This document shows positions 1 to 64,000 of a stretch of 64,000 nucleotides of DNA, one piece after another. Positions within the stretch are counted from its first letter, which is position 1, and every line of letters starts with the position of its first letter. A program made the position numbers and the translations under genes. Source of the DNA: Psammoneis japonica. Lineage: Eukaryota. The stretch spans positions 248,001 to 312,000 of the forward strand of contig QPGO01000069.1 in the NCBI GenBank assembly GCA_008632985.1. Reading direction: 5' to 3'. The notes under the pieces were generated by a model. That model saw only the letters and a program-made list of their open reading frames with translations, made no database searches and was not told the DNA's origin.

Positions 1-337
1 CTTACGGCCTCTGCAATCTTCATCGTTGGTTTGCTGTTTTTGTGTGATGGAAAAAATACAATGTGCAGCGCATCTATCACGGATCACGGCCGGAGCGGAA
101 GCAGCGCGGACAACGTACAGACTTACGGGGGCAACAAAAATAATACCGGGCCAGTAGACTACATACGGTACTGTAGTCTACCGGCATCGGCGTTGAAAAA
201 AAAAACACCTCCTAAATCCGAAGTCTCCACAGTGCGATCGCGGGCCTTTTGCTCCCACATATTCATGGACGAGCTGTTGTTCTCCTCTGTAGAAGGCTTG
301 GACTTGTGTGTTCGTGAAAGCTTTTGGATCATCGACA

Positions 338-2507
338 ATGAAGATGAAGGTTCATAGGGCAGTTCATCCGTTCTTGTTATTCTCTCTGTTGGTTGGCTCG
401 GCCTTCTCGTCGGAATTGCAGCCAGTCTGTCAGGCTTCTGATGGCGCTTGTGGACCAGCCAAGGAAGACGACGACGATACATGCTCACTCTGGTTCTACG
501 ACTACTGGGTCATTGCGGGGAAGGATTATCCCATGGACTCTCCACTCGGGTGGAAGGATGTTGTGGTTCCCTTCCATCAGCGTGAGCAGCGCGCCTTTCC
601 CATGTACAATCGCTTCCACTACCTTTATCAGGTGCCAAACAAACCCCAGCACTTTCTCTTTGCCCCGGCCATGAATTATCCGTTCGAGTGCCACTCGGTC
701 CTTTACAACCTTCGGATGGACCCCATTGATGAGATGACCAAATTCAACCCGCCTCTCATGACGAGCTATGCCATCAAGGAGGGAGAGCCTCTATTTCAAA
801 CGTGCCGTCATAAGGACCTAGAAGTGAAATATGAGATTGGTGACTCCCCGACGTTTGATGAGGTTGTCGAAATGGGATTTTGTCTGGATGGCATGGAGAT
901 GAAGGCCTCTACATTGCCCGAGGTGGAGATGGGTGCCTTTGCTACAACTGGATTCAATAAGGGAGAAAGTCTCATGTTTGGACCGATGGTACACATGCAT
1001 CGATCGGAGTTCCTCAACAAGGAAGAGGGTGGTACCGACGAAGAACTTCTAAACTACGTTTACGGGCATCCAAAGACGGATCTCCTGCTGCTCCCTGTCA
1101 TGCCGGTTGTCAACTCCATTAACCACAGCCGAGAACCCAACGTTGCTGTCCGTTCCACACTGAGTGCAGAGGAAATGTCCGACTTGTTTTCCGGGCCGAC
1201 AGAAATCGCATTTGGAGAAACGGAGAAATCCAACCTCGAAGTCGTCTACATTGCTCTTCGGGATATCAAACCAGGGGAGGAAATCTTTCTAGACTATGGT
1301 GATGAATGGGTAAAGGCTTGGGAAGAACGCGATCCCAGCAAACCGTTTCGCAAAGAGATTGGTCTATCCAACTTCTTTCCGCGCTCATGGTTGGAAAAGG
1401 AAGTTCGAAACAAAAACTTCCGGGAGTTGGATGATACCAAGTTGAAGCCTGGAGAAGTGGCTCAGATTCGTCTCAAGACGGGAGAGGCTCTTGCCGCCCA
1501 TTTGCACCGAGTTGGCCTCCCCGAGGGCTTTGTCGAAAAGATGCGTGACTGGGCTGACAGAATCGGGGTGACGGCTATGATGGAGGACTACATTCTCAAT
1601 GGAAAAGCTTTGCCCCAGGGTGAAGACATTCGAGTTCGCATCAATGGCGGTACCTGGTGGATCAAGCGATTTCACAGTGAATGGAGCAGCGACATGCACT
1701 ACATTAGTCCTGATGACGATGAGAGTGTACGTATTGTGTCAATGGCTCCTGGCCGAAAGCTGAAGTGTTCATGCTCTAACTCTTTCGTCCCTTTTGCTTG
1801 CAACAGAACGAGCAGGTAAGCCGGGTCAGCGCGTAGCACTCGGGGGGGGGGGGGGGGCGGAGAATCAAAAAGGGATTTATGATCAGTTTTAGCTTTCGAT
1901 TGCTTTGTATGCTGTCGTTCTCACCCATGCTACCCTTTGTTCTCTGCTGGTGCAGTACATGGTTGCCCTCGGAGAAGCTGGCTGGGACAAGGTTCTCGAG
2001 GGTATGGGCAAATACTTTGATCTTTCCCGGTTATCAATGTTCTACCCGTCATTCATTGCTGTTTCGCATGCCCACTTTTCGTTCATGCACAGCGACTCCG
2101 AATACGAAAAGGTATTCAATGTCATTTTCCCCATCCGACAGGTTGACAGCCCTGCGGCCGAGATCAATCTAGGTTCCGACAAGACCTTTTCCAAGGATGA
2201 TATTCGGGTCCCATACCACTACGAAGATGATCACGCTGTTATTTTGGGACTGGATGGAATGCACGGTACGGCGCCGACCGACTACAGGGGAGTAGAAGGA
2301 CCGCAAAAGATGCGTCTCGTTGCGAGTGTCTACATGGGTGACTTTGATGATACGTTTGTGGACGAGTATGTGCACTATTGGCAAGATCCACCCTATCCCT
2401 TGAGGCACAATTTGCGCAACAGCCTCATGCACCGAACGCACTGGTCCGCGACTGATCCGTCGAAAAAGAGTGGCTCTCCGCAAATAAATTTTTCGGAGGT
2501 GGAGTAG
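338..2507 (+). CDS. Secretory-pathway SET-domain protein with a C-terminal 2OG-Fe(II) oxygenase-like domain; exons ~338-1726, 1807-1815, 1956-2507
   Basis: ATG at 338 followed by a hydrophobic signal peptide (FLLFSLLVGSAFS). SET motifs GAFATTGFNKGE, INHSREPNV, ALRDIKPGEEIFLDYG. GT-AG introns 1727-1806 and 1816-1955 join the ORFs in frame. The last exon has an H-S-D...H...R pattern. Confidence 0.8.
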
Positions 2508-2759
2508 GCCTGCGAAGGCAATAGTTCGAATCATAGTTTCAGAAGCTTTGTTATGCATTTCATTTCTGTAGGATTAACCAGCATTATTTTGTTGTAGCGT
2601 TTTATTATTGCTTGCATTGCACTCATCCTTTGACCAGATGCCTCGTCTCTTTTAATTGGTGTAACGAAGAAGTGTCCCGTTGCTTCCAAGCGCTCAGCCT
2701 GCATTTCCGTACTTGGGGAAGAATTTGACATTGTAGAGATTGCCTGGGTAGTTGGTGGC

Positions 2760-4690
2760 ACTCTTGTCAAAAATGAAACTCTTTCCAGAATCCTTGCTCA
2801 CTCACATGGCATTGGGGCCTCCCACGGCCCAGACTTCATTGGGAGATCGCCATGCCACGTCGGTGACACCGTGTCCTCCCGACTTGATGTCGGCCTCTCT
2901 TGAAGTCAAACAAATCTTTGGTTGCATCCAGTTCTTGGGGGCTGATGAACAGTTTTCCACCATTCAAGGCCATCCAGAGGCCCTTCTTGATGTCACACTC
3001 TACAAATCTCATGTTTTGGATACGATGTGGCCTTCCTCGATTGTGGGGGATCAAAAAGTCTTGACCGGGTTCCCTTGTCAAAAAGAAGTCACCGCAAATC
3101 GAAACAGCCAGGTGGGCTCTGAGGTCATCACAAACTTGATTGACAATGCTGCTGGTTGAGTGCAAGGCACCACTGACACCACTGCTGCTGATGCGATTCA
3201 ACGTGGCATCGATCGTTTCCTTGACTTGAGCACTCCAATTGCAGCTGGTTCCTTGCCAGAATGTCATTCATCCAAAAGCTTGAGGTGGACTGGACCAAGC
3301 CTTGTGCATCTTTGGAAGGGAGTGCACTGCCATTCTGAGCAACTTGGCGGGAACATTGGATGACACCAATGACTGTGCTCAGGCTTGTGCCATTGAGGAG
3401 GCCTTGAACATTCCTGTCATTCAACACGACGTGAAAAAGCCGGGCAGTCTCAACGAGGTGCCCCGCCATTTTGGCTCTCTTCTCACTCACCAAGACAACA
3501 AGGAGAGATGCTGCCGCTTCTCTCTGCATGATGGGAGATTGCCTCTTGTGATGGACATGGTGTCTTTGGCAATCTGCATGGTGTTGAGCATGCTCGCCAT
3601 CCATGCCTTGCCACTCATTGCACATCTGGAGACGATGCAGATGATGATGGCAACAAAAATGACAGCAACAACAAAGATGGCAACCAAGAAGCAAACAAGA
3701 AGAAGAAGGACAATTGGATGGCATCTCTCATCTGTCCCCTGGAAAACAAGCTTCTCCATCACACACAATGGGGCCAGAGCCATCATGCGTCAGGTTGGAG
3801 GAGCTGGAAAAGGAGAGGAGATGGCAGAGGCCAACATGTCACAGCGGCCAATGCTGCCAAGTGAGGTGGGAAGGGAGGCAGTGAGAAGAGCAGCAGTCAA
3901 AAGAGGGAGAGGGGTGGTGGTGAGGCAGGAAAAAAGAAGGTGAAGAGATTGGCCGATGATGATGTCTGCAAATGGGGAGTGTTGGAGTTTCGCAGCTTGC
4001 TGACAGGCACTCGTTTGGTCTCACCAACCCCAAACTTGCCATGTGGCTTGCAAACACATTTCCAATTGTGACAACATGTCCAGCATGTTTGCATGCTTTA
4101 CAACAACATTGGACCTCCACAATTTAGATCTGAGATCCAAGATTCAAACCCGCGATGCGATGCTCAGTCTCGAATCCCGTGCGATCGCGAACTCAAACAC
4201 AGCTTTGCACTTTTCTTTGGACAGCAGCTGCATCTGCTCATAAAAACTGCTCACAATTTTTCTAATGCACTGATTGTCACCTCTCAACTTTTGGCACAAC
4301 AAAGTTGCTGGTTGATTGTTGTGTCAGAATTGCAGCTTTCAATCACCTGAAAGTGCAGACAAGTCCCAGAGTTCTGGCTGCTTTCCCACATGCTTCCTCT
4401 GTGAAACCTGCAAGTTCAGTCAAATTGACCCCAACTCTAAATCTTGCTTTATTTTGCTGTCACCATTGTTGTGCAGACACTGCTCGAGCTGCCTCTGCTG
4501 CAGCTCCTGCCGCAGCACCCGCTGCTGCACCTGCACCTGCCAGAGCTCATGTCAGCGCTCCTGCCCCAGCTGCACCCGCTGCTGCACTTCCCAATGTGCA
4601 ACAACAGCCTGCTGTTGTGCCACCTGCGGCTCCACAACAACAGGCACAACCTCCTGTGGTGCTTCCTGCTGCTGTCCCAGGAGGAGGAGG
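2760..4690. other. TpA-depleted decayed insert of unknown origin between two genes
   Basis: Very few TA dinucleotides and TG/CA-rich. Overlapping Tyr-poor ORFs with no recognisable domain. Ala/Pro-rich low-complexity tract at 4480-4690. Confidence 0.55.
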
Positions 4691-4822
4691 ACCAGTTGGT
4701 ACTTAGCTAAAACCTGGCATGGCATGCACTCTCAAGCTGTTCGTCGCATTTTGTTCTGTGTTTTTTACACTTTCTTATCACATGTATCTATAAATGTGGG
4801 TTTCATGAATGGTGAAATATGG

Positions 4823-5970
4823 CTATGGGCATGCCATTACCTCACTGGAATTATAGCTTCTCCCCATATATGATGGTGGTTCGAGAGGGTCGAGCGGAAG
4901 CGAAGCAATGGCTTCTTGTTTCACATCTTCAATCACGGGCGAGAAATCATTCCCACACTTTGACGCTGGCCACTCGAGCGTGGCTGTGACTGGTCGATGA
5001 TCAGAAATGACGCCGTGTCCATCCAGATCAAGCTCTCCGCGGCGACAGTCCGTGACTCGAGTCCCCTGCGTATCTAGGTAACCCATACATAAAGCTGACG
5101 AGCACTCTTTTGATTCCGCCGACACGGCCCTTGCAAAGATATGGTCAACACTGACATATTCCCCACGATGTGTACAATGCGTCACTCCTAAATTCACCTT
5201 GCCTCCTGTACTGGACAGTGCCTGCTGCGCCCATGCAGATGCACAATTCACAAACCCTGGAGGCCGAGATTCGAGTTTGTTGGCTGCCAAGCCCTGAGAA
5301 TCGGAATTAAAGTCGCCACCAATCACTTCAAGCCGTGTAGACGGACCATCGTTACGGAATTTTGTTTTCTCGAGCGCTCTCACGACATGCATAATCTCAT
5401 AAGCTTGTCTCCTGTGATTGACGTTGCATCTGGACTGCTCGGAAACGAAAGATGAGCATTCGCAATCGCGACACTACGTCCTGAATTTCCTCGTTCTCTG
5501 CAATGCACCAATTGAGCTATTCGTTGTGGTCCCGTCAGGACACTTTGAGATTCCAATAGTTCCAATTTCCCCGTTTTCTTGACCAGCACAGCCATGCCGT
5601 CGTATCGCATTGGCAAACCTCCAAAGCCACCCGGTCTTCGTTCAGAAACGCGATGAAACAAGTGCCCCGTTGCTCTGTCAAATATATCACTGAATTCCTT
5701 CTGAAACCACCACTCTTGCAATAGAACTACGTCGGAAGATTCAAAGTTGGTGGCACAGAAATCGGCAATCGCTTCTGCACGTGGTCTCCACCATTCGTCG
5801 CGTTCGGATTCACGATGATTATGAGAATTCATCGACCGATGTACCGGCGCAAGCATATTGAAGGTTGTCACTGTAAAGGAGCATACTATAGGAAATATCA
5901 ATACTATAAGCAAAAGCGGAATGCATTGTCTTGTCGTCCTTGTTCTCGTCATGTTGTTGCTTATTCTCAT
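4823..5970 (-). CDS. Endonuclease/exonuclease/phosphatase (EEP, CCR4/nocturnin-like) family protein with N-terminal signal; apparent 1-nt frameshift near 5420
   Basis: Motifs TFNMLAP, DVVLLQEW, NAHL, GGDFNS, VDHIF and SDHRPV are split across ORFs 5380-5970 and 4823-5392. Confidence 0.85.
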
Positions 5971-6132
5971 TCTGACAGAAAAAAAAAAGAAAATGGGTTT
6001 GTTGGTTGTTGTGGCATCTTCGGTTTTCTCACAGACATCACGTCACTTCTCGTCCCAACCTTCCGACTTCCGGAAGTGGCAAGGTAGGAATTTCTACGTC
6101 AAATCACGTAGACCAAAAACTTTATTCGCGTA

Positions 6133-6641
6133 NNNNNNNNNNNNNNNNNNNNNNNNNNNNNNNNNNNNNNNNNNNNNNNNNNNNNNNNNNNNNNNNNNNN
6201 NNNNNNNNNNNNNNNNNNNNNNNNNNNNNNNNNNNNNNNNNNNNNNNNNNNNNNNNNNNNNNNNNNNNNNNNNNNNNNNNNNNNNNNNNNNNNNNNNNNN
6301 NNNNNNNNNNNNNNNNNNNNNNNNNNNNNNNNNNNNNNNNNNNNNNNNNNNNNNNNNNNNNNNNNNNNNNNNNNNNNNNNNNNNNNNNNNNNNNNNNNNN
6401 NNNNNNNNNNNNNNNNNNNNNNNNNNNNNNNNNNNNNNNNNNNNNNNNNNNNNNNNNNNNNNNNNNNNNNNNNNNNNNNNNNNNNNNNNNNNNNNNNNNN
6501 NNNNNNNNNNNNNNNNNNNNNNNNNNNNNNNNNNNNNNNNNNNNNNNNNNNNNNNNNNNNNNNNNNNNNNNNNNNNNNNNNNNNNNNNNNNNNNNNNNNN
6601 NNNNNNNNNNNNNNNNNNNNNNNNNNNNNNNNNNNNNNNNN
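6133..6641. other. Assembly gap (N run)
   Basis: Run of n. Confidence 0.99.
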
Positions 6642-7481
6642 NGCTGTGTTGTGGAAGGTGCTGATGAGCCTTCTCTCGAACGGTCTGGGGTGCAGCTCCG
6701 AAACCAGGTCAAAAAACAAAAGCAACAAACCGACGTCAAGGTTCAGTGGGCGTGGCAGAGGAGCATCTATGACAGGAGGCATGGTGACAACCTTTCTCAG
6801 GATGACCATTCCCAAGCAGAACCTTGTCTGTCTGGAGGTGATTGAGACTCACCCAGAGCCCAGCGGAACCAATCGGAGCCAACAACAAGTGTCAAGATGA
6901 ACCGCAGCAACATGTGAAGGAGGATGCAGCTGATGGAGTGCAGGCAGAGAAGGTGCCGGCATGCAAAGTGGCAGCATGGCTGTTGACAAGGCACCAGTTT
7001 TGAAGGTCTAACAGTGATGAACACAGTGAGCATTTGCCAAAAGCACGTTGCTGCCTGCCTCCATTTTGGCAACATGCAAAAACAGCATGTTGTGCATCAC
7101 ATGTAGAATTCAAACGGCGAGAGTGGCCTCTTGTGGAATTGTACATGATGACCCAGTCCTGGAAAATAGAGTGGTGTCCAAGTCACATGCACCATTTGAA
7201 ACCTTGCCAAGTCGCCTGCAAACAAATGCCAATTCGCTGACCTCTCCAACTTGAAACTAAAAAACTGTGAAAGCATGCCTGCCATCCAATTGTTGTCAGG
7301 TTTCTAATTTACAGAGAGCTGCATGATGTGTCTGTGTGTTCTAAAGATTAGACTGCACTCGAGAGCCAACCAAGAGGCACCATTCATGTCCATTGATGTG
7401 TCGTCCATCAGCAGGCCGTGGTTGCGTGGGTTTCCTGGTCCGCCGTCATCCGTCATCCATTGTGTTCCTTCCAAAGCAAAA

Positions 7482-7968
7482 GCAATGACAGTGTCAACAG
7501 TGACTGCAGCAGCAAGGGCAGGATTGACAGTGTCGGGCATGCCAGGGGGCCAAAACGCAGGTGCGGCGTTGGAATTCGTGATGGCATCTGTGGGAGGCGG
7601 TGGGGCGAGAATGAAAGAAGTGTGAGTCATTGGCATTTCATTGTGGACGTCGCTGGCAAAATGCAATGACAGCATCAACAATGCCTGCGGAAGTGAGGGC
7701 AGGATTAACAGCATCGGGCATGCCAGGGGGCCGAAACGCAGGTGCGGCGTTGGAATTCGTGACAGCATCTGTGGGAGGCGGTGGGGCGAGAATGAAAGAA
7801 GTGTGAGTTGTTGGCATTTCATTGTGGACGTCATTGGCAAAATGCAATGACAGCATCAACATCACCTGCGGCAGTGAGGGCAGGAGTGACAGTGTCGGGC
7901 ATGCCAGGGGGCCGAAACGCAGGTGCGGCGTTGGAATTCATGATGGCATCTGTGGGAGGCGGTGGAGC
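7482..7968. repeat. Tandem repeat, 181-bp unit, about 2.7 copies
   Basis: Units start with gcaatgacag at 7482, 7663 and 7844 and share gggcatgccagggggcc..aaacgcaggtgcggcgttggaattc. Confidence 0.9.
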
Positions 7969-8994
7969 GTGCAAACAACAGTGTGAGTTTGTGGCATCTT
8001 ATTTTGCACGTGTCACACCCACGAGAACCGGAACAATGACATCACCTGTTGCATCAGTGTTGTTGGCAACGGTGTCAGTGGGATCGGCATCCTGGGAAGG
8101 CGATGGGAAGAACCACGAGGCATATCATGGTTGAGTCGACGAAACGCGTGTTTTTTGTGCGGAGAAAAAGAGCTCCCGAAGTGCGCTTCCGACCCTCGGT
8201 TTTGGTGGTTAGAGTTTTAGGGGAGCTGTGGAACAGGAATTTTCACTTGTGGAACACACACACTCGTGTGGATGTCAACATTAAAACTCAACGCATGGCA
8301 AAGCCGTGCACGCACAACCACGCACACACACACAGCTCCCCTGCCACAGGGGTGGTGTCATTCCTTTCTGTTCTTTCCCTGCATGGAGATGCGCTCATTG
8401 TGGATTGGCATCGTCAAGGTTGACTGGAGACTCCTCTGGACCAGAGCAATTGGTGTGCAGGCAAGACATGGCACAGCAACCCCAATCGATGCACCCATCA
8501 AACAAAAACCAGGGGTCTCTCTCTTGCACATCAGAGACTCCTCATGAGGCATGACAAAGACAAAATCCCAACCGCCGTCTCAAACGGGATTTGAAATCTC
8601 TTTGACCAACACTCTCCATGACAGCACAGCTTTGGCATTGCAAGTGGGCAGTGCAGTCTGCACCAATGTTTAAAAACAAGAGGAGCCTTGCCTTGCAGCA
8701 CAAAGGCCAGCCAATCATTTCTTGTTGTGTGCGACCCTGTGGCTGGTTGGGCAGCCCAGCTGAGGCGTTGCTTCTTTTTTGCTTTTTCCAAGAGATGGGG
8801 GGGGGGGGGTGGAAGAAGAGGAATGGGTCGCTGTGCTCATGCCATGACAACCACACAAAAACACAAATCTGCTTCAATCAAAAGCAGGCTGTGGTGGGTG
8901 GGGGCAGATTGACAAGGCTCTGAGTGTCAGCCGAAGAAGCTCGCCCTTGTTCTCTGTCTCTTTCTTCAGCTTTTAGAGAGGCATCTTGCATTCT

Positions 8995-9214
8995 NNNNNN
9001 NNNNNNNNNNNNNNNNNNNNNNNNNNNNNNNNNNNNNNNNNNNNNNNNNNNNNNNNNNNNNNNNNNNNNNNNNNNNNNNNNNNNNNNNNNNNNNNNNNNN
9101 NNNNNNNNNNNNNNNNNNNNNNNNNNNNNNNNNNNNNNNNNNNNNNNNNNNNNNNNNNNNNNNNNNNNNNNNNNNNNNNNNNNNNNNNNNNNNNNNNNNN
9201 NNNNNNNNNNNNNN
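8995..9214. other. Assembly gap (N run)
   Basis: Run of n. Confidence 0.99.

Positions 9215-9282
<68 letters not shown>
9215..9282. repeat. (TG)n microsatellite abutting the gap
   Basis: Perfect tg repeat. Confidence 0.97.
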
Positions 9283-9285
<3 letters not shown>

Positions 9286-9899
9286 AGGGCTTTCCACCCA
9301 GAAAAACTTTGTCAAGACTCTCGGCAAGCACTGGCCTGCCGGGGAAATTCTGAATTTTCCAAAGCATGGACCCAAAGAAGTGGGCTGCAAAGTCAAACCA
9401 ATGGGCAGCCCAAGTTGCCTGTGTGCTGCAGTCAAAAACAAGCTTGTTCACTTGAAGGAAACAGATGTGACATTTTTGCCAGCTGTGCCAAGATCTGGCG
9501 GCTTTGTGGTGCACAGCTGTTCTGCAGACAGGCACTCTCTTTGCTTCCTTGCCCAGAGCTGAGTCAGCATGATTTTCAACACCATTTGCAACCCAGCAGT
9601 CAACAAGCACTCTTGTTTGGGAGGGTTGTTGTTGACAAAGGGCATCAGCCCCACTGCCAATTTCCTCTGGGGCATGTGCAGCTCCTCCTGGTTTGGATCA
9701 TTCAATGCATTTTCAACAGTGCACAGAGAGATTGGAAGCGATGCTCAGCAACTTGGTGTCTCCAACAAATGCTGGCAATTGTGACAAGAAGAAGCTTGCT
9801 CTCTTCTCACCAGATGCTCAAGCTCTGCAGGCAGACAGAGCAGAGTGAAAAGTGTGCTGCCTTGTTCAAGATCTGAGACAGAGGTGGGTGCTTCTTGCA

Positions 9900-12800
9900 A
9901 CACATTCACACATGATCGGACTGAAATTCTCTGCCAAGTGCTGACCATCGTCTGGTGATTTGTCAATCTCCACATTCAACTTTGACACCAAAAAACCACG
10001 CACCACCATGGCATTCGAGACGCAGTGTGCTCTGCCACTCTGCAGCTGTGAAGAGTTTGCTCACATTACGTTGTGAAGTTGTTCTGTGCACTGTGAAGTG
10101 CATTGTCATGGCTTGAAATTTTGATTTAAGGTGAAATGTCATCACGAGCATTGCAGCCAAAGTGATGGATGATTTGCAAGTCAAAATTTTGATCTCATGC
10201 ACAACCGATCTCCAGTCGAAGTTGTTGAAGCTGGATTTGAATGACGCCAAGTCATTGTTGAAGGTTTGCCCTGATGTGTCAAAGTCAGGGGCTTCTGTGG
10301 TGCTTCCCAAATGAGTTGTTGGATGCTCCAGCAACTTCAGAATCATTGACAGAAAAATCACTGATCACATTTTGCTCGGGAAGCAGCGCCAAGATTTCGA
10401 GCAGCAAAAATTCAAGAATGCACAGCGTTGGGAGAGGGAAGAATGCAAAAAAAAACACAAAGTGTTTGATGGAGCAAAAGAAACAACTTGGAGCAAAATT
10501 GACAGCATTGAGCAACAAAGATGCCACTCAGCAATCGAGTCCAGAGCAGACCCCTCCTGCACATTTTGTCACACCTCCACCCGCCAATTCCAGTTGCCCA
10601 TCAACTGGCAGAGCTCCACTGCAGAAGATGCCATGGAAGCAGAAGGGAGCATCCCAGCTCTCAGCAATGGCTCAACCCTGTCAGCTGCACCCACTGCTGG
10701 GAAGGAAACGGACGACACCAAGACACAAATCGCCAAGTTTGTTCGGGAGCTCAATGAGGCTTTTTTGTAGATGGCAGCACACATGACAACCCCAGTCAAA
10801 TCAGGAAGTGCAGCCCACATCCCTCTTGAGTGCTCCACATTGTGAATGAGAATGCAGGCCTTTTTTCCAGTGAGGAAAAGTGATGAGAGCTTGTCAGTGG
10901 TGGGGGTGTCAAGCCGCAGAAGAAGAAGCACAAAAGCGGAGCCAATGCACAGTTGGTTCATCAACAAGTGGACAAACAATCAATGGGAATGATGCATTCT
11001 TTGCTCTTGAGAGTTGCAAAGTTTGTTGACACAGTCTGGCATCCCGACCCATCAAATCGACAACCAGGTGTCCATGTTGTGCATTTTGTGTTTGGTGAGT
11101 TGTGCCAAACAACCTGCCAACGGCGGGCAACCCGCTTGCAACCAGTCTCAAAAGCCATTTCTTTACCTGCTGGCATCATCAAAGGAAGGAGTAAAAAAGT
11201 GCATGATGGCATGCTTGAATGCATTTCAATCTTCCAATCAAGAAGAGAGAGAAAAGCATGTTCTCGCTGCTCCATTCACAGGTGACAAGTTGAAGGACCC
11301 GGGTTCGAATCTTGCTGCAGAGATTTCAAGCCACATTGGCAAAAACTTTGTCAAGCGCCAAGGGCCAAAGACAAAGTCTTGCTTGCACAGTGATGTCCAG
11401 GTGGATGACTCGATGGATGACAAGCAATCAGATGAGGAAGATTGATCGACCTCATCCATTGGCAGCAGCGATCTTTGTTGCACCAGAACAATGCTTGCAG
11501 TGGTCACCTCATGCTGCAGACATCATTTGACATGTGCTGTTCCCAAATCAGTGTGCTGGAAAATCATTGAGACTGCTGGCTTGGCCCTCAAGGTGAAAAT
11601 GCCACAAGACCTGTGCAGCTTCCCTCTGAAGTCTGTGTTTGCCCGACATCATCGACAATGTCCATCCCCTCAGATGAGCTGAACAGCATTTCCTTTTCAC
11701 CAAAGTCCTTCCTTGCTTTGGCACTGTTGAATGTGTGCAGATCATGATTCAATTCTTCTTGCAAACTTGGGAGGAACCCTTGGTTGCAGTCCCTTGCCCA
11801 GCTCTCTTGAAGTGCCTCAATTGCATGCTCCAGCTGGGGTCAAGCTCCATTGGCTTCTTTCTGGCCTTGACAACAACACCTGTCAAAAAGGTCTTGCTCT
11901 GCATTCCTCCCCACTTTTTGGCACCATCTGGTGCAATTTTCCAAACTGTCTTTGACTTCTTGACACTTTTGCAAAACTCTTTGTCGATTTTCCCTTCCTT
12001 GCAGTGCTCATTGAGCTCCCCCTTGAGCTTCCCAATTTCTCCCACTGCATCCACTGCCAAACAGACCCCCTTCTCCAACAAATGCGTTCAATGGACACAG
12101 AATGCTTCTTGTTGAGATCAAACTGAGTGCTTTCCGCGTTCTTCAGTGAATCTGGCACCAAAAGGTCAACACCATCCTTTCCCTTGGGTTGCCTTGGATC
12201 ATTCAGATCTTCCACATTTGTGCAAAAACAATCACAGAAATCTTGGTCAATGTTCTTGGAGCGACTCAATCCAAAGCAAGCATCCGCATTGAGTGGGGTG
12301 CCAGATGGGCTGACACACTCCCCAACCAAAATGGGCTCCCATTCTCCAGGTTGTCCATCTGGGTGCCATTCCACGCAAGGGATTGCCGGGACTTTCCGGA
12401 CTGGGCCCTCCACAACGAGATTCAAGTCTTTGACACTCAGCAATGTCTCACAAAAAACCTTGTCAATGAGGGCCAGTTTCTTCATCTTGCCCCTGTGTTG
12501 CTTTGTTGCCCCCTTGATGATGAGACACTGGTTCAGTGTCAGTGCCATCGTTCGGCACTGGATGTGAGGATGGTTCAGGATGGCCCCATTGACGAAGTGG
12601 CCAAAACAATGCCGTTTGTCCCAAATTGTCCATCCCACAAATCTGTTGGCATGAATGAACTTCCCGGAAATTGTCTTTTGAAACAAGATTGCTTTCTCAA
12701 TGAGCTTCTTTCTTGCCAGTGATGCACACCACCAGTCAGTGAAAAAGTCGGCAATTGGTGACATGCACCCAGTGTGATGAGAAAGCACAAAACATGCAAA

Positions 12801-15245
12801 GCCACCAGTTTCAAGGTGTGCAGAAATGGTGACATGGAAGCTGCTGCCTCGGCTGACTTCAGCATCTGCATGACATGAAAGAGATGGAGCCATGCCATCG
12901 TCAAAACAATCATTGGGTGATCCACAGCTTGCTCAAGCATGTGATCAAGAACATCCACAGCAGTGATCTTGACAGCTTCATCTTCATCTGTCACCAAGCA
13001 TTTCTTCTCAATGCACTTTCATGTTGCAGAGAGGCAAACGGCACTCACCATTGCACTTGTCTCTCTCAGAACTGCGCCCGGGTCACCAGGACTCAACACC
13101 CAGTTTAGCTGGGCTTCTGAGGTTTGCCACAACGAAAAGACATCAATCAAAAACGCACCACCAAAGAGCCGCCTGATGGCTTTCCAGCAAGTCAGCATTG
13201 CATGGAAGCCCCCAAGAACAACAATCAACCCCATGAGTCAGAACGACTCCTTCAAACAACACAATTTGAATGAATTGATGCATGGGTTGCCATCCCAGCC
13301 AAACGTGACTGGAAAATCTTCATGAAGAATCCAGCACTCGAGAGGAGTTGTTGAGAATTGCATTGTGCTTTTCCTCTCCCATGTCCACAATGTTTCAAGG
13401 GTGCTGTCATTGGAAAAATTGGTGTCAAGTGGTGGTTCCATGGTCACTTTGTCAACCGAAAGGAAAGTTGATGTTTCTCCGTGTGGATCATTGTCACTTT
13501 CATCATTGACATCCCCGACATCGTGCCAATCAACTGTCATGGACGTGTCATCAAAGTGCAGTCTTGAATCAAAGTTTTCAATGACCACCCATGACATTGC
13601 TTCATTCCAATGTGGAATGCCCAGCCAATCAAATTCTGCAGCATGCAACATGATGTGCACATCATGCTCTGTCGGCCATTGTTTTTCTTGTTTGCACTCT
13701 GTGACCGACCAGATGCCCCCCCAACTGCATTGTTGCCAGGCATTCCTTGTCAGATTCATCAACACCTTTTGTTCCATCACAGCCAGCAAAATCTTCATGT
13801 TTTCTTTCCTCTTCCAGATCATGCTCTGGCTCCCGGCTGAGGACCTCCTTGTTGGGATTCTCAGGGTTGTGGTGCAGTCCATTCACAGTCGCTTGTTCAT
13901 TGTCATGCAAAGAGTCACTTGTTGCATTGTTTGGACATGTCCAACATCATTCTTTTTCCCACCTCAAACTTTGTGCCCACAGTTGTCTTGTTGGTTGGCG
14001 AGACAGTCGTGCTTGGATGATTTGGAGAAATCAAACCCTTCCAGAATCTTTTGGTCTGCAAGTTTCTTGTTCCCTTGCCTCACTGTTTGTTTCATTGTGG
14101 CTAGACCAAAGCCAGCAAGAAGTGATGAGATGTTGTCAGGCACTGCTTGTGCAGCCAAATGCGAGCCAACAAGGGATTGAATGATGCCAGCACTGGAATG
14201 CAAGCCGCGCACACTCCGCGCAACATCTGTCATGACAAACACCTTCTTGAACAGTCTGTTCCATTGCCGACTGTCCTCCAACTCCAATCTCTTTTCTTTC
14301 TCTGCTTCTTTTCTTGTGCTTCCATGAGAGAGACAGAACATGAAGTTGTGCAGAAAACTGTTGTCCTGACTTTGCAAGCTCTGCAAGTGCTCGCTCTGCA
14401 GGATGCGCGGTCGGGTTGCATTTCCGTGCAGCACTGGAGTTGTTTCTAATCAGAACCAAGTGAAGACGCTTCACCAGCTTGAAAAAATGACTTTGATTGC
14501 TCTCTCCCATTTCAGAAGGATCATCTTTTGGAGTGGCAACAGTCTGCAGGTCCAGCTTCCCATTGCCTTTCCATCCTGCCAAGGAAAGACCAACCAAATT
14601 TGTTTGGTGCTTGAGTGCCATTTCAAAATGTCAAACAAAGTCCTTCTTCTTGCCAGGAAGCACCATTTCATGTTCAGATTCTTTTGTTTGAGCACATGCT
14701 CTTCTGTGTCTGCTTGCATGCATTTAAGAGACTTGCACCAATGCATGGAGCAAAGTCGGGTGCAACTTGGACACATGAGCTTGTTCTGTTTCCCAAGACC
14801 AGTGCATGCTTCCGCAAAGCACTCAGCACAAACTTGATGTCTGGAGGAGCAAGAGAGCATAAAATGTGCGCTGCCTCCCTCGGGCATCCATTCATTGCAA
14901 CTTCAGCACTCAAAACCTGGCATTTCAGTTGCCACAGGCTGATCATGTTGATGACACTTAACATCGGAAGAATTTCGTGACACCTTTAGAGAGTGACGTT
15001 TTTGCCTTCCACGGCCACTCATTTCAAACAGAAACAACGTGAACAGATGCAACGAACAGTGCTTGATGATGCTGCCAAGTGTCAGGTGCCAGATCATTGC
15101 AGTTGCAGAGTGGTGGAGCACTGCGTCTTGCACGCCATGGTGGTGCATCATTTTTTGGTGTCAAAGTTGAATGTGGAGATTGACAAATCACTGGACGGTG
15201 GTCAGCACTTGGTGGAGATTTTCAGTCCGTTCACAGATGAACATG
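9900..15245 (-). mobile_element. Decayed DNA-transposon-like element with ~130-150 bp inverted repeats and a broken large minus-strand ORF
   Basis: 9917-10048 is the reverse complement of 15100-15229 (core gtgatttgtcaatctccacattcaactttgacaccaaaaaa). Internal minus-strand fragments include a RING-like C..H..C..C...CPSC near 14750-14890 and a transposase-like FGWDGNP...IVVLGGFH segment near 13190-13310. Confidence 0.6.
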
Positions 15246-15372
15246 GGCAAAAGCCACTTGTCAGTTGTGACAGTGGCTCCGTCAAATGGCGCATGTTTTG
15301 CAACACATGAGCAAAAGCCACTTGTCAGTTGTGACAGCGGCTCTGTCAAACAATGCATGTCAGCAGCACATG
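15242..15372. repeat. Tandem duplication, ~64-bp unit
   Basis: catg(g/a)gcaaaagccacttgtcagttgtgacag occurs at 15242 and 15306. Confidence 0.85.
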
Positions 15373-17078
15373 CAGGGAAAGATTTGCTTCAAACCCAAAA
15401 CAGGGAGAAATGCTGGTTGTGCATGCCTGGGTGGTCTGACACAGCAGGATGGCACACTCTCAGAGCACGCACCCCCAAGGAAGGTTTTTGCATCCAAAGT
15501 CAATTGAAAACAGCTTTTCAACTCTTCAAAATTTCACCCAAGTGTGCATCCAAACAAGGACCTGCATGGGGAGCTTCTCAGCTGGGGAGGAGCAGGGGAG
15601 GTTTTCCAGTTTTTGAAAGAGAAAACCCATCAGTGCATGCCGGGAGGTCTGTGAACTCTGAAACACTTTGAGCCTTGTTGCACCCTGTGCATTCTTGTCT
15701 GCTCCAGAGAAAAGCCTGCCATGGCACAGCTTGTCATGCGCTGTTCTGACTTTTTGTCTGTCACACAACTTTTTCTTTGCTGTGTTGTGTTGTTGTCTCT
15801 CTCTTTGCACAGAGAGAAAAGTGTTGTTTGTGACAATGGTGGGTCAGCATCTTGTCTGTGCTTGCAGCATCAAGTGGAAGAGTGCAGTGGCTCAACACAG
15901 AGGTTTTCAAGAAGCAGTGGATTTTTTGCCTGGCTTTGTGAGAAAAATGCACTCCAGAAGCCCCCCCCCCCATCAAGACCATCCAAGAAGGAAGTGCTGA
16001 AGAAAAGAAAAAAAGAAAAGAAAAAAAGCCATGCTTGTGCATGGGTGAGCTGCTCAGAGTGTGCAGAAGAGCGATGCTGTGTGTGTGACAGTGTGGGGTG
16101 TGCCAATGCCGCTTCTCTTCTCCAGCCACCATGGCTTGAAGACTGTCCGCAGCTCCAGAACTGAGCAGCAGCAAAGGGGGCAGGAGAGAGACATGTGCTG
16201 TTTCAAGCATGATTTTCATGCTGGCACTCATGCTCCAGGGGGTTGACCACTCAGGAAAGGCCAGTTGAAAAATGCATTTTTGATGGAGCTGGTGCAAGTG
16301 TGAGCCGCTCTCTTCACAAATGGCCACAGCATCACATTGACGTGCTGACAATGCCAAAAGCACAAAATGCAGAGCACCACCAACTTTGAGTCAAGTTCCC
16401 CAGCAACATTGACTGTGCAACACAAAAACAGCCAACCAAAGGTGCTTGTTGGTGGGAGGCAGGACAAGTCAGCAGGGTCATGAGCTGACAAGGGCAGCCC
16501 CAATTGTGGGCACATTCCAAACATGATTTTGCATTGATCGATTCAAGAATCAGACACAAGGAGTTTCTTGATGTGTTTCAGCTCCTGACAATGCAAAGTG
16601 TGCCAGCAGCCTTGAAATGTGCAGAGAATGAAATGACTGGGGTTCTTGCTGGGAAACACGCAATGAGGAAGATGGAGAACATCAGAAGGAAACAGGCTGT
16701 CAGATGGCGGTTTAGATCCAGGCTCCTTGAAAATCAGTTCCTTGAATTTGGTTAGAGATGCCATTGCGTGCGGGCATTCATCGAGATCACGTTGCATGTT
16801 AGAAGAGAAAAGACTTGAGCTCCTCTTGAATTGTCCAAAGTTTCTGACGTCGGTCACCGCTACAATGAATCTACGGTAGGAGTTGATTGCGACATTGCAA
16901 TGTTTCTTCATTCTTTGCGGCACCAATTTCGAGAGTCGCTACTCTAGGTCGCTGACAAGCTGCTTATGATATATGTATGGTTAAAATTCACGGGCTAAGA
17001 CCGCGAGTCGGCTTACACTTGCCATACGGCTTAGATTAAACGGGCTAAACAACGAAAAAAGAGAATCACCACTAGGAA

Positions 17079-17738
17079 TTAGCGTGATTCTTCATATTTC
17101 AACAGTCGCTGCGTCAAAGTCTTTGCATTTCCTTGAATATCTTGGCCTCTCTCTTTCAAAGCTTCTTTTAACTGCGATGGCTTCATCTTCTTGATTGTAA
17201 TTTTGTCAAGTTTCGGAATGGCAGCACCGCCCTTTTTCTTTTTCTTCCCATCATCCTCGTCATCACTATCGAGCGCGCCCGCTGCTTCAGCTCGTTTCTT
17301 ACGTTCCGCTTCTTCTGCTTCAGCTTGCTCCTTTTCTGCTTGCGCTTTAGCTTTCGCCGCTTCACGACGTTTCTTGACTTCTGCTAATTTGGCCATGTCT
17401 CGCTTGTACTCTTCGGTCAAACCAGCTTCATGGCGTTTCCGATACGCCGCAGCTTTTTCAGCCTTTTCACGTTCTTCTCGCTGTTTGCGTGTTTCACCGC
17501 CACCAGCACTACCTTCCACTGACATTTCAGCCACACGTTTACCCACTTCTTCCGCTTCTTTTTCCAAATCATCGCCTCCACCACCTGCTTCTTCCTCGGC
17601 TTCAGCGCGGCGTCTCGCACGTTCTTCATCGAGTTCTGCCAATCGCGAGTTTCGTGCTTCAATCTCTTCGGCACTCTGTGCTGCAAATCTCTTTCCAGAA
17701 CCACGCCCGCTACCTCGTTTGCCCTTACCGCGAGCCAT
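17079..17738 (-). CDS. PDAP1: PP28/PDGFA-associated (28 kDa heat- and acid-stable phosphoprotein)-like protein with a C-terminal SAP domain
   Basis: MARGKGKRG start. PP28-like segment TRKQREE...YRKRHEAGLTEEYKRDMAKLAEVKKRRE. SAP-like segment KMKPSQLKEALKERGQDIQGNAKTLTQRL. Confidence 0.75.
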   Translation of the reverse strand: MARGKGKRGSGRGSGKRFAAQSAEEIEARNSRLAELDEERARRRAEAEEEAGGGGDDLEKEAEEVGKRVAEMSVEGSAGGGETRKQREEREKAEKAAAYRKRHEAGLTEEYKRDMAKLAEVKKRREAAKAKAQAEKEQAEAEEAERKKRAEAAGALDSDDEDDGKKKKKGGAAIPKLDKITIKKMKPSQLKEALKERGQDIQGNAKTLTQRLLKYEESR

Positions 17739-18063
17739 TGTTCAATTCAAGAAAGGAAAGTATAGTAGTTGACACCTCTTCTCCCTGCTGCTCACTTGCA
17801 AACCTGAAGTCGAAAGTCGGTCATCGTCGATTTTGTTTCGGGTTATCAGCTGAATCTTTGTAAGCTCAGAACCTGTTTGTCGGAGGGAACTTTCCATTTC
17901 CAATTTTCAATGATGTACATTTCCCATTCCCGAACGAATAAGAACATCCGCCGTTGCGGACCACGTTGTTGTTGCCGAATTTGCAATCAACCTAAAACCC
18001 AGACAGCATCATGGTGTAAGTTATAACGCCGATTCTGTAGATACTAGAAAGGTTGCGCAGAAA

Positions 18064-20118
18064 ATGTTGCAGAAGTTTGCTCGAGTTGCTCCCTTGTCGG
18101 GGCGAAGACTGTTGCTTTCCACCCAGCAACCTACATGGCGCAGACATGGGCAGTCGGCATCGTCCTGTTTTTATTATGCAATTGACAGTCGTCCCAGAAG
18201 GTTTTCAACCGCAATTCAAGAAGAAAATAGAATAGAAAAAGAAGATACCAATCAGAAAGACTTGGAAAAAATCGAGAATGAAAACGACAGTCTGCAGACG
18301 CTTCGTCGGATAGCCGCCTTGTCAAAGCCGGAAATGAAGCTGATTGGCTTATCCGCCGCGACACTTGGAGTTACCAGCACAACGACTCTCATTCTACCCA
18401 CCGTATCTGGAAAAGTTGTGGATATGGCGCTGATTGCATCAGAAAGTGGCGATCCCTCCTCCTTTTCACCCACGTTGGTGGCACTTGGATTATTTGGCTT
18501 AACTGCTCTGGCGGGGGGTGGCGTCTATGTGCGATCATTGCTACTTACCAAAGCTGGTAATCGAATCGTATCACGAATGAGACAGTCGTTGTTTGCCAGT
18601 GTGCTTAGTCAGGATGCAGCTTATTTTGACACAACCAAGCCGGGAGATATTATTAATCGTCTCACATCCGATGCACAGCTGATTCAAGGAGCCGTCACGA
18701 CACAAGCAGTGGCTGCCTTGAGGGGAACCGTCATGTCGATTGGATCAACAGTCATGCTGTTTCAGACTTCCACAACACTAGCCATGGTTTCCTTGGGGAC
18801 CTTACCACCCATATTCCTAGCGGCGAGATTGGCCGGACAAACCTTGCGAGAAAAGCAAACCAAGGTTCAAAAGTTGCATGCGGAGGCCACCTCGACGGCA
18901 GAAGAGATTATTGGTGGAATGAAGACTGTGACTCAGTTTGTGGCAGAACGGCACGAGTTGGATCGGTATGGAAGTGCTGTCACTAAAGCGCATGATGAGG
19001 CAATCTCAACGGGAAAAACACAAGCTTTTTTTGACAGTGCGGTTCACATTGGGGCAAACGGAGCGGTTCTTTGTGTCTTGGGTTATGGAGGAACGTTGGT
19101 ACTCTCGGGTGCCATTTCGGCAGGAGACTTGACTGGCTTTCTCATGTACTCATTGTTGCTGGCGGGAAATGTTAGTTCTCTTTCTGGTACCTATGCGGAA
19201 ATGATGAAGGCGGCAGCTGCAGCGGACCGAGTCTTTGAAGTCATGGACCGAAAACCATCCATACCACCGACAATGCCTTTTCCATTACATGTCGACAGTC
19301 TGCAAGAAGACATTAGTCATGAAAACCATCCTGCAATTGCATCATCACGCCCACTCTCGGTGGAATTTCAAAATGTCAAGTTTCGTTATCCCACTCGACC
19401 AGATAAAGTTATCCTTGACAACTTCTCATTGGATATTCGTCCAGGCAAAGTCATGGCCATTGTAGGTGGTTCAGGTAGTGGCAAATCGACCATTGCGGCT
19501 CTTTTAACGAGATTGTACGATGTGGATGAAAACAGTAACGTCGATGGAAGCCATGTGCTTGTGGATGGCAAAAATGTCACGGATATGGATCCTGCTTTCC
19601 TCAGAAGCTGCGTCGGGATAGTCTCGCAAGAACCCTTGTTGTTTGATGGCACCATTTTAGAAAACATTCGTTATGGAAAACGATCAGCGACAGACGAAGA
19701 AGTCTTGGAGGCGGCAAGGATTGCCAATGTACTTGAGTTTACAAATACATTTCCTCATGGATTAGAGACAAAGGTTGGTTCTCGTGGTGCTCAGTTGTCC
19801 GGTGGTCAGAAGCAACGGGTGGCAATCGCCAGACTGTGCGTCAAGGATCCTCCAATTGTAATCTTTGACGAAGCAACGAGTGCTCTTGATGCCGAAAGTG
19901 AGTACCACGTAAAGGAAGCAATTGACACGGTAATGAAGGGAAGGACTGTGATTTCCATTGCCCATCGCCTCTCGACAATTCGAGGCGCTGATAGAATAGC
20001 AGTTTTGCAAAATGGACAAATAGCCGAGGTCGGAACATATGAAGAACTTGTTCAGAAAGAGAATGGTGCTTTTCTTCAATTGATGGGGCGGCAGATCGTT
20101 AGCAGCGACACACAATAG
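18064..20118 (+). CDS. Mitochondrial ABCB half-transporter (ABCB10/Mdl1-like)
   Basis: Arg/Ser-rich presequence, transmembrane domain, Walker A GGSGSGKST, Q-loop VSQEP, signature LSGGQKQR, Walker B IFDEATSALD, IAHRLST. Intronless, 684 aa. Confidence 0.92.
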   Translation: MLQKFARVAPLSGRRLLLSTQQPTWRRHGQSASSCFYYAIDSRPRRFSTAIQEENRIEKEDTNQKDLEKIENENDSLQTLRRIAALSKPEMKLIGLSAATLGVTSTTTLILPTVSGKVVDMALIASESGDPSSFSPTLVALGLFGLTALAGGGVYVRSLLLTKAGNRIVSRMRQSLFASVLSQDAAYFDTTKPGDIINRLTSDAQLIQGAVTTQAVAALRGTVMSIGSTVMLFQTSTTLAMVSLGTLPPIFLAARLAGQTLREKQTKVQKLHAEATSTAEEIIGGMKTVTQFVAERHELDRYGSAVTKAHDEAISTGKTQAFFDSAVHIGANGAVLCVLGYGGTLVLSGAISAGDLTGFLMYSLLLAGNVSSLSGTYAEMMKAAAAADRVFEVMDRKPSIPPTMPFPLHVDSLQEDISHENHPAIASSRPLSVEFQNVKFRYPTRPDKVILDNFSLDIRPGKVMAIVGGSGSGKSTIAALLTRLYDVDENSNVDGSHVLVDGKNVTDMDPAFLRSCVGIVSQEPLLFDGTILENIRYGKRSATDEEVLEAARIANVLEFTNTFPHGLETKVGSRGAQLSGGQKQRVAIARLCVKDPPIVIFDEATSALDAESEYHVKEAIDTVMKGRTVISIAHRLSTIRGADRIAVLQNGQIAEVGTYEELVQKENGAFLQLMGRQIVSSDTQ

Positions 20119-20156
20119 CTAATATTCCAGAATCCTTAGAATTATCGAGTACACTT

Positions 20157-21762
20157 CTACTTCTTGCTCTTTGATTGCTTGGACTTGAACTCCTTCAGCA
20201 TCTTGTCGAGGCGGATAAAGAACTCATCTACCTCACCTCTGTCTACTCCTATAGCACACGCCGCCGTCATGTAAGCATGTGGATAGTCGTCGGTAGAGCT
20301 TCCAAACCCATCAAACTCGTACTCGCCAAACGACTTGGCTTGGCCTCTAGGGACTACTCGTGTCCCGCTGATGCAACGCTTGAAAAGCATGGATCCAAAA
20401 TACGAGATATCAGAGGCCACTGATTTCAAATATTCCTCTTCAGTTTCTCCTTCATTGTGTTGACTCCGAGCTAGACTATCCAGTGTAATCCCATAGGATA
20501 TCGAGTTGGAAGGCAGTGAAGAAGACGCTCTCCATGCTTTTGAGCCACGCTGCTAAGTTTTGTTGAAAAATCGACCAAAAGTTGATTGCGTTCGTCAAGT
20601 AGTCTTTTGTATCCCGACAACCCCATTGACAGCAGTGTAATGAACAAATCTAAAATTGGGGATGATGAAGCTCTTCCGGCGTACACCTTTCCTACATTTT
20701 TTATAACCGTCTCATTTGGCGACACGACAATTCCACCACCTTCGAACAATAGGCCAAAGCGATTCGTGAATTGTCCACAAAAAAGTGGGAAATGCAGATC
20801 ACATCCTTGAGTTACTGAGAGAGACACTCACCTACTGGAACAAGAAAGTTCTTGTCTGTAGAACAGATAACGGCATCGACTCGTCCAACAACACAGGCGC
20901 GATTGAGGAGCTTGGCCGTCTTCTGGCACTGTAGTCCGTATGCATTGTTGATTACATGTGCGACTCCCTCTTTCTCACATAGCTTGGCAACAAGATCGAC
21001 ACGATCGGGTACCCGCGGAGCAAAGCAGGACGTTGTTGTAATGACGGCGAGAACCTGACCTTTGTGTTGCTCTAAAGCTTTTTCCATTGCATCCATGTCT
21101 GTCACCACCTCATCGCCTTCAACCTTGGTGGGGACCACAACGCATGTCAAGCCTGCCGATTGGATTGCTTTGAAACAGCTCTTCTGGTCGATGCGACTCC
21201 ACAATACAATGTTCTTATTCCTCGTTTCTTCATTTCCAACCCGTAAACTACTTAGAACAAGTGACATGGACATGCCTGTGCACAGCGGCAACAAAATACC
21301 ATGAGACGCAACGCCCCGTGCATCCAAGCCGCTTCCTCGTCTCATAGCATCCATCGCCATCATCAGAGTGAGTTTCGCCATGACACTGGATCCGACCGCC
21401 TTGGGCTGCGGCTCTGTAATATCGCCACTCCGACCGATACCATGACTAAAACCAAAGTGACGCTGCGATACCAGTGACGAATAGACACGCCCCTCGCGCT
21501 CTCCAACTCCGCACCATCGTGAGTTGCTGTTGCTTTGGTCGCTTATTGCTGTGGTGGATTTGTTGTTGGTGTCTAACGTTGATAAAAGAAAAATAAAACT
21601 CTGAATCTGAACATCCGACCAGCCTGCATCTGGTAATCGGCGATTGACAAAAAGAGACTTGTACTGTTTGTTGCACTTGATGAGATTTGATATGCCGACG
21701 TTTGCGTGAGTCTTGGGTATTTTGAGTGCGGTGAAGGAAGACAGAATGTCGTCCGGATCCAT
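20157..21762 (-). CDS. SEPSECS: O-phosphoseryl-tRNA(Sec) selenium transferase; intron 20740-20831, apparent 1-nt frameshift near 20510
   Basis: Motifs GVGEREGRV, HGIGRSGDI.EPQPKA.GSS, WSRIDQKSCFK, TTSCFAPRVPD, INNAYGLQ, STDKNFLVPVGG, YAGRASSSP, GSMLF.RCISGTRVV. Confidence 0.95.
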
Positions 21763-22263
21763 TTTGACTCTCTTTTTCTCAATAAACAAGAGATAAGAAA
21801 GGTTCGTGTACAAGAGCACCTACACGCTCATGCCAGATGTCACAACGTTGTCGCAATCTCCAATCTCCAAGTGAATCCAATGCAACGCCGCAACGTCGAA
21901 CGTCGCACGTCGCAAGTCGTGCGAGGTTTCCGTCGCGAGGGTTGCGTTCCTTTTCATGCATGCCGATCGATCGCGTCAGATGATTCCTCTCCTTCTTCTT
22001 TGCTTGTATAGTTCTACATGAATGACGCAAAGATAGGAACTTCAACATGCGTATCCAAAAGAACTCGACACGAATATTTGAAATTGTGAAACTGCCGCCG
22101 ATAAAAGAGAGATTATTACTGTATTGCAGATTATTGCAGCGCTGAATCCTCGAAGTTTGCTTCGTGATTCATGATAACCCCATTTCTTCTTCCACTAGCT
22201 CCCCTTTTCTTTTACTTCCCCTATTCCGCAAAGTTGCGTCAATCGAGCTTCCTGACGAGAAAA

Positions 22264-23146
22264 ATGACTCCGGTTTCATCAACAACGTCGAAGAATCATC
22301 ATCCGCCGTCGTGGGATTCGGTTGTTCCAGACTACGAATCTCGAGTCGAGCCGTTCACTGCCAGTTTTGTGGAGGAAATGCTAGAGCCATTTCACTCCAA
22401 CGAGACACGTGACAAGACGAAACTGAGGCTCCTCGATATGGGGTGCGGGACGGGTGCAGTTACACTGCGCGCCAGAGGAATGGGTTTCCAGGTGACCGCG
22501 ACGGATGTTTCCTCCGCCATGGTGAACCGGTTGCGTGAGCGTCACGATGCCATTTATGGATCATCAGCAGACAGCAATCTACTTGAGGGGGTTGTAGCAG
22601 ACGGACAAGACCTTCCAGAGAGCTGGGAGAATCGGTTTGACTATGCCGTTGGTGCGTTTTCAGTCATTTTCTTTCCAATGTCCCGCGTGGGTTGCAAGAG
22701 ATTCACAAGTGTCTAGTCCCAGGGACTGGCCGAATAGTTGTTTCAGCCTGGGGCACACCCGAAGAGACACCAGCGTTTCGAGTCTTTCCCGATGCAGTGC
22801 AAGCAGTCGTACCTAACAAGAAAGCGTGGTCAAACGCATCACTGGTTCGCCATCCACCTTGACGTCGCTCTTGGAGGAAGCTGGGTTTGAAGACATTTGC
22901 ATCATTGGTCCAGTCAAACGAATTTTGAGAATGCCATCATCCGAAGCCTTTTATGAGCGGTTCGCTTTAGGTTCACCGCATGCAGCCACAACAATTTCGG
23001 AGTTGACAAAGGATGAACAAGTGCAGCTGAAAGCAAAAGTCATGGAACTAGCCGAGGCAAGGGGTGGAGGGAGACCGGATGGTGCCATTGAAATACCATC
23101 GCACGCCTATTTTGCCTATGGGACAAAGCCGCGATCTAAAGAATAA
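22264..23146 (+). CDS. Class I SAM-dependent methyltransferase (apparent frameshifts near 22678 and 22825)
   Basis: Motifs LLDMGCGTG, TATDVSSAMV, VADGQDLP, FDYAV. The reading continues in another frame as GLQEIHKCLVPGTGRIVVSAW and then into ORF 22826-23146. Confidence 0.8.
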
Positions 23147-23525
23147 AATAGAATAAGTAGTGACTATGGTACATTCCAATGAGTAGTTTTTGTTGTAGCT
23201 AGTTAGTGAATCCTTTAGAGGTAGTGAATCCTTGAAAGGTACTAGAGGTGAGGACGCAGTGATGCCTGATAGTTGCTATACAACAAAATCAGCAGAGGAG
23301 CAATCACATCAACAATCAACACAAACATTAGAAACAGCGACAGATACTCAACTAGACTAACAGTAGTACCGTTCACTTTGAGTGAATCAAACATCTCGAG
23401 CTAGTGCCATTAATCTCTATACTTGTGAATACACAACACCAGCCAATCCATCTGACTTCTCTCAGATCAAAACCGATACACACCATTCGCATGAACCATT
23501 TCCTTTTCTTGCACAGAATCACAAC

Positions 23526-23858
23526 TTAAGGCTTGACAAGAGTTCCGTAACCAATGGAGAATCCAACGGCGAGAGAAACGACGCAAGCAACAAGGCCAGC
23601 TCCGTATCCAATCACGGTTCCCTCATCAACCTCGGTGGCATGGGCAGCCAAAGGAGCCATGGCCGTGGCAAAGGCGGCAAGAGCAGCGGCATTGGAGTTT
23701 GTCTCTTCCTTGGCTTCAGCGATAGGAGCTTCCTCGGAGAACTTGCTCACGGCGAGGGGAGCATTCTTGAAGGTGGTCGGTCGGGAGACAGGGACGGGAG
23801 CAAAGGCCGAAGCACAAGCGACAAGGACGGCAACAAGGAGGACGGTGAAGGACTTCAT
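23526..23858 (-). CDS. Small nucleus-encoded plastid protein: signal peptide, ASAFAP transit peptide, thylakoid signal and one transmembrane helix
   Basis: MKSFTVLLVAVLVACASA-FAP; second hydrophobic stretch ending in AHA; C-terminal helix VIGYGAGLVACVVSLAVGFSIGYG. Confidence 0.85.
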   Translation of the reverse strand: MKSFTVLLVAVLVACASAFAPVPVSRPTTFKNAPLAVSKFSEEAPIAEAKEETNSNAAALAAFATAMAPLAAHATEVDEGTVIGYGAGLVACVVSLAVGFSIGYGTLVKP

Positions 23859-24215
23859 GGTGATGTTGTTGTTGATATATCAGAACGATAATGACCACGG
23901 AAGGTTCACGGGAACGGTGTGTTAGTTGCAACGACGACAACAACAAGAGCAAACGTAAGTGCTTTTGCAGAACGTTCTCTGCCAATAAAAGTTCAACAAA
24001 TCGGACCACGTACGCACGTACGTTTTGTACCACACGTTTACGTAGCGCGCGAAAATTTGGCGCGAAAATCTTCACGATCTTCTTTGAGCTCCGTTTTTAC
24101 GTAGCTCGCGTTTCGCATGTCCGTCGACCGTTGTCCGTCGGTACTACGGCGATGCGTAGAATTCCACGTGGTACCGGACAGCTGCCTCCGAGCGGCAGAA
24201 ACTCAAAAAGTCACC

Positions 24216-27200
24216 ATGGCGAAGCCTTCGCCAAAGGACAGCGACTCCAAGCGAGTGGAGCGCGTTCATGTCTATCAACCAAAGTTTGCTGCGGGTAGCA
24301 GTCGTCGAAGTATCAGGTTGTACCATGTCGTCTTTCTTGTTCTTTATGTATACCAAATCTATTGGAGCGTTTCGACGATTGGAGAGCCGTATCGAAAGTT
24401 TCTCGAAAAGGCAGAACGTGAGGGATTTCAAGGTAAATTTGAATACAAATTTTCAAATTAATTTCATATTCATGACATTTGAATAAGAAATCTTATCTCG
24501 TCATTTTCTCACGTGCCTTTTTATCTTTTTTTTTATCCCAAAGTTATGGAGGGTCAAACCAAAATGCGAGCTGAATTGGAGCACTCCTTAGGTGATATCA
24601 ATGATCCTGATCGTCGTACAAAAAAGATCGGTTGGTTTGATTGGATGGACGCTGATATCGAAGAAATGGCAGAGCTCAAACGACGCGAGAAAGAAAAGAC
24701 CGTGTTGGATTCATTGCCGAAAAGCATGCGCGTACCCTCAAGGTATGCGCCAGCCTTTACACCCATGTTGATTCTAGGTATCCTAGCGACACTCCATGCT
24801 CTTGTAGTGTTGATGCAGCACTGGTCTGTTGGATTTTTGGTGTGGCTAAACTATCGTGAAATTGATTCCGATGACGTAGTTGTTCCTGATGATATCATGG
24901 AGTTGAATCTCGACGAAGAGGAAGATGCAACCACGAAAAGTGCAACGAATAAGAGCAATGCCAAATCGGGTGAACCTGACTGGGAAAGGGCGGTGACGGA
25001 TGTACCCTCGTATCTTCCTACTCATGCCCGGGTAGTACCATCTGCTGGTCGTCACGTTCTTGTTCCGCTGGTTTATCTCCCGACCATGGGAATGACCTTT
25101 GAATACCATCGTCGTCGCTATATCTATGACGCGGACTCGTCAACTTGGACCAAAATTCGATGCCGCACCGACTTGCCTCTCCCATTTTTTGATTCGTGGA
25201 CTGGTTTTGACAGCATGCAAACCCTGATTGCCGGACAGATTCGTTATGGACCCAACATTTTCAATGTCAAACAGCCCACCTTTTCTGAAATGTACAAGGC
25301 TCAGCTTCTCAGTCCCTTTACTGTCTTTCAGCTCTTTTGTGTCATTCTCTGGATGCTAGACGACTACTGGCAATATTCCTTCTTTACTCTCTTTATGATT
25401 CTCACCTTTGAGGCGACTGTGGTGTTTTCGCGACTCAAGAGTCTCCAAGCGCTCTCGGGGATGGGAAACAAGACTCGACTTGTATGGGTTCATCGATTAG
25501 GAAAGTGGACCTCTGTTGATAGTACCGAGTTACTTCCCGGGGATGTCTTGAGTCTGACGCGAGTCAAGCCACACTATGCCCAAAACGACGACAAGAAGCC
25601 GTCTGTCGGTAACGTGGAGGACGAAGGCGGTGATATTGTCCCCGCAGACGTGCTTCTTCTTCGTGGATCGACTGTTGTCAATGAGGCGAGTCTCACGGGT
25701 GAATCGGTGCCACAAATGAAGGAGGGACTTGTGGATCTCGAACAAGACGAAAAGTTGAGTATGAAAGTGAAGCACAAGAGTCACGTCATGTATGCAGGCA
25801 CAAAGATGCTCCAATGCCGTGGCGCCTTGGAAGTCATTGAAGACGACAAAGAAAACGGATCGTCCGCTGACGAGGCAAGCAAGCTGTACAGTGATATCCC
25901 AAACCCTCCGGACGGCGGTTGTTTGTGTTTTGTGCTGCGCACAGGCTTCTCCTCCGCACAAGGAAAACTGGTACGAATGATGAGGGTTCTCAAGAGAAAG
26001 TCAAAGGACACGAAAAGGAGACGGGACTTTTGTTGTTGCTCTTGTTCTTCTTTGCGGTTGCGAGTTCATCATATGTGCTGTACCACGGTCTTCAAAATGA
26101 CAACCGTAGTCAATACGAGTTGTTGCTCCATTGCATTTTGATTATCACGAGCGTTATTCCACCGGAGCTACCCATGCAAATGGCACTCGCGGTGAACAAC
26201 AGTCTCATGACACTCATGAAAATGCAAATCTTTTGCACCGAACCATTTCGAGTACCAATTGCTGGAAAGCTTGACTCTTGCTTGTTTGATAAGACGGGCA
26301 CTTTGACGACGGACGAGCTTGTAGCTGTTGGCGTTTGCGAGCCAAAGAAGTTGAAGTCCCTCAGTGGCCGCATCGGTGAAGAACAGGAATTCCTGACGGG
26401 TATGACCAAGTTGGTGAATGAAGCTGCATTGGTGTTGGCTGGTTGCCACTCTCTCATTAACATTGACGGCGAAACCACGGGAGACCCCTTGGAGAGCGCG
26501 GCGCTCGGTGCCATGCGCTGGTGCGTGTCAAAGTCGACTGGATTTTCGGTACCTGCTGATGCCACGGAGAAGAAACCGGCCGGAAAGAAGCTCAACATAG
26601 CTGGAAGCTCAAACACGGCGGAACTAGAAATTCTTGTCAGGCACCACTTTAGCTCGAAGCTTCAGCGCATGAGCTGTGTTGTTTGGGATGTGTCAAACAA
26701 GAAGCACTATGCGGTTGCGAAGGGTTCACCTGAGGCCATTGGAGATCTGTTGTCGTCAAAGCCTGAGGGGTACGATGCTACCGCGAAGAAACTTTCAAAG
26801 GAAGGCTATAGAGTGATCTCTTTGGCTTACAAGGCATTGGGTTCCCAATCTGATGTGGACGCTGCAAAAGACGCTCGAGCCAGCTGTGAGTCAGGCCTGA
26901 TATTTGCCGGATTCATTGCCTTTACGTGTCGCGTCCGGAAGGACACTGCTGCGGTTCTACGGCGGCTGAAAGAAGGCGGTATGAGCGTTGCAATGGTTAC
27001 CGGAGACGCCTTGCTCACTGCAGCCCATGTTGCAAAGGAAGTTGGAATCTGTGAGCCGATTGGTGGCATGGACGAGCCTCCACCTGTTGAGGAAACAAAT
27101 GAAGAGTTGAAGGAGCTACTCGAGAAAAGAAGAAAACCAACGGCTCGAGCAAAAACCAGTAAAGAGAAAAAGCCAAAGGAGTTCAGACCAATTCTTATTC

Positions 27201-29136
27201 TGGAGCAGAGCAAGAACGGGACTATGTTTTGGCAAAGCTACGAGAACGAATCGAAAGTGGACGAGTTTGTAGCTACTGAGATTCCTCGTTTAGCAAAAGA
27301 GTACGATCTGGCAACAACGGGAAAGAATCTTGCCGCTGCCTTCGAATTTGATGAGCAGATCAAGAGCTTTCTCGGGTGCTTTAAAGTGTTTGCTAGAATG
27401 ACCCCAGATGCGAAAGAGACGGTGATCGAGTGCCTTCATTCTGTTGGAGCTCTTTGCTTAATGTGCGGCGATGGTGCGAACGACGTTGGCGCGTTGAAGC
27501 AGGCTGACGTGGGTGTCGCCCTTCTCTCCGGCTTCGGCGATGTCAATGTCGACAAAGGCGAGGATACGGTCAAGAAGGCAGCCGAACCTCCAGGCGCTGC
27601 CGCTGCCACAGCAATGATTAGTCAGCAAGAGCTCGATACCCTGCGAATGCTCCCTGTTAGCCTGATCAAAGGAAAGATTCGTAGCATCGGTGTGGACCCT
27701 GACAAGTATCCGGATCTCATTGAAAAGGATGATCTCGTGAAACTTTATCAGATTAAGGCTCGTGAGGTAGCTGTGAAAAGGCACACTATGAGGAACAAGA
27801 GAAGTGAACTTCAAGCGAAGAAAAAGGATGCGAACCTGGAGAGGCAACGAAAACTGATGCAGAGAACACAAGAGCTGGAGGCGCAAGGCGTGCAGTGGGC
27901 GCAGTTCAAGGCAATGAAGGAATTCATGGCAGAGGAGATGGCGGAGGCCAAAAAGAAGAAAGCCGCAGGCGGTATTGAGGGCTCTGCAGCCGCAATGGCC
28001 GCCCAACTGGAAGATTTGGAAACCGGAGACCTTCCCATGGTAAAGATCGGGGACGCAAGTATTGCGGCCCCCTTCACCAGCAAGATGCCAAGTATTAGAA
28101 GCTGTGTAGACATCGTTCGTCAGGGAAGGTGCACTCTAGTGTCCAGCATACAAATGGTAGGTGCCGGGAGTTCTTGTTTGCTGCCCAAACCTGTCTTATT
28201 GTTCTCACCGTACTATCTTCGGTTTCGAATCAGTATCAAATTATGGCGCTGAACTGCCTTATCAGCTCGTATTCTCTCTCTGTCTTGTATCTTGATGGAG
28301 TCAAATACGGCGACACGCAAATGACTGCAATGGGCATGCTCATGTCCATTTCATTCATGTCCGTTTCTCGATCCAAGCCGTTAGACAAGTTGTCTGCGGT
28401 TCGACCGCTTACGTCTATTTTTCATCCGGCGCTGTTCATCAGCCTTTTGGGGCAGTTTGCGGTTCACTTGGCTACAATGTATATCGCAGTTCGAAGCGCA
28501 AAATCGCACTTACCAGAAGATTACGAAGTGGATCTCGAAGGAGTGTTCAAGCCTGGTATTGTCAACAGCGTAGTGTTCCTTGTTAGCAATGTGCAACAGG
28601 TGACAGTGTTTGTGGTGAACTTGCAAGGGCGACCTTTCATGACTGGTCTTACGGAGAATCGCCCTCTGCTCTGGAGTCTTGCTGCTACTTTCATCTTGAC
28701 ATTTATGTTTGCAAGCGAGTCGGTTCCCGGTCTGAACAAATACTTCCAGCTAGTTCCCTTCCCCGACGACGCCTTCCGAGACTTCATTCTCAAAATTTTG
28801 GCTGTGGATGTTGGAGCATCGTTCATGTTGGATCGTTTGTTGAAATTCGTTTTCTGTCCAAGTATACTGGCCGCCAGTGTCAAGGGAACTACGTTGAAGG
28901 ATGTGTTTGGCCTAGTGAGGACAATAGGGGTGATATTCTTTCTCATGTTTATGTTCCTCGGCAACGACGAGCAATGGGAAGAAATGCTTGCGGAGGAGGA
29001 GCGACTTGCAGCGTTGGCAAACGGTACCGCGGAAAACGCAACTGATGTGGTGGTGGAAGCGGTCAAGACTGCTGCAGAAGCATGCGTTGGTGCTGCTTGC
29101 GGCGGTGATGCTGCCAACACTGGAGACGAGTTTTGA
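24216..29136 (+). CDS. P5A-type ATPase (Spf1/ATP13A1-like); introns 24433-24543 and 28157-28233, apparent frameshift near 25981
   Basis: Motifs SPFTVFQLFCVILWMLDDYWQYS, NEASLTGES, IITSVIPPELPMQMALAVN, DKTGTLT, TGD, MCGDGANDVGALKQA, GDASIAAPFTSK. Confidence 0.93.
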
Positions 29137-29258
29137 ATTGTGATGTCTCTTTCCTACTAGATAAGCATATGGAAGTTTTGTTATTCTATAGTATATGAGT
29201 TCCATCCTGTCATTGTAAGATTGGCGTTCGTGATCGTAGCTTCATCAATAATTAATGA

Positions 29259-30842
29259 TTAGAACGTCGCAACGCTCCACTTCATCCCTGATGTGTCCGC
29301 ATCCAGTTCGTCTCGTCTATCAGCTCTCGCTTTATTTTGACTAGACTTGAGGGAGTTTTGATTCGACCTGTCTAAATTTCGCTTTCGTTTAGGTGGAAAA
29401 TACCTTTCGCCCTTGACGTTTCTAGTCCATTCGAAAGGAGGCTCAAAGATCTGCGCTCCGTCTTCATCTGTTGTCATGACATTAGAAGCCAATTGATTAT
29501 ACAATTCAGGGGATGCGGCTTCTTCCAATCTTTCCAATACTTTTCTACCGACTTGACCCGCCTCGCAGCATTGCCGAAAGACGTTATCCACAATTTTATC
29601 TCGCTCGGATCCCGGAGGCAGTGTTGTGGCACAAACATTTAGAAATGCAGCGTACGTAACAAAGTTTGGGTTTCCGTAGTCTGAATACCGGAGCTCTTCC
29701 ATTGTTAGTTGTGCAATCCGGAATGCATCTTCCTTTTCAGAATCATCCGCGGGTGACTTGCAGGCATTAATGACAGACGTGAAGACGATTGCGTTGGGTT
29801 TCAGCAGTGTGTTGTTTTCTTGTTCGTATTGTTTTCGCATGTGTTGGAGAATCTTGTACGCATTGCGTGCCTTTTGTGGTTCCATGCTATTAGACCACGC
29901 ATGAATAACGGCCGAATAGCAATGACCGTTTGGCTCCAAATGCGAGTCACCCTGTTCATGTTGGGACTTTAGAAATTCTAGTACTTGCTCTGCTTTTTGC
30001 GGTGCGCCATGGACTCCGGATCTTGCCCATGCTGAAATGAGAGATTGGTACGTGCACACATCTGGCCGACACTCCTCGTGCTCGCCCGATTCATACCGTT
30101 CCACCATTCGCTGTACCAATTTTTCTGCTCGCTGTGCCCTATCCGCCATTCGGCTCGTCGCGCATGCGTGCAAGACTGTGTTGTAAGTGATGTGATTGGG
30201 GTTGAACCCATTCTTTTCCATGTATTCGAGTATAGCTTCAGCTCGGTTCCCTGCATCTGGCGCACCACTCTTGGCCCAAGCGGCAACCAGAGTAGACATG
30301 GAAACCACATCGGGCCGAATATGATCAATGCCATGCTCTTGTCTCAGCTGCTTCATCCACTGAAGTACATTTCCCACCATTCCTGGAGCATCCGCTTGTC
30401 TGGACTTGGCCCAACCATCCATAATTATATTAAACAGTTTTGTATCAAGAGCTGCTCCTTGGTTCCCCGCCAAGCTTTCACTAACATAACGTTGCATGAG
30501 TGATTCGGCTCGCTGTGCTCCCAAAGTCGACTTTTTTCTGGCCCATGCCGTCATGGCTGGGACCATTTGTCGAAGAACGACGGCACTCGCTTCCCCGACC
30601 GGTTGTTCTTCAAGTCGTTTATGAACCCACGTAAGCCAATGACGTTCACTGATCCACCGAGAATCATCTTCGTCGTTACTTTCCATTGCCTTTGCAACTT
30701 GCAAAACAACACTTTTGTTCCGTGGGAGTAGATGCCGTTGCAACGAAGCGAGAGACGTGGGAGACTGAACCGAAAACCCATTGGCGAAATCAAAACCGAT
30801 TGCCATCAAAGCAACCACCACATGCGGGATACAAAACCTCAT
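29259..30842 (-). CDS. Pentatricopeptide repeat (PPR) protein, probably plastid-targeted
   Basis: Repeated P(D/N)xxxY(N/S)xxIxAW(A/S)xS motifs spaced about 35-45 aa apart. Signal peptide followed by F (ANG-FSV). Confidence 0.88.
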   Translation of the reverse strand: MRFCIPHVVVALMAIGFDFANGFSVQSPTSLASLQRHLLPRNKSVVLQVAKAMESNDEDDSRWISERHWLTWVHKRLEEQPVGEASAVVLRQMVPAMTAWARKKSTLGAQRAESLMQRYVSESLAGNQGAALDTKLFNIIMDGWAKSRQADAPGMVGNVLQWMKQLRQEHGIDHIRPDVVSMSTLVAAWAKSGAPDAGNRAEAILEYMEKNGFNPNHITYNTVLHACATSRMADRAQRAEKLVQRMVERYESGEHEECRPDVCTYQSLISAWARSGVHGAPQKAEQVLEFLKSQHEQGDSHLEPNGHCYSAVIHAWSNSMEPQKARNAYKILQHMRKQYEQENNTLLKPNAIVFTSVINACKSPADDSEKEDAFRIAQLTMEELRYSDYGNPNFVTYAAFLNVCATTLPPGSERDKIVDNVFRQCCEAGQVGRKVLERLEEAASPELYNQLASNVMTTDEDGAQIFEPPFEWTRNVKGERYFPPKRKRNLDRSNQNSLKSSQNKARADRRDELDADTSGMKWSVATF

Positions 30843-31172
30843 TCTTCCTCTCAAATCTAGCAGGGTTTCTCACAGCGGTGCCGCCTTCCGCCTTCGCCAT
30901 TGCCGCAGAACGCAGAACAAAATGGCGGTGTTGGTTGATTGGTGATTGATCGACTGACGTACGACGTCCGTACGTCCTTACGATTTGTGAGTGCGTCGGT
31001 GGATTTGGGTGCCTTCTGCTCGTCTGAGATGAAGTGTTCGGCTCTGTTCGTTTTCGTTCCAATGTTTTTGCTTTTTGGTTTTGATCACAACAATGATGGA
31101 AACAGGGAGGAGGCGCGGCCGTTGACCTGTTCTGTTTGATTTATTGCAATACTAAATGAAGTTTACTCAACA

Positions 31173-32300
31173 ATGACAATTCAACATGAAAATTGGTGCC
31201 CAACGTGTGAAGAAGCTTGTCACGATCATGCCACGATTTGCACAGTGTGTGGTTCCAATCTACAAGCTCCGCCGCAGCGGCGATCGTCAACAACAGCATC
31301 TGCTGCCAGGATAAGACCGTTTCCGCCAGAATTACAAAACGAGCTGAATCAGGCGAATGATGAGTTAAGATTAATGCTGGTGTCCCTTCGTAATGAAATG
31401 GTGCCGATTCGGAGAGCAAACAACAACGAAGCTGCAGCCGCACAGAACAACAACGACGAGTGGCAGGCGATTCCTGTAGAAGCGATGGACCCTCAAGCAT
31501 CACGACCAAAATCGAGAGCCACCGCAAAGGCTACTCTGGAAGCCTTACCTCGTATTGTTCTTGAATCGAAAAGTTCCCTCTTGCATCAAGCCGTGTTCGA
31601 GGTCGCGTCAACTACTGAGCCGCAGAAATCAAAACGTTTTGTTGCACTCTTGGGAGAGTTTGGTCCCGCTCCACCACACTTGTTTCGCAATGCTTCGCTC
31701 GTCATCTCAAAGCCTAGAACCGGAAAGGGAGGCTTGAGCGAGGAGACACAATCGAACTTACGTCCGTCGGACCGTTCCCGTACAATTCTATACGTTGAGC
31801 GAGGTGATGGACTCACGTTTGTTCAAAAAGCCATCATGGCACAAGAGGCCGGGGCAAGCGCTGTTGTGATTGGAAACAACACGAGCTCGTCATGGCCCTA
31901 TGTCATGAAGGATTCCAAGGGAGAAGCAGAGTCGTGCGGTTTGTCTATTCCGGTCGTCATGGTGAAACAGAGCGATGGTGTGGAACTTGTAAAGCTGTGC
32001 AAGAAATCATCCACCAAAATACAGTGCTTGCTGGATATTCAAGAAAACCCAAACGACTGTGTTGTATGTCGTGATAGCTTTGAAATATCCCAAAAGGTGA
32101 TTCGACTGCCTTCGTGTGGACACGTCTTTCACGAAGCGTGTGCGCTTGCGTGGTTGACCCAACACAACACGTGTCCATACTGCCGACGAGAGTTGCCGAC
32201 CGATGATGAAGAATACGAACAAGAGAGACGACGTATTCAGCGAACCCATGCTGGTAGTCAAGGTACCGTCAACGATAATTGGCATGAATTCTATGGATAA
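31173..32300 (+). CDS. Zinc-ribbon + PA domain + RING-H2 E3 ubiquitin ligase-like protein
   Basis: N-terminal CPTC...CTVC. PA motif ILYVERGDGLTFVQKAIMAQEAGASAVVIGN...SIPVVMV. RING-H2 CVVC...PSCGHVFHEAC...WL..HNTCPYCRRELPTDD. Confidence 0.9.
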   Translation: MTIQHENWCPTCEEACHDHATICTVCGSNLQAPPQRRSSTTASAARIRPFPPELQNELNQANDELRLMLVSLRNEMVPIRRANNNEAAAAQNNNDEWQAIPVEAMDPQASRPKSRATAKATLEALPRIVLESKSSLLHQAVFEVASTTEPQKSKRFVALLGEFGPAPPHLFRNASLVISKPRTGKGGLSEETQSNLRPSDRSRTILYVERGDGLTFVQKAIMAQEAGASAVVIGNNTSSSWPYVMKDSKGEAESCGLSIPVVMVKQSDGVELVKLCKKSSTKIQCLLDIQENPNDCVVCRDSFEISQKVIRLPSCGHVFHEACALAWLTQHNTCPYCRRELPTDDEEYEQERRRIQRTHAGSQGTVNDNWHEFYG

Positions 32301-32831
32301 AGCTCAGTACACGACTGTCTCGCCAAGACCTTGCCTTTGTTGTTGCGAAAGCTATCTTTTCGTGCGAGAAAGCACTCGCTTTAAGGTAAAGCTCTCGAAC
32401 GAGCTTTGGGACTCTTTTTTTTCTGAGATAGAAGATAACAAAGAAATCAGAATTGTTGTTCCTATTGAAATGATTCAGTCAAGAGTCTGACAATAATACA
32501 GCACCAAATTGCATGCGAGCTCCGTCGGTATTTTTGGTCCTCCCGCATCGCGGGCGAGGGACGGACTGACTGTCTGTGTTGTCGCCGTTCGCGAATGATA
32601 ACCTTCACACTTGTAACCTATTTTATATTTCAATTGAATAGTATATGCAAGGAGTAGAGTAATAAATATGAGGAGAATTATTCGTACCGTATGAAATATA
32701 TAACGAACCAGTATCATGAATTGTCCGATATAGTTTTCTACATAAATCCTATGTACAGTACGCGTCGCCGCGGTAAACACACACCGCCGAGCGACACAAC
32801 ACCCATCTGCACACTTTGTGTTGTTGTGACC

Positions 32832-34561
32832 ATGAGCTACTTTGTTGCTGCGATTTCCAATGGTGGAGGCGCACCGGAGCAAGCCTATCGCAAGATGCAG
32901 TCTGCGGGAGCATGTCCCGAGGCTCCGTTTGCCGGTAAGAAACTGATGCATGTGATTGAAAATGGATCATTGTAGATAGCCGTTTGTACGCGCGTATCAT
33001 TTCCTGCTGCGTTTCTACGTGGATTTTGTACCAGATTTTGGACATAGTTGGAGTTCGCATGCTATTTAACGATGTGAAATTTGTAGCATACATTGGATCG
33101 AAGTAGTGTTCGCATCGGAATCGCCCAAGTCTGAGCATTCTCCCGCTCGGTCCGGACCCCCACCATGATGGAGCGCTTTCTACGCTCTCAAGTCGTCATG
33201 AACTCACCCTAATTTTTTGTTTCTTGCATGATGTAGAAATGTTCAAATTCGAGGTACCGTCCTTGACTGTCGGCACTCTGGATACTCTTATTGTAAGTTG
33301 TGAAAACTCCGCCAGAAAAAAGTATGTTCTCCCCAGATCATATGTAGTGTTTTATCTCAATCTTTTTGTGTCGCATGATAGAACCTGAGTGACGAATTGG
33401 TAAAGACGGATACTATTGTTGAGAGTATCGTTCGTAAGATCGAAAAGACTGGTATGGAATTGGCAGGAAAGGCTGGCGGCGATCTTACTGTCGGTGGCGT
33501 CCCTGCTCCCCGATACATCCAGCAGTTTGCCTGGGACTACGCCAAGTACCCCAACAGACGGCCTCTGAAGGAATTAGTCGCCCTGATTAGTGGAGGTGTA
33601 TCCGCAGTCGATGAGGAATTGAAGCAGTTGGGATCATCTTATAGTGCAAAGACGGAAGCTCTGTTGGACGCTCAGCGTAAGAAGGGCGGAAACCTTCTTG
33701 TTGCGGATCTCAACGATGTCCTAACGGAGGAAATTATGAGCAAGGTGGAGATACACGATACGGAATACCTTCGGACGGTGTTTATTGCGATTCCAAAGGG
33801 TCTTGTAGAGAACTTTGAGTCCGCCATTTATAAACTTGGCAACGACATTGTTGGCTACGGTGGTAAGACCAGTTTGACTTCCGACTGTTGCACTCAGCTT
33901 TGTAACACGCATTTGCTCAATCGTTCTTTGCATGTTGTTGCTAGGACCCGACTGGTGTGGTGATTCCAGCAAATTGGGAAAACCAGTTGCTTATGGTAAA
34001 TCTGTTGATCGTCACAACAAGAAGGGGTCGCCTGTCGTTCCTGGCTCATTGCAGACGGTCCACGAGGATAACGAGAGTACCCTCTTTGCGGTCACTATTT
34101 TGAAGGGCCAGTATGAGTCCGGTTATTATGAAGGAGATGATTTCCATCCCGGAACAAAAATTGATTTTGAGGAGGAGTTTGCAAAAGCATGCCGTGAAAA
34201 ACGTTTCGTGATCCGCCCATTCAAATACGATCCTTCGCAGGCTTCCAAATCTGCCATGGCTCTCGAGCAGCTTCAGGTAGAAGTTGACGGTATGAAGAGC
34301 GGCCTCACGCGGTGGTGCAAGACCCATTATGGAGAAGCCTATGTTGCGTGGATGCACATTAAGGTTATCCGCGTCTTTGTCGAAAGTGTACTTCGTTATG
34401 GCCTACCGGTCGACTTTACTGCGGTGCTGTACAAGGTGGCTCACGGAAAGGATCAGCAACTTACCGAAGCCCTTGATAGAGCACTTGGAGAACAAGCTGA
34501 GGAGGTTGATGAAATTGAAGAAGAATATCATGACTTTGTCCTTCTCAAGTTTGAAGCGTAG
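32832..34561 (+). CDS. ATP6V1C: V-type proton ATPase subunit C; introns ~32935-33236, 33293-33381, 33862-33943
   Basis: Spliced sequence FEVPSLTVGTLDTLI-NLSDELVK; motifs F.WDYAKYP, AWMHIKVIRVFVESVLRYGLP. Confidence 0.93.
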
Positions 34562-34650
34562 GAATTGAAAGGGTATAGATAAACCTTGCTTTTTTGTGGA
34601 GTGCATATTGATAATTGATTTTAGACTAGCTTAGCTTTTATGTTTACTGT

Positions 34651-37600
34651 TTATTCATTTTGTCCCTGGTCGTCGCGAGTTTTGCGTTTTCGTTTCCTGT
34701 GGGGACGAGCCTGCTTCACGGGTTTTCCCAACATGCTGACTCGAAACGTCGCATACACTGGGCGGTGGTCTGAGTGCATGGCATCGGGAACACTTCGGTA
34801 TTCAAGAACACGGACTCCAAAGGGCTTGAACAGCACTCGATCTGTCCAGGCAGGTATTCGTTGCTTGTGGGACGTATCATAATCTGATGTCCCTTTGTCA
34901 AATTTAAAGGTTGGCGGAAAGGTTATCTTTCCTTCGGAGAAGTTTGGAAAGGCTCTTTTCTCGCTAATTGTGCGAAGCAGTTGATCATGTCGAAGCAATT
35001 CTAGCCTCAATCGTTCTGCCTCTTGCGCGGCTGCGTCAGTTGGCTCTGAAGCGTGGTTTTCAAGCAAGCGAGACATTTCTTGAACAGTATTCTCAGCAAC
35101 CTCGCGTGGTAAATCGACGCGGTAATTCAGATCCCCGCATAGGAATATTCTGTCCATGGAATCTAGAAGATGCAAGCCAGTGCTCTTCAACTCACCAATA
35201 CCCGCTGCTGTTCCAGCATTTCTTTTAGGGGATAGAAACCTGGGAGGTGCCTGTGCCTCGAGTTCGCTCACGATGCGCCAGAAATCCATATCCCTGGCTT
35301 CGGAGTTCTTCACGTGCGCCGCCATGTGGGCTGTCAGAAAGAGCATTCGTAGCGATTTTGCTCTGGGAGTGGGGTCTTGACCACCCCGCTCCTTACTAGA
35401 CTCTCGAGCTTTCATTTGCACAAAAGCTGCAATGCTGCCCTTGTTGTGAAACACGTTGCCGATCCCACACGCAACGTCCGCAATACTGACAAACTCAACA
35501 TCCGAAAGGATAGCTCGTTTGCAGAACAAACCAAACTGCACTCCTCCTAGGCTATGCATCGCAAGAGGAACGTAGTTCTTACCAAGCATCTTGATCATGA
35601 GTCTACGGAACTCTCGAGATCGATGACCTTCAGCGCGTCTCGGTTTCACGTTCTCGCACTCTTGTCCCGATATGAGAACAACGTCACTACCGCCGTTGTC
35701 TCTTTGCCGTTTAGTTCCACGTTTTGATTTTCCAGGAATACACGATTGTCGGAATTTGCGAATAAAGGATGCATCTTCTTCAGCGGGCGCAAGTTCTGCT
35801 AGATTCCAGGTCACAACCGAAACCGTAATGTCCCTATCGTCATCGTCCATTTCTTCAAGAGACTGAAGGTCAGCCTTCTTGTACGTGGCACGGATTTCTT
35901 TCTCAGCAGGGACATCATCATCTGCTTCTAGCGCCTCTATGGAAGTTTTGGCTCCTCCATCTATATCTGTTGCAGTGTCCTCGTTGTCTGCATCAGCAAC
36001 AGCATGGCTATCATCAACAGCTGGGCATACCTCGCTTTCTTTGATTGAGGGTGACTCATCTTGCGCTTTTTCTATGTCATGCTCAGACCCGTTCTTACGA
36101 GGTTTGGTTTCTTCAGACTCGTCAGCTCCTATGTGGTGATAATCCAGCTCTGTTTCTGCATCTACTGTATCTTTCTCGACGTCATCGTCACTATCATCTT
36201 CGTCTCCGTTATTTTGCGAGTCATCTTTCATCATACTAGTGGCTTCCAAGGCATCCCTGGCTGTTGTCTTGCCGGACGGGCCTGCACTCCCATCTTGAGA
36301 GGCGTTTTCTGTCGGAAGAGTAGGCGCTTCTGTCTCTTCCTCCGTTTCTACGTCGGATGATTCGGTGTCTTGAGCTGTACTGCTTTCCTCCTCCGTCACA
36401 TGTTGGCAAGCATTGTCGCGGTCGCCGTTTTCCTGTCCTTCCACTGCTTCTAACATCACATCCGCATCCGTGGCATTCGCAGCACGCTCCCCGTCTAAGC
36501 TACTGACACTTTCTTCGTCTTCAGCAACAACCGCATCGTGCTCCCCATCCATGTCTGTGTCAGCACTTTCTTCGTCGTCGCTGCCTTCAGTAACAGCCGC
36601 TTTATCCTCGCCGCCTGAGTCTGCGTCTTCACTTTCTTCTTCATCACTGTCTCCAGAAACAACCACGCCCAACGATTCTTGTTTACCTCCCTCCTCTGGT
36701 TCTTGTTGTGCTTCTATTACTTCGGCGCTTCTTTCGTCATCGCTGTCATACGCGACTTCCGTCACATCTTCTTGCGCCTCTTCCTCCTCCTCCGATTCGT
36801 CTTCTTCTTCGGTAGTTTCTTCATCGAAGCTGTGATCAACAGCGATTACATCTGGCATATCTTCTTCCTCGATTTTTTCTTCTATTTCCTTTCTTTCGGC
36901 TTTTTCTTCTTGCTCTAGCACTTCTTGATTGCTCGTTGATACTTGATCTACGATATCTTGAGCTCGTTCTGCCGCAACCGATTCGGTAAGGCCAGCATCG
37001 CTCTCAGAGTCTGCATGCCCTACGAGCACCGATTCCTCAGCGTTCTTCAGAGCATCGGCAGTTATTTCATTGTTGGTGGTTTCCGTATAAGCTTCTTCAA
37101 CGGTTGGAGTGTTTGTTTCAATGACGCCCTTGTCGATATCCGCATCAATGGGAGTTACATACACAGTTTCAGTAGGTTGTATTTCAGTATCCTCCTTTTG
37201 AAGGGCTTGTTCAATCTCCTCTTTTTGTTTCTCTTCACCTAGATCAATCGTTACAAACTTATTTGGAGCTTCTTCTGTCAAAGGCGGATATGCTCCTTCT
37301 GTTGCTGATTTCGATCCCTCGCTGTCTGTTGTTTCTCCCGGTGACAGCTCCCCATTGAGATTACTGAGCTCGGGAGAACTTGCTTGTTTCATATCCGATT
37401 CCCTTGACTCTTCTGCCAATGGAGGCGGTTGTGTATGAGTTTCTTCCTCCTCACCAGCTTGTTCTGCTGTCGGTTCGGCACCTCCCTCCCCAACATCGGA
37501 TGCAGAAAATATACGGGAGACGCGTCGTTTCCTTTTGACTCTGCCCATCTTCTTCACATGTTGTGTAGCAGACTTGACGGTAATCTCCGCATCATTCGAT

Positions 37601-38211
37601 TGCTTTAAAGTTGCCTCCTGCGATGATTCATCCACTGTCCCTGATTCATCTATCTCTTTTCGTCGCTTCTTCCTTCTTCTCGTCGTTGCTTTGCTAGGTT
37701 CAGGCAGAGTTCCCACATCCTTCTCGGGGGCATCCTCAGACTTTGTCGACTGCCCCTTTTCAATATCCTCCGAAGCTTTGTCCCTCTTGATGATTCGACG
37801 ACGTTTCCTTTTCTTCTTTCCGGTATCTTCGTCCTGCGTCACTCGATCTACATCCGCATCTTGTAAAAGTTCATCGTTTCGGATCTTTTTCACTCTTCTC
37901 TTCTTTATTCTTTTTATCGTCTTTTTCGTTTCCGCATCATCTTCTGATTCGGCGGACTCGACAATCGTTTCGTCGGATGCTTCTGTTGGTGATATTCGTT
38001 TTCCTTTTTTGACACGCCGTTTCTTACGTCGACTGGATGCCTTCTCCACTGGAGATGTATCACCGGGAGCATCGCCTCCGCCACGGTATAATATCCAAGT
38101 CGTTGTTGGCGATTGACAAAACGAAATGGCGTCGCTGGAAGAGATACGGCACATCCACAGCATGACATTCAATGATAGCCACGACGTCGAAGATCTGATG
38201 AGTGATTTCAT
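34651..38211 (-). CDS. Inositol polyphosphate 5-phosphatase with N-terminal signal-like peptide and a long low-complexity region
   Basis: Catalytic motifs VVTWNL, ISGQECE, NKGSI, AHMAAH, CGDLNYRV, DQL, EGKITFPPTFKFD, RIPAWTDRVLF, SDHRPV. Confidence 0.92.
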   Translation of the reverse strand: MKSLIRSSTSWLSLNVMLWMCRISSSDAISFCQSPTTTWILYRGGGDAPGDTSPVEKASSRRKKRRVKKGKRISPTEASDETIVESAESEDDAETKKTIKRIKKRRVKKIRNDELLQDADVDRVTQDEDTGKKKRKRRRIIKRDKASEDIEKGQSTKSEDAPEKDVGTLPEPSKATTRRRKKRRKEIDESGTVDESSQEATLKQSNDAEITVKSATQHVKKMGRVKRKRRVSRIFSASDVGEGGAEPTAEQAGEEEETHTQPPPLAEESRESDMKQASSPELSNLNGELSPGETTDSEGSKSATEGAYPPLTEEAPNKFVTIDLGEEKQKEEIEQALQKEDTEIQPTETVYVTPIDADIDKGVIETNTPTVEEAYTETTNNEITADALKNAEESVLVGHADSESDAGLTESVAAERAQDIVDQVSTSNQEVLEQEEKAERKEIEEKIEEEDMPDVIAVDHSFDEETTEEEDESEEEEEAQEDVTEVAYDSDDERSAEVIEAQQEPEEGGKQESLGVVVSGDSDEEESEDADSGGEDKAAVTEGSDDEESADTDMDGEHDAVVAEDEESVSSLDGERAANATDADVMLEAVEGQENGDRDNACQHVTEEESSTAQDTESSDVETEEETEAPTLPTENASQDGSAGPSGKTTARDALEATSMMKDDSQNNGDEDDSDDDVEKDTVDAETELDYHHIGADESEETKPRKNGSEHDIEKAQDESPSIKESEVCPAVDDSHAVADADNEDTATDIDGGAKTSIEALEADDDVPAEKEIRATYKKADLQSLEEMDDDDRDITVSVVTWNLAELAPAEEDASFIRKFRQSCIPGKSKRGTKRQRDNGGSDVVLISGQECENVKPRRAEGHRSREFRRLMIKMLGKNYVPLAMHSLGGVQFGLFCKRAILSDVEFVSIADVACGIGNVFHNKGSIAAFVQMKARESSKERGGQDPTPRAKSLRMLFLTAHMAAHVKNSEARDMDFWRIVSELEAQAPPRFLSPKRNAGTAAGIGELKSTGLHLLDSMDRIFLCGDLNYRVDLPREVAENTVQEMSRLLENHASEPTDAAAQEAERLRLELLRHDQLLRTISEKRAFPNFSEGKITFPPTFKFDKGTSDYDTSHKQRIPAWTDRVLFKPFGVRVLEYRSVPDAMHSDHRPVYATFRVSMLGKPVKQARPHRKRKRKTRDDQGQNE

Positions 38212-39524
38212 TTTTCCCACAGAGAGAAGCCGCTAAAGAATGGAGCAAGTAATAGAGAATGGATTTATCACCAAGGACTGTTTTCTCTACAATGTCAAGT
38301 GACGAGCAATACAGGAGACGCCGATTGCGGCCATCATCTTGTGTGTCATGTTTCATGCGATGTTCGTCGCGATCGCGATAATGCAATGTAGGATACTGCA
38401 ACACGTGGAAGGCAGACAGACAGACAGACAGAGAGGGCGGGTTCGTTGCGTGCGAAGCACGCACGCCATCCCATGCCCGCCACAGCACACGCAAGCCAAT
38501 GGAGATTGATTACATTGAGCATGTTGTGTGTCAGCAAGCTCTCTTCAACAGCATGGCACATTACATGGATGGGATGCAGTGGCTGCGATGAGGAAATCAG
38601 AAGAAGATCCAATGGTGCCTGGTGCCCAGCACCGCTGCCACAAATGACACACAAAACTGACCTTGACAGATGCGCCTCTGCAGCAGCAAGAGAGTGTGGT
38701 GAAGCACCCAGTGCAAGAAAATTTCTGCAGGCCACGTCGTGTGCTCAAACTCACATGCTGCTCCAATCCAGCATTAATTTTGAGAATTGAACCACCTTGC
38801 AGCTGAAACTGTGACACTTTTGCTCCTGATCATGGCTGACAAGGAGCCAGCACGAAAAAATGCAAAACAGCGGAGGATTTTCTGAAGACAGTGCAGCATC
38901 CTTGCCAAGACACAAGCACTGTGCTGGGTGCCTGCTCATTACAGACAAATTGGTCCCATCCTGGTTTGAACAATTTGTTGGAATTGGTTTTCCTGAGTCT
39001 TTCTTTGGCTGCTCTTCAAACAGCACAATGGTTGGCACAAAGTTCCCCCCACCTTGGCAGCACTCAGTGCCCCAGCTTTTCTTGCTTGGACACAACAGAT
39101 TTGGCATTGTTCAATGAAAAAAATGGCAATTTTGTTGTGCTGGGAGAAGATTCAGCCACACACAAAAATTGATCATGCAAGCAGTGCCAGAGATCTGCCA
39201 GCTTCTTCTTTGTGGTCTGGGGTGGTTGCTGCAGGCACAAAAGGCGGGCGCTGCGGCTTGTGCCTGCCTGAGTTTTTTGTGCACTCATTTTTTTTTTGCA
39301 TTCACTTTGTTGTCTACATTGTCACCTGACAACTGCAACATTTCCAACGCAGCTCAGCTTCACCTCCATTTCTCCAGCACTTTCCAGCAAACCTCCAATG
39401 CATGTTTCATGTGCATTGGAACCCACACCACGACTCAATGCATTTTTAATTCTCTTGTTTTGCCAATTGGTCTCAAATTTTCTGGAACTTTCAACAGCCG
39501 ATGACATCAGCTGCACTCACAACC

Positions 39525-39685
39525 ATTGAAAATCTGTTTTTGATTTTTCAGCTCAGAAAAACAGCCTGCTGCACTGATGAGCGAAAGCAACAAAAGCTCA
39601 CATCATTGAGCTTTGCATGCCAGGCAACTCATTTGACAGGATTGCTGTCATGCCAAGAGCTGATTGTGCATTGGACAACCCCAAC
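39525..39685 (+). repeat. Dispersed repeat, second copy at ~48835-48990
   Basis: Shared blocks ttgaaaatc..., gcactgatgagc.aaag, aaagctcacatcat, ccaggcaactc, ggattgctgt, ctgattgt.cattg.acaaccc. Confidence 0.75.
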
Positions 39686-39824
39686 AGAGTTCATGTTTGA
39701 CATCCCATTTTGTTTGTTTGACTTTGCTCATGACACCCAAAACTCCACATTGTGCTGCCCATTTGGCTCATTCTGCACCGGAGTGAAAATGTCACTCAAG
39801 AAGGTGTTTGTTGCCACCCAATTG

Positions 39825-40046
39825 GCTGTCTTTGCTTTGAAGTGAAAATGACAATGTGTTGTGGGGTTTGTCATTAACCGCCAGCTACTGACACAAAAAC
39901 TTTCTCAGAAAATCCCACAAACTTTCAGCCAACAAGCTGTCTTTGCTTTGAAGTGAAAATGACAATGTGTTGTGGGGTTTGCCATCAACCGCCAGCCACT
40001 GACACAAAAACTTTCTCAGAAAATCTCACAAACTTTCAGCCAACAA
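39825..40046. repeat. Tandem duplication, 111-bp unit x2
   Basis: gctgtctttgctttgaagtgaaaatgacaatgtgttgtggggtttg starts at 39825 and 39936. Confidence 0.92.
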
Positions 40047-40877
40047 CCAACCAAAAGCAAAATGAGATGGGCACATGACTCTTTTTGGACAGCAAGGCTG
40101 CAAATCATGGTGCATGGCAGAAGTCAAGAATCAGCTGCACAATTGAGATGGCTGTGCTGCAATTTGTTTGTTGTGGCGCCAATGGATTGTGCAAATTTAG
40201 TTTGGGAGCCTTTGCTTGATTTCTGTTGAAATGAAAGAGAAAAAGTTGAGCAGTGGAAAGTTGTTGGCCCATTCTCAATGTCTTTTTTGGTCAAAAAGAT
40301 CTCACAACAACTGCTCCATTGGATCTTCTCCATGTTCCGTGAAGTCTGTGTGTTGTTGTTTTTGTGCTGCAAGTCATTGTCTTGGGGTGCCCTTTGCTTT
40401 GTCTTTGTGCAATGGTCTTCAAAATTTTTTGTTTCACCCACATCTTGTTGCTGGTCAATTTTTGACATCTTTTGGTCAAAAACTCTCTGGTGCAACAGTT
40501 GTGCCATTGGATCCTTCACAACAAAGCACAGCCTGTCTTGTTCTTGCTCTTGCAAAGGGAGGCTGCGCCCAAGATGCACTGTGCTCCATCTTTCTGTCAT
40601 GCTGGTCATCCACATTTTTGTTTCACCCACATTTTTTAGTGTCTTAGCAACACCATCAAATTTGCAACAGCCGTGCACCATTGAATCCTTTGCAACAAGT
40701 GCAGTCTGTCTTTTTGTTGCTGTTGCAAATCAAGGCATCATGTCAAACACCTTCGTGCGCATTGGAAATTGGAACCCACACCACGACTCAACGCGTTTTT
40801 ACTCTTTTTTTTTCTTGGAACTTCACAGGAACTTTCAACAGCCGATGACGCCAGCTGCACTCACAATCCTTTGTTGG

Positions 40878-41861
40878 ATGGATGCGAACACCAACAAAAA
40901 CACAAAAGAAGCAACGGCACCAACCATGACAAGAACGTCACAAAATCAACAAGGACAACAGCAACAACTGCTAGTGGATGAAGCCGAGGCACGGGCGTTT
41001 TATCGAGAGTTTTTGACGCTCTCTTCCAAGCCACGACTCGTCATGGTCATTGCGCGAAAAAAGTACGACGACACCAACACACTTTCCACCTCCACCCAAA
41101 TCTTGGAACGAACCATTCTCCGCTTTGACAAGAAACACAGTGAAGACGATTTTATTCGTTTTATTCGCCGAGTAGGTCTTCTCGTCCAGGCCGACTTTTA
41201 CCGCGATCGTCGAGACGATAGTGTTCCGATTGCCCTCGAGTGGGTCGTGATGTATGTCACTGCCTTTCCATTGGACGAAGAAGATGCGACCGACGCCTTT
41301 ATCCAAACCATCATGAAGCGTCGACGCAACTTTCGACGGGCCATCGCCAATGAAAAGAATAAGGATCAGTTGCCCGTCTTGTCGGACATTGCCAGCATAC
41401 TAACGACGTGTCTCCACAATAGCAAGTGCCCCGAATGCCGCCGCCTGTTGAAATTGGACGTCGACACAAAGGATCCTGCACTACTAGAGGATTTTTATCA
41501 AGTATTGCAAGGCTTTGCAGTTGTGGTGGCTATGGAAACGCGGGGTGGATATCACGTGGTAATTGAACGAAACCGAGATTGTCGGCCCTTGTACGAGTTT
41601 GTCAAAGCCGCCCAGGAAGGTGTCCCTCACAAAGAGCATTGGATTACGCTGGAAGATAATGATGGACCTATGATAGCTATTCCTGGAACAAATCAGGGTG
41701 GATTTATGGTTCGAATCGCCACCGAGCAATGGAGGCAGGCGCTGGGAACAGCTCTCGTCTCCCAAGAAGGATGTCCTCTTAGAAGAAGGGACAGATCTAC
41801 GTGTAGGCACTTTTTGGGTAATGCCAAGCATAAGCAAAGCTGTCACGACCATTACTGTTAA
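40878..41861 (+). CDS. Intronless orphan with archaeo-eukaryotic primase (AEP)-like motifs; start codon uncertain (40878 or 40926)
   Basis: Normal Tyr/TA usage from ~40970 onward. Motifs IARKKY, LKLDVDTKD (hhhDhD), METRGGYHVV (T.xGxH), IPGTNQGGF. Confidence 0.6.
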   Translation: MDANTNKNTKEATAPTMTRTSQNQQGQQQQLLVDEAEARAFYREFLTLSSKPRLVMVIARKKYDDTNTLSTSTQILERTILRFDKKHSEDDFIRFIRRVGLLVQADFYRDRRDDSVPIALEWVVMYVTAFPLDEEDATDAFIQTIMKRRRNFRRAIANEKNKDQLPVLSDIASILTTCLHNSKCPECRRLLKLDVDTKDPALLEDFYQVLQGFAVVVAMETRGGYHVVIERNRDCRPLYEFVKAAQEGVPHKEHWITLEDNDGPMIAIPGTNQGGFMVRIATEQWRQALGTALVSQEGCPLRRRDRSTCRHFLGNAKHKQSCHDHYC

Positions 41862-42215
41862 TTAAGAGACCTACAATGACGTCTACGCTATGTACAGTAA
41901 AAAGGAAAGACTACGAGTCGAAGACGACCTTGTGATGCAGCTCCCTAACCTACCCGGATGTGGACTCTCAAAACCTTTCGCAAGTGGATCTTTCCAAATC
42001 TGGCAATGAACTTTAGTTTCTTCCCGATGGGAGGGGTTCGCATGCCACAAAACTCCTTTCAAGGAACGAACGAACGAAGGAACGCACGCACGCAAGATGG
42101 TCAAGACGGTGATTTCGGTCGATCCTAAAGTGGAGCCGTGGAAGCAAAAGAAGACTCCGCTCCCACAATCGCGGGCACCCGGATGTTCCTCCCGTCGCGA
42201 CGGTGAACTCAGAAC

Positions 42216-42439
42216 CGAGTAAATCTAGCTGCCGAAGGCTCAGCCACTCACAGTCTTAGTACGATAGCGCGAATACAACCAATAAGATGCTTCTAGGCCT
42301 GTTACAACTACAACAGATGCAACAAGTGAAAACCATTCTGTGGTCATCGGCATTTTGGTCCGCACACCAGTCACAGTTTCTCCACAGCACCTCCTGCTAG
42401 AGCACACTAGACAGTCCCTGATACATCGGATTTCACTCG
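42216..42439 (-). repeat. 3' LTR (224 bp) of the copia element; PPT GAGGGGA on the minus strand at 42441-42447
   Basis: cgagtaaatctagctgccg...gatttcactcg; direct repeat of 48489-48711. Confidence 0.92.
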
Positions 42440-42624
42440 GTCCCCTCGAAATGTGCCTGACTCGTAAGGCACAATTCGAACCAATGCTGCATCAGCAGTC
42501 TAACTCAAACATCTTGACTCATCAATCGACGTAAAAACCCTTGCCAGGGAAAAGCCGCCAATCCTCTGTGCATGGTGCAAACCCTCACTGGGGAAGAAAC
42601 TCACCACCGCTTCACGTGTCCATC

Positions 42625-45600
42625 TCAATGCGTGAACTTGTCTAACAGAAAATTCCGTCTGATGGACGACATGACCTTCGTGAACAGATTGCCAAGGTTT
42701 GTCTCTGTTCCCTCCTTTGCAATCCCAACAGTCCCCGCAGCAACAGCTTCGCGGTTGCGGTGACACGCAATGGAGTGATGCTTCTTCTTGAGTGTAGACT
42801 CAGGAATGGAGCAATTCTTGTAGACGGCCTCATTGTCACAGAAGACATTTGTTGGCCCTTCAATCGGCACTCCAAACATTCGAAGCTTGCATTGCAGGCC
42901 CTCCATGAGCTCAATGGCATTCTTGAGTGCAACAATCTCAGCCCCAAATGTGCTGGCCTCCACGGTGTTCTGATGCTTCGAGTGCCACACGATGGGTGCC
43001 CGGTTGACAAACATCAAGACACCTGCATGGCTGCGACGATCGGCAACATTTCCGGCATGGTCAGCATCCACAAAACAATGTGTCGATGCCACATCACCTC
43101 GAGCTGGTGGTGCATTTGTCGGAATGGCTTCTCTTGCATCTCGGTGGAAGTCGCGCCAGTCGCACTTCACGAATCGCGATTCATCGATCTTGGGATGAGC
43201 CGGATCAAATGCTGCTTGGCACTTTGGAACCTGTTTGGGGTGTGCAAAGATGTGCAACACCTGTTCCAGATGACCAATGCAAGGAAGAGCGAGGTGAGCA
43301 GACATTGACGAAACCTCCAAATGGGTGTCCACTCTGCCGAGTTCCACAGCCCAAACCAGTGCGCCAATCAGCTCTTGACAGCAGTGAAGTCCTTCAGCGT
43401 CCAACTCGCCAGTGGTGTCTAACTCGGGTTTGCATCCACTGCTCAATGGGGTTGTTGCCTTGCCAGGCAGATGTTTCCCCTCCTTGCCAAGCCTGTCCTC
43501 TACGTTTTGGACAGCGGACTTGCAGTGCTTCTCTGCAGACATTGCCCAACAGGCAGTCCCATTGGCCAAAGTCATCTTGGAAAGCGCAGCACCGAGATGA
43601 GTTTCCGGCTCGGCTGCCTTGTCACCCTTGAGCTTGAACTTGGACCTGATGCCATCCATCGTCTTCATGGGTTCGTGACTGATCGACAGCACGTCGTCCA
43701 CACAAACTAAAATGCATTCGTAGCACTCGAATCCATCGGGTTTCACCGCAGGTCTCATCCATGCATCCGGATCGGCCTTGCTTGGTTTGCACCCTAGATC
43801 ATAAAGCGTCTCCACTGGGAATGCCCTGAACACTGCTCCGGAGCTCTTCAATCCGTGTGGAGCCCTGACCACAATCATGATGCAACCTTCATCCTGCCAA
43901 ACTCGGAACCGGCTCTGGTCCAAATCTTCTCCCTGCAAGGGGCAGCAAGGCAGGCGTTCTGGATGTCACGTGCGAAGACTTGCAAGTCATTGAGCACAGC
44001 AAGCATCAGTGCAATCCTCACCAAATCTCAAGAGACGACAGAGGAGCAAGTGATGTGTGCGGGGGTTTCAGCAGTGTGGCCTCCAGCCACCATGCGAGCT
44101 TTGCGGCGGAAGTTTTCTCCCAACTTGATGTCAAAAATCATGTGACACTTCACTTCCTGGAAACCAGGCACCATGTCCTTAAGCTCCCCTTCATGCTTGT
44201 CAAAAGCAACCCGTGCATTCTTCATCTCCATGCAAATGGCGTCCCACCACAGGGTGTTGCCATTTGCGCGATCGATCTGGATCGCCTCCTCGACACTCTT
44301 TGGGATCCGCATGCCAAATTTGTGTGTTCGTAGCCAACACTTCGACTTGACCTTCGCAATGGAACACTTGCTGGTTTTCATGACATGAGGAACCCACCAA
44401 GCAAACGCTGGCTCACTCGAGATCTTGCGCTGAATGGCAAACTCGGCAACTTGGACTGGGAAGCTCTCCTTCGCAATCTTCAGGTCGATCCAAGTCGCAC
44501 TGCCATCCTTCCATTGGAACAAAAGTTCCCATCCTTTGGCAGTCTTGCGCCTCTTCCGAACGCCTTGCTCGGTCTCAAAGAACTCAGATTCTGGAACGTC
44601 CCCGTTGGTGCGGCAATCAACGATCTCATCAAATGAGACATGCCGGTTTCCGTCCTCGTCGATCTGAGCAAACACATTCATGGCGATGGAGTTAGCAGAG
44701 AGCGCAGCATGGTGCCCATCAGGGCACTCTACCTCATGCATCCTTGCATCAAGGATGGGATTGTCATTGGCTGTTCCTGTCGGAATGCCATTGGCATCTC
44801 TCAACCTCTTCGTGACATGAGCAAACTCAGGTCCATCATCATCTTGTGGAAGCGCAACTTCCATGTTAATGTGTCCCCAGTCCGCCGCCTCCGGTGAGGC
44901 TTCCTCGTTTTTCTTGTCGTCATCGTCATTTGCTGCCTCCTCTGAGGACATGACACAATCCCACTCATCGAGGAATTCATCATCGTATCCAAGGCAGTCC
45001 TTCCAGTCTTTGGGACTGATCTGCGATCCTCGTCGTCGGGGAAGTCTTGCTCCTTCAACCGTCGCTTGATCTCCTCGTCAAAATTGTCAAACTTTGCCTT
45101 TTTCTCTTGAGCAGCGGCTTCCAAATTGGTGACTTGTTGAACAGAAGTTCTGAAGTGACACTGCCTGTCTGTGTCAAGACGTGGTGCGACATGAGACTCC
45201 CTGTCCTGTGAGATGCACCAAGCCACCTGCCGAGCTTCTCGTCCCCTAAACCGGCATTCTCCCTGTGCCAGACCCAATCATAAAATCCAAAGTCAAGGTG
45301 CTCCAAGATGTCCACGGTCTCTCCGAGAACGTTCTCCAGTGGCACTCCAGCATCCAAATGATGTGCTCTGAGGAACGTGTGAGACATGGTCTCACATGTC
45401 CATGTAAATCCGCAGTCCCACAGTGCCACGGTGCTTGCTTCTTGACCATGATGCGGAACCACTTACGTCTGACCTCGCGCACAACCCCTTCTGCAGGATT
45501 CTGGTTGTGTCGATTGGGTTCGATGACACGACAATCTATGCCCTCCTTGCGCACGGTCTTCATGAACTCCGTGCCAGGTTTCGTTTGCTCCTTAGATCCA

Positions 45601-45990
45601 TCCATCAGGAGTTTCTCTGGCACGCCAAATTCCTGGCAAAACATCTTGAGAGCCTTGCCAGCCTTGCTCTTTTTGTCCATGGGATAAATCGCAGCGAAGC
45701 ATTGCTTGTTTGTGAAGATCTGAGCATGTCGATTGCCCTCCAACAAAACCACCTTGCCATCAACCATGTTGGTTGCCCATTCACCCCGTAACCTGGGCTT
45801 CGTGAACATCCGATCGGCCCGATGGCATCGACCCATTGGCATCAACGCTGACCTGATGAGCTTTTGCGTGGTCTTCTTGAGCATGCTGGCTGCTTGCTTG
45901 AGTCCTGTGCACCATCGTTCACTTGAGTCAGCAGCCGACACATCACTGTGTCTCTCCTCAGACATGAATGTCTTCAGGAGTGCCAAGTCT
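42625..45990 (-). pseudogene. Copia pol (integrase-RT-RNase H), frameshifted and hypermutated
   Basis: ORF fragments 45246-45986, 45055-45462, 44028-44951 and 42625-43938 carry copia motifs. The catalytic YVDD reads CVDD. Confidence 0.92.
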
Positions 45991-46767
45991 TCAGGTCCTT
46001 CGCCGATCGTTTCCGTGGCGGAGATCTAGGCTGTTGGCTCTGATTCCACATTGACGGCAGCTGTGAGCCTTGATTGGACTTGATCGACTCCATGAATGAA
46101 TTGCTCATCACAGCAGTCCCCGGATTGAGGGTCACTGTGGGCAGGATCAGCTTTGAACTCGTGTGTCAGATTGGTGTGGATCGTCGCAATTGACCGAACT
46201 AGCTCCATTTCCTCCTCCGCAGATCGTCGAGTTCCAACAGATTTGAACTTGACGGTCTGTGGATCCCAAGGTTGTTGGGAGGTCATCTGGATCTTGGGGC
46301 ATTCGTGCAGTTCCTGCTCTGCAGGAGCACGAGTTGCCGCAACAACATTGGTCCCCACAGCTTCAAGTGGCATCATGAAAGACTTGTCCTCCGTAAGGAT
46401 GTGCAGTGGTGAATCGGAGCAGGGGTTGTCCTGAACCTTAACACCAAAGTGCCACAGCTAGTTTGGGTTAACCAGCGAGTGCTCCATGGACTCCGGCATC
46501 CACAAGCCCTCGTGGAAGACCAGAACAAAAGTTGCTCCCGATGTCGGTGACGTCCACGCCGTGGCTGCCAAGACAATTGGGGCACTCTTGATGGACTCGC
46601 ATCCCTCGTTAAAAGGAGACACGCCTTGTTGAGGTAACGACCTCACAGATGCGTTTGTCGCAGGCACGTGGACACTGCTCCTTTGATTGACACGGCTGTC
46701 CCCCGCCCCATTGTGGCAACCACAACAAGAAGTTTATGATGCAACAAAGCAGGGTCCAGCTTGGCAG

Positions 46768-48198
46768 TCATTTCTGCTTTCCTCGGCGCTTTTCGCTGCG
46801 ACCACCGAATGCGTCTCCGGCATTGTCTCCGTCTCTGCCACCAACCCTTGATTCATCATCACCAGAATCGGCGCTGGCATCAGTGTTCAGGGTGGAGATT
46901 TTGCGGTTCGCTTCTTTAAGCTGCGACAACAGCTTCCGATTCTTCTTCTTGAGTGACTTGACGGATGCAGCACGGCGTTTGGTTGGTTTAGGTTGTTTGG
47001 CAATGCCCAGACGCACGCGCTCGTCGACAACCTTCTGTTTGTCCCCCTTGCTCAACTGGTGCCAATTTTTGTGGCACCCAGTGCCAATGGATCCATCCTC
47101 GTCACAAATGGCACCACCCTCTTTTCCTCCTCCAGAGGCAACTGCGGCAATCGCACGACAATGCGCAATCGTCTCTGGAAGGGTGGCGACTTTGGCAGCA
47201 AGATGATTGGCCGCCGTGGTGAACGTGATGCCTCCTCCAAACTCATTCTGTGCCTTCAAGGTCTCAACTGCCGCCTGCAGTGATTGGTGCTGCGTCTTCT
47301 CAAAAAGGATCCGTAATTTCTGGGCCTCCGTTTTCGGTTCGTCGTTTTCCTCAAAAATGTTGAACATTTCTTGGAGCTTGTTTGCCAACAAATGATTCAA
47401 ACAGCATGGCACGCTCACTCTTGCAATGGAGGGCATTCTCCATGCGCTCAGCTTCAGAGATGCGGCGGGAGGTGTTCCCTTCTCCCTGGTGATGGTCACA
47501 CAACGCCCTAAAGTCAACTCGTCCATTCTGTTGTTCTTGTGGTCTTTCAACCATTGCTCACTGGGTGTGCCCGTGGCAAGGGACTCGATGAGCAAATGAA
47601 CCGTACGAGTGTCAGCCTCGAAAGCTGGGCCTTGGAGGGGTGCACATGCAGTGCACTTCTGGACAAAAGTGTTGTGGCCTTGAGGTTTGGGTGCATCGTT
47701 TTGACGAATGCAATGCACTGGCAGCACGCCAGAGACTCCTGGCACAATGCCAAGCATGTTCATCAAACCAGTGCTCCACTTGACCCAATCCTTTTCGCTC
47801 TCCAACATCCCGGGTGATGCCTCTTCACTGAGAGAGTCAGCAGTGGTCTTGGTCTGGGAATGGATCTCGGCACGACTGAGTGCCATCTGGAGAGCAGCAC
47901 GGAAAGTTGCCTGATCAAGCCCATCCAGAGTGGGGTTCTCGCTCACACGACCAAAGTCCTGCACCCAATGGATGAGAGCTTTGAGTCGATGACTGCGGGC
48001 CAAACCAAAATGAATGCGCCCTTCAGCAACCGTCCTCCCAGCGCATGATGACGCAAGAGAATCGATGTCCTCTTCCTTGAGGTCTTCTAAATCGTCAAAA
48101 GACGCAAAGTCCGCCATGAGCGAGACTCGTTGAGCTGGATCAACAAATCCGATCCATTCGAGTGCTGTCTCGATGGGATCCGGAGGAGCAGCCGCCAT
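46768..48198 (-). pseudogene. Copia gag-like ORF (CoDi type), degenerate
   Basis: IHFGLARSHRLKALIHWVQDF, GVSG.P, APLQGPAFEAD resemble diatom copia gag. The 476-aa ORF contains no Tyr. Confidence 0.8.
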
Positions 48199-48474
48199 GG
48201 TGGCACCTGTGCCAGCAGGAAAACAGAGTCATGTGAGAGATCATAATTTAAAAAGGATGTCTCAGTCTGTGTTGACGACAACACATGGCCGTTGGAAGCA
48301 TGGAGACTGGCCATGTCTCCTCACTGCTCGTGCACCCACTGATGCCAGGCGATGACAATCATCATGCACCCTTTGATCGACCGGCGTTCGTCATCACAAC
48401 CCTGCCACATTGGTGCGATCATCTCTTCACAGTTGTTCAATGCTTTTCGTCAAACTAAACCTGAGTCAACGACT

Positions 48475-48485
48475 TGGCTCTGACA
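48475..48485 (-). other. Primer-binding site resembling the tRNA-iMet complement (TGTCAGAGCCA versus canonical TATCAGAGCCA)
   Basis: Lies 3 nt inside the 5' LTR and matches the TGGTATCAGAGC family except for a TA>TG change and the missing TGG. Confidence 0.6.
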
Positions 48486-48488
48486 AAG

Positions 48489-48711
48489 CGAGTAAATCTA
48501 GCTGCCGAACAGGCTCAGCCACTCACAGTCTTAGTGCGACAGTGCAAATGCAACCAACAAGATGCTTCCAGGCCTGTTGCAACTGCAACAGATGCAACAA
48601 GTGAAAACCATTCTGTGGTCATCGGCATTTTGGTCCGCACACCAGTCACAGTTTCTCCACAGCACCTCCCAGAGCACACTGGACAGTCCCTGACACATCG
48701 GATTTCACTCG
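48489..48711 (-). repeat. 5' LTR (223 bp) of the copia element
   Basis: Direct repeat of 42216-42439. Confidence 0.92.
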
Positions 48712-50479
48712 GAACAAAGGAGACGCTTTTCGGGTGGAGTGCGTGGACTGGACTGGTGGCCAAATCAAGAACAACGACAGCTCGGACAATGTCAAAAACA
48801 TCAATTTGAGCCAGGTCCACTGCCTTTCAGGTCCGATTGAAAATCCATTTTCGATTTTTTTTCTTGGAAAAAACAGACTGTGGCACTGATGAGCAAAAGT
48901 GAAAGCTCACATCATCAAGCTTTGCCCAGGCAACTCTTTCAATGGGATTGCTGTTGCACTGAGGACTGATTGTACATTGAACAACCCTGAAAACAGTGCA
49001 TGGAATTTTGATTGTGACAACAGCCAGTGCGCCCACTCAAATTGTGCCCACAAGTGGTGACCGAACTTCAGCAGCAGCACATTCTGTGTCGTTCGCACAT
49101 GTGCAAGGGCAACGGCAGAGACAGCACCTGCTTGCTGGGGCATCTGAACAGTGCAAGCTAGACAACAATTGTCAATGTGCTGCAACAAGATGCAGCTTCC
49201 AGCTTTCCAGAACATCATTGCTTGAGTCACATGCCACTCGCATGATTGCCAAGTCAGGACTTGCACAAAGAGCCATGAGCTGAGCAAATCAGCCTTTCCC
49301 ATCTCAGCGGATGACCGCTTCATCCCCAAGCATGCACAAATCAATCCAAAGCTTGGCTTCAGCAGCAATCTCAAGGATGATGCTAAAGGAAAAGAGCTTG
49401 CTGCTCAAATGGATGAGTTGGTTGACACCTTTCAACAGAATGCAGCCAACCTCATGCATCAAGCAGCTGTGTGTGAATTGGAGGTTGCGAGCCAGCTGAG
49501 ATTGGAAAAATTTGTCAACGCAAGTGTCACACTCTTCATGTTTTGCACATGCCATGTGATTGAACATGAAAAGAAAGGCACTGTGCCAACCTCACCCCAC
49601 GATGCCTTGGTGGCATGATTTTCACACCAAGTTTCTGGACAGACTTGGTGTCAACTGTTGCACTGACCACCTTGGCACTGCTGACAACAAGGTGATCCAA
49701 GAAACAGCTCATCAGCTGGAACCTCAACCAAGCACTGCCAGAAAACTCCCTGCAGGGCAGTGACCAAGTCTCCCAGGACTCTCAAAGCTCCTCCCAGGAA
49801 ACTCACCTTGACACTCAACCTGACAATGACACAGAAGCCCATTTGCACCAAAACAGTGAGAAGCAGACAGCTGCAGCAATCACCCAAGAAATGGACAAAT
49901 TCTTTCAAGATGTGTTGTTGACCTCCAAGCATCCTTCCATGCAAAAGAGCAGCAGAACTCTGCTTGTGTCAAGACAGCTGCCAGGTGGAAGAAGCACAAA
50001 ATGCTGAAAGTGGCAGATGCTGCCACCGCCACCCTTGAAGATGAGCCTGTGGTGCCATCCCCTGCCATGGAACAGGTGGCACACAAGGCTCTGGAGAAAG
50101 CAGGGCCAAAGCACTTCAAGCAACAGCTGAAAAAAAATGAACAGAAAAGACTCCAAGAGTTGCCAGGAAATCCAAAAACTGGTGATGTTCACACAAAAGA
50201 CATTGCAACCAATGCTGCACAAGAAAAAGGACAAGGGAAATTTAAACAACCTCCCAAAGAAGCAAAAGCATGCCCCTGCAAATCAGAAAAGAAGAGGAGC
50301 ACATCAAGGAGGACAGCGCAACGATGGGCAAAGAGGAACAAAGAACACAAAAAAGCAATGCAGGTGTGGCACCACCACAAAACAGCTTTGCATCCCATCT
50401 TGATGGCCATTCAAGAAACAGCCAACTGCTGCAGACAAGCGCACGGCTTTGCATTGGACTCAGAAAAGCCACCAAAGGA

Positions 50480-50920
50480 GATCACCACCACTGCACTGGG
50501 CACTGTGAATTCCACCAAATGTTTTGCCTGCCCAAAGAACCTGGCCTTCCACAACCCATGCACAGGGCTGCAACCACCCCCAGGCCTTGGTTCATTGCCA
50601 GGTTTTGGCCATGAGTTCTGCATTGAGTCAGCAAAACCCTTCTCTCACAACAGACAATGCACGCAGCAATTGTGACAGTCCATGCACCTGAAACACTTCA
50701 TCAACAACTCGGACTTAGACCTTGGTGAAGACTGCAATCCCAACCTCTGTGTCCCATCCAGCTTCAACCCTCCTCCAATCGAGACTGGATCCATTGAACT
50801 TTGCATGATGAACTTTGTAAATGCAGCAGACTGTGGCAGCCAACAAGCCTCCAAGAGAAGATCTCACTTCAATCTCTCCCCAAGACAATGTCAAGCCCTC
50901 CGCAATCTGCAAAAGGATCT
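50480..50920 (+). mobile_element. Truncated Penelope-like retroelement fragment (region N-terminal to the RT), degenerate
   Basis: PKNLAFHN.C..LQPPPGLGSL.G.G..FCIE, CNPNLCVPSSFNPPP (cf. YNPKLYIxSxWxPP) and NLSPRQCQALRNL. The match ends before the RT core. Confidence 0.55.
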
Positions 50921-51375
50921 GAATGCGATGAGGGATGAGGCGAGTGCTCTCAAAATGATGAAGTGCCGCATCGTACAGCATTCACCGCCCACAACACACC
51001 ACCAAAGCAATGGGACCAGAAAATGAGGTCTCGGGGGAGAAAGTTGAATCAATCGTGTTAGCGTAAAATCTACTGGCGCTCGGTATTCAGTTTCCACGAT
51101 CGAAACGCATCAACCATCGTTCTTAAATCCATGTCACAAGAGACAAATTTTTACGCCAATCAGAATCCTCAATTGCCACACTCAAAACAAAAAGAGGCAT
51201 CATATTTTATCGTGGTCACCGACGACAATTTCATTTTTATTGATGTTGAACTACAACCTTTAAATGTTTCGAACATTTAATGACAAGTATGTGGTTTTGG
51301 CTGTGTTTCATGTGTTCCAAATTCTTGTTTTTCGTCGTTTTCCCCACAACATTCTTTTTGAGACTACGAGTCATC

Positions 51376-53926
51376 ATGACAAAGACAACGACGGTGTTAC
51401 TGGCAGCCCTACTACTGTCTAGCACCACCAACTCGTGGGGAGAGCCCACCAAAACCTACAGAAAGGACAAGGTATTGTTTGCTGCGTGCGCCGCTGGCTC
51501 GGTTGGTCCTCCTGTGAGCGGCTCGAGGCTCACTGTTCTGACTCTTATTGCGTTTTGTTGACTCTCTCGCCCCGTAGACTAAATCTCTTCCTGTGGTTGT
51601 TCCTGCACGAAAGGCCGAGCATACCGAGTTCGATGATGATAACTACGATGATTACCATGGGACTCCAACTCCGCATCATCCTGCACGAAAGAGCGACGAC
51701 TATGATGACCACCCTGCACCAACCGAAGAACCGACCGAGTTCGATGATGATTACTATGCTCCACCTCCGCACCATACACCGAGCAAAGAACCAACGGAGA
51801 AAAGCCATCCAACTCCGTACCCTACAGCAGAACCAACGGAAACTCCAACTTCATACCCTACGTCAGAACCACCGACAGCGATCAGGTGTACAATCGAAGT
51901 TTTCCGCGAAAGGCCATATTTTGTCAAACCGCTGGATGATTGGCCTAGAAAAGGAACTTGCCCGCGTTCTCCCAGATGGGTATTGTCCGAAGAAACTCCC
52001 ATCACGATCCAGGTGACTATTCCGACACTCGATATTCCTCAAGTCGTAGTCGAAGTGTTTAATAAGAAGCTGCAAGATGATGGCCACAATGCCAGGGTTG
52101 ACATTTTTTGCCCCCGGAGGGTCCCGGGAATCTATCGCACCAGAACTGCGGGGCAGGACGAAGTTTTGTTTCTTCGATCATATACAAGGGAAACTCGGCG
52201 AGGCGACTACATCCATGTACGAGACGAGGAGATTCTCACGTTCAAGCTATTCGACCCACCGATTCCCAATTGCGAGACGACCGTCATGGTAGACCGTGGC
52301 GAAACGGCTGCCGTCACTACGGTTGAAAGTCGTCCCACATTTCAAGCAATCCTCCGGAAAGAGGTTCTACGTATTGCGGATTGGGGGGAGAAAAAATCCT
52401 GGGGTGACAGCGGATCGCTCCCCGCTTCGATGGACATGTCTGATTTCATTCTCAACGCAGGCGAAGATGACACCAATGATCCTTCTCGTACGAATTGGGA
52501 AAGCGACCTTCTTTACATCGGCGCACATGGCGATGAACGGGGCGATCTATTACCAGACAGGGGCCCATATCATTTCTTCCCAGACGATTTTGTGTATCGA
52601 GGATTTCCTGATTTTCACATTGACACTTCTTCGACATACGATAAGACCGTAGGAAGGAAAACATTCGGGAGAGATAACAAAGAATGGGATACTGACGTGG
52701 ATTGGGTTCTGCTTTATTCTTGCCTGACACTTTCCAACAAGCTTCTTCCCGTTGGACATTACAACGCGTCGGGTGATTTCGTTAACGATACGAGCCGTAA
52801 CTCGGCACAAAAGAGATGGCACCGAGCATTTGGGCAGGGCCGCGGTATACACGGCATCCTGGGATTTCAAACGACGACTCCCTTCTCGACCGTGTTGCCC
52901 GTGTTGGATGAATTTCTTGCTCGTATTTCGAAGGAACTACCCATTGCTGCGTCTTGGATTAATGCCGTCGCTACCCGCGCCAAAGGATCGGTTCCTGCGT
53001 TATTGTACCTGGACAAAAACAGGGTTGATACGGTGAAAACGATGAAGCGAGACCATTGCGAAGGTGAAACTCCTGTATATTGGGCATCTGGTATGGCCAA
53101 CCCTCCCGAAGGTGTCGAGAAGAAGAAGGTGATAAAAGGGACACTGCCAGCAGAAGGCACACCACCATGCGTTGAAACGGATGGGCCTCCTCTTCACAGT
53201 ACCCTTTTTGGAGGGTCCTGTGGCGTATACACCCCGCTCCCATCAGTCGCTGGGGAGTTTCCTCGCCTTTTGTTGTTGCGAAACGACAAGCCGAAGGAAG
53301 ATTCAAGTTTTGAGCTCGATGATAACGGCATTTGGACTATTTTTCGACTCGTGGAGGATGAGTCGTCTCCACCAGAAGCGAATGCGATCTCTCTCGAGGA
53401 AGCAGAGGCTCGTGTGCGCCAATTACTCAAAGACAACTTCGAGTCGCCTCCAGACGACATGGAACTGCAGGGGGTATTCCAAGGCTCCGCCAGTTATCAT
53501 CCCAATCATGATCTAGACGCAGAAACGATTACAGTCCCCCATAGGTTCGAGGTTGTCTTGGAGCAGAGGTATTCCGGACTCACGGTGTTTGATTCCGACG
53601 TGTATGCGTTCTTAACGCCGCACGGGGAAACGGAGCTCGCCACTGTTGTTTTCTACAAGATATCACCCCATGGTTCCGCGTCTCACATCATCAGCGCAAA
53701 GCGCGCCGCTCAACGAGCCGCCAGACATTTTCGAAGGCGCTTCCGACGAAACCCTTGCCGCATCACCGAAGTGGTGGCATATTATGGAAAGCCACTCCCC
53801 GCTCCTCGCGGGCACTTGTTGGTCAGGCCCGTCTGGTCAGTGGAGTTCCTTTCGGGAGAGGTTGTCATTACGGTCGATGCTTATAATGGCCGAATTCTCG
53901 AGACCAACATTGCAGGAGAAGATTAA
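51376..53926 (+). CDS. Secreted protein: Asp/His/Tyr repeats, PT-rich linker, caspase/CHAT-like (DUF6345-like) domain and PepSY-like C-terminus; intron 51472-51577
   Basis: Signal peptide MTKTTTVLLAALLLSS. In-frame GT-AG intron. TEFDDD repeats and PTxEPT repeats. Motifs YIGAHGD...DVDWVLLYSCLTL...GIHGILGF and PVWSVEF...VDAYNGRIL. Confidence 0.75.
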
Positions 53927-54251
53927 TTGCATCAGTACATTGATTGAATTGTTTGATGAGTGTGTGCTAAGGTATCACTCGCCCTCTTCGGGGATTGTGA
54001 GGCAGTACCTTCAGTGCACCTTCGAATGCACGCTTTGTACAATACGTCATGCACGCTTTCGACAATTTCACATGGCTCAAGGAGTTTGCTAGACTGGCTC
54101 TGCAGGTACAAGTACCCTACCCGCCGCCATTTTATTGTGTGTGCATCGTTGCATCGTGCATCCCAATCCGGCCATCATCAATCATCAGTGCATGCGATCC
54201 GTCGTGCATCTCATCCATCTTCGCACAACACCCCTCTGAGAGTCTACCATA

Positions 54252-54604
54252 CTGTATGGGGACATACATGATAAATTTGACCAGTGGTCAAAAATGTGTG
54301 TACATTTTGTACCATAATTCTACGCTGGTAGAAGTTTAACTTTTACGTAAACTTTTGTATCGATTTTTGGTACAAATTTGCACGGTTTTAACGTCTTTAA
54401 CGGATTATTTGAATTAAATAACGAAAAGCGCATGCCTCATTTATAGACCTATAGGGTATGAATAAAAAGTTATTCAAAAACGTTAAACTATGTAGAAAGA
54501 CGTTAAACTTAAACATTTGTAGTACGAGGATATGTATGTACCGTAGCATTCTACACGAGATTTTGACCACTGGTCAAATTTATCATGTATGTCCCCATAC
54601 ACAG
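54252..54604. mobile_element. MITE-like element with 41-bp perfect inverted repeats flanked by TA (Tc1/mariner-like)
   Basis: 54253-54293 (tgtatggggacatacatgataaatttgaccagtggtcaaaa) is the reverse complement of 54561-54601. AT-rich non-coding interior; TA on both outer sides. Confidence 0.8.
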
Positions 54605-54744
54605 TACGTAGGAATGACTTCCTTTTATGTAAAATATAAATACTTTTATTCAACGATATAATATAAACATTAACTACGAAGTAAGTAGTCTCACGTGTTC
54701 CCACGTGATCGACTCACTCCGCGGCCGCTCCCAGTTCTCCTCGC

Positions 54745-55690
54745 AGTTCACAAGGACACCATGCGCGAAGTGAAGCAAGAAGTAGCCGATCGAAAAGCTA
54801 TAGCGCACGGGGAGACCCTTAAAACGATCCTCAGGACCCCACCTGACCTCCAGGCCAGAGCTGTCAAGCGCAGCACCAAGACTGGCGCGTGGCTTTCAGC
54901 ACACCCTTCGACACTGAATGGCGCGGAACTCTCGTGCCAAGAGTTCCATGACGCGCTCTTCCTGCGGCACAGCCACACTCCACCCAACCTCCCGCAGCAC
55001 TGCAATGGATGTGGATGCAAGTTTACGATGAACCACGCCCTTCAGTGCAAGAAGGGCAGCCCAGTCATCTCACAACACGATGAAGTGTCCGTGACAACCT
55101 GGGTGGCCCAGTGGGCAAGGCTTGCAAACCTTCCTGTGCACGCGACAAACCCCTGATCAACCCCACCGGTTGCAGCACAGGAAGCTCAAGCACCCCCACC
55201 AGTTCTCCAGGAAACACTGACTCCAACAAGTCTGAGGAGATGGCAATCGCGGGGACCTTCTCTGCATGCAATTTTGGGACAGAAGGACAGACATGGTGAT
55301 GGACATTGCATCCCTGCCCTGACCGGACGCAAAGTCACACCCATCCAAAACACCAGAAGAAGTTCTGGCAAGCCACAAATGTGAAAAAAAGTGTGAGTGC
55401 CTCAAGCCCTGTCTTGAGCAGCACCATCATTTTGCGCCCTTCGCAGTGTCATGTGACGGACTTTTCAGCAAGGAAGCCAAGGCAATGCTCTGCAAGATGG
55501 CATCGATGCCATCAGACAAATGGCAAAAGCCACACTCTGAAGCATGCGGCCACATCAATGCAAGAATGAGCATTGCCACAGTCCGGGCAACCCACTGTTG
55601 CCTCAGGGGATCCCATGTTCCCGCCTCTCAGATCAGCTCCAGACGACCCCAGTGGGAAGATGGCGCCGGTCTGTCCCCACACAGACACCA
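54745..55690 (+). mobile_element. 3' fragment of an RLE-type (CRE-like) non-LTR retrotransposon, degenerate
   Basis: TGAWLS..PSTLNG.ELS.QEF.DAL.LR, C.GCG.KF...HAL.CKKG zinc knuckle, RGDL-like endonuclease region, DGL..KEAK, ARMSIA.VRATH.CLRGS. Confidence 0.85.
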
Positions 55691-55799
55691 AAGGACCCCA
55701 ATCCAATCAACCCCCACCCTTCCTGACAGCACACCAACTGACTGTCCACCAACACCACCAATGTCATGCCCAGAAGATGACAAAAACCTGCCACCACAC

Positions 55800-58700
55800 T
55801 GAATGCGGCGCCACAATCAACTCAAATGTCGCGTGCACAGCCTGCGATTTGCGTGCAACAACTGCCCCTCACTCACATGACTGCATTGATGCTGCATTTT
55901 CTGTTGTCATGACAAGGAAGTGAGCCATGTTGCATCACTTTTTCTGCTCATGGAAGAGGGCAGATGGATTTGAAATGCTTGGAAGATTCAAAAAGCAGCA
56001 CAAGGAATCAACACCAAGTTTGTGCAGAAAGAGAGCAAGTCAACCCAAGTGTTCTTTGCAATCTGGTTGTCCCCAACTTCATTGCCTTGGGAACTTTTTT
56101 GCTTTCACTGCAGCTGACAAAAATCAGTTGTTTGGGTGCTGGTGCATCAGCACAGCAGAAACTCTGACAGGGGGCTGGCCCACACACTCCCAGCACACCG
56201 GTGCTGTTGATGCAGTTTGGGAGGGGATGTCCAGGACAGGCCAGAACTGGTGTGCCATCATCAGATGAAGCCTGCCCAAAACAACTGGTTGTTGCTCTTG
56301 CAACTTGCACACAGCATTCCAGGCAGCTGGGTTGGCACTGTCCTTCAATGCAGGGTTGCAGCATGACAGCCATCTGCACAGATGGTGAGCAGAGTTTGTC
56401 AAGTGGTCTTCCACTTGACTGGTGAGTGTGATTGTTCTTTGCTTGCATTCATCTCTTCATTTGCAGATCACTCAAATTTGGTCTTTCACATCCTGTCAAC
56501 ATGCCTGTTGTCTCATTTGTTGATTGTCATGCCCATGCATGGCTGTGCTGCATTTGTCCCAAAGATCTTGCCACTTCACCCAAACACACTGGTCCATCCT
56601 TTGTGTGTGGTGACTGCAAAGCTGAGGCCACAGGCCGTGTCATCAAAAATGACACTGCACCTGCAAGCTGAGGTGTTGCCAACTGACTTTTTCTTGAGAG
56701 TCTGCAAACTTGGGCTGCATGAGAAGATGATGCCAGCACAAGTGCAGAATTTCATCACCCAAACACACCAGTCCATGGCAAATGCACCCCAGCTGCGCTC
56801 CTTTGTGTGTGGAGACTGCAGCAAAGCTGAGGCCACAGGCCAAGTCATTGGAAATGACACTGCACATGAAAGCTGAGGTGTCTCCAACTAACTTTTTTTT
56901 AGAGTCTGCAACCTTCTTGAGCTTCATGAGGAGAGGAGATGCTGGCATGAACGCAGAATTTCATCACATGGTTGCTGCTCTCCTGGGTGGCTGGGTGGCC
57001 AACAGAAGAGCAAGCTCTGAGTGGCAGCAGCATGTTGCACAGATCATCTCACACAACTCTTCTTGTGGTGGAGACCTTGGAGAGAGACAAACAGCACCAG
57101 CTGGAGTTGTGCATGCACTGGACCATGCCTGCCCCATCTGTTTGAAGGAGAACAGCAGAGTGCACAACAAGGCATGGGAGGGCAGTTTGAGGTGACAACA
57201 ACAATGCCATGGGCTGGCACAGCAAGGCTGTCAAAATGGCGATCATGATGACAAAGCACAGACCAGCCATTGGGTCTGCCACCACTGTGATGTTGTGGAA
57301 ACACCCTCTGCATCAGAAGAATCAGGATGAGCCATGAGGATTGTGCACTTTGTGCTGGCTGCTCTGCTTCTTGTGCATGCCACTCTTTTCATTTTGCCCT
57401 TGTTTGTCATCAGAGGTGGAGACAATTTAGCTGGGGCTCACTCAAATCATGTGGGTCAAATCTGATGTTTCCACACAGGTTTGACCTGAATTGTGGCCTG
57501 CTGGGTCATGGTTCATTGCAGTTTGGGTGAGCCACACTGGTGTGCCAAATTTTTCATGCAGCTGTGCCTGTCATTTCCTGTTGTCACACCACACAAATGA
57601 CAACCACACTCATGACATTGATGCATTGTTGCATTGCAGCAAACTTTCATTTCATGTTTTTGATGCGTGCTCCCATTTTTTAATGCATTTTCTCTGCCAG
57701 TGTTCAACCATCCAAATGTTGTTTCACATGGTGAATGTCTTTGCCAAAACAAATGTCATTGCGCTGCTGTCATTGATGCATCTGCAAACCACATTTCCCC
57801 TGTTAATTGATGTCATCATCATCCTCCATTGGCACTGCATTGTCCATCACTTGCTTCTTTTCTGTCAACACATTCCCAGAATTGCTTGGACCACAGTTCA
57901 CTGCATTGCTCTGCATCCTTGCTCATCCTCTTTGTGTGTGTCTCCTTTTCCAATTCTTGGCACCTGTCAGTCCTTGTTTGTTCCAACCTTGGCCACTCTT
58001 TTTTGCCTTTTGTCCTTTTCCAGTGCTGTGCTGCACTTCACTGTTGTGCGAGCCTCTGTTCCTGCAGCTTTTCCTTTGCTTTCCCATGCACATGCACCCA
58101 CTTTTTCCAGATGTTCTCCAACATCAGCAGACCAAATGCCTTGTCACTTCCCCATGCCAACTTGTTCAAGCAACACCTTGATTGGAGAGCCAATGTTTCT
58201 GCAATGTCTTCCCAATGACAATGGGCAGGAAGTGGCAGGTGCAGCAGCTGTGTGCCTCCATGGCATTCCTTCCCTCCAGCATGTCCTCCAAGGATGGCAT
58301 GTTTTCATTGTCATGATTCAGCCTGCCTGTTTGTCCACAAAACACATCAACGTGACCTGGGTCAGTGTTTGTTGTCTGTGCTGTTTGCAGTTTCCCCTGC
58401 AGCAATGCTTGCTGAAGAATTCCTTCTTGTTCTCCACAGGCATTGTTCCTCTTTCTTGTTGCTTGTCTTCTCACCTTGTCCTTTGACATGTTCCATGTCT
58501 GCGTCCTGTTTCTGTCCAGCATGTTTGGCTGGACAAAACAGTCTCAACCTCCCTTTCATTGCTGATGGTGTCTTGTGGCCTTGTTGTTCAGAAACTTGCG
58601 CCAATGGAAAAGCACATTCTTGTAGCCAGCAGCTCTCCATGTCCCTGTCATTCATTTTGTCATTGCACCCTTTTTTCTTTCACTTGCCACTCATTGTGTC

Positions 58701-61700
58701 TTCTCCTTCATGTTAAGAGCAGATGCAGACAGAGTCACATTCATCACGACTGACCCCCCGTTGGTTTCCTGCACCATCATCAACACGGGTGCCTCCATCT
58801 CTGTCTCTTGCACTCCCCCTGTCATGCGTGTTTGCTTTGCAGTCCATTGCATGCTGCTGTCAGTGAGCACAATGCAAGCTCTGTTGGCACTTTACACTGT
58901 TGCTTGCATCTTCTCTAACAGGGCTTTGGAGTGGCTGGTTTTGTTGTCTGACAGTTCCTGTGCACAGGGGCATGGTGCAGTTGTGTGTTTTGGTGGTTTC
59001 TGGAGAAGCAAGACTTTTGTTCTGGGATGCACTGCAATCACAGTGCCAGGTGCTGCAATTCTGCACATGTGCACCTGGCAGCCATGTGCTGGATCCTGCT
59101 GTCTTCTGCACCCCTTCTGCAATTTAAAATTCTGGCTAGCATTGTGGCTGGTGGCCTGTTTTTTTTTCAAAACCAAGCTCTGATGCACAGTTGATTGAAG
59201 ATTCAAACACCATGTCTGTCTTTCCATCACACGTCAGGTCACTGCACCCTTTTTTCATGCACAAATCTGTGGTTTGTTTGAGTCACGGTGAGGTGGCTGC
59301 TCCCAATTCATTCAGCTGGACTGCTGCTTTGATCCAGGGCATTTGACTTGCTTCATCACCCCATCTGGCAGTCTGGGGAAACTGACCCCTCTGTTGGAGT
59401 GATCTGAGTGTCAATGTCATGCTCACTTGTTGCTTTGCAGCTGACATCCTGCAAACCAGAAGTGTGCAAGAAGGTTGTCAGAGCAGTCAAGCATGCCATT
59501 AAATGAGTGTGATGTGCCTTGCACACAATCCACAAAACACTCCACATGAGTGTGACAAAGCCTCTCTGTCACAGCTGGACTGTGCTGGCCTGGGATCAGG
59601 CCCACAATCATCCAACCATTGACCATCTCTCAAGTCAAATCAAAGAACCCATTCTGTGGCACAACCACTCACACACTGGCTTTGCAAGGTTGGTGTCTTG
59701 GTGGAAGAATGATGCCAACTTCATGGCTTTGCACACAATGCCATTAGCATCCATTGCAAGTCCATGTCAATTTGGCTCAACATTGGCAACATGACCACGC
59801 AGCTCACCTGCATGAGGGGACCGCACACCCCATGCTTGTTCATGCCATGTGCAGGTGATTGCAGCCTTGACTGTTTGCACAAGTCCATGGTGTCCTTCTT
59901 GTCTGGGGCCAACTGCAACATGTTGCCCCTCAATCAAGTGGTGCACTCATCCTTCATGTGCTCTTTGCTGTCTTTGTGTTGTCCATGCAACACACAACAA
60001 ACTTTGCCTTGCCACAAGGTTTGGTCTCCATGATGATTTCCCGAAATTCCTTGGCTTTGTGTGCTCGCCAAGCACACTTGCCAATCTCATGTGGCAGACT
60101 GTTGTCACTGTGGATGGAGAAGTGCAGTGGTGGAGATGTGCTCATGCACTTGAGGACTCCACAGTCCCTTGGTTGCTTGAACCCAGACTGCAAGTGCTTC
60201 AAAAGTGCCAGTCTGGAAAGCCAACACATGATTGGGTTGAGGTTGTCAAGAATTGCTGGGGTGGGGAATGCCACATTGTGGCCATGATGGTCCTTTGCCT
60301 CATGATGGAGATTGTGGGGGACAAGCTGGAGGAGCCACATGCCATGGTCTGTCAATGCAGTGGACTGCTGAAAAGTGATTCCAACAAGTTTGAGTCTTCC
60401 ATTGTGGAGTGCCAGCATGCAAAGACATGCATGTTGGGTGGAGACCCTGTTTTTCACCTTGTCAATCTTGACTGAATGACATTGAAAGTGTTGGTGTTCA
60501 AGGACATTTTCCATCCTTGAAGAAGGAACCATGGTGGGATGTTGTCACCAGAGAGAAGATGGGAGAGCCAGATTTTCCATTGTTGCAGGATGATCCACCA
60601 ACATTGTGCAAGGGTGTGAAGCCAAGATTGCACACATGGAGGCCACAAGAAACCCCAATCACCAAAAAACTCACCATGTCACAAGACTGGGTGTGTGCCA
60701 TTCTTTCACATGACAAATGGAGAAAAGAGTTCATGGAGACAACAGTGCAGCCAAACTGATCAACATGATGAGTGGTCAATGGAAAGCAACCAAATGGCGC
60801 CAGCAAAACCCAGCTGTCTTGTTCCAACAAGTTGGGATGACTTGGCCTTTTGAAAACAGCACTGCTGTCAAAAACTCACTTTTCAAACCATTGGTGCCAG
60901 AGGTGCAGACAAACTGGAATGTTGTTCTGGCATGGATCCAGAAGCTTGTTGAGGAAACAATTGTTGAAGTTGCTGACATGGCCATTGCCACAACATTCAG
61001 GGGAACAAATTCTTTTCAGTTCCGCCATCAAGATGTGATCTCCATTGCAAGGCATCACATGATGAAGGCCACCTTTCACTTCAGTCACCTTTCCTTCACA
61101 GCCTGCATGCATTGAAATGACAAGCAAACATGACCTCTTTGCAATGAAAAGATTCTGACTGATGTGTGTCATGTCAAAGAATTCATTGTCTGAGTGCTTG
61201 TTTTTCACAATGCAGTGGGATTTGCAAATGCAGTTTTCCCTGTCATGGTGTGCAACTGCTTCCCCACTTCAATTGGCAAAGGCAGCACACAGGGTTTTCA
61301 TGATGATCTCCACTGTTTCTTCCACAATGCTGTTTTGCCTTGGCTCAGAGGGAAGCATCAGAAACATCCACTCCTTCATTGCCTTGCTGGTTTTGGTGAT
61401 GTTGGCCAGGTTGATGAAACAAAAGGGAATGAATCAAATGGTTGCCTTCAACTCCATCACAGATTGGTCACACCAAGATCTTTGAAGTTCAGAATGAGAG
61501 GGGTCCTCGCAGAACATGCAGCCAGTGTGGCACTCTCCCATTTGAGAGTGGCAGGAATGCCCCAGTTCCTTGATGCCTTGCACTGACAGAACCACACCAG
61601 CCATTGAGAAACACTGTTCACACCAGATCTTTCAGCTTGAGAGGAAAAATTGATGACAATGCAGATGAAATCATGGCGAAAGTTTCCTCTTCTCTTTTTG

Positions 61701-64000
61701 AAGCTTGCAGTCAATCCATGATGGTTGATGCAACCAAATGGCCAGCATGGAATTTCCTCAGGTGAGTGGGTTTCAACTTCAATTGCTGTGTCCAACATGT
61801 GTGAAAATGGCGACAAAGTGGCAAGGCTGGGAATGTGCAAGTGCCCAAGCATGGAACAGCTGCACTGTGCCAAGGAAGGAAAGGCAGCAAGTTCAAAGAT
61901 GGCATTCACAGAGGAAAGCAAATGACCAAAAGCATCAAATTTGCACTTCATCTGCACTGCTTTAAAATTGGGGATGCACTTGTCAACCAGCGCGCTGGTT
62001 CTGAAGTGTTCCATGCTGACATGCTGATGCTTTTAGGAGACTGGGGAAGAGAGCTGCAAATGTCCCACACAGCATTGACATGTGGTGGACAAAAATGCTC
62101 TCCTCCACAACCTGTCTGTCATGCTCTTGACTCATGCATCCAATTGCAGCAGTGCACTGTGGCTCTCTGGCATTGCCAAAGGCACCCCAAGAGAGCAAAA
62201 CAATGTTTTTTTTTCATTTTTTCACAGAGCTGCTGGGCTTGTTGAAATGACTTTCCAAAAGATGCCAGCACACAACATCCAGGGTGGATCTTGTTGCGCC
62301 TTTCTTGGCAATGTTGTTGCTGGGGTGATTGTGGTTGAACAAAAATGCATCATCTGACTGCCAGTGAAGACCTTGAACTTGCTTGATCCAGTCAGAAACA
62401 AAACCAAATGCAGACAAAACTGTGGGATCCTCAACCAAGCACATGATGCCAATGCCAACACCATTGTGAGAATGTTTCCATCTGGTGCATTGACTCAAAT
62501 TTTTTTTTTTCATCATCCTTGTGCATGCCCAGCAATTGATGCTTGGTGAAACCAGAGGAGGAAGAAGACTTGGACACAGAAAAGGCATGACAACCATCCA
62601 ACTCTGTCAGATCATCAGCAGGTGTTTGGCTGGCTTTCCTGGAAAGAGCCCGGAAATCCAGATGATCAAGGATGGAATGACCAACATTGACAACATGGAA
62701 GCAATGATTGCCGTGGTCACTGTTGGTGAATGGACTTCAAAACTCAAGGCATTGCCAGTGTGATGGAAAGTGGCAATGGACTTTTCCATGTTCTTGGAGC
62801 AAGCCATCATGCAGCAACAATGCCTCCCGTCAATGCAAGTGGATGCCCAGCCAATGTCAAGATCAGGCAGCACCAAGTGAGTGCAAATGACATGCTGCAC
62901 TGCTGCTCTTGACTTGCCTTCCCCACATTGCACAATTCTGGTGCACTCTTCCAGAAGGCATCTTTGGGTTGCTTGCAGACCATGCCAACATTCTCAAGTC
63001 CTCTCCATTTGCTGGGCAATGATTTGGGGACAGAAGCAGAAGTCTTGGTGGAGACAAGAGAAGGAGCTGTTGCAGAAGATTGAGGCAGACTTTTTTGGAC
63101 TGGTGACCACTTGTTGGCCAAGGCCACTCGTGGGGACAGAGATGGCAGCAGAAATGTCAGAAGCACACCACACAGATGAAATGACATGCACAGGAAGCAG
63201 AGCTTGACTTGGAGCCAACAGAACAGTGAAAGGGAGTGACAAAGACATTGTCAGACCAGATGTGGCATTGAAAAATGAGGGTGGCACATTGAACAATTGA
63301 GCTGGAATGGCAGGAGAGGATGCACCCCCCACAGTGCAAGACATCAAGCTCAAATCAATGCAGGAAGAGACACAGTGGGACAAGGCACCAAATGCAAGGT
63401 TCCACCAAGCACACCTTCTCCTGATCTCTGCAAGATCCCAATCCCACAAAGAAGGATCCAGCTGTTGCACCAAAGCAATGTGTGGGTGCACAGTGGGAGC
63501 GGTCATGGACAGAGTTGTTTGAAGGCAACTGAGACAAGCAAACTGCACCGCTGACTGGGCAGGCATGGGATGAACCCTGGCATCATCATCAGAGAGCCAT
63601 TGAACCATCACAGTTAAAAGATGTCTTGTCTTCTCTGTCAAAGAGCTCAAGCCTGCTCTTTTTGCTGAAAAACACTCAAAATCTTTCCTCTGTCTGTCTG
63701 TGGTGTGATGGGTGAGCAAACAACATGGGAAAGTGACAACTCAGTGAGCTGGCCATGAGCAAGGCAAGGCAGATGGTGGCAAGTTCACTTTTGCTCCATT
63801 GTGGCTTCAACAGTTGACTTGCCAAGAAGAGAAAGGTCTGGGAGCACCAAAAGAGAAAATGCAAACTCAATCAAGAATGTGCAGTGCAGGCAAGCAAGGA
63901 AAAAGCTGTGAGGGCCCAGAAGACAACCTCCATTTCCAATGTCAATTTCTCATTGACAATCAGCAATGCCAATTTCTCAAGTGTTGAAAAACTTGAGGAG
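55800..64000. other. Heavily decayed repeat-like DNA, depleted of both TpA and CpG; family not identified
   Basis: Saturated with TG/CA, only Tyr-free spurious ORFs. Internal direct repeat at 56597-56710 / 56800-56914. Confidence 0.65.

Follow-up and report, generated by a model that had tools for sequence, protein, structure and literature searches.

TpA-specific A:T to G:C hypermutation as the probable origin of TA-poor blocks in putatively silent DNA of the diatom Psammoneis japonica

In a 64-kb stretch of the genome of the diatom Psammoneis japonica (the window, analysed over its whole length) five sharply bounded blocks have lost almost all of their TA dinucleotides. The best explanation, to which we assign a probability of roughly 0.85, is hypermutation of A:T to G:C specifically at TpA, acting in place on silent, gene-free DNA and accompanied by a slower decay of CpG, i.e. 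a process of the type described from Bigelowiella natans (Mettrop et al. 2026, bioRxiv 10.64898/2026.01.13.699255). The change is derived, proceeds from TA to TG or CA, is restricted to TA and is strand-symmetric.

Results

A per-kb dinucleotide table and a two-state segmentation on TA, applied across the window, gave TA-poor blocks at 2750-4699, 6132-16712, 38395-40971, 42533-51058 and 54821-64000, almost exactly where an earlier note on this DNA had placed its repeat blocks. N gaps occupy 6133-6642 and 8995-9214 within the second block. The gap-free block DNA amounts to 31,789 bp (31.8 kb) and contains 112 TA, compared with about 1,190 (1,191) expected at the normal rate; the normal DNA between the blocks has 1,168 TA in 31,186 bp. 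The observed/expected ratio of TA was 0.03-0.10 in the blocks and 0.54-0.70 between them, that of CG 0.14-0.58 (0.35 over all blocks) compared to approximately 1.0, and those of TG and CA 1.5-1.9 compared to approximately 1.1, while the G+C content was alike in both (0.46-0.52). Within the window these ratios bear out the claim of the earlier note that the blocks are saturated with TG and CA and that genes and their spacers have ordinary TA usage. In the pooled blocks TA had a ratio of 0.06, and AA (1.23), TT (1.21) and AT (0.87) were close to normal. For 55.8-64 kb, where 15-20 TA had been estimated by eye, 16 were counted; 559 would be expected from base composition and 308 from the rate in the normal regions.

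The loss of TA is confined to particular regions amid an ordinary genome. At every block edge the number of TA per 100 bp drops from 3-14 to 0 in one bin, i.e. the boundaries are no wider than 100 bp, and they cut through a Ycf48 fragment, an LTR and an element tail, not at the ends of these units. Block 1 (2750-4699; 8 TA, TA ratio 0.07, CG ratio 0.35) is a mosaic of decayed host-gene fragments. Block 2, counted over 6643-16712 with its N gap at 8995-9214 (30 TA, TA ratio 0.05, CG ratio 0.34), gave no Pfam match and no recognisable protein domain; it contains an inverted repeat pair (9913-10048 and 15100-15233, 87 % identity) with CA/TG doublet differences. Block 3 (38395-40971; 12 TA, TA ratio 0.06, CG ratio 0.30) and the start of the minus-strand frame at 34654-38232 are separated by 163 bp. 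The fourth block comprises the interior of a copia element, described below, and a part at 48536-51058 with the outer part of an LTR and its flank, mostly near single copy, in which CG falls to 1-13 per 500 bp. Block 5 (54821-64000; 17 TA, TA ratio 0.03, CG ratio 0.14) continues past the end of the window. Its first ~0.9 kb are the tail of a high-copy unclassified element and the remainder is near single copy up to 61000, where the stretch covered by the contigs ends.

The direction of change could be read from the minus-strand element at 42213-48712, which its sequence identifies as a Ty1/copia LTR retrotransposon, with two direct LTRs, gag, and an integrase followed by a reverse transcriptase. 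Its 3' LTR (42213-42440, 228 bp), at which the depth steps up to high copy, is not hypermutated, and this LTR and the adjoining 92 bp have retained all 13 TA. The 3' LTR is a 92 % identical direct repeat of the 5' LTR (48486-48712, 227 bp), the outer 177 bp of which are hypermutated: three of three TA sites were retained in the inner 50 bp and none of ten in the remainder. These inner 50 bp and the leader form a little-mutated island (48241-48535, minus strand) with 6 TA in 295 bp. Between the LTRs, 10 of 13 TA sites differed (five to TG and five to CA), compared with 2 of 9 sites at CG and 1 of 181 at the other aligned positions; the 13 substitutions are accordingly ten A>G or T>C at TA, two at CG and one other. 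As both LTRs are expected to be identical at integration, these differences give the direction TA to TG or CA, and TA was lost faster than CG (10/13 compared to 2/9). No matching target-site duplication of 3-6 bp was found at the LTR ends; one of the flanks is hypermutated.

The copia interior (42533-48240, minus strand) has a TA ratio of 0.12 and a CG ratio of 0.69. Pol (approximately 46598-42634) is collinear with amino acids 20-1348 of a related protein, P0158, and relatives of about 1,350 amino acids carry rve followed by RVT_2. The Gag frame (48228-46771) has 32 full-length relatives, among which weak matches to Retrotran_gag_2 were obtained. Of the 42 tyrosines of P0158 in the Pol alignment, two were kept, ten had become His and nine Cys; 21 of the 40 changed ones had become other residues, the alignment also holding ordinary divergence. 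The Gag frame contains no Tyr, compared with a mean of 2.1 % in the 32 relatives. Ordinary divergence is present here too; 41 of 50 differences are other than single steps at TA or CG, and two of five conserved tyrosines had become Glu or Val. Eighty related copia loci had TA ratios of 0.49-0.95 (median 0.68), compared with 0.12 for the copy in the window. They were sought with a 5-sequence Pol alignment, in which one pattern needs Tyr and the other allows Phe or Tyr, so that hypermutated relatives would mostly be overlooked. Part of the TA loss in the interior may already have been present in the source copy.

The mutational signature was consistent across the blocks. The loss of TA and CG (7.22 % of dinucleotides) is balanced by the gain of TG and CA (7.37 %). 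TG and CA counts were nearly equal in six of the seven blocks compared, and the gains in the copia interior were 518 and 522, respectively. Along the blocks the order of TG and CA was random (runs-test z from -2.1 to +0.6), and a strand-processive action was rejected on these tests. Among paralogous TA-poor copies, 22 of 39 adjacent double mismatches were exchanges between CA and TG. With the ancestral NTAN usage of the blocks approximated by that of neighbouring genes, the survival of TA fitted a model of independent strands, with a per-strand escape of 0.06, 0.18, 0.42 and 0.76 when the 3' base was T, C, G and A, respectively. The effect of context was strong (chi-square p = 1e-24; odds ratio 18.6 for YTAR vs RTAY), and the preference T-A-T > T-A-C > T-A-G > T-A-A spans a 12-fold range. 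Survival of CG per strand varied only weakly with the 5' base (0.52-0.73). The erasure of TA is distinct from this weaker, context-poor decay of CpG. A single 5'-T-preferring deaminase causing both losses, for which the TCG preference of BjADAT2 had been the lead, was rejected because the survival of CG barely depends on the 5' base. The core proposal of the earlier note, a strand-symmetric A:T to G:C process at TpA in silent DNA that differs from 5-methylcytosine decay and runs opposite to fungal RIP, is supported by the LTR pair, the mass balance, the context and the equality of the strands.

Loss of TA also reaches host-gene remnants. A Ycf48/HCF136 pseudogene fragment (2658-3240, minus strand; tblastn with P0004, amino acids 208-401) carries two in-frame stops and straddles the block edge at 2750. 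All four of its conserved tyrosines inside the block were lost, three of them to His, and both of those outside were kept; 15 of the 28 differences in the protein do not correspond to one step at TA or CG, ordinary divergence also being present. Block 1 matched the Pfam families PSII_BNR/Ycf48 (5e-16) and PGP_phosphatase (7e-10), the latter (PF09419, 7.3e-10, residues 9-65) in a plus-strand frame without Tyr at 3284-3940. A plus-strand formamidase pseudogene, found by tblastn with P0001-P0003, has its 5' piece (42097-42211) in normal DNA and a second piece (48716-48847, 79-83 % identity to P0001 and P0002) in TA-poor DNA, where QVHCLSGPIE replaces the QVHYLSGPIE of three relatives (Tyr to Cys).

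Over 260 block frames of at least 70 amino acids, Pfam found fragments of Ycf48, PGP phosphatase and formamidase only, in addition to a marginal match to rve_3 (E = 0.039). Read-through frames of 9913-15233 and of 61000-64000 (minus strand only for the latter) matched no Pfam family. The identified targets are copia, the high-copy element tail and host pseudogene pieces, and about 20 kb of the block DNA has no recognisable origin. The region 54689-55153 in the element tail resembles what we take to be a retroelement C-terminal Cys motif, with LRH in place of LRY. From the catalogue of elements given in the earlier note, copia was substantiated by LTRs, Gag and Pol relatives; for the non-LTR, Penelope-like and TIR elements no domain (reverse transcriptase, endonuclease or transposase) was found in the 260 frames searched.

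Independent contigs were obtained by De Bruijn assembly of a raw public run with a word depth of about 66-fold; this run may be the source of the genome assembly itself. A contig of 6,742 nt matched 55804-61000 with three differing letters and another of 1,954 nt matched 48932-50890 with none, so the TA-free text, for which the earlier note had proposed a check in raw reads, is reproduced in contigs of what is possibly the source run. The summed contig depth of unique DNA was about 60 (48-67). It was at near single-copy level over 49005-51005 (75-106) and over 55.8-61.0 kb (66-208 for both regions taken together), compared with 1,400-3,200 over the copia interior (42533-48240) and 1,058-2,111 over 54341-55674, beyond which it fell to 66-221. 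Of two other runs, one placed nothing on this DNA and the other only five pieces. The two near single-copy regions, 49005-51005 and 55804-61000, are as free of TA as the high-copy parts. Variation among copies in the run comprised 1,002 transition places and 195 transversion places.

Discussion

The hypermutation probably arose in situ, to judge from the CA/TG exchanges between paralogous copies, from the pseudogene pieces and near single-copy DNA that are affected and from the edges that lie inside homology units. The blocks would be putatively silent, gene-free DNA of several kinds: a young copia element, the tail of an unclassified high-copy element, dead pieces of host genes, and old DNA whose copy number is today close to one. 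On DNA already in the chromosome, A:T would be converted to G:C at TpA, and the strand on which A was changed would decide whether TA became TG or CA, probably by separate events on either strand. An ordinary, slower decay of CpG to TpG or CpA would be overlaid on this erasure. The agent could be a DNA adenine deaminase of the TadA/ADAT kind, forming inosine that is read as G, or some other enzyme with a requirement for T on the 5' side. Recruitment would presumably be by a domain marked by chromatin or small RNAs and not by repeats as such, and a plausible role is the disabling of invading DNA. ADAT2/ADAT3 and TadA deaminate A to inosine, and their target in tRNA, A34, follows a conserved U33 and thereby lies in a T-A step.

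The earlier note had described the process as restricted to repeats. This restriction is not supported: stretches near single copy are as TA-free as the high-copy parts, pieces of host pseudogenes are mutated too, and one LTR of a high-copy copia element was spared. It is nevertheless conceivable, if unlikely, that homology is recognised as in RIP, that repeats are mutated, and that the affected unique DNA is leakage or consists of old repeats that have diverged too far. The two best-identified segments are indeed high-copy (1,400-3,200 and 1,058-2,111, compared with about 60 for unique DNA), and block 1 contains duplicates of host genes, of which intact versions must be present elsewhere. Moreover, copies would come to differ by about 10 % through hypermutation alone, so that DNA which is single copy at 80 % likeness or more is compatible with old repeats. 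RIP-like targeting fits poorly, however, with the 228-bp 3' LTR of a high-copy family, which together with 92 bp keeps all 13 TA while its twin lost ten, and with the fully TA-free DNA at near single-copy depth, which spans at least 5.2 kb at 55804-61000 and about 2 kb at 49005-51005. The edges, furthermore, cut the Ycf48 fragment, the LTR and the element tail instead of tracking their ends, and the main target in B. natans is reported as single copy (bioRxiv 10.64898/2026.01.13.699255).

The spared 3' LTR and the leader beside the 5' LTR, next to a heavily mutated copia interior, could also suggest that the RNA or cDNA of the element was edited during the retrotransposition cycle, before integration, by an ADAR-like or APOBEC-like enzyme. 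Editing of cDNA spares regions that become double-stranded early, as in APOBEC3G gradients. Such editing marks one strand, whereas in the copia interior TG and CA were gained to the same extent (518 and 522), the changes of Tyr to His (10) and Cys (9) are balanced as well, and host gene fragments and flank are mutated contiguously with the outer part of the LTR. ADARs, to our knowledge, occur only in animals, and we regard pre-integration editing as very improbable. Error-prone repair synthesis in silent chromatin by a polymerase of the Pol eta type, which the earlier note had offered as an alternative, is equally improbable. Pol eta is prone to A>G errors at WA motifs, TA among them, but AA is not depleted (1.23 in the blocks, 1.16 outside) when TA is depleted about tenfold, and a near-complete conversion of TA with only 1 of 181 other LTR sites changed is unexpected from the resynthesis of patches. 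TA and CG are both palindromic YR steps that could bear a symmetric modification, and modified bases in silent DNA might have been miscalled as transitions in sequencing or assembly; the sole confirming run may be the assembly's own data, with a platform that is not on record. We consider an artefact still less probable. The De Bruijn contigs of the raw run (~66-fold word depth) show the same text, the coding consequences match long-dead genes with stops and indels, and the surviving TA obey a lawful context pattern; miscalling by strand majority does not fit, as TG and CA outcomes alternate randomly within 200 bp. Least probable of all is a native or selected composition, i.e. foreign DNA that always avoided TA. 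TA is under-represented in the genes here too (ratio about 0.56), but Gag-Pol, Ycf48 and formamidase frames without Tyr cannot be functional designs, the LTR twins differ from each other, and 80 copia relatives have normal TA.

Hypermutation in place at TpA would have consequences beyond this locus. The one report of natural DNA adenine hypermutation known to us is a 2026 preprint on a single organism (bioRxiv 10.64898/2026.01.13.699255), and a second, distant host with a saturated footprint argues for a widespread process and not the curiosity of one alga. Candidate genes can be narrowed down by contrasting genomes with and without the footprint. Any enzyme proposed would have to require T on the 5' side, favour T>C>G>A on the 3' side, act on the two strands independently and be targeted to domains, apparently regardless of copy number. 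In the annotation of diatom genomes, those Tyr-free, TGA-only "open frames" that lie in such blocks should be read as relics, and the transposon content is underestimated by domain searches. Base editing, too, could profit from a natural, context-defined DNA adenine deaminase. More tentatively, and with the odds somewhat against it, we suggest that erasure of TpA is an ancient, chromatin-directed defence across SAR (stramenopiles and rhizarians), in which a candidate deaminase would read 5'-T-A-Y-3' on either strand of silenced DNA independently of repeats, spread from invaders into host flanks, and shape gene death and base composition in diatoms.

The closest known system is that of B. natans, and the process in P. 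japonica would be the same as the one measured there in mutation-accumulation lines. According to the text of the preprint, A>G or T>C accounted for 230 of the 231 new mutations recorded in two integrated viral regions, all of these lay on TpA, and the genome contains 124 TpA-depleted clusters; reverse-transcriptase and DDE domains are enriched among the TpA-depleted genes, and an ADAT2-like DNA adenine deaminase was proposed (Mettrop et al. 2026, bioRxiv 10.64898/2026.01.13.699255). The earlier statement that no such system has been described in diatoms agrees with the literature found, subscription journals lying outside the search, but the process is not of a wholly new kind, since the same signature is described from B. 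natans in that preprint. As far as its text goes, both systems have A:T to G:C changes confined to TpA, both TpG and CpA as products, a regional distribution, and long-term depletion of TpA with a gain of CpA and TpG; a copia element is affected here, next to host pseudogene pieces, and reverse-transcriptase and DDE domains are enriched there. The host, however, is here a diatom (stramenopile) and there a chlorarachniophyte (rhizarian); the loss is here near-saturated (TA ratio 0.03-0.12), compared with a reported 0.45 in the NCLDV region of B. natans; and the verified targets are here a retrotransposon, fragments of dead host genes and DNA close to single copy, where the preprint describes giant-virus and virophage inserts. 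CpG decay accompanies the loss of TA here, whereas the main text of the preprint makes no mention of CpG. The ranking of 3' neighbours (T>C>G>A) appears to be new, the words context, trinucleotide and flanking being absent from the same main text. The rate in B. natans was, by that account, measured in living lines, and in P. japonica the process is known from its footprint alone.

As in the RIP of ascomycete fungi, regional, near-saturating transitions kill mobile elements, leave a sharp-edged dinucleotide footprint and can reach neighbouring DNA. RIP, however, changes C to T mainly at CpA and creates TpA, whereas here A is changed to G at TpA, which destroys TpA and gains CpA. RIP also needs duplication and a sexual phase, whereas here one LTR of a repeat was spared and near single-copy DNA was mutated. 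The conversion of CG to TG or CA (CG ratio 0.14-0.69, weak effect of the flanks) is like the deamination of 5-methylcytosine, as expected of methylated silent DNA, but such deamination cannot remove TA, and the loss of TA is faster and varies 12-fold with context. In one related copia locus of different origin (L053), CG had decayed strongly (0.24) and TA was ordinary (0.60). Amphioxus BjADAT2 is reported to edit DNA and to mutate DNA in E. coli, with the contexts GAA for A and TCG for C (PMC10354150); these reported contexts differ from the T-A-Y found here, where CG is lost without a TCG preference. ADAR favours a 5' U, as cited in the B. natans preprint (bioRxiv 10.64898/2026.01.13.699255). 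Like APOBEC3 and ADAR in animals, the process would be a deaminase-driven hypermutation directed against mobile or viral nucleic acid, but these enzymes act on single-stranded cDNA or RNA and on one strand, whereas here both strands are affected equally, non-retroelement DNA is included, and the changes would have been made after integration.

Composition and contents of the TA-poor blocks

Dinucleotides were tabulated per kb, and the window was segmented into two states by its TA content only. Both delimited five TA-poor blocks, at 2750-4699, 6132-16712 (including N gaps, 6133-6642 and 8995-9214), 38395-40971, 42533-51058 and 54821-64000. They correspond closely to the five that an earlier note had picked out by eye, and its TA count for 55.8-64 kb was correct: 16 TA were found there, while 559 are expected from base composition. 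Within the blocks the observed/expected ratios were 0.03-0.10 for TA, 0.14-0.58 for CG and 1.5-1.9 for TG/CA, compared to 0.54-0.70, about 1.0 and about 1.1, respectively, in inter-block DNA of similar G+C. With the N gaps and one small island taken out, the 31,789 bp of block DNA contained 112 TA, compared to 1,191 expected at the rate of the adjacent 31,186 bp. The loss of TA and CG together amounts to 7.22 % of dinucleotides and is balanced by a gain of 7.37 % in TG and CA together. The borders are abrupt, TA per 100 bp dropping from 3-14 to 0 inside one bin.

The inter-block genes are ordinary eukaryotic ones, coding for a SET-domain protein, an ABC transporter, SepSecS, a P5A-ATPase, a PPR protein, a RING/PA protein, V-ATPase subunit C and a 5-phosphatase-like protein. 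The SepSecS (O-phosphoseryl-tRNA(Sec) selenium transferase) gene at 20815-21819 (- strand) means that the organism has selenocysteine machinery. A 543-codon open frame at 40230-41858 (+ strand), which matched no Pfam family, crosses from TA-poor to normal DNA, and its nine Tyr codons are all found from 40800 onward. With TGA as the sole stop codon left, TA-free DNA should contain long open frames by chance.

Self-comparison of the window revealed little internal repetition. When 260 frames of at least 70 aa from the blocks were searched against Pfam, no transposon domain was found, only three host-gene fragments. Copy number was estimated over 41001-61000 as the summed depth, at 80 % likeness or more, of contigs from X1, a public sequencing run whose contigs match the window. 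Unique genes gave about 48-67. The depth was 1,400-3,200 at 42.3-49.0 kb (a copia element and a short second repeat, 48836-49002) and 1,058-2,111 at 54.3-55.7 kb, the tail of an unclassified high-copy element, but 75-106 at 49.0-51.0 kb and 66-221 at 55.7-61.0 kb. Much of the TA-free DNA is thus near single copy at this likeness, and may include older, further-diverged repeats.

An inverted repeat pair of 136 bp (9913-10048 and 15100-15233, 87 % identical, 5.2 kb apart), whose differences include three CA/TG doublets, bounds a candidate TIR unit, and may be the termini of a DNA transposon that has decayed. Neither 9913-15233 nor 61000-64000 (- strand) matched a Pfam family, transposase domains included, even in frames read through stops. 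Tandem repeats occur inside the blocks at 7476-7969 (181 bp, 2.7 copies), 39825-40046 (111 bp, 2 copies) and 15241-15360 (64 bp, 1.9 copies), their copies differing largely by CA/TG doublets and CG<->TG/CA exchanges. A perfect (TG)34 microsatellite at 9215-9282 adjoins the N gap (8995-9214), of which it is the probable cause.

Direction of change

One comparison comes from a copia element. A 228-bp direct repeat has one copy in normal DNA (42213-42440, - strand) and the other in TA-poor DNA (48486-48712, - strand); the two are the 3' and 5' LTRs of a single insertion. Of the 13 TA sites in the 3' LTR, 10 are altered in the 5' LTR, five to TG and five to CA. Two of nine CG sites are changed, one to TG and one to CA, and only one of the remaining 181 aligned sites, apart from two short indels. 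Since LTRs are expected to be identical on integration, the changes in the 5' LTR post-date it and were made in the chromosome. No target-site duplication could be fixed at the LTR ends.

Homology searches identified 42213-48712 as a - strand LTR retrotransposon of the Ty1/copia type. For its Gag frame (46771-48228, - strand) 32 relatives were found over the full length, 30-67 % identical, and these show weak Retrotran_gag_2 and DUF7083 matches. Tyr averages 2.1 % in these relatives and is absent from the window frame, where three of five conserved Tyr columns have become Cys or His and two Glu or Val. At conserved Gag columns there are 50 differences, and a single TA or CG step explains just 9 of them, the relatives being distant. 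A 446-aa Pol frame gave 20,204 matches, the best being polyproteins of about 1,350 aa with rve and RVT_2 domains. The Pol region aligns to aa 20-1348 of one related polyprotein (P0158), and at its 42 aligned Tyr the window has 2 Tyr, 10 His, 9 Cys, 7 Phe and 14 other residues.

That the family is natively not TA-poor is shown by environmental contigs, in which 80 related copia loci have TA ratios of 0.49-0.95 (median 0.68, none below 0.3), compared to 0.12 for the window copy; one of the two search patterns demanded Tyr and the other allowed Phe or Tyr, so that the set is biased against hypermutated relatives. One of these loci (L053, from a metagenome contig) has a CG ratio of 0.24 with TG/CA at 1.5 and TA at 0.60, and thus CpG decay without TA loss occurs elsewhere.

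Dead host-gene pieces changed in the same direction. A 3' pseudogene fragment of Ycf48/HCF136 (3240 to 2658, - strand) straddles the block edge at 2750. Scoring used the columns conserved in at least 80 % of 120 homologues, of which the best are 74-79 % identical to it and three named ones were confirmed as diatoms. Inside the block all four conserved Tyr are gone (three to His by TAY>CAY, one to a stop), while both beyond the edge are retained; three of seven conserved Arg inside the block have become Cys or His. Among the 28 in-block differences, 7 are one TA step, 6 one CG step and 15 neither. The fragment stands back to back with a PGP-phosphatase-like fragment (+ strand), and 2658-3940 resembles a patchwork of host-gene pieces that were captured or duplicated; working copies of both genes must exist elsewhere in the genome.

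The copia insertion divides a formamidase (FmdA_AmdA) pseudogene into a piece in normal DNA (42097-42211) and one in TA-poor DNA (48716-48847). The latter has QVHCLSGPIE in place of the QVHYLSGPIE shared by the three relatives found. Its counterpart in normal DNA, with Trp>Gly within the conserved HNRWHPD motif, also looks dead. Only about 80 codons of the gene are detectable, the remaining 370 or so being absent from the window. The LTR pair, Ycf48, formamidase and copia Gag/Pol are four independent lines showing that TA was the ancestral state in the blocks.

Signature and targeting

TG and CA are about equally frequent in six blocks out of seven (e.g. 518/522 and 1,054/1,087), 48535-51058 being the exception (224/325), and their order along the DNA is random (runs-test z -2.1 to +0.6). 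The outcome at each TA was independent of its neighbours, and either strand could be hit. Paralogous TA-poor copies differ from each other by 39 adjacent double mismatches, and 22 of these belong to a single class, CA<->TG, among 72 possible. Among the 40 best-supported of about 1,200 differences between the window and X1 contigs, six rows are TG<->CA doublets and 17 are CG<->TG/CA; three have TA in the window and TG elsewhere, and one CA in the window and TA elsewhere. TpA was changed in place, copy by copy; part of the TA loss in the copia interior may have been inherited from an already mutated source copy and so not be private to the window copy.

Survival of TA depends on its flanks. With the NTAN usage of neighbouring genes as proxy for the ancestral usage of the blocks, TTAA, CTAA and TTAG were retained at 38-50 % of normal frequency, and ATAT, GTAT and ATAC at about 1 %. 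A strand-independent escape model using the 3' base alone (T 0.06, C 0.18, G 0.42, A 0.76) fits all 16 classes (chi-square p = 1e-24; YTAR vs RTAY odds ratio 18.6, p = 5e-21). The 5' base has little effect on CG survival (0.52-0.73), and CG loss ranges from mild (0.69, young copia interior) to severe (0.14, 54821-64000), while TA loss is near complete throughout. TA loss and CG loss are two separate processes, and the latter looks like ordinary decay of CpG, presumed to be methylated.

Block edges fall inside homology units: within the Ycf48 fragment, 92 bp into copia beside the intact 3' LTR, some 50 bp within the 5' LTR and some 100 bp within the tail of the high-copy element. They lie 160-1,200 bp away from adjacent long gene frames. 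Targeting is domain-like and includes near single-copy and host-derived DNA. The earlier note's label "repeat-restricted" is not supported, since near single-copy DNA and host pseudogene pieces are hit and the high-copy copia 3' LTR is spared, and of the several element classes it listed copia alone could be verified; the 260 frames and the read-through scans gave no transposon domain.

The copia interior and outer 5' LTR are hypermutated, unlike the 3' LTR, and a leader island is little mutated. The spared parts are 42213-42532 (3' LTR and 92 bp) and 48241-48535 (leader and inner 50 bp of the 5' LTR). By arithmetic from the fitted strand-escape model, chance retention of all three LTR TA sites in the island has P ~0.008. 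Transcription, protein binding or an already mutated interior inherited through retrotransposed RNA could account for the sparing.

Alternative explanations

The TA-poor text might be thought to consist of base-modification miscalls. X1 contained 90 % of sampled words from 51000-58000, and the TA-free text was reproduced by a 6,742-nt contig matching 55804-61000 with three letters different and by a 1,954-nt contig matching 48932-50890 with none. This excludes a polishing artefact but not every artefact, as X1, whose platform is not on record, is perhaps the assembly's own source. Against miscalls, TG and CA outcomes alternate randomly within 200 bp, the affected genes have stops and indels, and the remaining TA obey a lawful context rule. 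The three differences in 5.2 kb of near single-copy TA-poor DNA (57049, 58522 and 59138) are all A:T>G:C from assembly to contig, one at a surviving TA, and none occurred in 4.7 kb of normal single-copy DNA covered by contigs; they could be allelic or ongoing mutation, and are too few to call.

Among mutational processes, RIP acts in the direction opposite to TA>TG/CA. Editing of retroelement intermediates on one strand does not agree with changes that are symmetric and include host DNA. Error-prone synthesis of the Pol-eta type, which the earlier note had offered as a candidate, mutates WA; loss in the blocks is at TA only, with AA, TT and AT near normal, and this argues against it. The central proposal of that note, TpA-directed A:T>G:C hypermutation, was borne out by the LTR pair, the Tyr loss, the dinucleotide balance and the strand symmetry. 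We consider genuine in-place TpA-specific hypermutation the very probable explanation (about 0.85). The agent is perhaps a deaminase, for which we see roughly even odds. TadA/ADAT enzymes act on tRNA A34, directly after the conserved U33, and an enzyme of this type would, from that target, be an attractive candidate.

Comparison with known systems

Our full-text literature search returned one description of the TpA signature, from Bigelowiella natans, and none for diatoms. Mutation-accumulation lines of this chlorarachniophyte acquired 302 new substitutions, of which 231 were located in two integrated viral regions; A>G or T>C made up 230 of those 231 (Mettrop et al., bioRxiv 10.64898/2026.01.13.699255). 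According to its text every one of these GC-biased changes hit TpA, the rate being about 6e-7 per site per generation, in some lines only; the genome has 124 TpA-depleted, CpA+TpG-enriched clusters and 324 TpA-poor gene models enriched in reverse-transcriptase and DDE domains, and an ADAT2-like protein was proposed as the deaminase (same preprint). The DNA-editing ADAT2 of amphioxus is described as preferring GAA and TCG (PMC10354150), which does not fit the T-A-Y preference in the window. The main text of the B. natans preprint does not mention diatoms, stramenopiles, CpG, "context", "trinucleotide" or "flanking", although its supplements may hold flank data (bioRxiv 10.64898/2026.01.13.699255).

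As far as that main text describes the B. natans process, the process in the window agrees with it in every testable sequence-level defining feature, in a distant further host and with TpA loss at saturation. This kind of process is thus already described and the window is a new, distant example, which adds constraints in the flank hierarchy, the strand independence, the domain targeting and the separation from CpG decay.

Follow-up and report, generated by a model that had tools for sequence, protein, structure and literature searches.

One-sided loss of TpA between the LTRs of a diatom copia element points to regional hypermutation after insertion

The two LTRs of a single copia insertion in a diatom differ almost exclusively by the loss of TpA, always in the same copy, and the element has probably undergone, after its insertion, a regional hypermutation of TpA into TpG or CpA that spared its gene-side end. 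The data show the direction of the change, its specificity for TpA, its incidence on both strands, its occurrence in blocks with sharp edges at genes and its preference for certain flanking bases; that such a process operates at all is highly probable. Positions refer to the window, i.e. the whole 64-kb stretch of DNA that was analysed.

Results

The element lies on the minus strand and consists of a 3' LTR of 224 bp (42216..42439, the left LTR), an internal region with gag-pol remnants in about seven frame pieces (42440..48488) and a 5' LTR of 223 bp (48489..48711, the right LTR). Both LTRs end in CGAGT...ACTCG, and GAAC was read directly on the two sides (42212..42215 and 48712..48715) as a target-site duplication, in agreement with the single insertion proposed in an earlier note on this DNA. 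Inside the left LTR there is a minus-strand purine run. For the RT/RNase H part (42628-43965), 1589 relatives were retrieved at E <= 1e-3, and PF07727 is carried by most of the 120 relatives listed. With its LTR pair, target-site duplication, purine tract and an RT/RNase H akin to that of RVT_2 elements, the element is, judged from its sequence, a diatom Ty1/copia retrotransposon in a degraded state, which we take to be CoDi-like. A Pfam search of its own ORF pieces returned no family, and an intact relative scored just 29.3 bits. No integrase was identified in the element, a search of PDB sequences using the RT piece gave no meaningful match, and a second copy of the family was found in the 64-kb window neither by BLAST nor after transitions were collapsed. 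The exact 36-base LTR word had no match in the metagenome collection.

Pairwise alignment of the LTRs revealed identity at 209 of 221 aligned positions. Ten of the 12 substitutions oppose TA to TG or CA and two oppose CG to TG or CA (left/right positions 42268/48543 and 42271/48546), the CG being on the left; among the 177 aligned positions outside TA and CG dinucleotides there is no substitution. At all ten TA-type sites TA is present in the left LTR, and the products in the right LTR are evenly divided between TG (42261/48536, 42275/48550, 42304/48579, 42310/48585 and 42409/48681) and CA (42265/48540, 42283/48558, 42294/48569, 42398/48670 and 42422/48694). Two indels complete the differences: 2 bases (48509-48510) are missing from the left LTR and 3 bases (42394-42396) from the right one. 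The earlier note had described this pattern correctly, with its one-way TA>TG/CA changes, two CG losses, two small indels and no further substitutions, except that it counted nine TA sites where there are ten; the additional one (42398) is adjacent to the 3-base indel.

The left LTR carries 13 TA (TpA o/e 0.88) and 9 CG, and 3 TA and 7 CG remain in the right LTR. The share of TA-type changes among the LTR substitutions corresponds to a binomial p of 5e-13, and their identical direction at 10 of 10 sites to p = 0.002. A comparison set of 22 LTR-like pairs was drawn from 80 environmental elements related to this one; 13 of the pairs are identical end overlaps contributing no substitutions. In this set 10 of 88 substitutions were of the TA type and their directions were mixed (Fisher p = 6e-7 for the TA-type excess in the LTR pair). 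TA changed at least ~86 times faster than the non-TA/CG sites of the same LTRs (95% bound) and, counted per dinucleotide, about six times faster than CG (1.47 vs 0.25).

The loss of TA extends far beyond the element. Five blocks, amounting to ~33 kb or about half of the window, exhibit a TpA o/e of 0.03-0.11 compared to 0.53-0.68 in the genic parts. Inside them CA+TG reach 1.54-1.86 times the expectation, with TG and CA about equally frequent (e.g. 1047 vs 1081), the TpA/ApT ratio is 0.01-0.2, CpG o/e is 0.14-0.58 against ~1.0 outside, and the G+C content is about that of the normal parts. The block edges are sharp, being resolved within 250-bp bins. Four blocks have lost both TA and CG: 2701..4700 (TpA o/e 0.09, CpG 0.35), 6501..16800 (0.05 and 0.34), 38401..41100 (0.08 and 0.36), which lies to the left of a gene, and 54801..64000 (0.03 and 0.14), which continues past the window end. 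The TA-erased block at 42501..51000 (0.11 and 0.58) contains the bulk of the element together with older repeat DNA to its right, and beyond 48750 CpG is nearly gone too. A 1.4-kb island of normal composition (41101..42500; TpA o/e 0.65, CpG 1.05) holds the gene and the left LTR. This gene is an uninterrupted ORF on the plus strand (40845..41861) encoding a conserved diatom protein with 30 homologues and no assigned function; the homologues cover ~72-83% of the ORF, and the true start may be further in. Pfam searches of the long ORFs of the other depleted blocks found no families.

The edge of the depleted block was located inside the element, at 42533..42628, from retained TA and Tyr columns: the last run of kept TA is at 42465, 42501 and 42532, and codon 42628-42630 is the first at which His replaces a conserved Tyr. 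For the internal region overall, TpA o/e is 0.13 and CpG o/e 0.70. The element is thus split between island and block, TA being kept beside an intact gene and lost in repeat DNA, as had been noticed from the sequence. The proposal that the TA loss happened in the chromosome after integration and depended on position is supported by this one LTR pair and the block map in one 64-kb window. As the spared LTR is not under selection, regional targeting, and not purifying selection, explains its kept TA.

Differences between repeat pairs inside the blocks are mainly TG/CA doublets (9, 7, 5, 3 and 3); the copies of the repeat common to 39525-39695 and 48836-49002 differ by 9 of them. Such doublets were discarded as proof of ancestral TA, as an ancestral CG gives the same doublets.

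The polarity of the change was established from the element's pol, in which Cys or His is found at 16 of 21 columns where relatives conserve Tyr, and Tyr at 0 of 20 conserved Cys/His columns (Fisher p = 2e-7). Tyr>Cys (n=10) and Tyr>His (n=6) show no significant strand bias, so that A and T cannot be told apart as the target on this basis. TpA o/e in the 80 relatives ranges from 0.29 to 1.05 with a median of 0.68, and the depleted state is the abnormal one. A contig from another insertion of the family, with a different flank (run X2, record 9), equals the left LTR over 42216-42266 without any other letter and therefore has TA at 42260/61 and 42265/66. Polarisation with other family members, which the earlier note had advised, thus yielded TA at the two LTR sites covered, the other eight of the ten not being covered; at the site of the 2-base LTR indel, family contigs have TA or TG and the right LTR has CA. 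Combined, the Tyr replacements, the other insertion and the TA-poor blocks bear out the view that TA is ancestral.

In total, 2318 contigs match the element; they come from one sample and are possibly the assembly's own data, and hence do not independently confirm the base calls. They differ from the window copy at 789 places, 40 of which were listed; none of these is inside the LTR substitutions and they amount to 36 events. Among the 36 events listed, the window has CA and the family TA in one, and the window has TA and the family TG in two, so that a family majority keeping TA at the lost sites is not evident, and the TA loss in the interior could be partly inherited. The biggest class among the events listed (n=13) is CpG lost in the window copy. 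These window-private losses, the two CG sites of the LTRs and the CpG-poor blocks together carry the signature of CpG decay. Three estimates of TA survival agree with each other, i.e. 3/13 (23%) in the right LTR, 0.13/0.68 or 19% in the interior relative to the relatives' median, and 5/21 at the Tyr columns, and their agreement fits loss in place.

The same footprint was detected outside the window. In the environmental contig L074, TpA o/e of the interior is 0.04-0.2 with normal CpG, Cys or His occupies 16 of 23 Tyr positions, and one end is spared. Comparison with the same-family copy L070 gave 32 TA>TG/CA changes and 1 reverse change, without CpG loss. In this pair, RTAY sites were mostly lost (12 lost, 2 kept) whereas YTAR sites were mostly kept (2 lost, 12 kept; p = 4e-4), and this shows a flanking preference in which RTAY is most prone and YTAR least. 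The preference is also seen in the surviving TA of the window, where it could partly reflect newly made TA. The database proteins P0038 (14/19) and P0061 (7/17) have the same Tyr pattern, P0038 reading HVDD where the window element reads CVDD.

Discussion

We propose that a copia-type retrotransposon inserted at the rim of a silenced, repeat-rich chromosome block of a diatom, and that a host process acting on whole chromosomal blocks would since have turned TpA into TpG or CpA, an A:T>G:C transition at a palindromic dinucleotide that may arise on either strand. The whole element would have been affected except its last ~320-410 bp (the left LTR and ~100-190 bp of interior), presumably lying within a protected zone around the neighbouring gene. 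In the same blocks a slower change of CpG to TpG or CpA may represent ordinary methylated-CpG decay. The process would modify bases of chromosomal DNA enzymatically, be directed by chromatin state and serve as genome defence. Adenine deamination at 5'-TA is the likeliest candidate for its chemistry, by analogy with a published case, although one held without much conviction.

Thymine rather than adenine may be the modified base in the same regional process, for instance after oxidation to 5-hydroxymethyluracil or a similar base whose mispairing with G leads to T>C. TpA being palindromic, A>G on one strand is T>C on the other; a symmetric dinucleotide target recalls the maintenance-type logic of modification at CpG, and the RTAY preference is equally a 5'-purine preference for the T. 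Thymine hypermodification favours TpA in some protists. We nevertheless regard this route as rather unlikely, the sole published proposal, in the available text of the preprint, being adenine deamination (bioRxiv 10.64898/2026.01.13.699255). Opposite polarity, in which a RIP-like C>T change at CpA/TpG made the TA of the left LTR, would match the classical RIP signature of CA/TG>TA, and some diatoms have DNMT4 enzymes related to fungal RID according to the accessible part of PMC9998398. It is hardly tenable in view of the one-way Tyr replacements in pol, the TA at both LTR sites covered by the other insertion, the 32 to 1 ratio in the L070/L074 pair and blocks that are TA-poor, not TA-rich.

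An improbable case is that TA>TG/CA is real but that gene conversion or recombination with an unmutated family copy has restored the left end, or that the LTRs stem from different insertions, which would make the asymmetry uninformative on position. The family is indeed multicopy, as judged from the number of matching contigs, and the spared tract resembles a conversion tract in extending ~100-190 bp beyond the LTR. Yet GAAC is found on both sides, the LTRs do not differ outside TA and CG even though copies of the family differ at hundreds of places, the spared tract runs unbroken into the gene island of normal composition, and L074 likewise has one spared end. Changes before integration, by ADAR-like RNA editing or reverse-transcriptase errors, find some backing in the A>G after U, an ADAR-like context (available text of bioRxiv 10.64898/2026.01.13.699255), and in an interior depletion that could be partly inherited. 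The earlier note had argued against them, and with reason: LTRs copied from one cDNA differ here, TG and CA arise 5:5 and hence on both strands, and the depletion runs on into flanks outside the element and ends inside it. Moreover, the 3'-pyrimidine preference is unlike that of ADAR, which prefers a 3' G. Such an origin is very unlikely, and equally so is an artefact in which modified heterochromatin bases were misread in sequencing or assembly. The possible common source of contigs and assembly would allow the latter, but a contig of depth 66.7 matches 41900-42236 without difference, 459 of the 2318 matching contigs are at least 99% alike, unrelated environmental contigs and database proteins have the same signature, and so have Illumina data of mutation-accumulation lines of Bigelowiella natans, as reported in the accessible text (bioRxiv 10.64898/2026.01.13.699255).

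Regional hypermutation of TpA in the chromosome has a close parallel in this chlorarachniophyte. According to the available text of Mettrop et al. (bioRxiv 10.64898/2026.01.13.699255), mutation-accumulation lines acquire de novo TpA>TpG/CpA mutations only in silent integrated viral regions, adenine deamination at 5'-TA is the proposed mechanism, and reverse transcriptase and DDE domains are over-represented among TpA-depleted CDS. Both cases share changes that are almost only A>G/T>C, at TpA only and with TG and CA products, a footprint of TpA depletion with CpA+TpG gain, and sharp regional limits. By analogy, the diatom footprint appears to be that of the TpA-specific A:T>G:C hypermutation reported in 2026 for B. 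natans. The host differs (Stramenopiles here, Rhizaria there), as does the target: an LTR retrotransposon and old repeat blocks here, integrated viral DNA there. The silent regions of B. natans are of foreign origin. In the diatom window one target is copia, and the other blocks are without family match. Depletion is deeper here (o/e 0.03-0.11 vs 0.45 in the B. natans NCLDV region), and in the old blocks CpG is depleted as well, a dinucleotide that the available B. natans text does not mention. The diatom case offers the LTR pair, an edge located to ~100 bp and the RTAY preference, as a sequence footprint alone; B. natans offers real-time mutation data.

Fungal RIP likewise wrecks transposons by transitions at one dinucleotide and leaves blocks of distinct composition adjoining normal genes. 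However, RIP makes TA from CA/TG and lowers G+C, whereas the diatom process destroys TA, as seen in the TpA/ApT ratio, with G+C unchanged. RIP also mutates the whole duplicated unit; here the repeated unit has a spared end, which argues against homology recognition of the whole repeat. Deaminase editing of retroelements (G>A by APOBEC, A>G by ADAR) has reportedly been seen in LTR pairs and copies, and it too produces clustered transitions of a single type in copies of retrotransposons. In contrast to the two-stranded change at TpA found here, it works on a single strand and no later than reverse transcription, with LTRs not differing by position. Decay of methylated CpG matches the CG>TG/CA changes of the depleted blocks, where the right LTR has lost 2 of 9 CG and CpG o/e falls as low as 0.14, but leaves the TA loss unexplained, and L074 has TA loss without CpG loss.

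So far a single 2026 preprint, on one rhizarian alga, has been the basis for TpA-directed hypermutation, and a literature search covering few subscription journals turned up no account of this signature from a diatom. That the footprint occurs in a diatom, as well as in diatom-type elements from the environment, suggests that a genome defence of this kind is widespread among ecologically dominant algae. To the published case the LTR pair adds proof of change in the chromosome after integration and a block edge located to ~100 bp beside a gene, and the flanking-base preference is one that any candidate enzyme must reproduce. Tentatively, and with some doubt, diatoms and chlorarachniophytes might share an old chromatin-guided DNA editing defence, in which an enzyme recognising 5'-R-T-A-Y-3' would convert TpA, at its A (or T), on either strand of silenced DNA, independently of cytosine methylation. 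Kept out of the few hundred bases around active genes, it would erase ~80% of the TA of a new transposon before ordinary substitutions build up and would represent a second, RIP-like defence of opposite direction, widespread in the SAR supergroup.

The footprint also has practical consequences. Blocks without TAA and TAG stops give rise to long false ORFs, the Tyr>Cys/His changes conceal transposon proteins from profile searches, and dates from LTR divergence will be far off when TA and CG sites are included.

The LTRs of one insertion differ by directional loss of TA

The element is a degraded Ty1/copia retrotransposon on the minus strand, with its 3' LTR on the left (42216-42439, 224 bp, TpA observed/expected ratio [o/e] of 0.88) and its 5' LTR on the right (48489-48711, 223 bp, TpA o/e of 0.24). 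GAAC is present on either side of it (42212-42215 and 48712-48715), and a purine run is found on the minus strand inside the left LTR. Upon pairwise alignment, the two LTRs were identical at 209 of 221 aligned positions and each of the 12 substitutions was a transition within a TA or CG dinucleotide. TA in the left LTR was replaced by TG (5) or CA (5) in the right LTR at 10 sites, CG by TG or CA at 2 sites, and no substitution was detected at the 177 aligned positions outside TA and CG; the alignment also contained one 2-base and one 3-base indel. Both the share of TA>TG/CA among the substitutions (10/12, p = 5e-13) and the single direction of the TA changes (10/10, p = 0.002) are far from what chance would generate. 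As a control, we used 22 LTR-like pairs from 80 related environmental elements; 13 of them are identical end overlaps that contribute no substitutions, and the remaining 9 pairs carried 88 substitutions, only 10 of the TA type and in mixed directions (Fisher p = 6e-7 for the TA-type share). The earlier note had described LTRs differing almost only by one-way TA>TG/CA changes, with 9 TA losses, 2 CG losses, two small indels and no further substitution; the alignment reproduced all of these and added a tenth TA site that had been missed (42398, beside the 3-base indel).

The three TA surviving in the right LTR (48493, 48499 and 48532) are the three closest to its interior-facing end, and all 10 further TA beyond 48532 are gone. 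The indels (42235/42236 and 42394-42398) each lie on or adjoin a TA site: the dinucleotide missing from the left LTR at 42235/42236 occurs in other copies as TA, TG or CA, and the 3-base indel directly adjoins the TA>CA site at 42398. They may be by-products of the TA-erasing process.

TA as the ancestral state

The element interior (TpA o/e 0.13, CpG o/e 0.70) is broken into about 7 minus-strand frame pieces. For the piece at 42628-43965, 1589 relatives were found at E <= 1e-3; of the 120 listed, the majority contain PF07727 (copia-type RT), and those with a name belong to the diatom Fragilaria crotonensis. The element's own frame pieces gave no match to Pfam, for which an intact relative scored just 29.3 bits. 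A tblastn alignment of the 120 relatives against the element was filtered for columns covered by 20 or more sequences with a consensus of 70% or higher. At 21 conserved Tyr columns the element carried Cys (10), His (6), Phe (3), Asp (1) or Tyr (1), whereas Tyr was found at none of the conserved Cys (9) and His (11) columns (p = 2e-7). Further changes in the element match TA>CA/TG, namely Leu>Pro (codon CCA), Val>Ala (codon GCA) and Ile>Met, or CG>TG/CA, namely Arg>Cys (3 columns) and a single column each of Arg>His, Arg>Gln and Arg>stop. Among the 80 environmental relatives, TpA o/e ranged from 0.29 to 1.05 (median 0.68) and none was as low as the element interior. TA survival estimated from the right LTR (3/13, 23%), from the interior (0.13/0.68 = 19%) and from Tyr columns not changed to Cys or His (5/21) agrees and fits loss in place.

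The earlier note had proposed polarising the changes with other family members. A contig from sequencing run X2, which has a different flank and represents another insertion of the family, matches the left LTR over 42216-42266 without a difference and therefore carries TA at 2 of the 10 LTR sites. At the 2-base indel site, family contigs carry TA or TG and the right LTR carries CA. Family contigs vary from the window copy at 789 places, of which the 40 listed correspond to 36 events: 13 CpG losses seen in the window copy alone, 5 CpG retained in the window and lost in the family, 4 TG/CA doublets, 2 TA retained and 1 TA lost in the window, and 11 others. The doublets are ambiguous because an ancestral CG yields the same outcome. 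Polarisation thus gave TA at the two LTR sites covered, but the 36 events do not show a family majority of TA where the window copy lost it, and the interior may have inherited part of its TA loss. At 43895, 45151 and 45424, which lie at pol frame breaks, the window reads T|G where other family contigs carry an extra C; the family sequence is therefore TCG, and the C of the CpG was lost through a 1-base deletion in 3 of 3 cases.

TA erasure is confined to blocks adjoining genes

Five sharply bounded blocks (2701-4700, 6501-16800, 38401-41100, 42501-51000 and 54801-64000) cover together about 33 kb of the 64-kb window. They differ from the genic remainder in TpA o/e (0.03-0.11 versus 0.53-0.68), CpG o/e (0.14-0.58 versus about 1.0) and CA+TG relative to expectation (1.54-1.86 versus 1.06-1.23 times), with a similar G+C content; TG and CA are about equally frequent inside the blocks. 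The element straddles a block edge. Its left LTR lies within a 1.4-kb island of normal composition (41101-42500) that also contains an uninterrupted ORF (40845-41861) with 30 homologues (best E = 9e-90, 56% identity), one of them from the diatom Amphora. On one side of the edge, TA is last retained as a run at 42465, 42501 and 42532; on the other, the Tyr codon at 42628-42630 is the first to be destroyed. This places the edge about 100-190 bp inside the element, and the older DNA to the right of the element is depleted in both TpA and CpG. This map bears out the claim that the gene-side LTR kept TA and the repeat-side copy lost it: erasure is confined to chromosomal blocks with edges adjoining genes.

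The window's genes are long and almost without introns, and the best named matches of the flanking ABC-transporter ORF are all from diatoms: Thalassiosira sp. (63%), Stephanodiscus (57%) and Cylindrotheca (50%). This identifies the host as a diatom that lacks close representation in the protein database and distinguishes it from Bigelowiella. Also within DNA of normal composition are an ORF encoding a SET domain (293-1816, E = 4e-9) and one of 782 codons that weakly matches DUF6345 (51578-53923). Long false ORFs occur in the blocks because, where TA is missing, the stop codons TAA and TAG are missing too; in the frame 40230-41861 (543 codons), the first ~200 codons (40230-40844) are false and run into the real gene.

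The same signature in other elements

Cys or His at the Tyr columns was found in none of 107 of the 120 relatives, and at 14/19 and 7/17 columns in the database proteins P0038 and P0061, respectively. P0038 reads HVDD at the position of CVDD in the element; the same Tyr was therefore resolved the other way. One of the 80 environmental loci, L074, has an interior TpA o/e of 0.04-0.2 with normal CpG (0.74-1.06), and Cys or His at 16/23 Tyr positions. Compared to L070, a copy of the same family with 91.5% identity, it shows TA>TG/CA at 32 sites and the reverse at 1, and no CpG asymmetry. TA erasure can thus proceed without CpG loss. The spared stretch of L074 is its first ~750 bp; the spared ends of L074 and of the window element are on opposite sides of the element. 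Another environmental contig, L017, gives a partial signal (Cys or His at 7/24 Tyr positions) with a normal overall TpA.

Between L074 and L070, RTAY was lost at 12 sites and kept at 2, and YTAR was lost at 2 and kept at 12 (p = 4e-4). Surviving TA in the window blocks follows the same trend, with TTAA (5.2x) and CTAA/TTAG (4.5x) enriched in share relative to normal DNA and ATAC (0.10x) and ATAT (0.11x) depleted. Erasure is hence favoured where a pyrimidine follows the A, equivalent to a purine preceding the T.

Nature of the TA-erasing process

Within the LTRs, TA erasure proceeded at least ~86 times faster than ordinary substitution, and TA was lost ~6 times faster than CpG (1.47 versus 0.25 events per dinucleotide). 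Erasure is TpA-specific, occurs on both strands and took place after integration: since the changes affect both strands and depend on position, editing prior to integration is excluded for the LTR pair, in keeping with the earlier rejection of ADAR editing and RT error, and erasure stops at the gene-side edge, sparing the left LTR. This LTR belongs to a repeated unit and is free of selection, which argues for regional targeting and against both whole-repeat homology recognition and purifying selection. The observation of the earlier note is confirmed and its interpretation of position-dependent mutation in the chromosome is supported. We infer that the DNA would be modified enzymatically, with chromatin state as a guide. 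Adenine deamination by an ADAT2-like enzyme has been proposed for Bigelowiella natans (bioRxiv 10.64898/2026.01.13.699255); because TpA is palindromic, modification of the thymine at TpA stands on an equal footing with it.

The signature in the window is the same as that of B. natans, for which the 2026 preprint, in its accessible text, reports de novo A>G/T>C mutations at TpA only, in two silent integrated viral regions, and an enrichment of RT and DDE domains among TpA-depleted CDS; diatoms, LTRs and CpG are not mentioned in that text (bioRxiv 10.64898/2026.01.13.699255). In contrast, fungal RIP acts in the direction opposite to the TA loss seen here, and the accessible text of a survey of diatom DNA methyltransferases brings up RIP via DNMT4 only (PMC9998398). 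A literature search found no account of a TA-erasing signature in diatoms. A recently described kind of hypermutation is now found in a new and important lineage, and the diatom case adds mechanistic constraints: a mapped edge, a sequence context and independence from CpG.

Other repeats in the depleted blocks

Other repeat pairs in the blocks differ mostly by TG-versus-CA doublets (9, 7, 5, 3 and 3), and their identity rises when transitions are collapsed, for instance from 76% to 92.5% between 39525-39695 and 48836-49002. An inverted repeat of ~169 bp (9883-10051 and 15097-15262; 87% identity, 94% with transitions collapsed), the arms of which differ by 7 TG/CA doublets, encloses 5.4 kb of depleted block, possibly as the terminal inverted repeats of an old element. 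Runs of N (6133-6642, 510 bases; 8995-9214, 220 bases) lie at or within a depleted block. Tandem repeats are also present in the blocks (7476-8011, 181 bp x 3; 39818-40046, 111 bp x 2), with TG/CA doublets and TA/CA sites again among the differences between their copies.

Follow-up and report, generated by a model that had tools for sequence, protein, structure and literature searches.

Conserved tyrosines lost from a degenerate diatom copia element within sharply bounded domains that point to regional TpA hypermutation

The minus strand of the window, a 64,000-nt stretch of a Psammoneis japonica contig, carries a degenerate LTR retrotransposon of the Ty1/copia type in a diatom genome (Table 1). 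The pol region of the element is colinear with intact polyproteins of ~1400 amino acids, at 50–68% identity, and is split into five frame segments; the element has at least four frameshifts, among them those that separate the pol segments within 45023..45423. Of 80 related loci, 34 have a gag-related region, and the two Tyr columns conserved among these read H and M in the element. In the comparison of primer-binding sites, TATCAGAGC was present in one of the 80 loci and TGGTATCAGAGC in none.

Table 1. Coordinates of the retrotransposon and of the TA-depleted blocks in the window
Feature	Position	Strand	Remarks
TA-depleted block	2750..4700		TA 4.1 per kb vs 36–47 per kb in genes; overlaps host-gene-like fragments
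TA-depleted block	6643..16700		N gap inside
TA-depleted block	38400..41000		part at ~3x single-copy depth in run X1
TA-depleted, CG-lowered domain	42450..51050		element internal region, 5' LTR and older single-copy block 48721-51050
TA-depleted block, most extreme	54830..64000		TA 1.9, CG 8.0, TG plus CA 233 per kb; reaches window end
3' LTR	42216..42440	-	225 nt; 13 TA and 9 CG; outside hypermutation
RT C-terminal part and RNase H segment	42628..43887	-	residues 1004-1423 of intact relative P0003, 68% identity; CVDD for YVDD; 3 Tyr left
pol segment with N-terminal part of RVT_2 reverse transcriptase region	43896..45026	-	P0003 residues 626-1000
Two short pol segments in two other frames	45023..45423	-	P0003 residues 494-590 and 585-627
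First pol segment	45417..46622	-	aligned to P0003 residues 102-498, 50% identity
gag-like ORF	46768..48228	-	486 aa stop-to-stop; Tyr = 0
Putative primer-binding site	48477..48485	-	TGCTCTGAC on + strand = TGTCAGAGC on coding strand; 3 nt past 5' LTR
5' LTR	48489..48712	-	224 nt; hypermutated; 3 TA and 7 CG

Most of the element falls within one of several sharply bounded blocks in the window, in which the observed/expected ratio (O/E) is 0–0.15 for TA, 0.03–0.7 for CG and 1.5–2.2 for CA/TG, at a GC content of ~48–53%; in the neighbouring genes the TA ratio is ~0.5 and the CG ratio ~1. On a 500-bp map the blocks hold 0–2 TA per bin and the adjoining genes 15–20, with edges at 2750/4700, 38400/41000, 42450/51050 and 54830. 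No Pfam domains were found in ORFs of at least 130 amino acids in the block at 6643..16700. The older part at 48932-50890 lies at single-copy depth in sequencing run X1, and thus the signature is present there without a need for repetition. The effect is regional, and the domains also show CpG decay.

One edge of the domain that holds the element is where the internal region meets the 3' LTR. The two LTRs differ at 10 of 13 TA sites, with TA in the 3' LTR and TG or CA in the 5' LTR in every case, while they differ at two of nine CG sites and at about one of some 200 other positions. The domain edge does not coincide with the ends of the element, as only the 5' LTR of the pair is mutated, and TA sites have been lost faster than CpG sites.

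A preliminary description of this DNA had claimed that the conserved tyrosines of the copia proteins are systematically Cys or His, and an alignment to 60 intact relatives bears this out. Among 549 conserved columns, 26 have Tyr in at least 80% of the relatives; at these the element has Cys (TGY) 11 times, His (CAY) nine times, Phe four times and Tyr twice. Conserved residues other than Tyr are retained at 455 of 523 columns, compared to two of 26 for Tyr (Fisher p = 4e-18). The individual motif changes that had been listed are also seen against the consensus of alignment A2: CVDD (for YVDD), PHGLK (for LYGLK), TCSSVVS, CQELIG, WHSK, CKLRMFG, IACH and KCW. The ORFs are as poor in Tyr as had been described, with none in the 486 amino acids of gag, three in the 446 of the RT/RNase H ORF and zero or one in each of the remaining four pieces (PR, IN, IN2 and mid). 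The mean Tyr frequency in 88 intact relatives is 3.5%, a rate at which the probability of finding no Tyr in 486 amino acids is 3e-8.

A shortage of TA might instead be a compositional habit of the element family or the genome, arising from UpA avoidance or codon usage, and TA is indeed under-represented everywhere, both in the window genes (O/E ~0.5) and in 80 metagenome relatives (mean 0.70, range 0.29–1.05). The element itself stands at 0.16, however, its losses strike conserved catalytic and structural residues, and 13 TA remain in the 3' LTR compared to three in the 5' LTR. Moreover, 79 of the 80 loci retain the conserved Tyr, at 0.57–1.00. These results already contradict a compositional origin, to which we assign practically no probability.

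The other substitutions predicted from a loss of TA are likewise present at conserved columns: L>P (3), L>S (2), V>A (4), I>T (3) and I>M (1), together with five T>A changes in which the TA spans two codons. In a reversion test, TA>TG/CA explained 5/5 T>A, 2/2 L>S, 1/1 I>M, 3/4 V>A, 2/3 L>P and 2/3 I>T, while ordinary single transitions account for the three that remain. Over all 92 differing conserved columns, a single TA>TG/CA change accounts for 38 (20 TG and 18 CA), CG>TG/CA for 17 and other single transitions for eight, while 29 require some other change. The damage is of the missense kind, as had been proposed, rather than the creation of stops: TAA and TAG each contain TA, so that TA>TG/CA turns no sense codon into either of them, and it yields TGA only from TAA. 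Two in-frame stops occur at conserved columns, one from CG>TG and one from CAG>TAG, neither of them from a TA loss.

The LTR comparison by itself gives no polarity, and it could thus be read in reverse, as a RIP-like change of CpA/TpG to TpA in which the 3' LTR would be the mutated one. That reading is already contradicted by the blocks, which are nearly free of TA rather than rich in it, and also by the conserved Tyr columns and the changes polarised with an outgroup. In two other metagenome families with an outgroup, private changes ran from TA to TG/CA 73 times and in reverse six times (25:1 in copy L057, 9:2 in L055, 19:2 in L007 and 20:1 in L010). Conserved Thr codons also hold two double differences, CA versus TG, that separate the window copy from its siblings, and only an ancestral TA fits at both. 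A RIP-like origin has a negligible chance of being correct, and the direction of change is TA>TG/CA; the earlier view that TA is ancestral holds, with Tyr present in intact relatives at the affected columns.

Both strands are affected about equally, and the changes strike individual sites rather than long tracts of a single strand; TG and CA outcomes showed no excess of clustering in any block. In 56 polarised events the base after the edited A (+1) was C in 59%, T in 29%, A in 9% and G in 4%, compared to 28, 31, 22 and 19%, respectively, at unmutated TA sites (chi-square 30.6, p = 1e-6). Among the TA that survive in the blocks, 57% are YTAR, compared to 16% in genes (p = 3e-24). With 74 unmutated relatives as the reference, the surviving fraction of TA is 0.02 at RTAY, 0.14 where one strand reads TAY and 0.43 at YTAR, values that fit two independent per-strand hazards with the TAY hazard ~4.6 times that of TAR. 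As these contexts show, the A that changes is preferentially followed by a pyrimidine at +1 (TAY), which turns the Tyr codons into prime targets and gives TAA and TAG contexts relative protection.

These properties bear on whether copies arrive already mutated, either through editing of the RNA by an ADAR-like enzyme or through an APOBEC3-style attack on adenine in the cDNA. The changes resemble ADAR hyperediting of double-stranded RNA in being A>G with U/T preferred before the edited A. ADAR, however, favours G at +1, which is the rarest base here. Editing of sense RNA would give A>G on the coding strand only and therefore Cys, never His, since His arises only when the antisense strand is changed; instead, TG and CA are equally common and interleaved. 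Similarly, APOBEC3 disables retroelements with a dinucleotide-specific deaminase signature, but it acts on cytosine in minus-strand cDNA, ahead of integration and with strong strand asymmetry, whereas the changes here are at A:T pairs, strand-symmetric and at least partly post-integration. The LTRs of a single copy differ from one another, all in one direction, and the TA-free blocks include single-copy DNA and host-gene-like fragments. The preference of ADAR for U before the edited A is described in a preprint on the chlorarachniophyte Bigelowiella natans, which places ADAR in animals, as an RNA editor, and in which the B. natans signature develops within single-copy DNA that is already integrated (Mettrop et al., bioRxiv 10.64898/2026.01.13.699255). 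Editing before integration is in our judgement quite unlikely, even with the apparent sharing of most losses between copies that would speak for it.

This apparent sharing emerges from sequencing depth. The element is present at 20–45 times single-copy depth in run X1, yet no more than 162 places vary among its copies with a share of at least 10%, while the TA sites lost from the element number ~260, as derived from the TA density of the relatives. Most TA losses thus look common to the sibling copies, as if an ancestor that was already mutated had passed them on and then been multiplied (LTR to LTR); with 40 of the 162 places inspected, this inference is indirect. Such apparently shared losses are a poor fit to a process that simply kills a copy in place, and they would require mobilisation in trans or some other route of spreading. 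Since many siblings seem to share the mutated state, the process is only a possible inactivator of the element.

Systematic miscalls at modified bases, or another artefact of sequencing or assembly, might be suspected because the blocks contain or border N gaps (6133-6642 and 8995-9214) and the element has frameshifts. Contigs of run X1 nevertheless match the TA-free flanks, with no differing letters and one gap over 39996-42236 and no differing letters and seven gaps over 48932-50890, although X1 may be the source sample of the window assembly, so that this agreement is not independent support. The signature also occurs in metagenome contigs of other assemblies (the four copies named above), and the estimated-size gaps suggest that the assembly was scaffolded with read pairs and is not a raw consensus of long reads. 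We consider an artefact very improbable.

The observations are probably explained by a host-driven, regional hypermutation at the DNA level that converts TpA to TpG or CpA (A:T>G:C). The mutations would occur at the site of insertion, once a copy has integrated and lies in silenced chromatin, with a link to methylation or heterochromatin suggested by the co-located CpG loss. The process may be the one measured in mutation-accumulation lines of B. natans, where 231 of 302 nuclear de novo single-nucleotide mutations fell in two integrated-virus regions, at a rate ~1000 times the genome background, and 230 of the 231 were A>G or T>C, all 230 on TpA (Mettrop et al., bioRxiv 10.64898/2026.01.13.699255). 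In both cases TpA changes only to TpG or CpA, on both strands and in regions of foreign or mobile DNA, and the long-term footprint is clustered windows poor in TpA and rich in CpA and TpG; in B. natans, reverse transcriptase and DDE domains are over-represented among low-TpA coding sequences (same preprint). The host here differs, being a diatom (a stramenopile; the window genes look diatom), and so does the target, an LTR retrotransposon family and unidentifiable old repeats rather than giant-virus and virophage inserts. The depletion is also far deeper, at a TA O/E of 0–0.15 compared to a Rho_TpA of 0.45 in the B. natans NCLDV region, and it coincides with CpG decay; neither CpG decay nor the +1 pyrimidine preference is discussed in the main text of the preprint. 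TpA-only hypermutation has so far been reported only in this one unrelated alga.

Other known systems share parts of the signature. Like fungal RIP, it would be a host process that makes transitions at one dinucleotide in mobile or foreign DNA, within sharp bounds, and leaves a compositional scar. RIP, however, changes C to T mainly at CpA, needs duplicated sequence and yields TpA, AT-rich DNA and many stops, whereas here TpA is destroyed, GC stays at ~48–53%, no stops can arise from the change and the footprint extends to single-copy DNA. The CG>TG/CA changes in the TA-poor blocks resemble the CpG decay of methylated transposons, and copia elements of Phaeodactylum carry DNA methylation, H3K9me2/3 and H3K27me3 (PMC4504042). 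CpG decay cannot produce the loss of TA, and it has been the slower of the two here, as the LTRs illustrate.

In sequence alone, deamination of A on one strand leaves the same trace as T>C on the opposite strand. One candidate of the second kind is oxidation of the T in R-T-A to 5-hydroxymethyluracil (5hmU) by a TET/JBP-type enzyme, followed by mispairing with G. The data are symmetric in this respect, as a change of A in 5'-TAY-3' is a change of T in 5'-RTA-3' on the other strand, and dinoflagellates preferentially replace T by 5hmU at TpA. However, 5hmU opposite A is only weakly mutagenic. Adenine deamination is favoured by the authors of the B. natans preprint (bioRxiv 10.64898/2026.01.13.699255); we regard a thymine target as unlikely.

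An adenine deaminase of the TadA/ADAT kind that acts on DNA, with the resulting inosine read as G, is a possible agent, which we put forward tentatively. The A that is deaminated by these enzymes comes after U33. The minimal native TadA substrate includes C-U-A-C-G-A, in which the target A stands within U-A-C (PMC6506237), and this matches the order TAC > TAT >> TAA, TAG seen here. Natural TadA and ADAT act on tRNA, unlike the hypermutation described here; activity on DNA is known for engineered TadA and has been reported for amphioxus ADAT2 (cited in bioRxiv 10.64898/2026.01.13.699255). In the targets of eukaryotic ADAT2/3, position 35 is G, A or C, and thus the TAY preference is more in keeping with bacterial TadA than with ADAT2/3.

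The conserved tyrosines of the copia element are systematically Cys or His, as claimed in the preliminary description, and we confirm that observation here. Tyr makes up 3.5% of residues in 88 intact relatives, compared to 0–0.7% in the element's ORFs. An alignment of the element with 60 relatives gave 549 conserved columns, at which at least 80% of the relatives agree. At the 26 columns with consensus Tyr, the element reads Cys or His at 20 (Cys 11, encoded in all cases by TGY, and His 9, all CAY), Phe at 4 and still Tyr at 2. The other conserved residues, by contrast, are retained at 455 of 523 columns (Fisher p = 4e-18 versus Tyr). The gag region has just 2 conserved Tyr columns, so that the Tyr test has little power there. 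Nearly all relatives keep these tyrosines: conserved Tyr is retained at 0.57–1.00 in 79 of 80 related copia loci from metagenomes, and the observed/expected ratio (O/E) of TA averages 0.70 in these 80 loci, compared to 0.16 in the element. The retention of Tyr and the higher TA O/E of the metagenome relatives contradict the idea that the shortage of TA and Tyr is a trait of the family.

Among the 92 conserved columns at which the element differs, a single TA>TG/CA change accounts for 38 (20 TG, 18 CA), CG>TG/CA for 17 and another transition for 8, while 29 need more; of the 63 differences that one transition can account for, TA-type changes thus make up 38. The replacements predicted along with the loss of Tyr (L>P/S, V>A and I>T/M) are all present and mostly attributable to TA>TG/CA, although one each of V>A, L>P and I>T is an ordinary transition; T>A is also seen, via TA spanning two codons. 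The view that the process damages the element by missense rather than by stops likewise holds, since by the genetic code TA>TG/CA is unable to make a stop out of a sense codon, and this property explains the many long ORFs in the TA-depleted blocks of the window. Overall, the interpretation in the preliminary description is supported, apart from its point on the primer-binding site.

That TA is the ancestral state, as had been proposed, is shown both by the Tyr replacements and by outgroup-polarised private changes, of which 73 are forward and 6 reverse. The polarisation used two other copia families among the metagenome loci: the trio L052, L055 and L057, and the pair L007 and L010 with L013 as the outgroup. 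Private TA>TG/CA changes outnumber the reverse by 25 to 1 in L057, 9 to 2 in L055, 19 to 2 in L007 and 20 to 1 in L010. They account for half of all private changes in L057 (25 of 50) and for two-thirds in L010 (20 of 30). The trio forms a graded series, in which L052 is intact, L055 is lightly mutated and L057 is heavily mutated by TA>TG/CA. The L057 locus (6429 nt) has the full syndrome, with conserved Tyr retained at 4 of 28 columns, Cys or His at 23, and no in-frame stops at conserved columns. L007 and L010, which come from different metagenome assemblies, are 98.3% identical over 6.5 kb, and each was mutated independently relative to L013; 46 of their 87 differences (53%) are TA-type, compared to just 8–12% in near-identical pairs without the syndrome. 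A further locus, L073, has a CG O/E of 0.06, a TA O/E of 0.38 and conserved Tyr retained at 14 of 18 columns; CpG decay and TA loss can therefore be uncoupled, since strong CpG decay is accompanied by little TA loss in this locus.

The loss of TA depends upon the following base. Among 56 polarised events, the changed A is followed by C in 59%, T in 29%, A in 9% and G in 4%, compared to 28, 31, 22 and 19%, respectively, at unmutated TA sites (p = 1e-6). Similarly, YTAR (R, purine; Y, pyrimidine) makes up 57% of the TA sites that survive in the blocks, compared to 16% of TA sites in genes (p = 3e-24); the survivors show a 3.5- to 5-fold enrichment of TTAA, CTAA and TTAG, while ATAT, GTAT, ATAC and GTAC are nearly gone. 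Relative to 74 unmutated relatives, survival of TA is 0.02 for RTAY, 0.14 for sites with TAY on one strand and 0.43 for YTAR. A model with independent hazards on the two strands, in which the hazard of TAY is about 4.6 times that of TAR, predicts 0.09 for the middle class, compared to the 0.14 observed. This +1 effect is clear only in the polarised events and the surviving sites. Tyr codons are TAY, while the stop codons TAA and TAG are TAR; Tyr is so thoroughly lost because the motif matches its codons. In the 38 codon-inferred events, one flanking base on each side does not decide between TG and CA. The two outcomes are interleaved, and strand-coordinated tracts do not exceed the level in genes (runs test and 200-bp heterogeneity test); when runs in the 38 events were counted by hand, z was about -2, which we regard as marginal.

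Two known processes were considered and rejected. Fungal RIP changes C>T at CpA, making TpA and AT-rich DNA, whereas TpA is destroyed here and the GC content of the blocks is 0.46–0.53. ADAR-type RNA hyperediting, if fixed through reverse transcription, would leave A>G on the transcribed strand alone; this disagrees with the 18 of 38 events that are T>C on the coding strand, and G at +1 in 4% of events disagrees with the preference of ADAR for G at this position.

The element is an LTR retrotransposon on the minus strand, at about 42.2–48.7 kb of the window, whose coding region is bordered by two direct LTRs with an identity of about 92%. Its pol is broken into five frame segments and is colinear with residues 102–1423 of a 1423-aa intact relative, P0003. 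A protein search with the element found 120 polyproteins, mostly about 1300–1450 aa with 57–68% identity and all with Pfam RVT_2 (PF07727), one of which carries the species name of a diatom, Fragilaria crotonensis; a representative-library search found relatives of up to 67% identity, with full-length RT matches at about 50%. Protein searches of the 'longer' and 'near' length classes found no sibling proteins of >68% identity. Pfam thresholds are not reached by the element's own ORFs; in P0003, RVT_2 lies at residues 927–1133. No integrase family was reported at E ≤ 0.01 in either P0003 or the element, and from colinearity with the polyproteins we assume that integrase precedes reverse transcriptase in its pol. 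The sequence TGTCAGAGC, 3 nt past the 5' LTR, is a putative primer-binding site; the canonical iMet-type motif occurs in none of the 80 related loci. A target-site duplication was not recognisable by eye in the LTR alignment, and tblastn and blastn found no further copies within the window.

Comparison of the two LTRs bears on the timing of the loss. The 3' LTR has 13 TA and the 5' LTR only 3; the pair differs at 10 of 13 TA sites, 2 of 9 CG sites and about 1 in 200 other positions, and all 10 differing TA sites have TA in the 3' LTR. TA is lost faster than CpG, and the loss affects particular regions and took place, at least in part, after integration. A homology-guided mechanism should reach both LTRs, since their sequences are alike, and we infer that an effect of the chromatin domain fits better than homology guidance.

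Features of the window: TA-poor blocks and parts of the copia element
Feature	Position	Strand	Remarks
TA-poor block	about 2750-4700		sharp edges
TA-poor block	about 6643-16700		sharp edges
TA-poor block	about 38400-41000		sharp edges
TA-poor block	about 42450-51050		sharp edges; one edge is the 3' LTR/internal-region junction of the element
TA-poor block	about 54830-64000		sharp edges
3' LTR	42216-42440	-	225 nt
gag-like ORF	46768-48228	-	486 aa
5' LTR	48489-48712	-	224 nt

The TA-poor footprint spans about half of the 64-kb window. In a 500-bp map, the blocks have 0–2 TA per bin with CG lowered, while adjacent genes have 15–20 TA per bin and a CG O/E near 1. The five blocks have a TA O/E of 0–0.15 and a CA/TG O/E of 1.5–2.2, compared to 0.5 and about 1.1 in neighbouring genes. 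Total Y-R dinucleotides are similar in blocks and genes (233–244 per kb), which fits transitions only, with weak discrimination. Host genes of the window are long with few introns, and the best named matches of an ABC transporter encoded there are from diatoms (Thalassiosira, 63%, then Stephanodiscus, Cylindrotheca and Attheya), for which reason we consider the host to be a diatom.

The blocks at 54830-64000 and 6643-16700, with 1.6–1.9 TA and 8–16 CG per kb, yielded no Pfam domain in ORFs of at least 130 aa; presumably they consist of old mobile or foreign DNA that mutation has made unrecognisable. None of the 60 ORFs of at least 130 aa that overlap the blocks other than the element's own matched a transposon or virus family in Pfam; the only matches there are two host-gene-like fragments, both at the edge of block 2750-4700. 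These partial domains, at or inside that block, lie at 2839-3267 (-) and 3284-3940 (+); one partial match is to PSII_BNR/YCF48 (profile positions 134–219 of 303, E = 5e-16) and the other to PGP_phosphatase (positions 74–129 of 168, E = 7e-10). Either these are pieces of genes that were captured or duplicated, or the process has reached host genes. A 543-aa open frame at 40230-41861 (+) begins in a TA-poor block and extends into a region of normal genes; the first part of this frame is probably non-coding and stays open because TAA and TAG were erased. N runs lie at or within a TA-poor block at 6133-6642 (510) and 8995-9214 (220). In X1, a DNA sequencing run with contigs of sibling copies, 38934-39867 is at about three times single-copy depth, which indicates that this old block still has a few copies, whereas 48932-50890 is single-copy.

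Hypermutation of TpA is already known. Of 302 nuclear single-nucleotide mutations in mutation-accumulation lines of Bigelowiella natans, 231 were located in two regions of integrated virus; 230 of the 231 were A>G or T>C, all 230 on TpA, at about 1000 times the genome background and in some lines only (Mettrop et al., bioRxiv 10.64898/2026.01.13.699255). The same work describes 124 clusters of TpA-poor, CpA+TpG-rich windows in that genome, with low-TpA coding sequences enriched for reverse transcriptase and DDE domains, and proposes an ADAT2-like DNA adenine deaminase; diatoms, LTR elements and +1 context are absent from its main text. Similarly, the element's changes are largely TpA transitions directed away from TpA (GC-ward), and the window has clustered TpA-poor, CpA+TpG-rich blocks of foreign or mobile-type DNA. 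The footprint in the diatom window is much deeper. Next to the real-time rate of B. natans, the window offers a relative excess of TA changes (10 of 13 TA sites versus about 1 in 200 other LTR positions). Our full-text literature search found TpA-specific hypermutation in this one 2026 preprint on one chlorarachniophyte and no report in diatoms, and a term search of Maumus et al. 2009 on diatom CoDi elements (PMC2806351) found no mention of dinucleotide bias, hypermutation or deamination. The literature searched contained no mention of the process in a diatom or in copia elements of diatom type, of such a depth, of the TAY motif or of co-location with CpG decay.

The most likely account, which we consider probable, is that, as in B. 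natans, silenced DNA would be hypermutated where it lies and at the level of DNA. The enzyme may be a TadA/ADAT-type adenine deaminase, a tentative candidate suggested by the native site of TadA, U-A-C (PMC6506237), which matches the order TAC > TAT >> TAR. Alternatively, the change could start at the thymine of R-T-A on the opposite strand, which would give the same footprint in sequence alone as a change of adenine. A link of in-place hypermutation to heterochromatin is plausible by analogy, as copia elements of Phaeodactylum are marked by methylation of their DNA and of H3K9 and H3K27 (PMC4504042). More speculatively, and in our view rather unlikely, diatoms and chlorarachniophytes might have in common a defence system in which a TadA/ADAT-derived deaminase is sent to silenced, methylated domains and edits dsDNA at 5'-TAY-3'. 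If so, this shared defence would erase mobile elements by missense, outpacing CpG decay and never creating stops, and a natural editor of adenine in DNA, specific for a defined motif of three bases, would be spread across the SAR supergroup.

Any mechanism is constrained by the TAY motif, whose hazards on the two strands are independent, by domain edges not tied to element ends and by the co-location of TA loss with CpG decay. The presence of the footprint in the genome of a diatom, and in copia elements of diatom type from several metagenomes, suggests that the process is widespread in marine algae, and candidate deaminases are testable because genetically tractable diatom species exist. Hypermutated regions lose all TAA and TAG stops, which results in long spurious ORFs and inflated gene predictions, and they also lose protein-domain signal, such that gene and repeat annotation is misled.

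The sibling copies in X1 complicate the history of the element. X1 contigs match the element's flanks with no differing letters (there is 1 gap in the 3' flank and there are 7 in the 5' flank), and X1 may be the source sample of the window; runs X2 and X3 contribute almost nothing. The element is at 20–45 times single-copy depth in X1, and the high-depth unit stops at its LTR ends. The copies differ at 162 places at a share of at least 10%, compared to about 260 TA sites lost in the element. Among 35 events in 40 of the 162 places, 16 have TG/CA in the window and CG in other copies, and only 1 has TG in the window and TA in the others. Thus, most TA losses look common to the sibling copies, which implies that the element was already mutated when it was multiplied, possibly in trans. 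In addition, the process went on independently, since two CA-versus-TG double differences between window and siblings in conserved Thr codons fit only an ancestral TA, and position 43721 retains Tyr in the window and has Cys in the sibling copies. Finally, several sibling contigs skip 24–115 nt just inside the 3' LTR (42454-42695), such that the window copy differs from its siblings there by small indels.

Follow-up and report, generated by a model that had tools for sequence, protein, structure and literature searches.

Probable TA-to-CA/TG hypermutation of silent DNA, distinct from CpG decay, in a 64-kb window of the diatom Psammoneis japonica

In the interval 54,690-57,500 of a 64-kb stretch of Psammoneis japonica DNA (hereafter, the window), TA and CG dinucleotides are lost over different distances. 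The locus raises the question of whether TA is removed by a process of its own and, if so, what sets the limits of that process. The interval had been described as a gradient across one retroelement, in which TA is lost before CG on moving away from a gene, and the counts agreed with the three zones of that description. The first 141 bp (54,690-54,830), where the string singled out in the original prediction was found, retain 4 TA and 14 CG; the following 1,030 bp (54,831-55,860) contain 38 CG versus a single TA, at position 55,024; and both steps are nearly gone from the next 1,640 bp (55,861-57,500; 5 CG and 3 TA). In the second zone, the observed/expected ratio (o/e) was 0.02 for TA, 0.49 for CG, 1.48 for CA, and 2.04 for TG, and the Poisson probability of finding one TA or fewer at the genic rate of 36.1 per kb is 2.7e-15. 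The interior of a copia element located upstream in the window, likewise described as CG-rich and TA-poor, proved to be so, with 285 CG and 41 TA (CG o/e 0.69, TA o/e 0.12).

HMM segmentation of the window on TA, CA, and TG sites called five TA-depleted domains (Table 1). Depleted DNA contains 121 TA in 32,158 bp (3.8 per kb), compared to 1,166 in 31,024 bp (37.6 per kb) of normal DNA; over the whole window, TA o/e is 0.32 and CA/TG o/e is 1.45. The sum of TA, CG, CA, and TG is constant, at 234-260 per kb, in all long segments compared (237-240 in genic DNA, 238 in the copia interior, and 234-243 in old DNA). What disappears as TA and CG is thus found again as CA and TG. GC content is flat across the window, since TA loss, which turns AT into GC, and CG loss, which turns GC into AT, cancel each other out. 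Within the window, the CG-poor domains called by the HMM are all nested in TA-poor ones; in domain 4, the CG-depleted portion is limited to 48,516-50,892. Three younger stretches are TA-poor yet CG-rich: the copia element, the repeat at 54.8-55.9 kb, and the tandem repeat at 7.4-8.2 kb (CG o/e 0.85, TA o/e 0.07). Identical boundaries of TA and CG depletion, which would have spoken against the original prediction, were not seen; at three places the two lie 0.2 to 6 kb apart.

Table 1. Coordinates of TA-depleted domains and of the elements located in or next to them (window positions)
Feature	Position	Strand	Remarks
TA-depleted domain 1	2753..4678		8 TA / 412 TA/CA/TG sites
Host-type gene fragments in TA-erased DNA	2805..3940		HCF136/Ycf48 (-), PGP phosphatase (+)
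TA-depleted domain 2	6645..16705		30 TA / 2,143 sites; includes tandem repeat 7,402-8,206
TA-depleted domain 3	38397..41141		15 TA / 615 sites
Copia LTR, spared	42213..42440	-	adjoins TA-normal DNA
Copia interior	42541..48485	-	5,945 bp; TA erased, CG mostly kept, Tyr to His/Cys
TA-depleted domain 4 (copia and old DNA)	42542..51024		51 TA / 1,694 sites
Copia LTR, hypermutated	48486..48712	-	adjoins old decayed DNA
MITE	54253..54601		50-nt TIRs; TA-rich, not hypermutated
Spared edge of dispersed repeat	54690..54830	+	adjoins TA-normal DNA; TA and CG kept
Repeat body	54831..55860	+	TA erased, CG partly kept, broken ORFs
TA-depleted domain 5 (repeat and old DNA)	54832..63994		17 TA / 2,158 sites
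Repeat family end / junction to old single-copy DNA	55804..55884		depth fall, CG step
Old decayed DNA	55861..63994		TA and CG both converted to CA/TG

Transposons, a host-gene pseudogene fragment, and unidentifiable old DNA were all hit, while the MITE was spared. The host-type fragments in domain 1 gave partial Pfam matches to PSII_BNR (5.3e-16 and 1.5e-4) and PGP_phosphatase (7.3e-10), and only 2 TA are present in 2,753-4,098. In the HCF136/Ycf48 pseudogene, both tyrosines that could be aligned with 5oj3_A are now histidines. A PDB sequence search with the PGP-phosphatase fragment returned no match, and one with the ORF at 40,230-41,861 returned nothing meaningful. No transposon domain was found by Pfam in three sets of 38, 28, and 123 ORFs of TA-poor DNA. 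The TIRs of the MITE (54,253-54,302 and 54,552-54,601) are 92% complementary, and TA o/e in 54,240-54,600 is 1.04.

The copia element was characterized through its reverse transcriptase (RT)/RNase H ORF, P0122 (42,628-43,965), for which the library contains 20,204 homologs at E<=0.001 and which aligns to residues 925-1,348 of homolog P0127 (E 1e-122). The full-length homologs P0127, P0132, and P0135 carry RVT_2, and in P0132 an rve match at 350-406 is followed by RVT_2 at 833-1,039. Judged by its LTR pair, the RVT_2-type RT, and the position of the integrase before the RT, the element at 42,213-48,712 is a Ty1/copia LTR retrotransposon. The element's own ORFs gave no Pfam match, even at E<=10. 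At 14 conserved tyrosine columns of its RT/RNase H, there are now 6 His, 7 Cys, and 1 Tyr, whereas in 40 control homologs, the 546 cells of the same columns include 461 Tyr, 9 His, and 2 Cys. All 13 recoded codons are now CAY or TGY, and the RT motif is CVDD instead of the consensus YVDD of the homologs. In the copia element, histidine, the replacement named in the original prediction, thus makes up only half of the pattern, as cysteine is equally common.

The two LTRs of one element are identical at insertion, being made so by reverse transcription. The LTRs of the copia element are 92% identical over 230 bp and differ by 14 substitutions per 226 aligned bases, of which 10 are at TA, 2 at CG, and 2 elsewhere. 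Compared to its twin, the hypermutated LTR contains five TA to TG, five TA to CA, one CG to TG, and one CG to CA change; there are no TA or CG changes in the reverse direction, and every one of the changes is on the LTR next to old DNA. Within the aligned block, the spared LTR retains 13 TA along with 9 CG; its TA (o/e 0.73) and CA/TG levels are normal, and the TA-normal state extends beyond it, to position 42,532. Thus, 10 of 13 TA sites were changed versus 2 of 9 CG sites (Fisher p 0.027), and 10 changes fell on 26 TA bases versus 2 on ca. 182 bases outside TA and CG. Since LTRs that were identical at insertion now differ at 10 TA, we conclude that these TA were lost post-insertion. In this one LTR pair from one 64-kb window, TA loss behaves as a process of its own that runs ahead of CpG decay, as had been proposed.

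The two products of the change are equally frequent, with 5 TG versus 5 CA in the LTR and 7 Cys versus 6 His in RT/RNase H. Both strands must therefore have been hit. Survival of TA depends on its neighbors, and was 2.1% in RTAY, 6.9% in mixed contexts, and 36.8% in YTAR (chi-square p 3.7e-28); the context effect was also seen when the copia element was compared to its relatives (p 6e-8). The share still present is 2.4% for TAT and 23% for TAA, and all four asymmetric LTR losses are of the TAY to TGY or RTA to RCA type. A purine before TA is a preference only, as 4 of 6 Tyr to His codons follow a purine.

Metagenomic relatives of the copia element were retrieved with a 5-protein alignment, and the best 80 were compared. 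Their TA o/e ranged from 0.38 to 1.05, and some had lost CG (o/e 0.06-0.30) but kept TA (0.38-0.67). Extreme TA loss was present in none of these best 80 relatives; hosts of this copia lineage thus do not generally have the process. A copia query in viral contigs yielded 52 pattern matches, with no relative among them. Comparison to other copies revealed 1,143 variant places; the 38 best-supported differences, 35 of which lie in the copia element, include 15 private CG losses and 4 private TA losses. With so few private TA losses, a large part of the TA loss in the copia element is either common to other copies or occurred there in parallel.

Contig depth was used to follow the repeat at 54.7-55.9 kb. 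Summed depth is 1,600-2,100 over 54,816-55,883, compared to ca. 50-70 for single-copy DNA. The spared edge belongs to the repeat family (depth 1,746 at 54,748), and three of its four remaining TA are in contexts in which only ca. 7% survive inside mutated domains. At the other end, depth falls from 1,626 (bin 55,350-55,883) to 69.8 (bin 55,884-56,417) and is ca. 66-70 from there on, and a contig that is single-copy at the 80% likeness setting (6,742 bp, depth 66.5, 1 difference) begins at 55,804. The last cluster of CG is at 55,806-55,852, and the following CG does not occur until 56,199. Because of the fall in depth and the start of the single-copy contig, we conclude that the third zone is different, older DNA. 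Its entire length to 63,994 (8,134 bp) contains 35 CG and 16 TA (TA o/e 0.03, CG o/e 0.08, CA/TG o/e 1.9), and no Pfam domain was found in its ORFs of at least 90 aa. The zones thus do not belong to one retroelement, as the repeat family stops at ca. 55.80-55.88 kb, where CG drops. Nor is a smooth gradient with distance from a gene supported: the CG step at ca. 55.86 kb is the place where the end of the repeat meets old DNA, and the step therefore reflects age, not distance. What stands of the gradient is the TA edge, which at 54,820/54,832 does lie within the repeat. What looked like a gradient has two components, a repeat edge that was protected and, farther along, the point where this repeat borders on far older DNA. 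The interval would consist of a spared 141-bp edge of a young, high-copy repeat abutting TA-normal DNA, the repeat body, where TA has probably been erased with CG partly left, and, from ca. 55.86 kb, presumably unrelated old DNA that has lost both.

The identity of the repeat was addressed through its plus-strand ORFs at 54,689-55,156 and 55,323-55,802, which are in different frames and in which the strings LRH and KPHSEACGH, putatively derived from the tyrosine-containing LRY and KPYSE.CGY, were found. The first contains a C-x2-C-x7-H-x3-C string, which we take to match the CCHC zinc knuckle motif of CRE/R2-type families. No frame piece of 54,690-55,860 matched a reverse transcriptase domain in Pfam, even at E<=10, and no homologs of the repeat ORF were found at near or longer lengths. 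An Atlas search with it yielded unnamed clusters and a weak zf-RVT lead (score 0.89, family on 28% of members). If the repeat is a CRE/R2-type non-LTR retrotransposon, this copy would have lost its 5' part up to a point beyond the RT. Part of the TA loss in the repeat could have been inherited from a source copy that was already mutated.

Several other explanations of the pattern were considered. That a single retroelement spans all three zones, with two silencing-linked decays that fade with gene distance and TA loss reaching closer, appears unlikely to us. The TA edge inside high-depth repeat sequence fits this explanation, as do the decrease of CG o/e in the repeat from 1.26 to 0.71 to 0.42 away from the edge and the HMM change in CG at 55,036/55,043, 210 bp past the change in TA. 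However, the main CG step coincides with the repeat-family end and the start of the single-copy contig, CG in the copia interior stays at 19-32 per 500 bp throughout 6 kb with no gradient, and the fall within the repeat may be its original composition. A TA-poor composition that was inherited or selected, through codon habit or an advantage in escaping a nuclease that cuts at TA or transposons that target it, is very improbable. Many TA-free positions of the copia element are indeed common to most copies, with only the 4 private TA losses mentioned above among the best-supported differences, but conserved and partly catalytic tyrosines were replaced (CVDD versus YVDD), the best 80 relatives are not TA-poor to this extent, the twin LTRs are unlike each other, and the same loss is seen in single-copy junk DNA and in a host pseudogene.

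Likewise, we give almost no credence to RNA editing before integration, i.e., ADAR-like A-to-I conversion in retroelement RNA followed by reverse transcription, even though both young elements are taken as retroelements and the favored U before the edited A resembles the context observed here. Reverse transcription would have equalized the LTRs, which differ by 10 TA changes; T to C is as frequent as A to G on the coding strand (6 His versus 7 Cys); DNA that is not retroelement-derived (the pseudogene fragment, the tandem repeat, and old single-copy DNA) is also affected; and the edge of each element was spared in place. The wide overlap of TA-poor and CG-poor domains, four borders of which agree within ca. 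150 bp, would be expected if TA loss were a by-product of cytosine methylation decay or of general decay in heterochromatin, or an artefact of sequencing or assembly. This, too, is extremely improbable: there is no cytosine in TA, stretches with a CG o/e as high as 0.69-0.85 have lost TA completely, and copies in other organisms lose CG and keep TA. General decay is contradicted by the LTR pair, in which bases outside TA and CG are hardly changed, and an artefact by Logan contigs, which reproduce the TA-free DNA with 0-1 differences per 2-kb stretch, though possibly from the same sample as the assembly.

Hypermutation of TA to CA/TG at the DNA level in silent domains, distinct from slower CpG decay, is thus, in our judgment, highly probable. 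The type of mutation, its polarity, strand symmetry, context, speed relative to CpG decay, and domain edges are shown by the counts and comparisons above. In the proposed process, about half of the window, taken as nuclear DNA of a pennate diatom, would have been hypermutated (32 kb in five domains). At the palindromic TA step, an A:T pair would turn into G:C on one strand or the other, which yields CA or TG. The best context is RTAY and the worst YTAR, and the process would act on whole silent domains, among them transposons, tandem repeats, fragments of pseudogenes, and old junk. Saturation would be reached within the time needed for ca. 1% change at ordinary sites, and CG to TG/CA conversion in the same domains would be much slower, presumably through deamination of 5-methylcytosine. 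Both young elements have 140-330 bp spared at the end on the TA-normal side, which suggests targeting by chromatin domain. The chromatin state would spread from neighboring old silent DNA and would stop 140-330 bp short of the element end that faces active DNA. The chemistry may be enzymatic deamination of adenine in DNA to inosine, which is read as G; we put this forward tentatively, with somewhat more doubt than confidence, and a thymine-modifying route is the main alternative. Two other sources of mutation were considered and rejected: UV TA-photoproducts, as the LTR pair has no dipyrimidine C to T changes outside CG, and GC-biased gene conversion, which would not be limited to TA.

Repeat-induced point mutation (RIP) of ascomycete fungi converts CpA to TpA (C to T), which raises TA and AT content; it requires duplicated sequence and tends to leak beyond the repeat. 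As in RIP, transposons here are riddled with transitions at one dinucleotide, ORFs are killed, and a dinucleotide footprint is left, but the polarity is opposite (TA o/e 0.02-0.12, CA/TG o/e 1.5-2.0). Moreover, the old mutated DNA is now single-copy, though it may have been repeated when hit, the 349-bp MITE, itself repeated, was spared, and the mutated zone ends inside an element rather than past it. ADAR, which acts on RNA, hyper-edits repeat-derived double-stranded RNA in animals, and to our knowledge it is confined to them. It resembles the present process in making A-to-G changes and in favoring U or T before the edited A, as noted for ADAR in the Discussion of a recent preprint (Mettrop et al., bioRxiv 10.64898/2026.01.13.699255). 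It differs in its substrate: here, both DNA strands carry the changes, these became fixed only after integration, and DNA other than retroelements carries them as well. As for CpG decay, LTR retrotransposons of Phaeodactylum tricornutum are described as cytosine-methylated, apparently at CpG (PMC2806351). Decay of methylated transposons explains the CG to TG/CA part of the pattern, which grows with the age of DNA, but it cannot remove TA and lags behind TA loss in the window.

The same preprint, on the chlorarachniophyte Bigelowiella natans, was the sole precedent in the literature searched, where none was found for diatoms. As described in its text, TpA hypermutation in B. natans targets integrated giant-virus and virophage DNA, is local and orders of magnitude above background, and leads in the long term to TpA depletion and a gain of CpA and TpG; the TpA to CpA/TpG signature arises in mutation-accumulation lines, and the footprint extends to CDS in which reverse transcriptase and DDE endonuclease domains are enriched (10.64898/2026.01.13.699255). 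On that account, the two systems share A to G and T to C changes at TpA only, TpG and CpA products on two strands, and a regional distribution. B. natans is a rhizarian, whereas the diatom is a stramenopile; mutations were observed arising there, whereas the window holds a footprint only; TA depletion here is near saturation, compared to the Rho of 0.45 given for the B. natans NCLDV region; and the targets seen in the window comprise transposons, one tandem repeat, fragments of pseudogenes, and old junk. The words 'context', 'flanking', 'trinucleotide', and 'CpG' are absent from the text of the preprint, whose supplements may hold context data. Relative to that text, three things are new: the extended context (RTAY over YTAR), the sparing of element edges, and how TA loss relates to CpG decay. 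Given that a chlorarachniophyte acquires this signature live, stramenopiles and rhizarians (SAR supergroup) may have the system in common. An 'inverse RIP' in the diatom, i.e., a chromatin-guided genome-defence enzyme that acts on the palindromic RTAY in silent DNA, turns A:T into G:C there, and is common to this supergroup, is a reading that we regard as close to evenly balanced, with doubt slightly prevailing. Such a system would erase Tyr codons, TATA-like signals, and TAA/TAG stops of transposons in a very short evolutionary time.

There are practical consequences for annotation. DNA that is free of TA lacks TAA and TAG stops, which results in long false ORFs in all frames; the window contains 82 ORFs of at least 150 aa, many in junk DNA. 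Pfam fails on the mutated copia proteins, and, because GC content is flat, GC-based scans miss the TA- and CG-depleted domains. The RTAY context, the sharply bounded domains, and LTR pairs, which serve as internal clocks, provide a natural read-out toward the enzyme. If the hypermutation is real, a phenomenon described in one 2026 preprint would be extended to a second, distant lineage, and diatoms, which are major ocean primary producers, would possess a transposon-killing mutation system of which the diatom literature searched makes no mention. If the 'inverse RIP' reading is also true, it would constitute a second, independent eukaryotic DNA-editing immunity beside cytosine deaminases and RIP.

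TA steps in the flagged interval were located at 54,783, 54,799, 54,801, 54,820, and 55,024, with the next one occurring only at 56,889. CG was dense up to 55,852; beyond this point, counting revealed single CG steps at 56,199, 56,636, 56,796, 56,952, and 57,240 only. If TA occurred at the genic rate of 36.1 per kb, a 1,030-bp stretch would hold no more than one with a Poisson probability of 2.7e-15. We conclude that the three composition zones of the original prediction (see table) are real and far beyond chance.

The original prediction also placed all three zones on one retroelement, along which TA and then CG would be lost with distance from the gene. To obtain copy number, contigs of a public sequencing run of the same organism were placed on the window at 80% likeness, and their depths were summed. 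Summed depth was about 50-140 over genes and 1,000-3,800 over the copia element. It was already 1,746 at position 54,748, stood at 1,600-2,100 over 54,816-55,883, and was 66-70 from 55,884 onward; a single-copy-depth contig of 6,742 bp begins at 55,804. By these depths, the dispersed high-copy repeat extends from 54,741 or earlier to about 55.80-55.88 kb; its CRE-like identity in the original prediction is putative, as is a former Tyr in its LRH and KPHSEACGH strings. The end of the repeat family falls at the CG step, and zone 3 is thus older DNA, unrelated to the repeat. Of the two edges, only that of TA, at 54,820/54,832, is within the repeat. We conclude that zones 2 and 3 differ in CG because they differ in age and not because of their distance from the gene, and that a gradient along a single retroelement is contradicted.

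Coordinates of features within the window (domains called by two-state segmentation; o/e, observed/expected)
Feature	Position	Strand	Remarks
Zone 1	54,690-54,830		4 TA, 14 CG
Zone 2	54,831-55,860		1 TA, 38 CG; TA o/e 0.02, CG o/e 0.49
Zone 3, near part	55,861-57,500		3 TA, 5 CG
TA-depleted domain	2,753-4,678		two-state segmentation
TA-depleted domain	6,645-16,705		two-state segmentation
TA-depleted domain	38,397-41,141		two-state segmentation
TA-depleted domain	42,542-51,024		two-state segmentation
TA-depleted domain	54,832-63,994		two-state segmentation
HCF136/Ycf48 partial fragment	within 2,805-3,940	-	Pfam positions 134-256 of 303, frame broken
PGP phosphatase partial fragment	within 2,805-3,940	+	Pfam positions 74-129 of 168
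Spared LTR of copia element	42,213-42,440		
Far (48.5-kb) LTR of copia element	48,486-48,712		
Tandem repeat	7,476-8,011		about 3 copies of a 180-bp unit, 84-88% identical; TA o/e 0.07, CG o/e 0.85
Direct repeats in fully decayed DNA	56,597-56,758/56,799-56,967; 39,525-39,695/48,836-49,002		low identity (81% and 76%)
MITE	54,253-54,601		349 bp, 50-nt terminal inverted repeats; TA o/e 1.04
CG-poor patch	23,161-23,537		377 bp; 6 CG among 70 sites
P5A-type ATPase gene	24,483-28,252	+	two overlapping frames, 24,483-26,141 and 25,895-28,252
ORF across TA boundary	40,230-41,861	+	543 aa; boundary at 41,141/41,153
N run (assembly gap)	6,133-6,642		510 bases
N run (assembly gap)	8,995-9,214		220 bases

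Across the window, five TA-depleted domains make up about half of the sequence and together contain 121 TA in 32,158 bp, versus 1,166 TA in 31,024 bp in the remainder, a tenfold higher level. The sum of TA, CG, CA, and TG was 234-260 per kb across all long segments (237-240 in genic DNA, 238 in the copia interior, and 234-243 in old DNA); the TA and CG that were lost therefore persist as CA and TG. GC content is flat along the window, since the TA and CG conversions offset each other. Both N runs lie in or adjoin TA-depleted repeat DNA. A Pfam search of the large old stretches revealed no domain. The direct repeats found in fully decayed DNA give a hint that decayed "junk" is made up of ancient repeat relics.

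The direction of the change was established on the copia element. Self-comparison revealed one LTR pair in the window. The two LTRs of one element are identical at integration; here, they differ by 14 substitutions over 226 aligned bases (five TA->TG, five TA->CA, one CG->TG, one CG->CA, and two others at the block edge). All 12 TA and CG differences are losses on the 48.5-kb LTR side, while about 182 bases outside TA and CG carry two changes. Levels of TA and of CA/TG in the spared LTR are ordinary, and TA o/e in the 80 best metagenomic copia relatives is 0.38-1.05, none of them showing extreme TA poverty. In P0122, the RT/RNase H ORF of the element (minus strand), 14 columns contain Tyr in at least 60% of 40 homologs. 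At these columns P0122 has His six times, Cys seven times, and Tyr once, while of the 546 homolog cells there, 461 hold Tyr, 9 His, and 2 Cys. CVDD stands in the RT motif at the place of YVDD in the homolog consensus. Because the spared LTR is ordinary, relatives contain TA, and homologs have Tyr at the recoded columns, the polarity is TA to CA/TG. Since His (T>C) is about as frequent as Cys (A>G) in the protein, and the LTR shows TG as often as CA, both strands of the DNA were struck.

A Pfam search of the element's own mutated ORFs gave no match. The library contains 20,204 homologs of P0122 (E<=0.001); the full-length ones carry RVT_2, preceded by rve in one, and as judged by these homologs the element at 42.2-48.7 kb, on the minus strand, is a copia element. 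When this stretch was compared with other copies, of the 38 differences with the best support (from 40 listed of 1,143 variant places, 35 of the 38 being in the copia element), 15 were private CG losses and four private TA losses. Most copia TA loss is therefore common to other copies, or arose there in parallel. Besides P0122, four of 130 scorable library proteins (P0172, P0255, P0191, and P0259) are without Tyr, with His or Cys instead, at 64-91% of Tyr columns, and the same footprint is thus present in other public assemblies. All four are fragments of copia RT, come from assemblies in Logan and ENA, and have a Tyr content of 0-0.9%.

Loss of TA depends on flanking bases. Relative to normal density, 2.1% of TA survived in the RTAY context, 6.9% with mixed flanks, and 36.8% in YTAR (R, purine; Y, pyrimidine; chi-square p 3.7e-28); by trinucleotide, 2.4% of TAT, 6% of TAC, 13% of TAG, and 23% of TAA were left. 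Residual copia TA also differed by context from the 80 relatives (p 6e-8). In asymmetric contexts of the LTR pair, 4/4 losses were TAY->TGY or RTA->RCA, and four of six Tyr->His codons were preceded by a purine. The context rule is a preference only.

As originally predicted, TA loss is separable from CpG decay and faster. In the LTR pair, 10 of 13 TA sites had changed versus 2 of 9 CG sites (Fisher p 0.027). In segments with CG o/e from 0.85 down to 0.05, TA o/e was already 0.12 or less, the exception being the far LTR (227 bp, TA o/e 0.23), and no long segment of the window had an intermediate TA level. Each long CG-poor domain is nested in a TA-poor one; the lone CG-poor patch outside lies in genic, TA-normal DNA. 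Rather than coinciding, TA and CG borders differ at three places: 42,542 vs 48,516, 54,832 vs 55,043 (or about 55,860), and 6,645 vs 8,227, the last also holding an island of normal CG, 7,402-8,206. At 7.4-8.2 kb, the tandem repeat lacks TA yet is rich in CG. Copia relatives elsewhere had CG/TA o/e of 0.06/0.38 (L066), 0.24/0.60 (L037), 0.27/0.67 (L002), and 0.30/0.58 (L049); CG can thus be lost with TA kept in other organisms' copies of this lineage.

In both the copia element and the 54.7-55.9 kb repeat, the mutated domain runs without a break into old silent DNA, and mutation halts 140-330 bp before the end facing TA-normal DNA. In copia, the TA-normal state passes through the LTR adjoining TA-normal DNA and about 100 bp on, ending at 42,532; the element beyond, continuing into old decayed DNA, is mutated. 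The MITE beside the gene is unmutated; it directly adjoins the hypermutated repeat. The HCF136/Ycf48 and PGP phosphatase fragments, probably dead duplicates of host genes, lie back-to-back in TA-erased DNA, and 2/2 aligned Tyr read His; the process therefore extends beyond transposons. As edges and the gene-side MITE are spared and a pseudogene fragment is hit, a domain rule appears more likely than a homology or foreign-DNA rule. Silent chromatin would spread from adjoining old DNA and target the mutation. If the MITE is TA-targeting (Tc1/mariner), TA-erased domains would, speculatively, give it no insertion sites.

We conclude that the change is a post-integration, DNA-level, strand-symmetric conversion of TA to CA/TG, which is context-dependent, domain-confined, and outruns CpG decay. 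RNA editing, inherited composition, UV damage, biased gene conversion, and artefact were each contradicted by specific results. The chemistry might be adenine deamination in DNA, a tentative assignment that falls somewhat short of even odds. A thymine-modifying route may act instead, for example through 5-hydroxymethyl- or 5-formyluracil, which pair with G, and would leave the same footprint. Adenine deamination has also been proposed for the chlorarachniophyte Bigelowiella natans (bioRxiv 10.64898/2026.01.13.699255).

The window contains long, nearly intron-free ORFs for eukaryotic proteins of ordinary kinds, namely a SET-domain protein, an ABC transporter, a P5A-type ATPase, a PPR protein, an inositol-phosphatase-like protein, a RING/PA protein, and SepSecS, the last 74-77% identical to proteins of Pseudo-nitzschia, Nitzschia, Cylindrotheca, Mayamaea, and Seminavis. 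From these best hits we infer that the window is nuclear DNA from a raphid pennate diatom. The split frame of the ATPase gene is probably due to an intron or frameshift. In TA-depleted DNA, e.g., at 55,900-64,000, long ORFs overlap in several frames on both strands, because TGA is the only possible stop there. The ORF across the TA boundary, TA-free in its first 900 bp, had no Pfam or PDB match, and the absence of TAA/TAG stops may have falsely lengthened it upstream. TA-free DNA thus misleads gene predictors through long false ORFs.

The main text of the B. natans preprint describes the same signature arising live in mutation-accumulation lines, with integrated giant-virus and virophage DNA as targets and with TpA-poor CDS enriched in reverse transcriptase and DDE domains; diatoms, CpG, and flanking context are not mentioned there (bioRxiv 10.64898/2026.01.13.699255). 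Full-text literature searches yielded no further description of TA hypermutation, and none for diatoms; the portions of diatom transposon papers covered, including PMC2806351, do not mention hypermutation or dinucleotide bias. Fungal RIP is a functional analogue of diatom TA loss, but its polarity is opposite. The case is best classed with the newly described TpA hypermutation, here in a new phylum, and beyond B. natans it adds a context rule, the behaviour at domain edges, and the relation to CpG decay.

Follow-up and report, generated by a model that had tools for sequence, protein, structure and literature searches.

Flank-dependent loss of TpA from transposon-derived DNA in Psammoneis japonica

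Why should DNA lose nearly all of its TA dinucleotides and keep mainly those that stand between a pyrimidine and a purine (YTAR)? The question is raised by positions 55800-64000 of the Psammoneis japonica window analyzed here, which is a stretch of 64,000 nt from a diatom genome resembling those of raphid pennates. This region contains 16 TA in 8201 nt, compared to about 559 expected from its base counts (T = 2222, A = 2062), together with 41 CG. By tetramer count, 14 of the 16 surviving TA are YTAR: seven TTAA (57681, 57804, 58714, 59125, 59500, 61963, and 63615), four TTAG (56900, 57428, 59745, and 62034), two CTAA (56889 and 58916), and one CTAG (59137). The non-YTAR sites are a GTAG at 58623 and a TTAC at 58893. 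The probability of 14 in 16 by chance is 2.6e-10 if YTAR sites make up 15% of TA, as in the unmutated sequence of the window, 2.6e-7 at a share of 25%, and 6.5e-5 at 38%, the share in the left LTR described below, which is the highest of the unmutated repeats. A first-pass annotation of this DNA had proposed that the survivors are mostly YTAR, and the count agrees. All 12 sites that it listed are real and lie within 1 nt of their given positions, but four (57804, 58623, 58893, and 58916), two of them non-YTAR, had been missed.

TA-depleted blocks and spared sequence

The region belongs to a block (55000-64000) in which TA and CG are nearly erased and CA/TG are roughly doubled, with observed/expected (o/e) ratios of 0.01-0.06 for TA, 0.06-0.10 for CG, and 1.8-2.1 for CA/TG. 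The block retains 17 TA, comprising 14 YTAR, 3 asymmetric sites (YTAY or RTAR), and no RTAY. Beyond about 56.2 kb the block is near single copy, with a word depth of 66-180 compared to about 50-70 in single-copy genes. Depletion of both TA and CG is also found at 48713-50800, next to a copia element, where 6 TA remain (5 YTAR, 1 RTAY, 0 asymmetric), and at 38500-40800, which holds a 111-nt tandem duplication (39825-40046) and retains 11 TA (6 YTAR, 5 asymmetric, 0 RTAY). The same is true of 6700-16700, in which 30 TA survive (18 YTAR, 10 asymmetric, 2 RTAY). This last block contains a 181-nt tandem repeat (7476-8018) and a DNA-transposon relic bounded by terminal inverted repeats (TIRs; arms 9913-10048 and 15100-15233). 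Within the relic, 12051-15010 (minus strand) is collinear by tblastn with a protein of about 1100 residues that has no Pfam family, and none of 5 majority-Tyr columns retains Tyr. At 2751-4750, TA is depleted and CG partly so, with 11 TA left (5 YTAR, 4 asymmetric, 2 RTAY). The sixth block is the copia interior (42441-48485), in which 45 TA are left.

In the blocks, o/e ranges from 0.01 to 0.1 for TA and from 0.06 to 0.4 for CG, and the edges are sharp (about 250 nt at most). At a threshold of 80% likeness, the old blocks are single copy today. The genes of the window and a high-copy, MITE-like element of 360 nt (54243-54603) have been spared the loss of TA. This element has perfect 41-nt terminal inverted repeats (54253-54293 and 54601-54561, 100% identity), 28 TA per 250 nt, and a depth of 692; with the adjoining TA-rich stretch (54240-54720), it contains 8 YTAR, 19 RTAY, and 31 asymmetric sites. 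Being TA-rich and unmutated, it provides an internal negative control. It is followed by a high-copy, 5′-truncated TE fragment on the plus strand (54720-56200; ORFs 54689-55156 and 55323-55802; word depth 700-1800), in which TA is depleted from about 54830 and CG is partly retained.

The best-studied block lies within an element on the minus strand (42213-48712) that, by its sequence, matches a Ty1/copia LTR retrotransposon in having gag and pol, with an RVT_2 reverse transcriptase, between two LTRs. The best 120 of 1244 proteins share 57-68% identity with the pol ORFs (42628-46025), and all have PF07727; the gag ORF (46771-48228) has 32 homologues, among which weak Retrotran_gag_2 hits occur. 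The copia ORFs of the window fall below Pfam detection, and their intact homologues themselves score only about 67 bits. The interior belongs to a high-copy family (word depth 1600-3600), with CG at about 0.8 of normal and TA down to about 0.2. The 3′ LTR (42213-42440, minus strand) is essentially unmutated and TA-rich, with 13 TA, while the 5′ LTR (48486-48712, minus strand) is a mutated copy that is 92% identical to it.

Polarity and level of the change

Polarity was taken from the LTR comparison and from outgroup proteins. Over their full length of about 228 nt, the LTRs differ at 10 TA (3 of them at CTAG), 2 CG, and 1 transversion. All 12 transitions are TA or CG in the 3′ LTR and TG or CA in the other: the 5′ LTR has lost 10 of 13 TA, five to TG and five to CA, and two CG to TG/CA, and it keeps TA only as GTAA, CTAG, and TTAG. 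In the 159-nt LTR core, 7 of the 9 differences are at TA and 2 at CG. The earlier reading of seven changes at TAY holds as seven at TA, of which six read TAY on one or both strands, the seventh being CTAG; the four asymmetric changes that it quoted (ATAG>ACAG, ATAA>ACAA, TTAC>TTGC, and CTAC>CTGC) are correct.

The coding sequence tells the same polarity. Of 36 conserved Tyr codons in the copia element only 3 are kept, with 15 changed to His and 13 to Cys, while Trp is kept at 30 of 30 and Gly at 69 of 72 positions. The YVDD motif now reads CVDD. With 33 Tyr gone, including that of the reverse transcriptase active-site motif, this copy would be incapable of autonomous transposition. TA accounts for 59 and CG for 31 of the 119 single-transition non-synonymous changes in the element, compared to 11 G>A and 3 C>T events outside CpG. 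Codon-first adenines changed to G in 12 of 17 cases when preceded by T and in 5 of 164 when preceded by any other base (P = 2e-11), so TA is the target, as had been proposed, and AA>AG is far from being as frequent as TA>TG. T>C changes are likewise concentrated at TpA (28 events, compared to 3 at TpC). Duplicated segments often show CA|TG double differences at adjacent positions, with 25 pairwise observations in which a tandem triplet counts as three pairs. Family copies in sequencing run X1 differ by 223-271 transitions per type compared to 18-39 transversions per type. The polarity of TpA to TpG/CpA in transposon DNA is therefore firm. Transposon-derived DNA in this window has undergone a dinucleotide-specific transition hypermutation, at the DNA level and after integration, in which A:T pairs of the palindromic TpA step change to G:C on either strand. 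Ordinary CpG decay accompanies it at a several-fold lower rate.

The analysis covers one 64-kb window and one sequencing run (X1), the only run that contains this stretch, which may be the assembly's own data. Modified bases can also give systematic miscalls on some long-read platforms. A sequencing or assembly artefact of this kind, with modified bases miscalled as TG or CA, is nonetheless hardly credible. Contigs built from X1 by k-mers (word depth about 66) recover 6.4 kb of the block and differ from it 5 times, which speaks for accurate reads. Family copies differ among themselves at these sites, the amino acid replacements are coherent (Tyr to His or Cys), and the scaffold contains the N gaps usual in short-read assemblies.

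Already integrated DNA is subject to the loss on either strand, in retrotransposons as well as a DNA transposon: the LTRs diverged after insertion, and the TIR-bounded relic is also affected. Editing of retrotransposon intermediates, whether of RNA by ADAR- or TadA-like A>I conversion or of cDNA by deamination, followed by fixation through reverse transcription, would share the 5′ U/T preference of RNA adenosine deaminases and would suit a best-studied block that is an LTR retrotransposon. However, it is contradicted by strand-symmetric products (31 TG and 28 CA on the coding strand), by LTRs of one insertion that differ at 10 TA in both directions, by a DNA-transposon relic that is equally depleted, and by a copia copy too damaged to transpose on its own, and we consider its chances minimal.

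Context-dependent mutagenesis of heterochromatin with no dedicated enzyme, such as Pol-eta errors at WA or ultraviolet photoproducts at TpA that build up over a long period, is a more general alternative. Of all dinucleotide steps TA is the least stable, and it is scarce throughout the genome (o/e 0.4-0.7 even in the genes of the window); the old blocks are unselected. AA is no target, however, with A>G at 3 of 32 adenines after A compared to 12 of 17 after T; this departs from the WA pattern of Pol-eta, which had already been judged the poorer fit. We know of no transitions arising from TA photoproducts. The young copia LTR, with 10 of 13 TA lost and a single transversion at its other bases, goes far beyond any known spontaneous bias, the edges of the blocks are sharp (about 250 nt), and the TA-rich MITE is untouched 200 nt from a depleted block. 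Undirected mutagenesis of this kind is thus unlikely.

Flanking bases, strand direction, and chemistry

The YTAR bias is common to all six TA-depleted blocks, with 70 of 119 survivors compared to 171 of 1139 unmutated TA. Asymmetric and RTAY sites number 42 and 7 among survivors compared to 606 and 362 (Chi-square P = 6e-31), where the expected NTAN counts are those of gene-rich sequence of the same window and not of true ancestors. Loss is graded in the order predicted, with RTAY lost fastest, asymmetric sites next, and YTAR slowest, and survival of the classes differs 10-30 fold. The TA left in 55800-64000 are almost all YTAR because this class is lost most slowly. The polarized sites of the copia element agree: 30 RTAY, 19 YTAY, 4 RTAR, and 6 YTAR have been lost, while 2 RTAY, 20 asymmetric, and 22 YTAR survive. 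At the -1 position, survivors have T, C, G, and A in proportions of.51,.28,.15, and.06, compared to.21,.21,.29, and.29 in unmutated sequence, and T is enriched at -2.

The contexts lost fastest are ATAT, ATAC/GTAT, and GTAC. The most protected are TTAA and TTAG/CTAA, in which a T-tract meets an A-tract (survivors resemble YY-TA-RR). CTAG is much less protected. Its survival is 0.08 compared to 0.49 for TTAA, about as poor as that of asymmetric sites, and three of four CTAG in the LTR have changed. YTAR is therefore the class lost least, as had been claimed, but it is not uniformly refractory. Where the 5′ T is intact, 11 of 12 TAY have changed (TAC 8/9, TAT 3/3) compared to 1 of 5 TAA (Fisher P = 0.01), and TAT-type sites survive less well than TAC-type sites. 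The preference is not absolute: in the 111-nt duplication, the copies differ by TTAA/TCAA, CTAC/CCAC, and two other transitions, so that the CTAC>CCAC counter-example named earlier is real and TTAA>TCAA is added to it.

It could be argued that the surviving TA are new, for instance from later TG>TA or CA>TA transitions, or selectively retained, for instance as functional TTAA/TTAG, and not refractory, in which case their flanks would say nothing of the mutator. Old blocks must have gained some TA, and the survivors lie in T/A-rich micro-contexts. However, new TA arising by transitions from the NTGN/NCAN pool of the blocks would be YTAR in only about 23% of cases (1227/5234) compared to 59-87% observed, the survivors are scattered sites with no apparent function, and the per-tetramer ranking of the old blocks recurs in the young copia element, where the lost sites are directly polarized. 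This makes new or retained TA a very improbable source of the bias.

Strand direction is less one-sided than the flanks. Where outgroup proteins polarize an asymmetric site, the TAY strand carries the change in 14 cases and the TAR strand in 9, which is not different from 50%; Tyr codons alone give 7 and 5. A model of independent half-sites fitted to survival predicts about 89% on the TAY strand, and the observed share is lower (P ≤ 0.0065). The proposal of TAY on one strand as the substrate is only partly supported and not established by these directions; the contrast between TAY and TAA at sites with an intact 5′ T speaks for it. Product bookkeeping favors the TAY direction in the old blocks, with a gain of about 624 YTGY/RCAR compared to about 264 RTGR/YCAY, while the copia element has no TAY excess (about 39 compared to about 50). 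Directions are also patchy. There are 20 strand runs compared to 30.4 expected (P = 0.0045), and pairs of events no more than 50 nt apart share direction in 23 cases and differ in 9. CG and TA events are uncorrelated in direction (13 same, 18 different).

Selectivity, strand coordination over short distances, and a rate approximately 300-fold above background substitution together suggest an enzyme acting on silenced chromatin and not passive decay. Its chemistry would be adenine deamination or thymine modification. In the preferred version, either DNA strand would undergo adenine deamination at 5′-T-A-(Y) in short same-strand patches (A>I, with I being read as G), and conversion near saturation in each round would blunt the direction bias at asymmetric sites. 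As a whole, TpA hypermutation with a flank-dependent rate and an adenine-deaminase-type enzyme on silenced DNA is given an even chance of being right. The strand direction counts against half-site deamination at TAY, as does the loss of CTAG, which is much faster than that of TTAA or TTAG and which nearest-neighbor additivity fails to explain. No natural eukaryotic DNA adenine deaminase is known to us.

Alternatively, TpA in silenced repeats may be modified enzymatically and symmetrically, like 5mC at CpG, and miscode as T>C on a random strand, with the flanks setting the susceptibility of the whole site and not which strand changes. A TET/JBP-type enzyme with a preference for R-T-A, for example, could hydroxylate thymine to 5hmU/5fU or a J-like base. 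This would reconcile the near-even direction at asymmetric sites with the large differences in class survival, and it fits the equal hits to both strands (31:28) and the co-occurrence of TA loss with CpG decay in the same domains. There is a precedent in dinoflagellates, where, according to the part of the source drawn on here, 5hmU is enriched at repeats and overlaps 5mC, and earlier work is cited for replacement of thymine preferentially in TA and TC (PMC11572971). Here, however, T>C is rare at TpC, the short-range same-strand runs are not predicted by random strand choice, and CG and TA directions do not go together. Near-complete T>C would also need an extra miscoding or repair step because 5hmU pairs like T, and no report of 5hmU or JBP in diatoms was found among the matches listed. 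Symmetric thymine modification is possible but clearly less probable than the adenine-deaminase explanation.

Comparison with known systems

Repeat-induced point mutation (RIP) in Neurospora and other Pezizomycotina resembles the present case in being confined to transposons and repeats, acting on integrated duplex DNA and both strands, producing only transitions, and being dinucleotide-specific, with sharp domain edges and destroyed coding capacity. It differs in product. RIP changes C to T at CpA and creates TpA, while here TpA is destroyed to give CpA/TpG, the exact reverse. In place of the TpA gain of fungal RIP, the blocks have a TA o/e of 0.01-0.1, and 28 of the 33 lost Tyr became His or Cys. 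Because the mutated base pair is A:T and not C:G, DNMT-like cytosine chemistry is not responsible. High-copy TEs have been mutated, and the high-copy 360-nt MITE and one LTR of a high-copy family have been spared. The sparing of the left LTR (42213-42440) and of the MITE was counted against the explanation proposed here.

ADAR and APOBEC also leave clustered transitions with nearest-neighbor preferences in retroelements, but they are strand-specific (sense A>G and plus-strand G>A, respectively), while the changes here are symmetric, disfavor a 3′ G or A, and extend to a DNA transposon. ADAR favors a 3′ G and, as far as is known, is confined to animals. Hyper-editing by ADAR does not agree with 31 TG and 28 CA on the coding strand or with the survival of sites with a 3′ G or A, nor does APOBEC editing agree with 11 G>A and 3 C>T events outside CpG beside 59 at TA. 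Native TadA reads U-A-C-G. Like TadA, ADAT2-3, and engineered adenine base editors, the present process targets A after U/T, and TAC is a good target. The natural enzymes act on the anticodon loop of RNA, whereas the changes here lie in both strands of chromosomal DNA at thousands of sites, with TAT at least as good as TAC and CTAG also hit.

The 5hmU and base J made by TET/JBP enzymes in dinoflagellates and kinetoplastids are alike in repeat-targeted T, TpA preference, and co-localization with 5mC on TEs, as far as the part of the source used here goes (PMC11572971). They are epigenetic marks that are not known to erase TpA, and their TpC preference is not mirrored here. In the literature searched, neither 5hmU/base J in diatoms nor a flank-selective repeat hypermutation that destroys TpA was found described. 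It is tentatively suggested that diatoms, or this lineage, possess a genome-defense mutator that mirrors fungal RIP, the most radical version being a natural DNA adenine deaminase. If so, the mutator would be a natural enzyme acting on both strands of silenced transposon DNA and turning A:T into G:C at TpA in short, strand-coordinated patches with a preference for R-TA-Y. It would run alongside but independently of 5mC-driven CpG decay, and in its radical version it would be, in effect, a native adenine base editor.

Decay of CpG through 5mC occurs in the same blocks and likewise acts at a symmetric, palindromic YpR step that becomes TG or CA at random. It is evident from the CG o/e of 0.06-0.4 and the 31 polarized CG events, and it accounts for the CG component only. 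It leaves TA alone, while TA loss is faster and in the copia interior occurs almost by itself. Pucciniomycotina (Microbotryum and Puccinia) have a TCG-directed repeat hypermutation (PMC3318451; PMC12730594), which in the parts of these sources drawn on here is likewise non-ascomycete, flank-dependent, and recognized purely from sequence; it consists of cytosine deamination, with no TpA component reported in those parts. Flank-preferring loss of CpG is also seen here, as CG in the blocks is lost faster when flanked by A/T.

Surviving TA sites

Between positions 55800 and 64000 of the window, 16 TA dinucleotides are present in 8201 nt, compared with ~559 predicted from base composition, and CG occurs 41 times. 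Fourteen of the 16 have a pyrimidine before and a purine after the TA (YTAR: TTAA 7, TTAG 4, CTAA 2, CTAG 1), the two others being GTAG at 58623 and TTAC at 58893. The first-pass annotation listed 12 sites, all of which are real, and overlooked four, two of them YTAR. Of the TA in the unmutated part of the window, 15% (171/1139) are YTAR; the share is 14% in the adjoining unmutated MITE region and 38% in the unmutated LTR, and for TA newly created by transition from TG/CA of the blocks themselves it would be ~23% (arithmetic on tetramer counts). A share of 14/16 is far beyond chance relative to any of these baselines (P from 2.6e-10 to 6.5e-5), and the idea that the surviving TA are newly formed is contradicted by these specific counts.

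Approximately half of the window consists of blocks that are nearly devoid of TA, in which CA/TG occurs at 1.4–2.1 times the expected level; most of these blocks are strongly depleted in CG as well. A 250-nt map of the window resolves six of them, with edges sharp to within ~250 nt: B1 (2751–4750), B2 (6700–16700), B3 (38500–40800), B4 (42500–48500, the interior of a copia element), B5 (48500–50800) and B6 (55000–64000). Together they retain 120 TA, of which 119 can be classified as YTAR (70), asymmetric, meaning YTAY or RTAR (42), or RTAY (7). The corresponding counts in unmutated sequence of the window are 171, 606 and 362 (chi-square P = 6e-31), where expected NTAN counts are taken from gene-rich sequence and the whole evidence is one 64-kb window. 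The YTAR bias is common to all six blocks together and is not confined to 55800–64000.

TA-free DNA lacks TAA and TAG stops, and long spurious ORFs therefore arise in it; in B6, where TGA is the sole stop type remaining, long ORFs are expected for this reason, and inspection by eye revealed no convincing ex-coding ORF there.

The copia element and the direction of change

B4 makes up the interior of a minus-strand Ty1/copia retrotransposon. Homologues of its gag ORF number 32, and its pol ORFs are 57–68% identical to PF07727-bearing proteins among the best 120 of 1244 matches. When 152 homologues were aligned to the element by tblastn, 884 conserved columns were obtained, 707 of them unchanged. 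Conserved Tyr is retained at only 3 of 36 positions (His 15, Cys 13, Phe 4 and Asp 1 at the others), while Trp is retained at 30/30 and Gly at 69/72, and the reverse transcriptase motif YVDD reads CVDD. The copia ORFs of the window contain 0.3–0.7% Tyr and 6–9.6% Cys plus His; the medians for 120 homologues are 3.5% and 4.0%. Among the 119 one-transition differences in columns with a majority of at least 60%, 31 are TA>TG, 28 TA>CA, 16 CG>TG, 15 CG>CA and 29 of other kinds.

The two LTRs (left, 42213–42440; right, 48486–48712) are separated by 12 transitions and one transversion. At every one of these transitions the left copy has TA (10) or CG (2) and the right copy TG or CA, which indicates that mutation of the right LTR and of the interior followed insertion. 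TA has thus been lost from these repeats rather than avoided. The reverse polarity, a RIP-like change of CA to TA in the left LTR, is ruled out both by outgroup comparison of the Tyr codons and by the CG sites; so is GC-biased gene conversion, as it has no TA specificity and CG>TG runs the opposite way. LTR-divergence dating of LTR elements fails if TA and CG sites are included.

Duplicated segments elsewhere in the window show 25 pairwise adjacent CA|TG double differences (a tandem triplet being counted three times). Such doublets are left where an ancestral TA or CG was struck on opposite strands in the two copies. The tandem repeat at 7476–8018 (three 181-nt units, 84–88% identical by BLAST) has units that differ mainly by adjacent CA|TG double changes and by CG/CA changes, and the stretch around it retains CG with TA nearly absent.

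In contigs of the single public DNA sequencing run that contains this stretch, for which no RNA run is listed, the region at 42.2–48.9 kb is high-copy, with a word depth of 1600–3600 versus ~50–70 for genes. Copies of this family differ at 223–271 places per transition type and 18–39 per transversion type in that run, which may be the assembly's own data and in which 40 of the 1233 variant places are itemised. An artefact is contradicted by specific counts. Within the window, tblastn with 152 copia-family proteins gave no match outside 42200–48750.

A Pfam search of 108 stop-to-stop ORFs of the window found no TE domains in any depleted block, the copia element included; such blanks are weak evidence, given that intact copia homologues score only ~67 bits for RVT_2 and nothing for the integrase. 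This diatom copia lineage is almost invisible to Pfam, with which the mutated copy in the window (42628–48228, minus strand) scores nothing. Tyr-less TE relics are missed by Pfam-based annotation, as with the copia element here.

Flanking bases and the strand attacked

Survival per site, relative to unmutated sequence, is markedly unequal among the NTAN tetramers of the window. In the old blocks (B2, B3, B5 and B6) it falls from 0.49 for TTAA and 0.39 for CTAA/TTAG to 0.09 for GTAA/TTAC, 0.08 for CTAG, 0.04 for CTAC/GTAG, 0.03 for GTAC, 0.02 for ATAG/CTAT, 0.015 for both ATAA/TTAT and ATAT, and 0 for ATAC/GTAT. The tetramers rank alike in the young copia interior, where the values run from 0.79 and 0.74 to at most 0.05. 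The symmetrised base at −1 of survivors is T in.51, C in.28, G in.15 and A in.06 (unmutated.21,.21,.29 and.29), and T is also enriched at −2 (.51 versus.27 in unmutated sequence). These flanks define the refractory context as a junction of a pyrimidine tract and a purine tract (YY-TA-RR); the sensitive context is alternating R-TA-Y.

The 5′ T itself is obligatory. At conserved Thr, Ile, Met, Asn and Lys codons, A>G at the first position occurs in 12/17 cases after T (P = 2e-11), compared with 3/32 after A, 2/63 after G and 0/69 after C. AA>AG is thus far from being as common as TA>TG, in line with the earlier annotation, and a WA-type motif is ruled out by the same contrast between A and T; Pol-eta-type synthesis, to which that motif belongs, is contradicted by specific counts. 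Among polarised sites with the 5′ T retained, 8/9 TAC, 3/3 TAT and 1/5 TAA have changed (P = 0.01).

The resulting flank rule is that RTAY is lost fastest, asymmetric sites next and YTAR slowest. Survival of the classes agrees with an additive model, the rate rising with each favourable flank, and the fitted half-site values in B4 are ~0.2 per TAR and ~1.8 per TAY (arithmetic). The main line of the rule first drawn from the survivors, with YTAR the protected class, is therefore right, with the qualification that CTAG is clearly less protected than other YTAR; in the LTR pair it has changed at 3/4 sites. The flank rule would be the fingerprint of the putative enzyme, and offers a guide to the choice of test oligonucleotides and a motif for scans of other algae.

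The first-pass annotation further proposed that the TAY strand is the substrate. At asymmetric sites, such a rule predicts YTAY>YTGY and RTAR>RCAR. The four asymmetric LTR changes that it cited do all run in this direction. Three cases are contrary: CTAC>CCAC in a 111-nt duplication, which the annotation had itself offered as a counter-example, TTAC>TCAC at 47826 and TTAT/TCAT in the tandem repeat. Tyr codons after C or T, where both outcomes are visible, became Cys in 7 cases and His in 5 and were kept in 3 (7:5); after A or G, 11 became His and 8 Cys. All asymmetric non-synonymous events are split 14:9 between the TAY strand and its complement, and the Tyr set combined with the four LTR and three contrary cases gives 11:8. 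None of these ratios differs from 50%, and all fall short of the ~89% that the fitted half-site rates predict (P <= 0.0065). The proposal is only partly supported by these counts. Product tetramers, whose baseline is unverified, favour TAY in the old blocks (a gain of ~624 YTGY/RCAR versus ~264 RTGR/YCAY) but not in the copia element (~39 versus ~50). CG changes in the polarised set are near direction-neutral (9:7).

Two readings of these ratios remain. In one, the duplex site is recognised and the strand is picked afterwards; in the other, recognition is single-stranded and each round of conversion comes close to saturation, so that the bias is blunted. Consecutive TA events in the copia element cluster by direction (20 runs versus 30.4 expected, P = 0.0045), and pairs of events up to 50 nt apart agree in direction 23:9, with no agreement beyond that distance. 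This clustering favours short strand-specific patches.

Targets, CpG loss and candidate chemistry

The elements struck include an LTR retrotransposon, a high-copy 5′-truncated TE fragment (54689–55802, plus strand) and a DNA-transposon relic (9913–15233, minus strand) bounded by 136-nt inverted terminal repeats that are 87% identical. Since several TE classes are affected, the process is independent of reverse transcription; RNA- or cDNA-level editing is contradicted by specific counts. The relic's interior is collinear with ~1100-aa proteins without a Pfam family (43 matches, best E=2e-23), and a Tyr analysis of B2 with these 43 distant homologues left just 7 usable columns, too few for use. 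The ORF of the TE fragment has a C-terminal region that is Cys/His-rich and looks conserved (…CNGCGCKF…HALQCKKG…).

Genes, the left LTR of the copia element and a MITE-like element at 54243–54603 are spared. The latter (360 nt, perfect 41-nt TIRs, high-copy in the sequencing run) is unmutated, with 28 TA per 250 nt at ~200 nt from the TA-depleted fragment. The mutated domain ends at the inner edge of the left LTR (42213–42500 versus 42501–48712), which retains 13 TA. As both LTRs come from the same high-copy family, copy number alone does not set the target; the spared left LTR could reflect chromatin-domain spreading, gene conversion or an assembly join at the repeat.

Loss of TA can be separated from loss of CG. 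TA is depleted in the copia interior, with CG at ~0.8 of normal, and in the TE fragment at 54720–56200, while old, now near-single-copy blocks have lost both. In the LTR, 10/13 TA have changed and just one base outside TA and CG; the per-site TA rate is, by our estimate, very roughly 300 times background, and the CG rate there is likewise well above background. CG events do not follow the direction of the nearest TA event (same direction in 13 cases, different in 18). CpG loss in B2, B3, B5 and B6 is itself flank-dependent, with the best survival at GCGC (0.47), ACGC/GCGT (0.36) and CCGG (0.35) and the worst at ACGA/TCGT (0.135), TCGA (0.15) and ACGT (0.16).

The transition process acts on DNA after integration, is confined to TEs, specific to TpA and dependent on the flanks, and affects both strands; we infer that it is enzymatic. 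Sequence alone cannot separate A>G at T-A-Y from T>C at R-T-A. Taken jointly with this process, deamination of adenine in DNA is the reading we prefer, at roughly even chances. The adenine in T-A-Y would be deaminated to inosine, a base that miscodes directly. This direct miscoding favours the reading, as do the strand coordination of events over short distances and the 5′-T requirement, which recalls adenosine deaminases.

Among known systems, fungal RIP is nearest in logic but opposite in chemistry, as it creates TpA whereas the process in the window removes it. To our knowledge, repeat-directed hypermutation is known solely in the form of cytosine deamination (in RIP, in the TCG type of rusts and smuts, and by APOBEC). 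Erasure of TpA by A:T>G:C transitions therefore implies a different chemistry, either DNA adenine deamination or a miscoding thymine modification, and we know of no natural eukaryotic example of either as a genome-defence mutator. If the chemistry is DNA adenine deamination, it would be categorically new.

The main rival, a symmetric miscoding thymine modification at TpA, appears unlikely but has a precedent in dinoflagellates, where, according to passages of PMC11572971, 5hmU marks repeats alongside 5mC. The same passages mention an older report of a TA and TC preference for this 5hmU; TpC is not a target here (3 events versus 28). Mutant TET2 is described in PMC11804724 as producing hmU/fU.

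No account of TpA depletion or A:T>G:C repeat hypermutation in diatoms or other algae was found in searches of openly available full-text papers. Term look-ups for TpA depletion, RIP-like mutation and A:T>G:C hypermutation likewise gave no mention in the searched text of two diatom TE papers (PMC2806351; bioRxiv 10.1101/2025.10.24.684338).

Relative to the window, a contig of the sequencing run shows 5 differences over 6.4 kb, three of which are itemised (57049, 58522 and 59138) and include one CTAG/CTGG and one TG/CG difference. Such differences suggest that the target dinucleotides themselves are polymorphic or heterozygous, and thus the process may be recent or ongoing.

The window is eukaryotic with few introns, and its long ORFs encode an ABC transporter, a P5A-type ATPase, a PPR protein, a PA-RING ligase, an inositol-phosphatase-like protein and SepSecS. 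The SepSecS gene fragment (20812–21819, minus strand) is 67–78% identical to matches among the best 120 listed, and all named ones listed are raphid pennate diatoms (Pseudo-nitzschia, Nitzschia, Cylindrotheca, Mayamaea and Seminavis). Its presence indicates that the organism has selenocysteine machinery.
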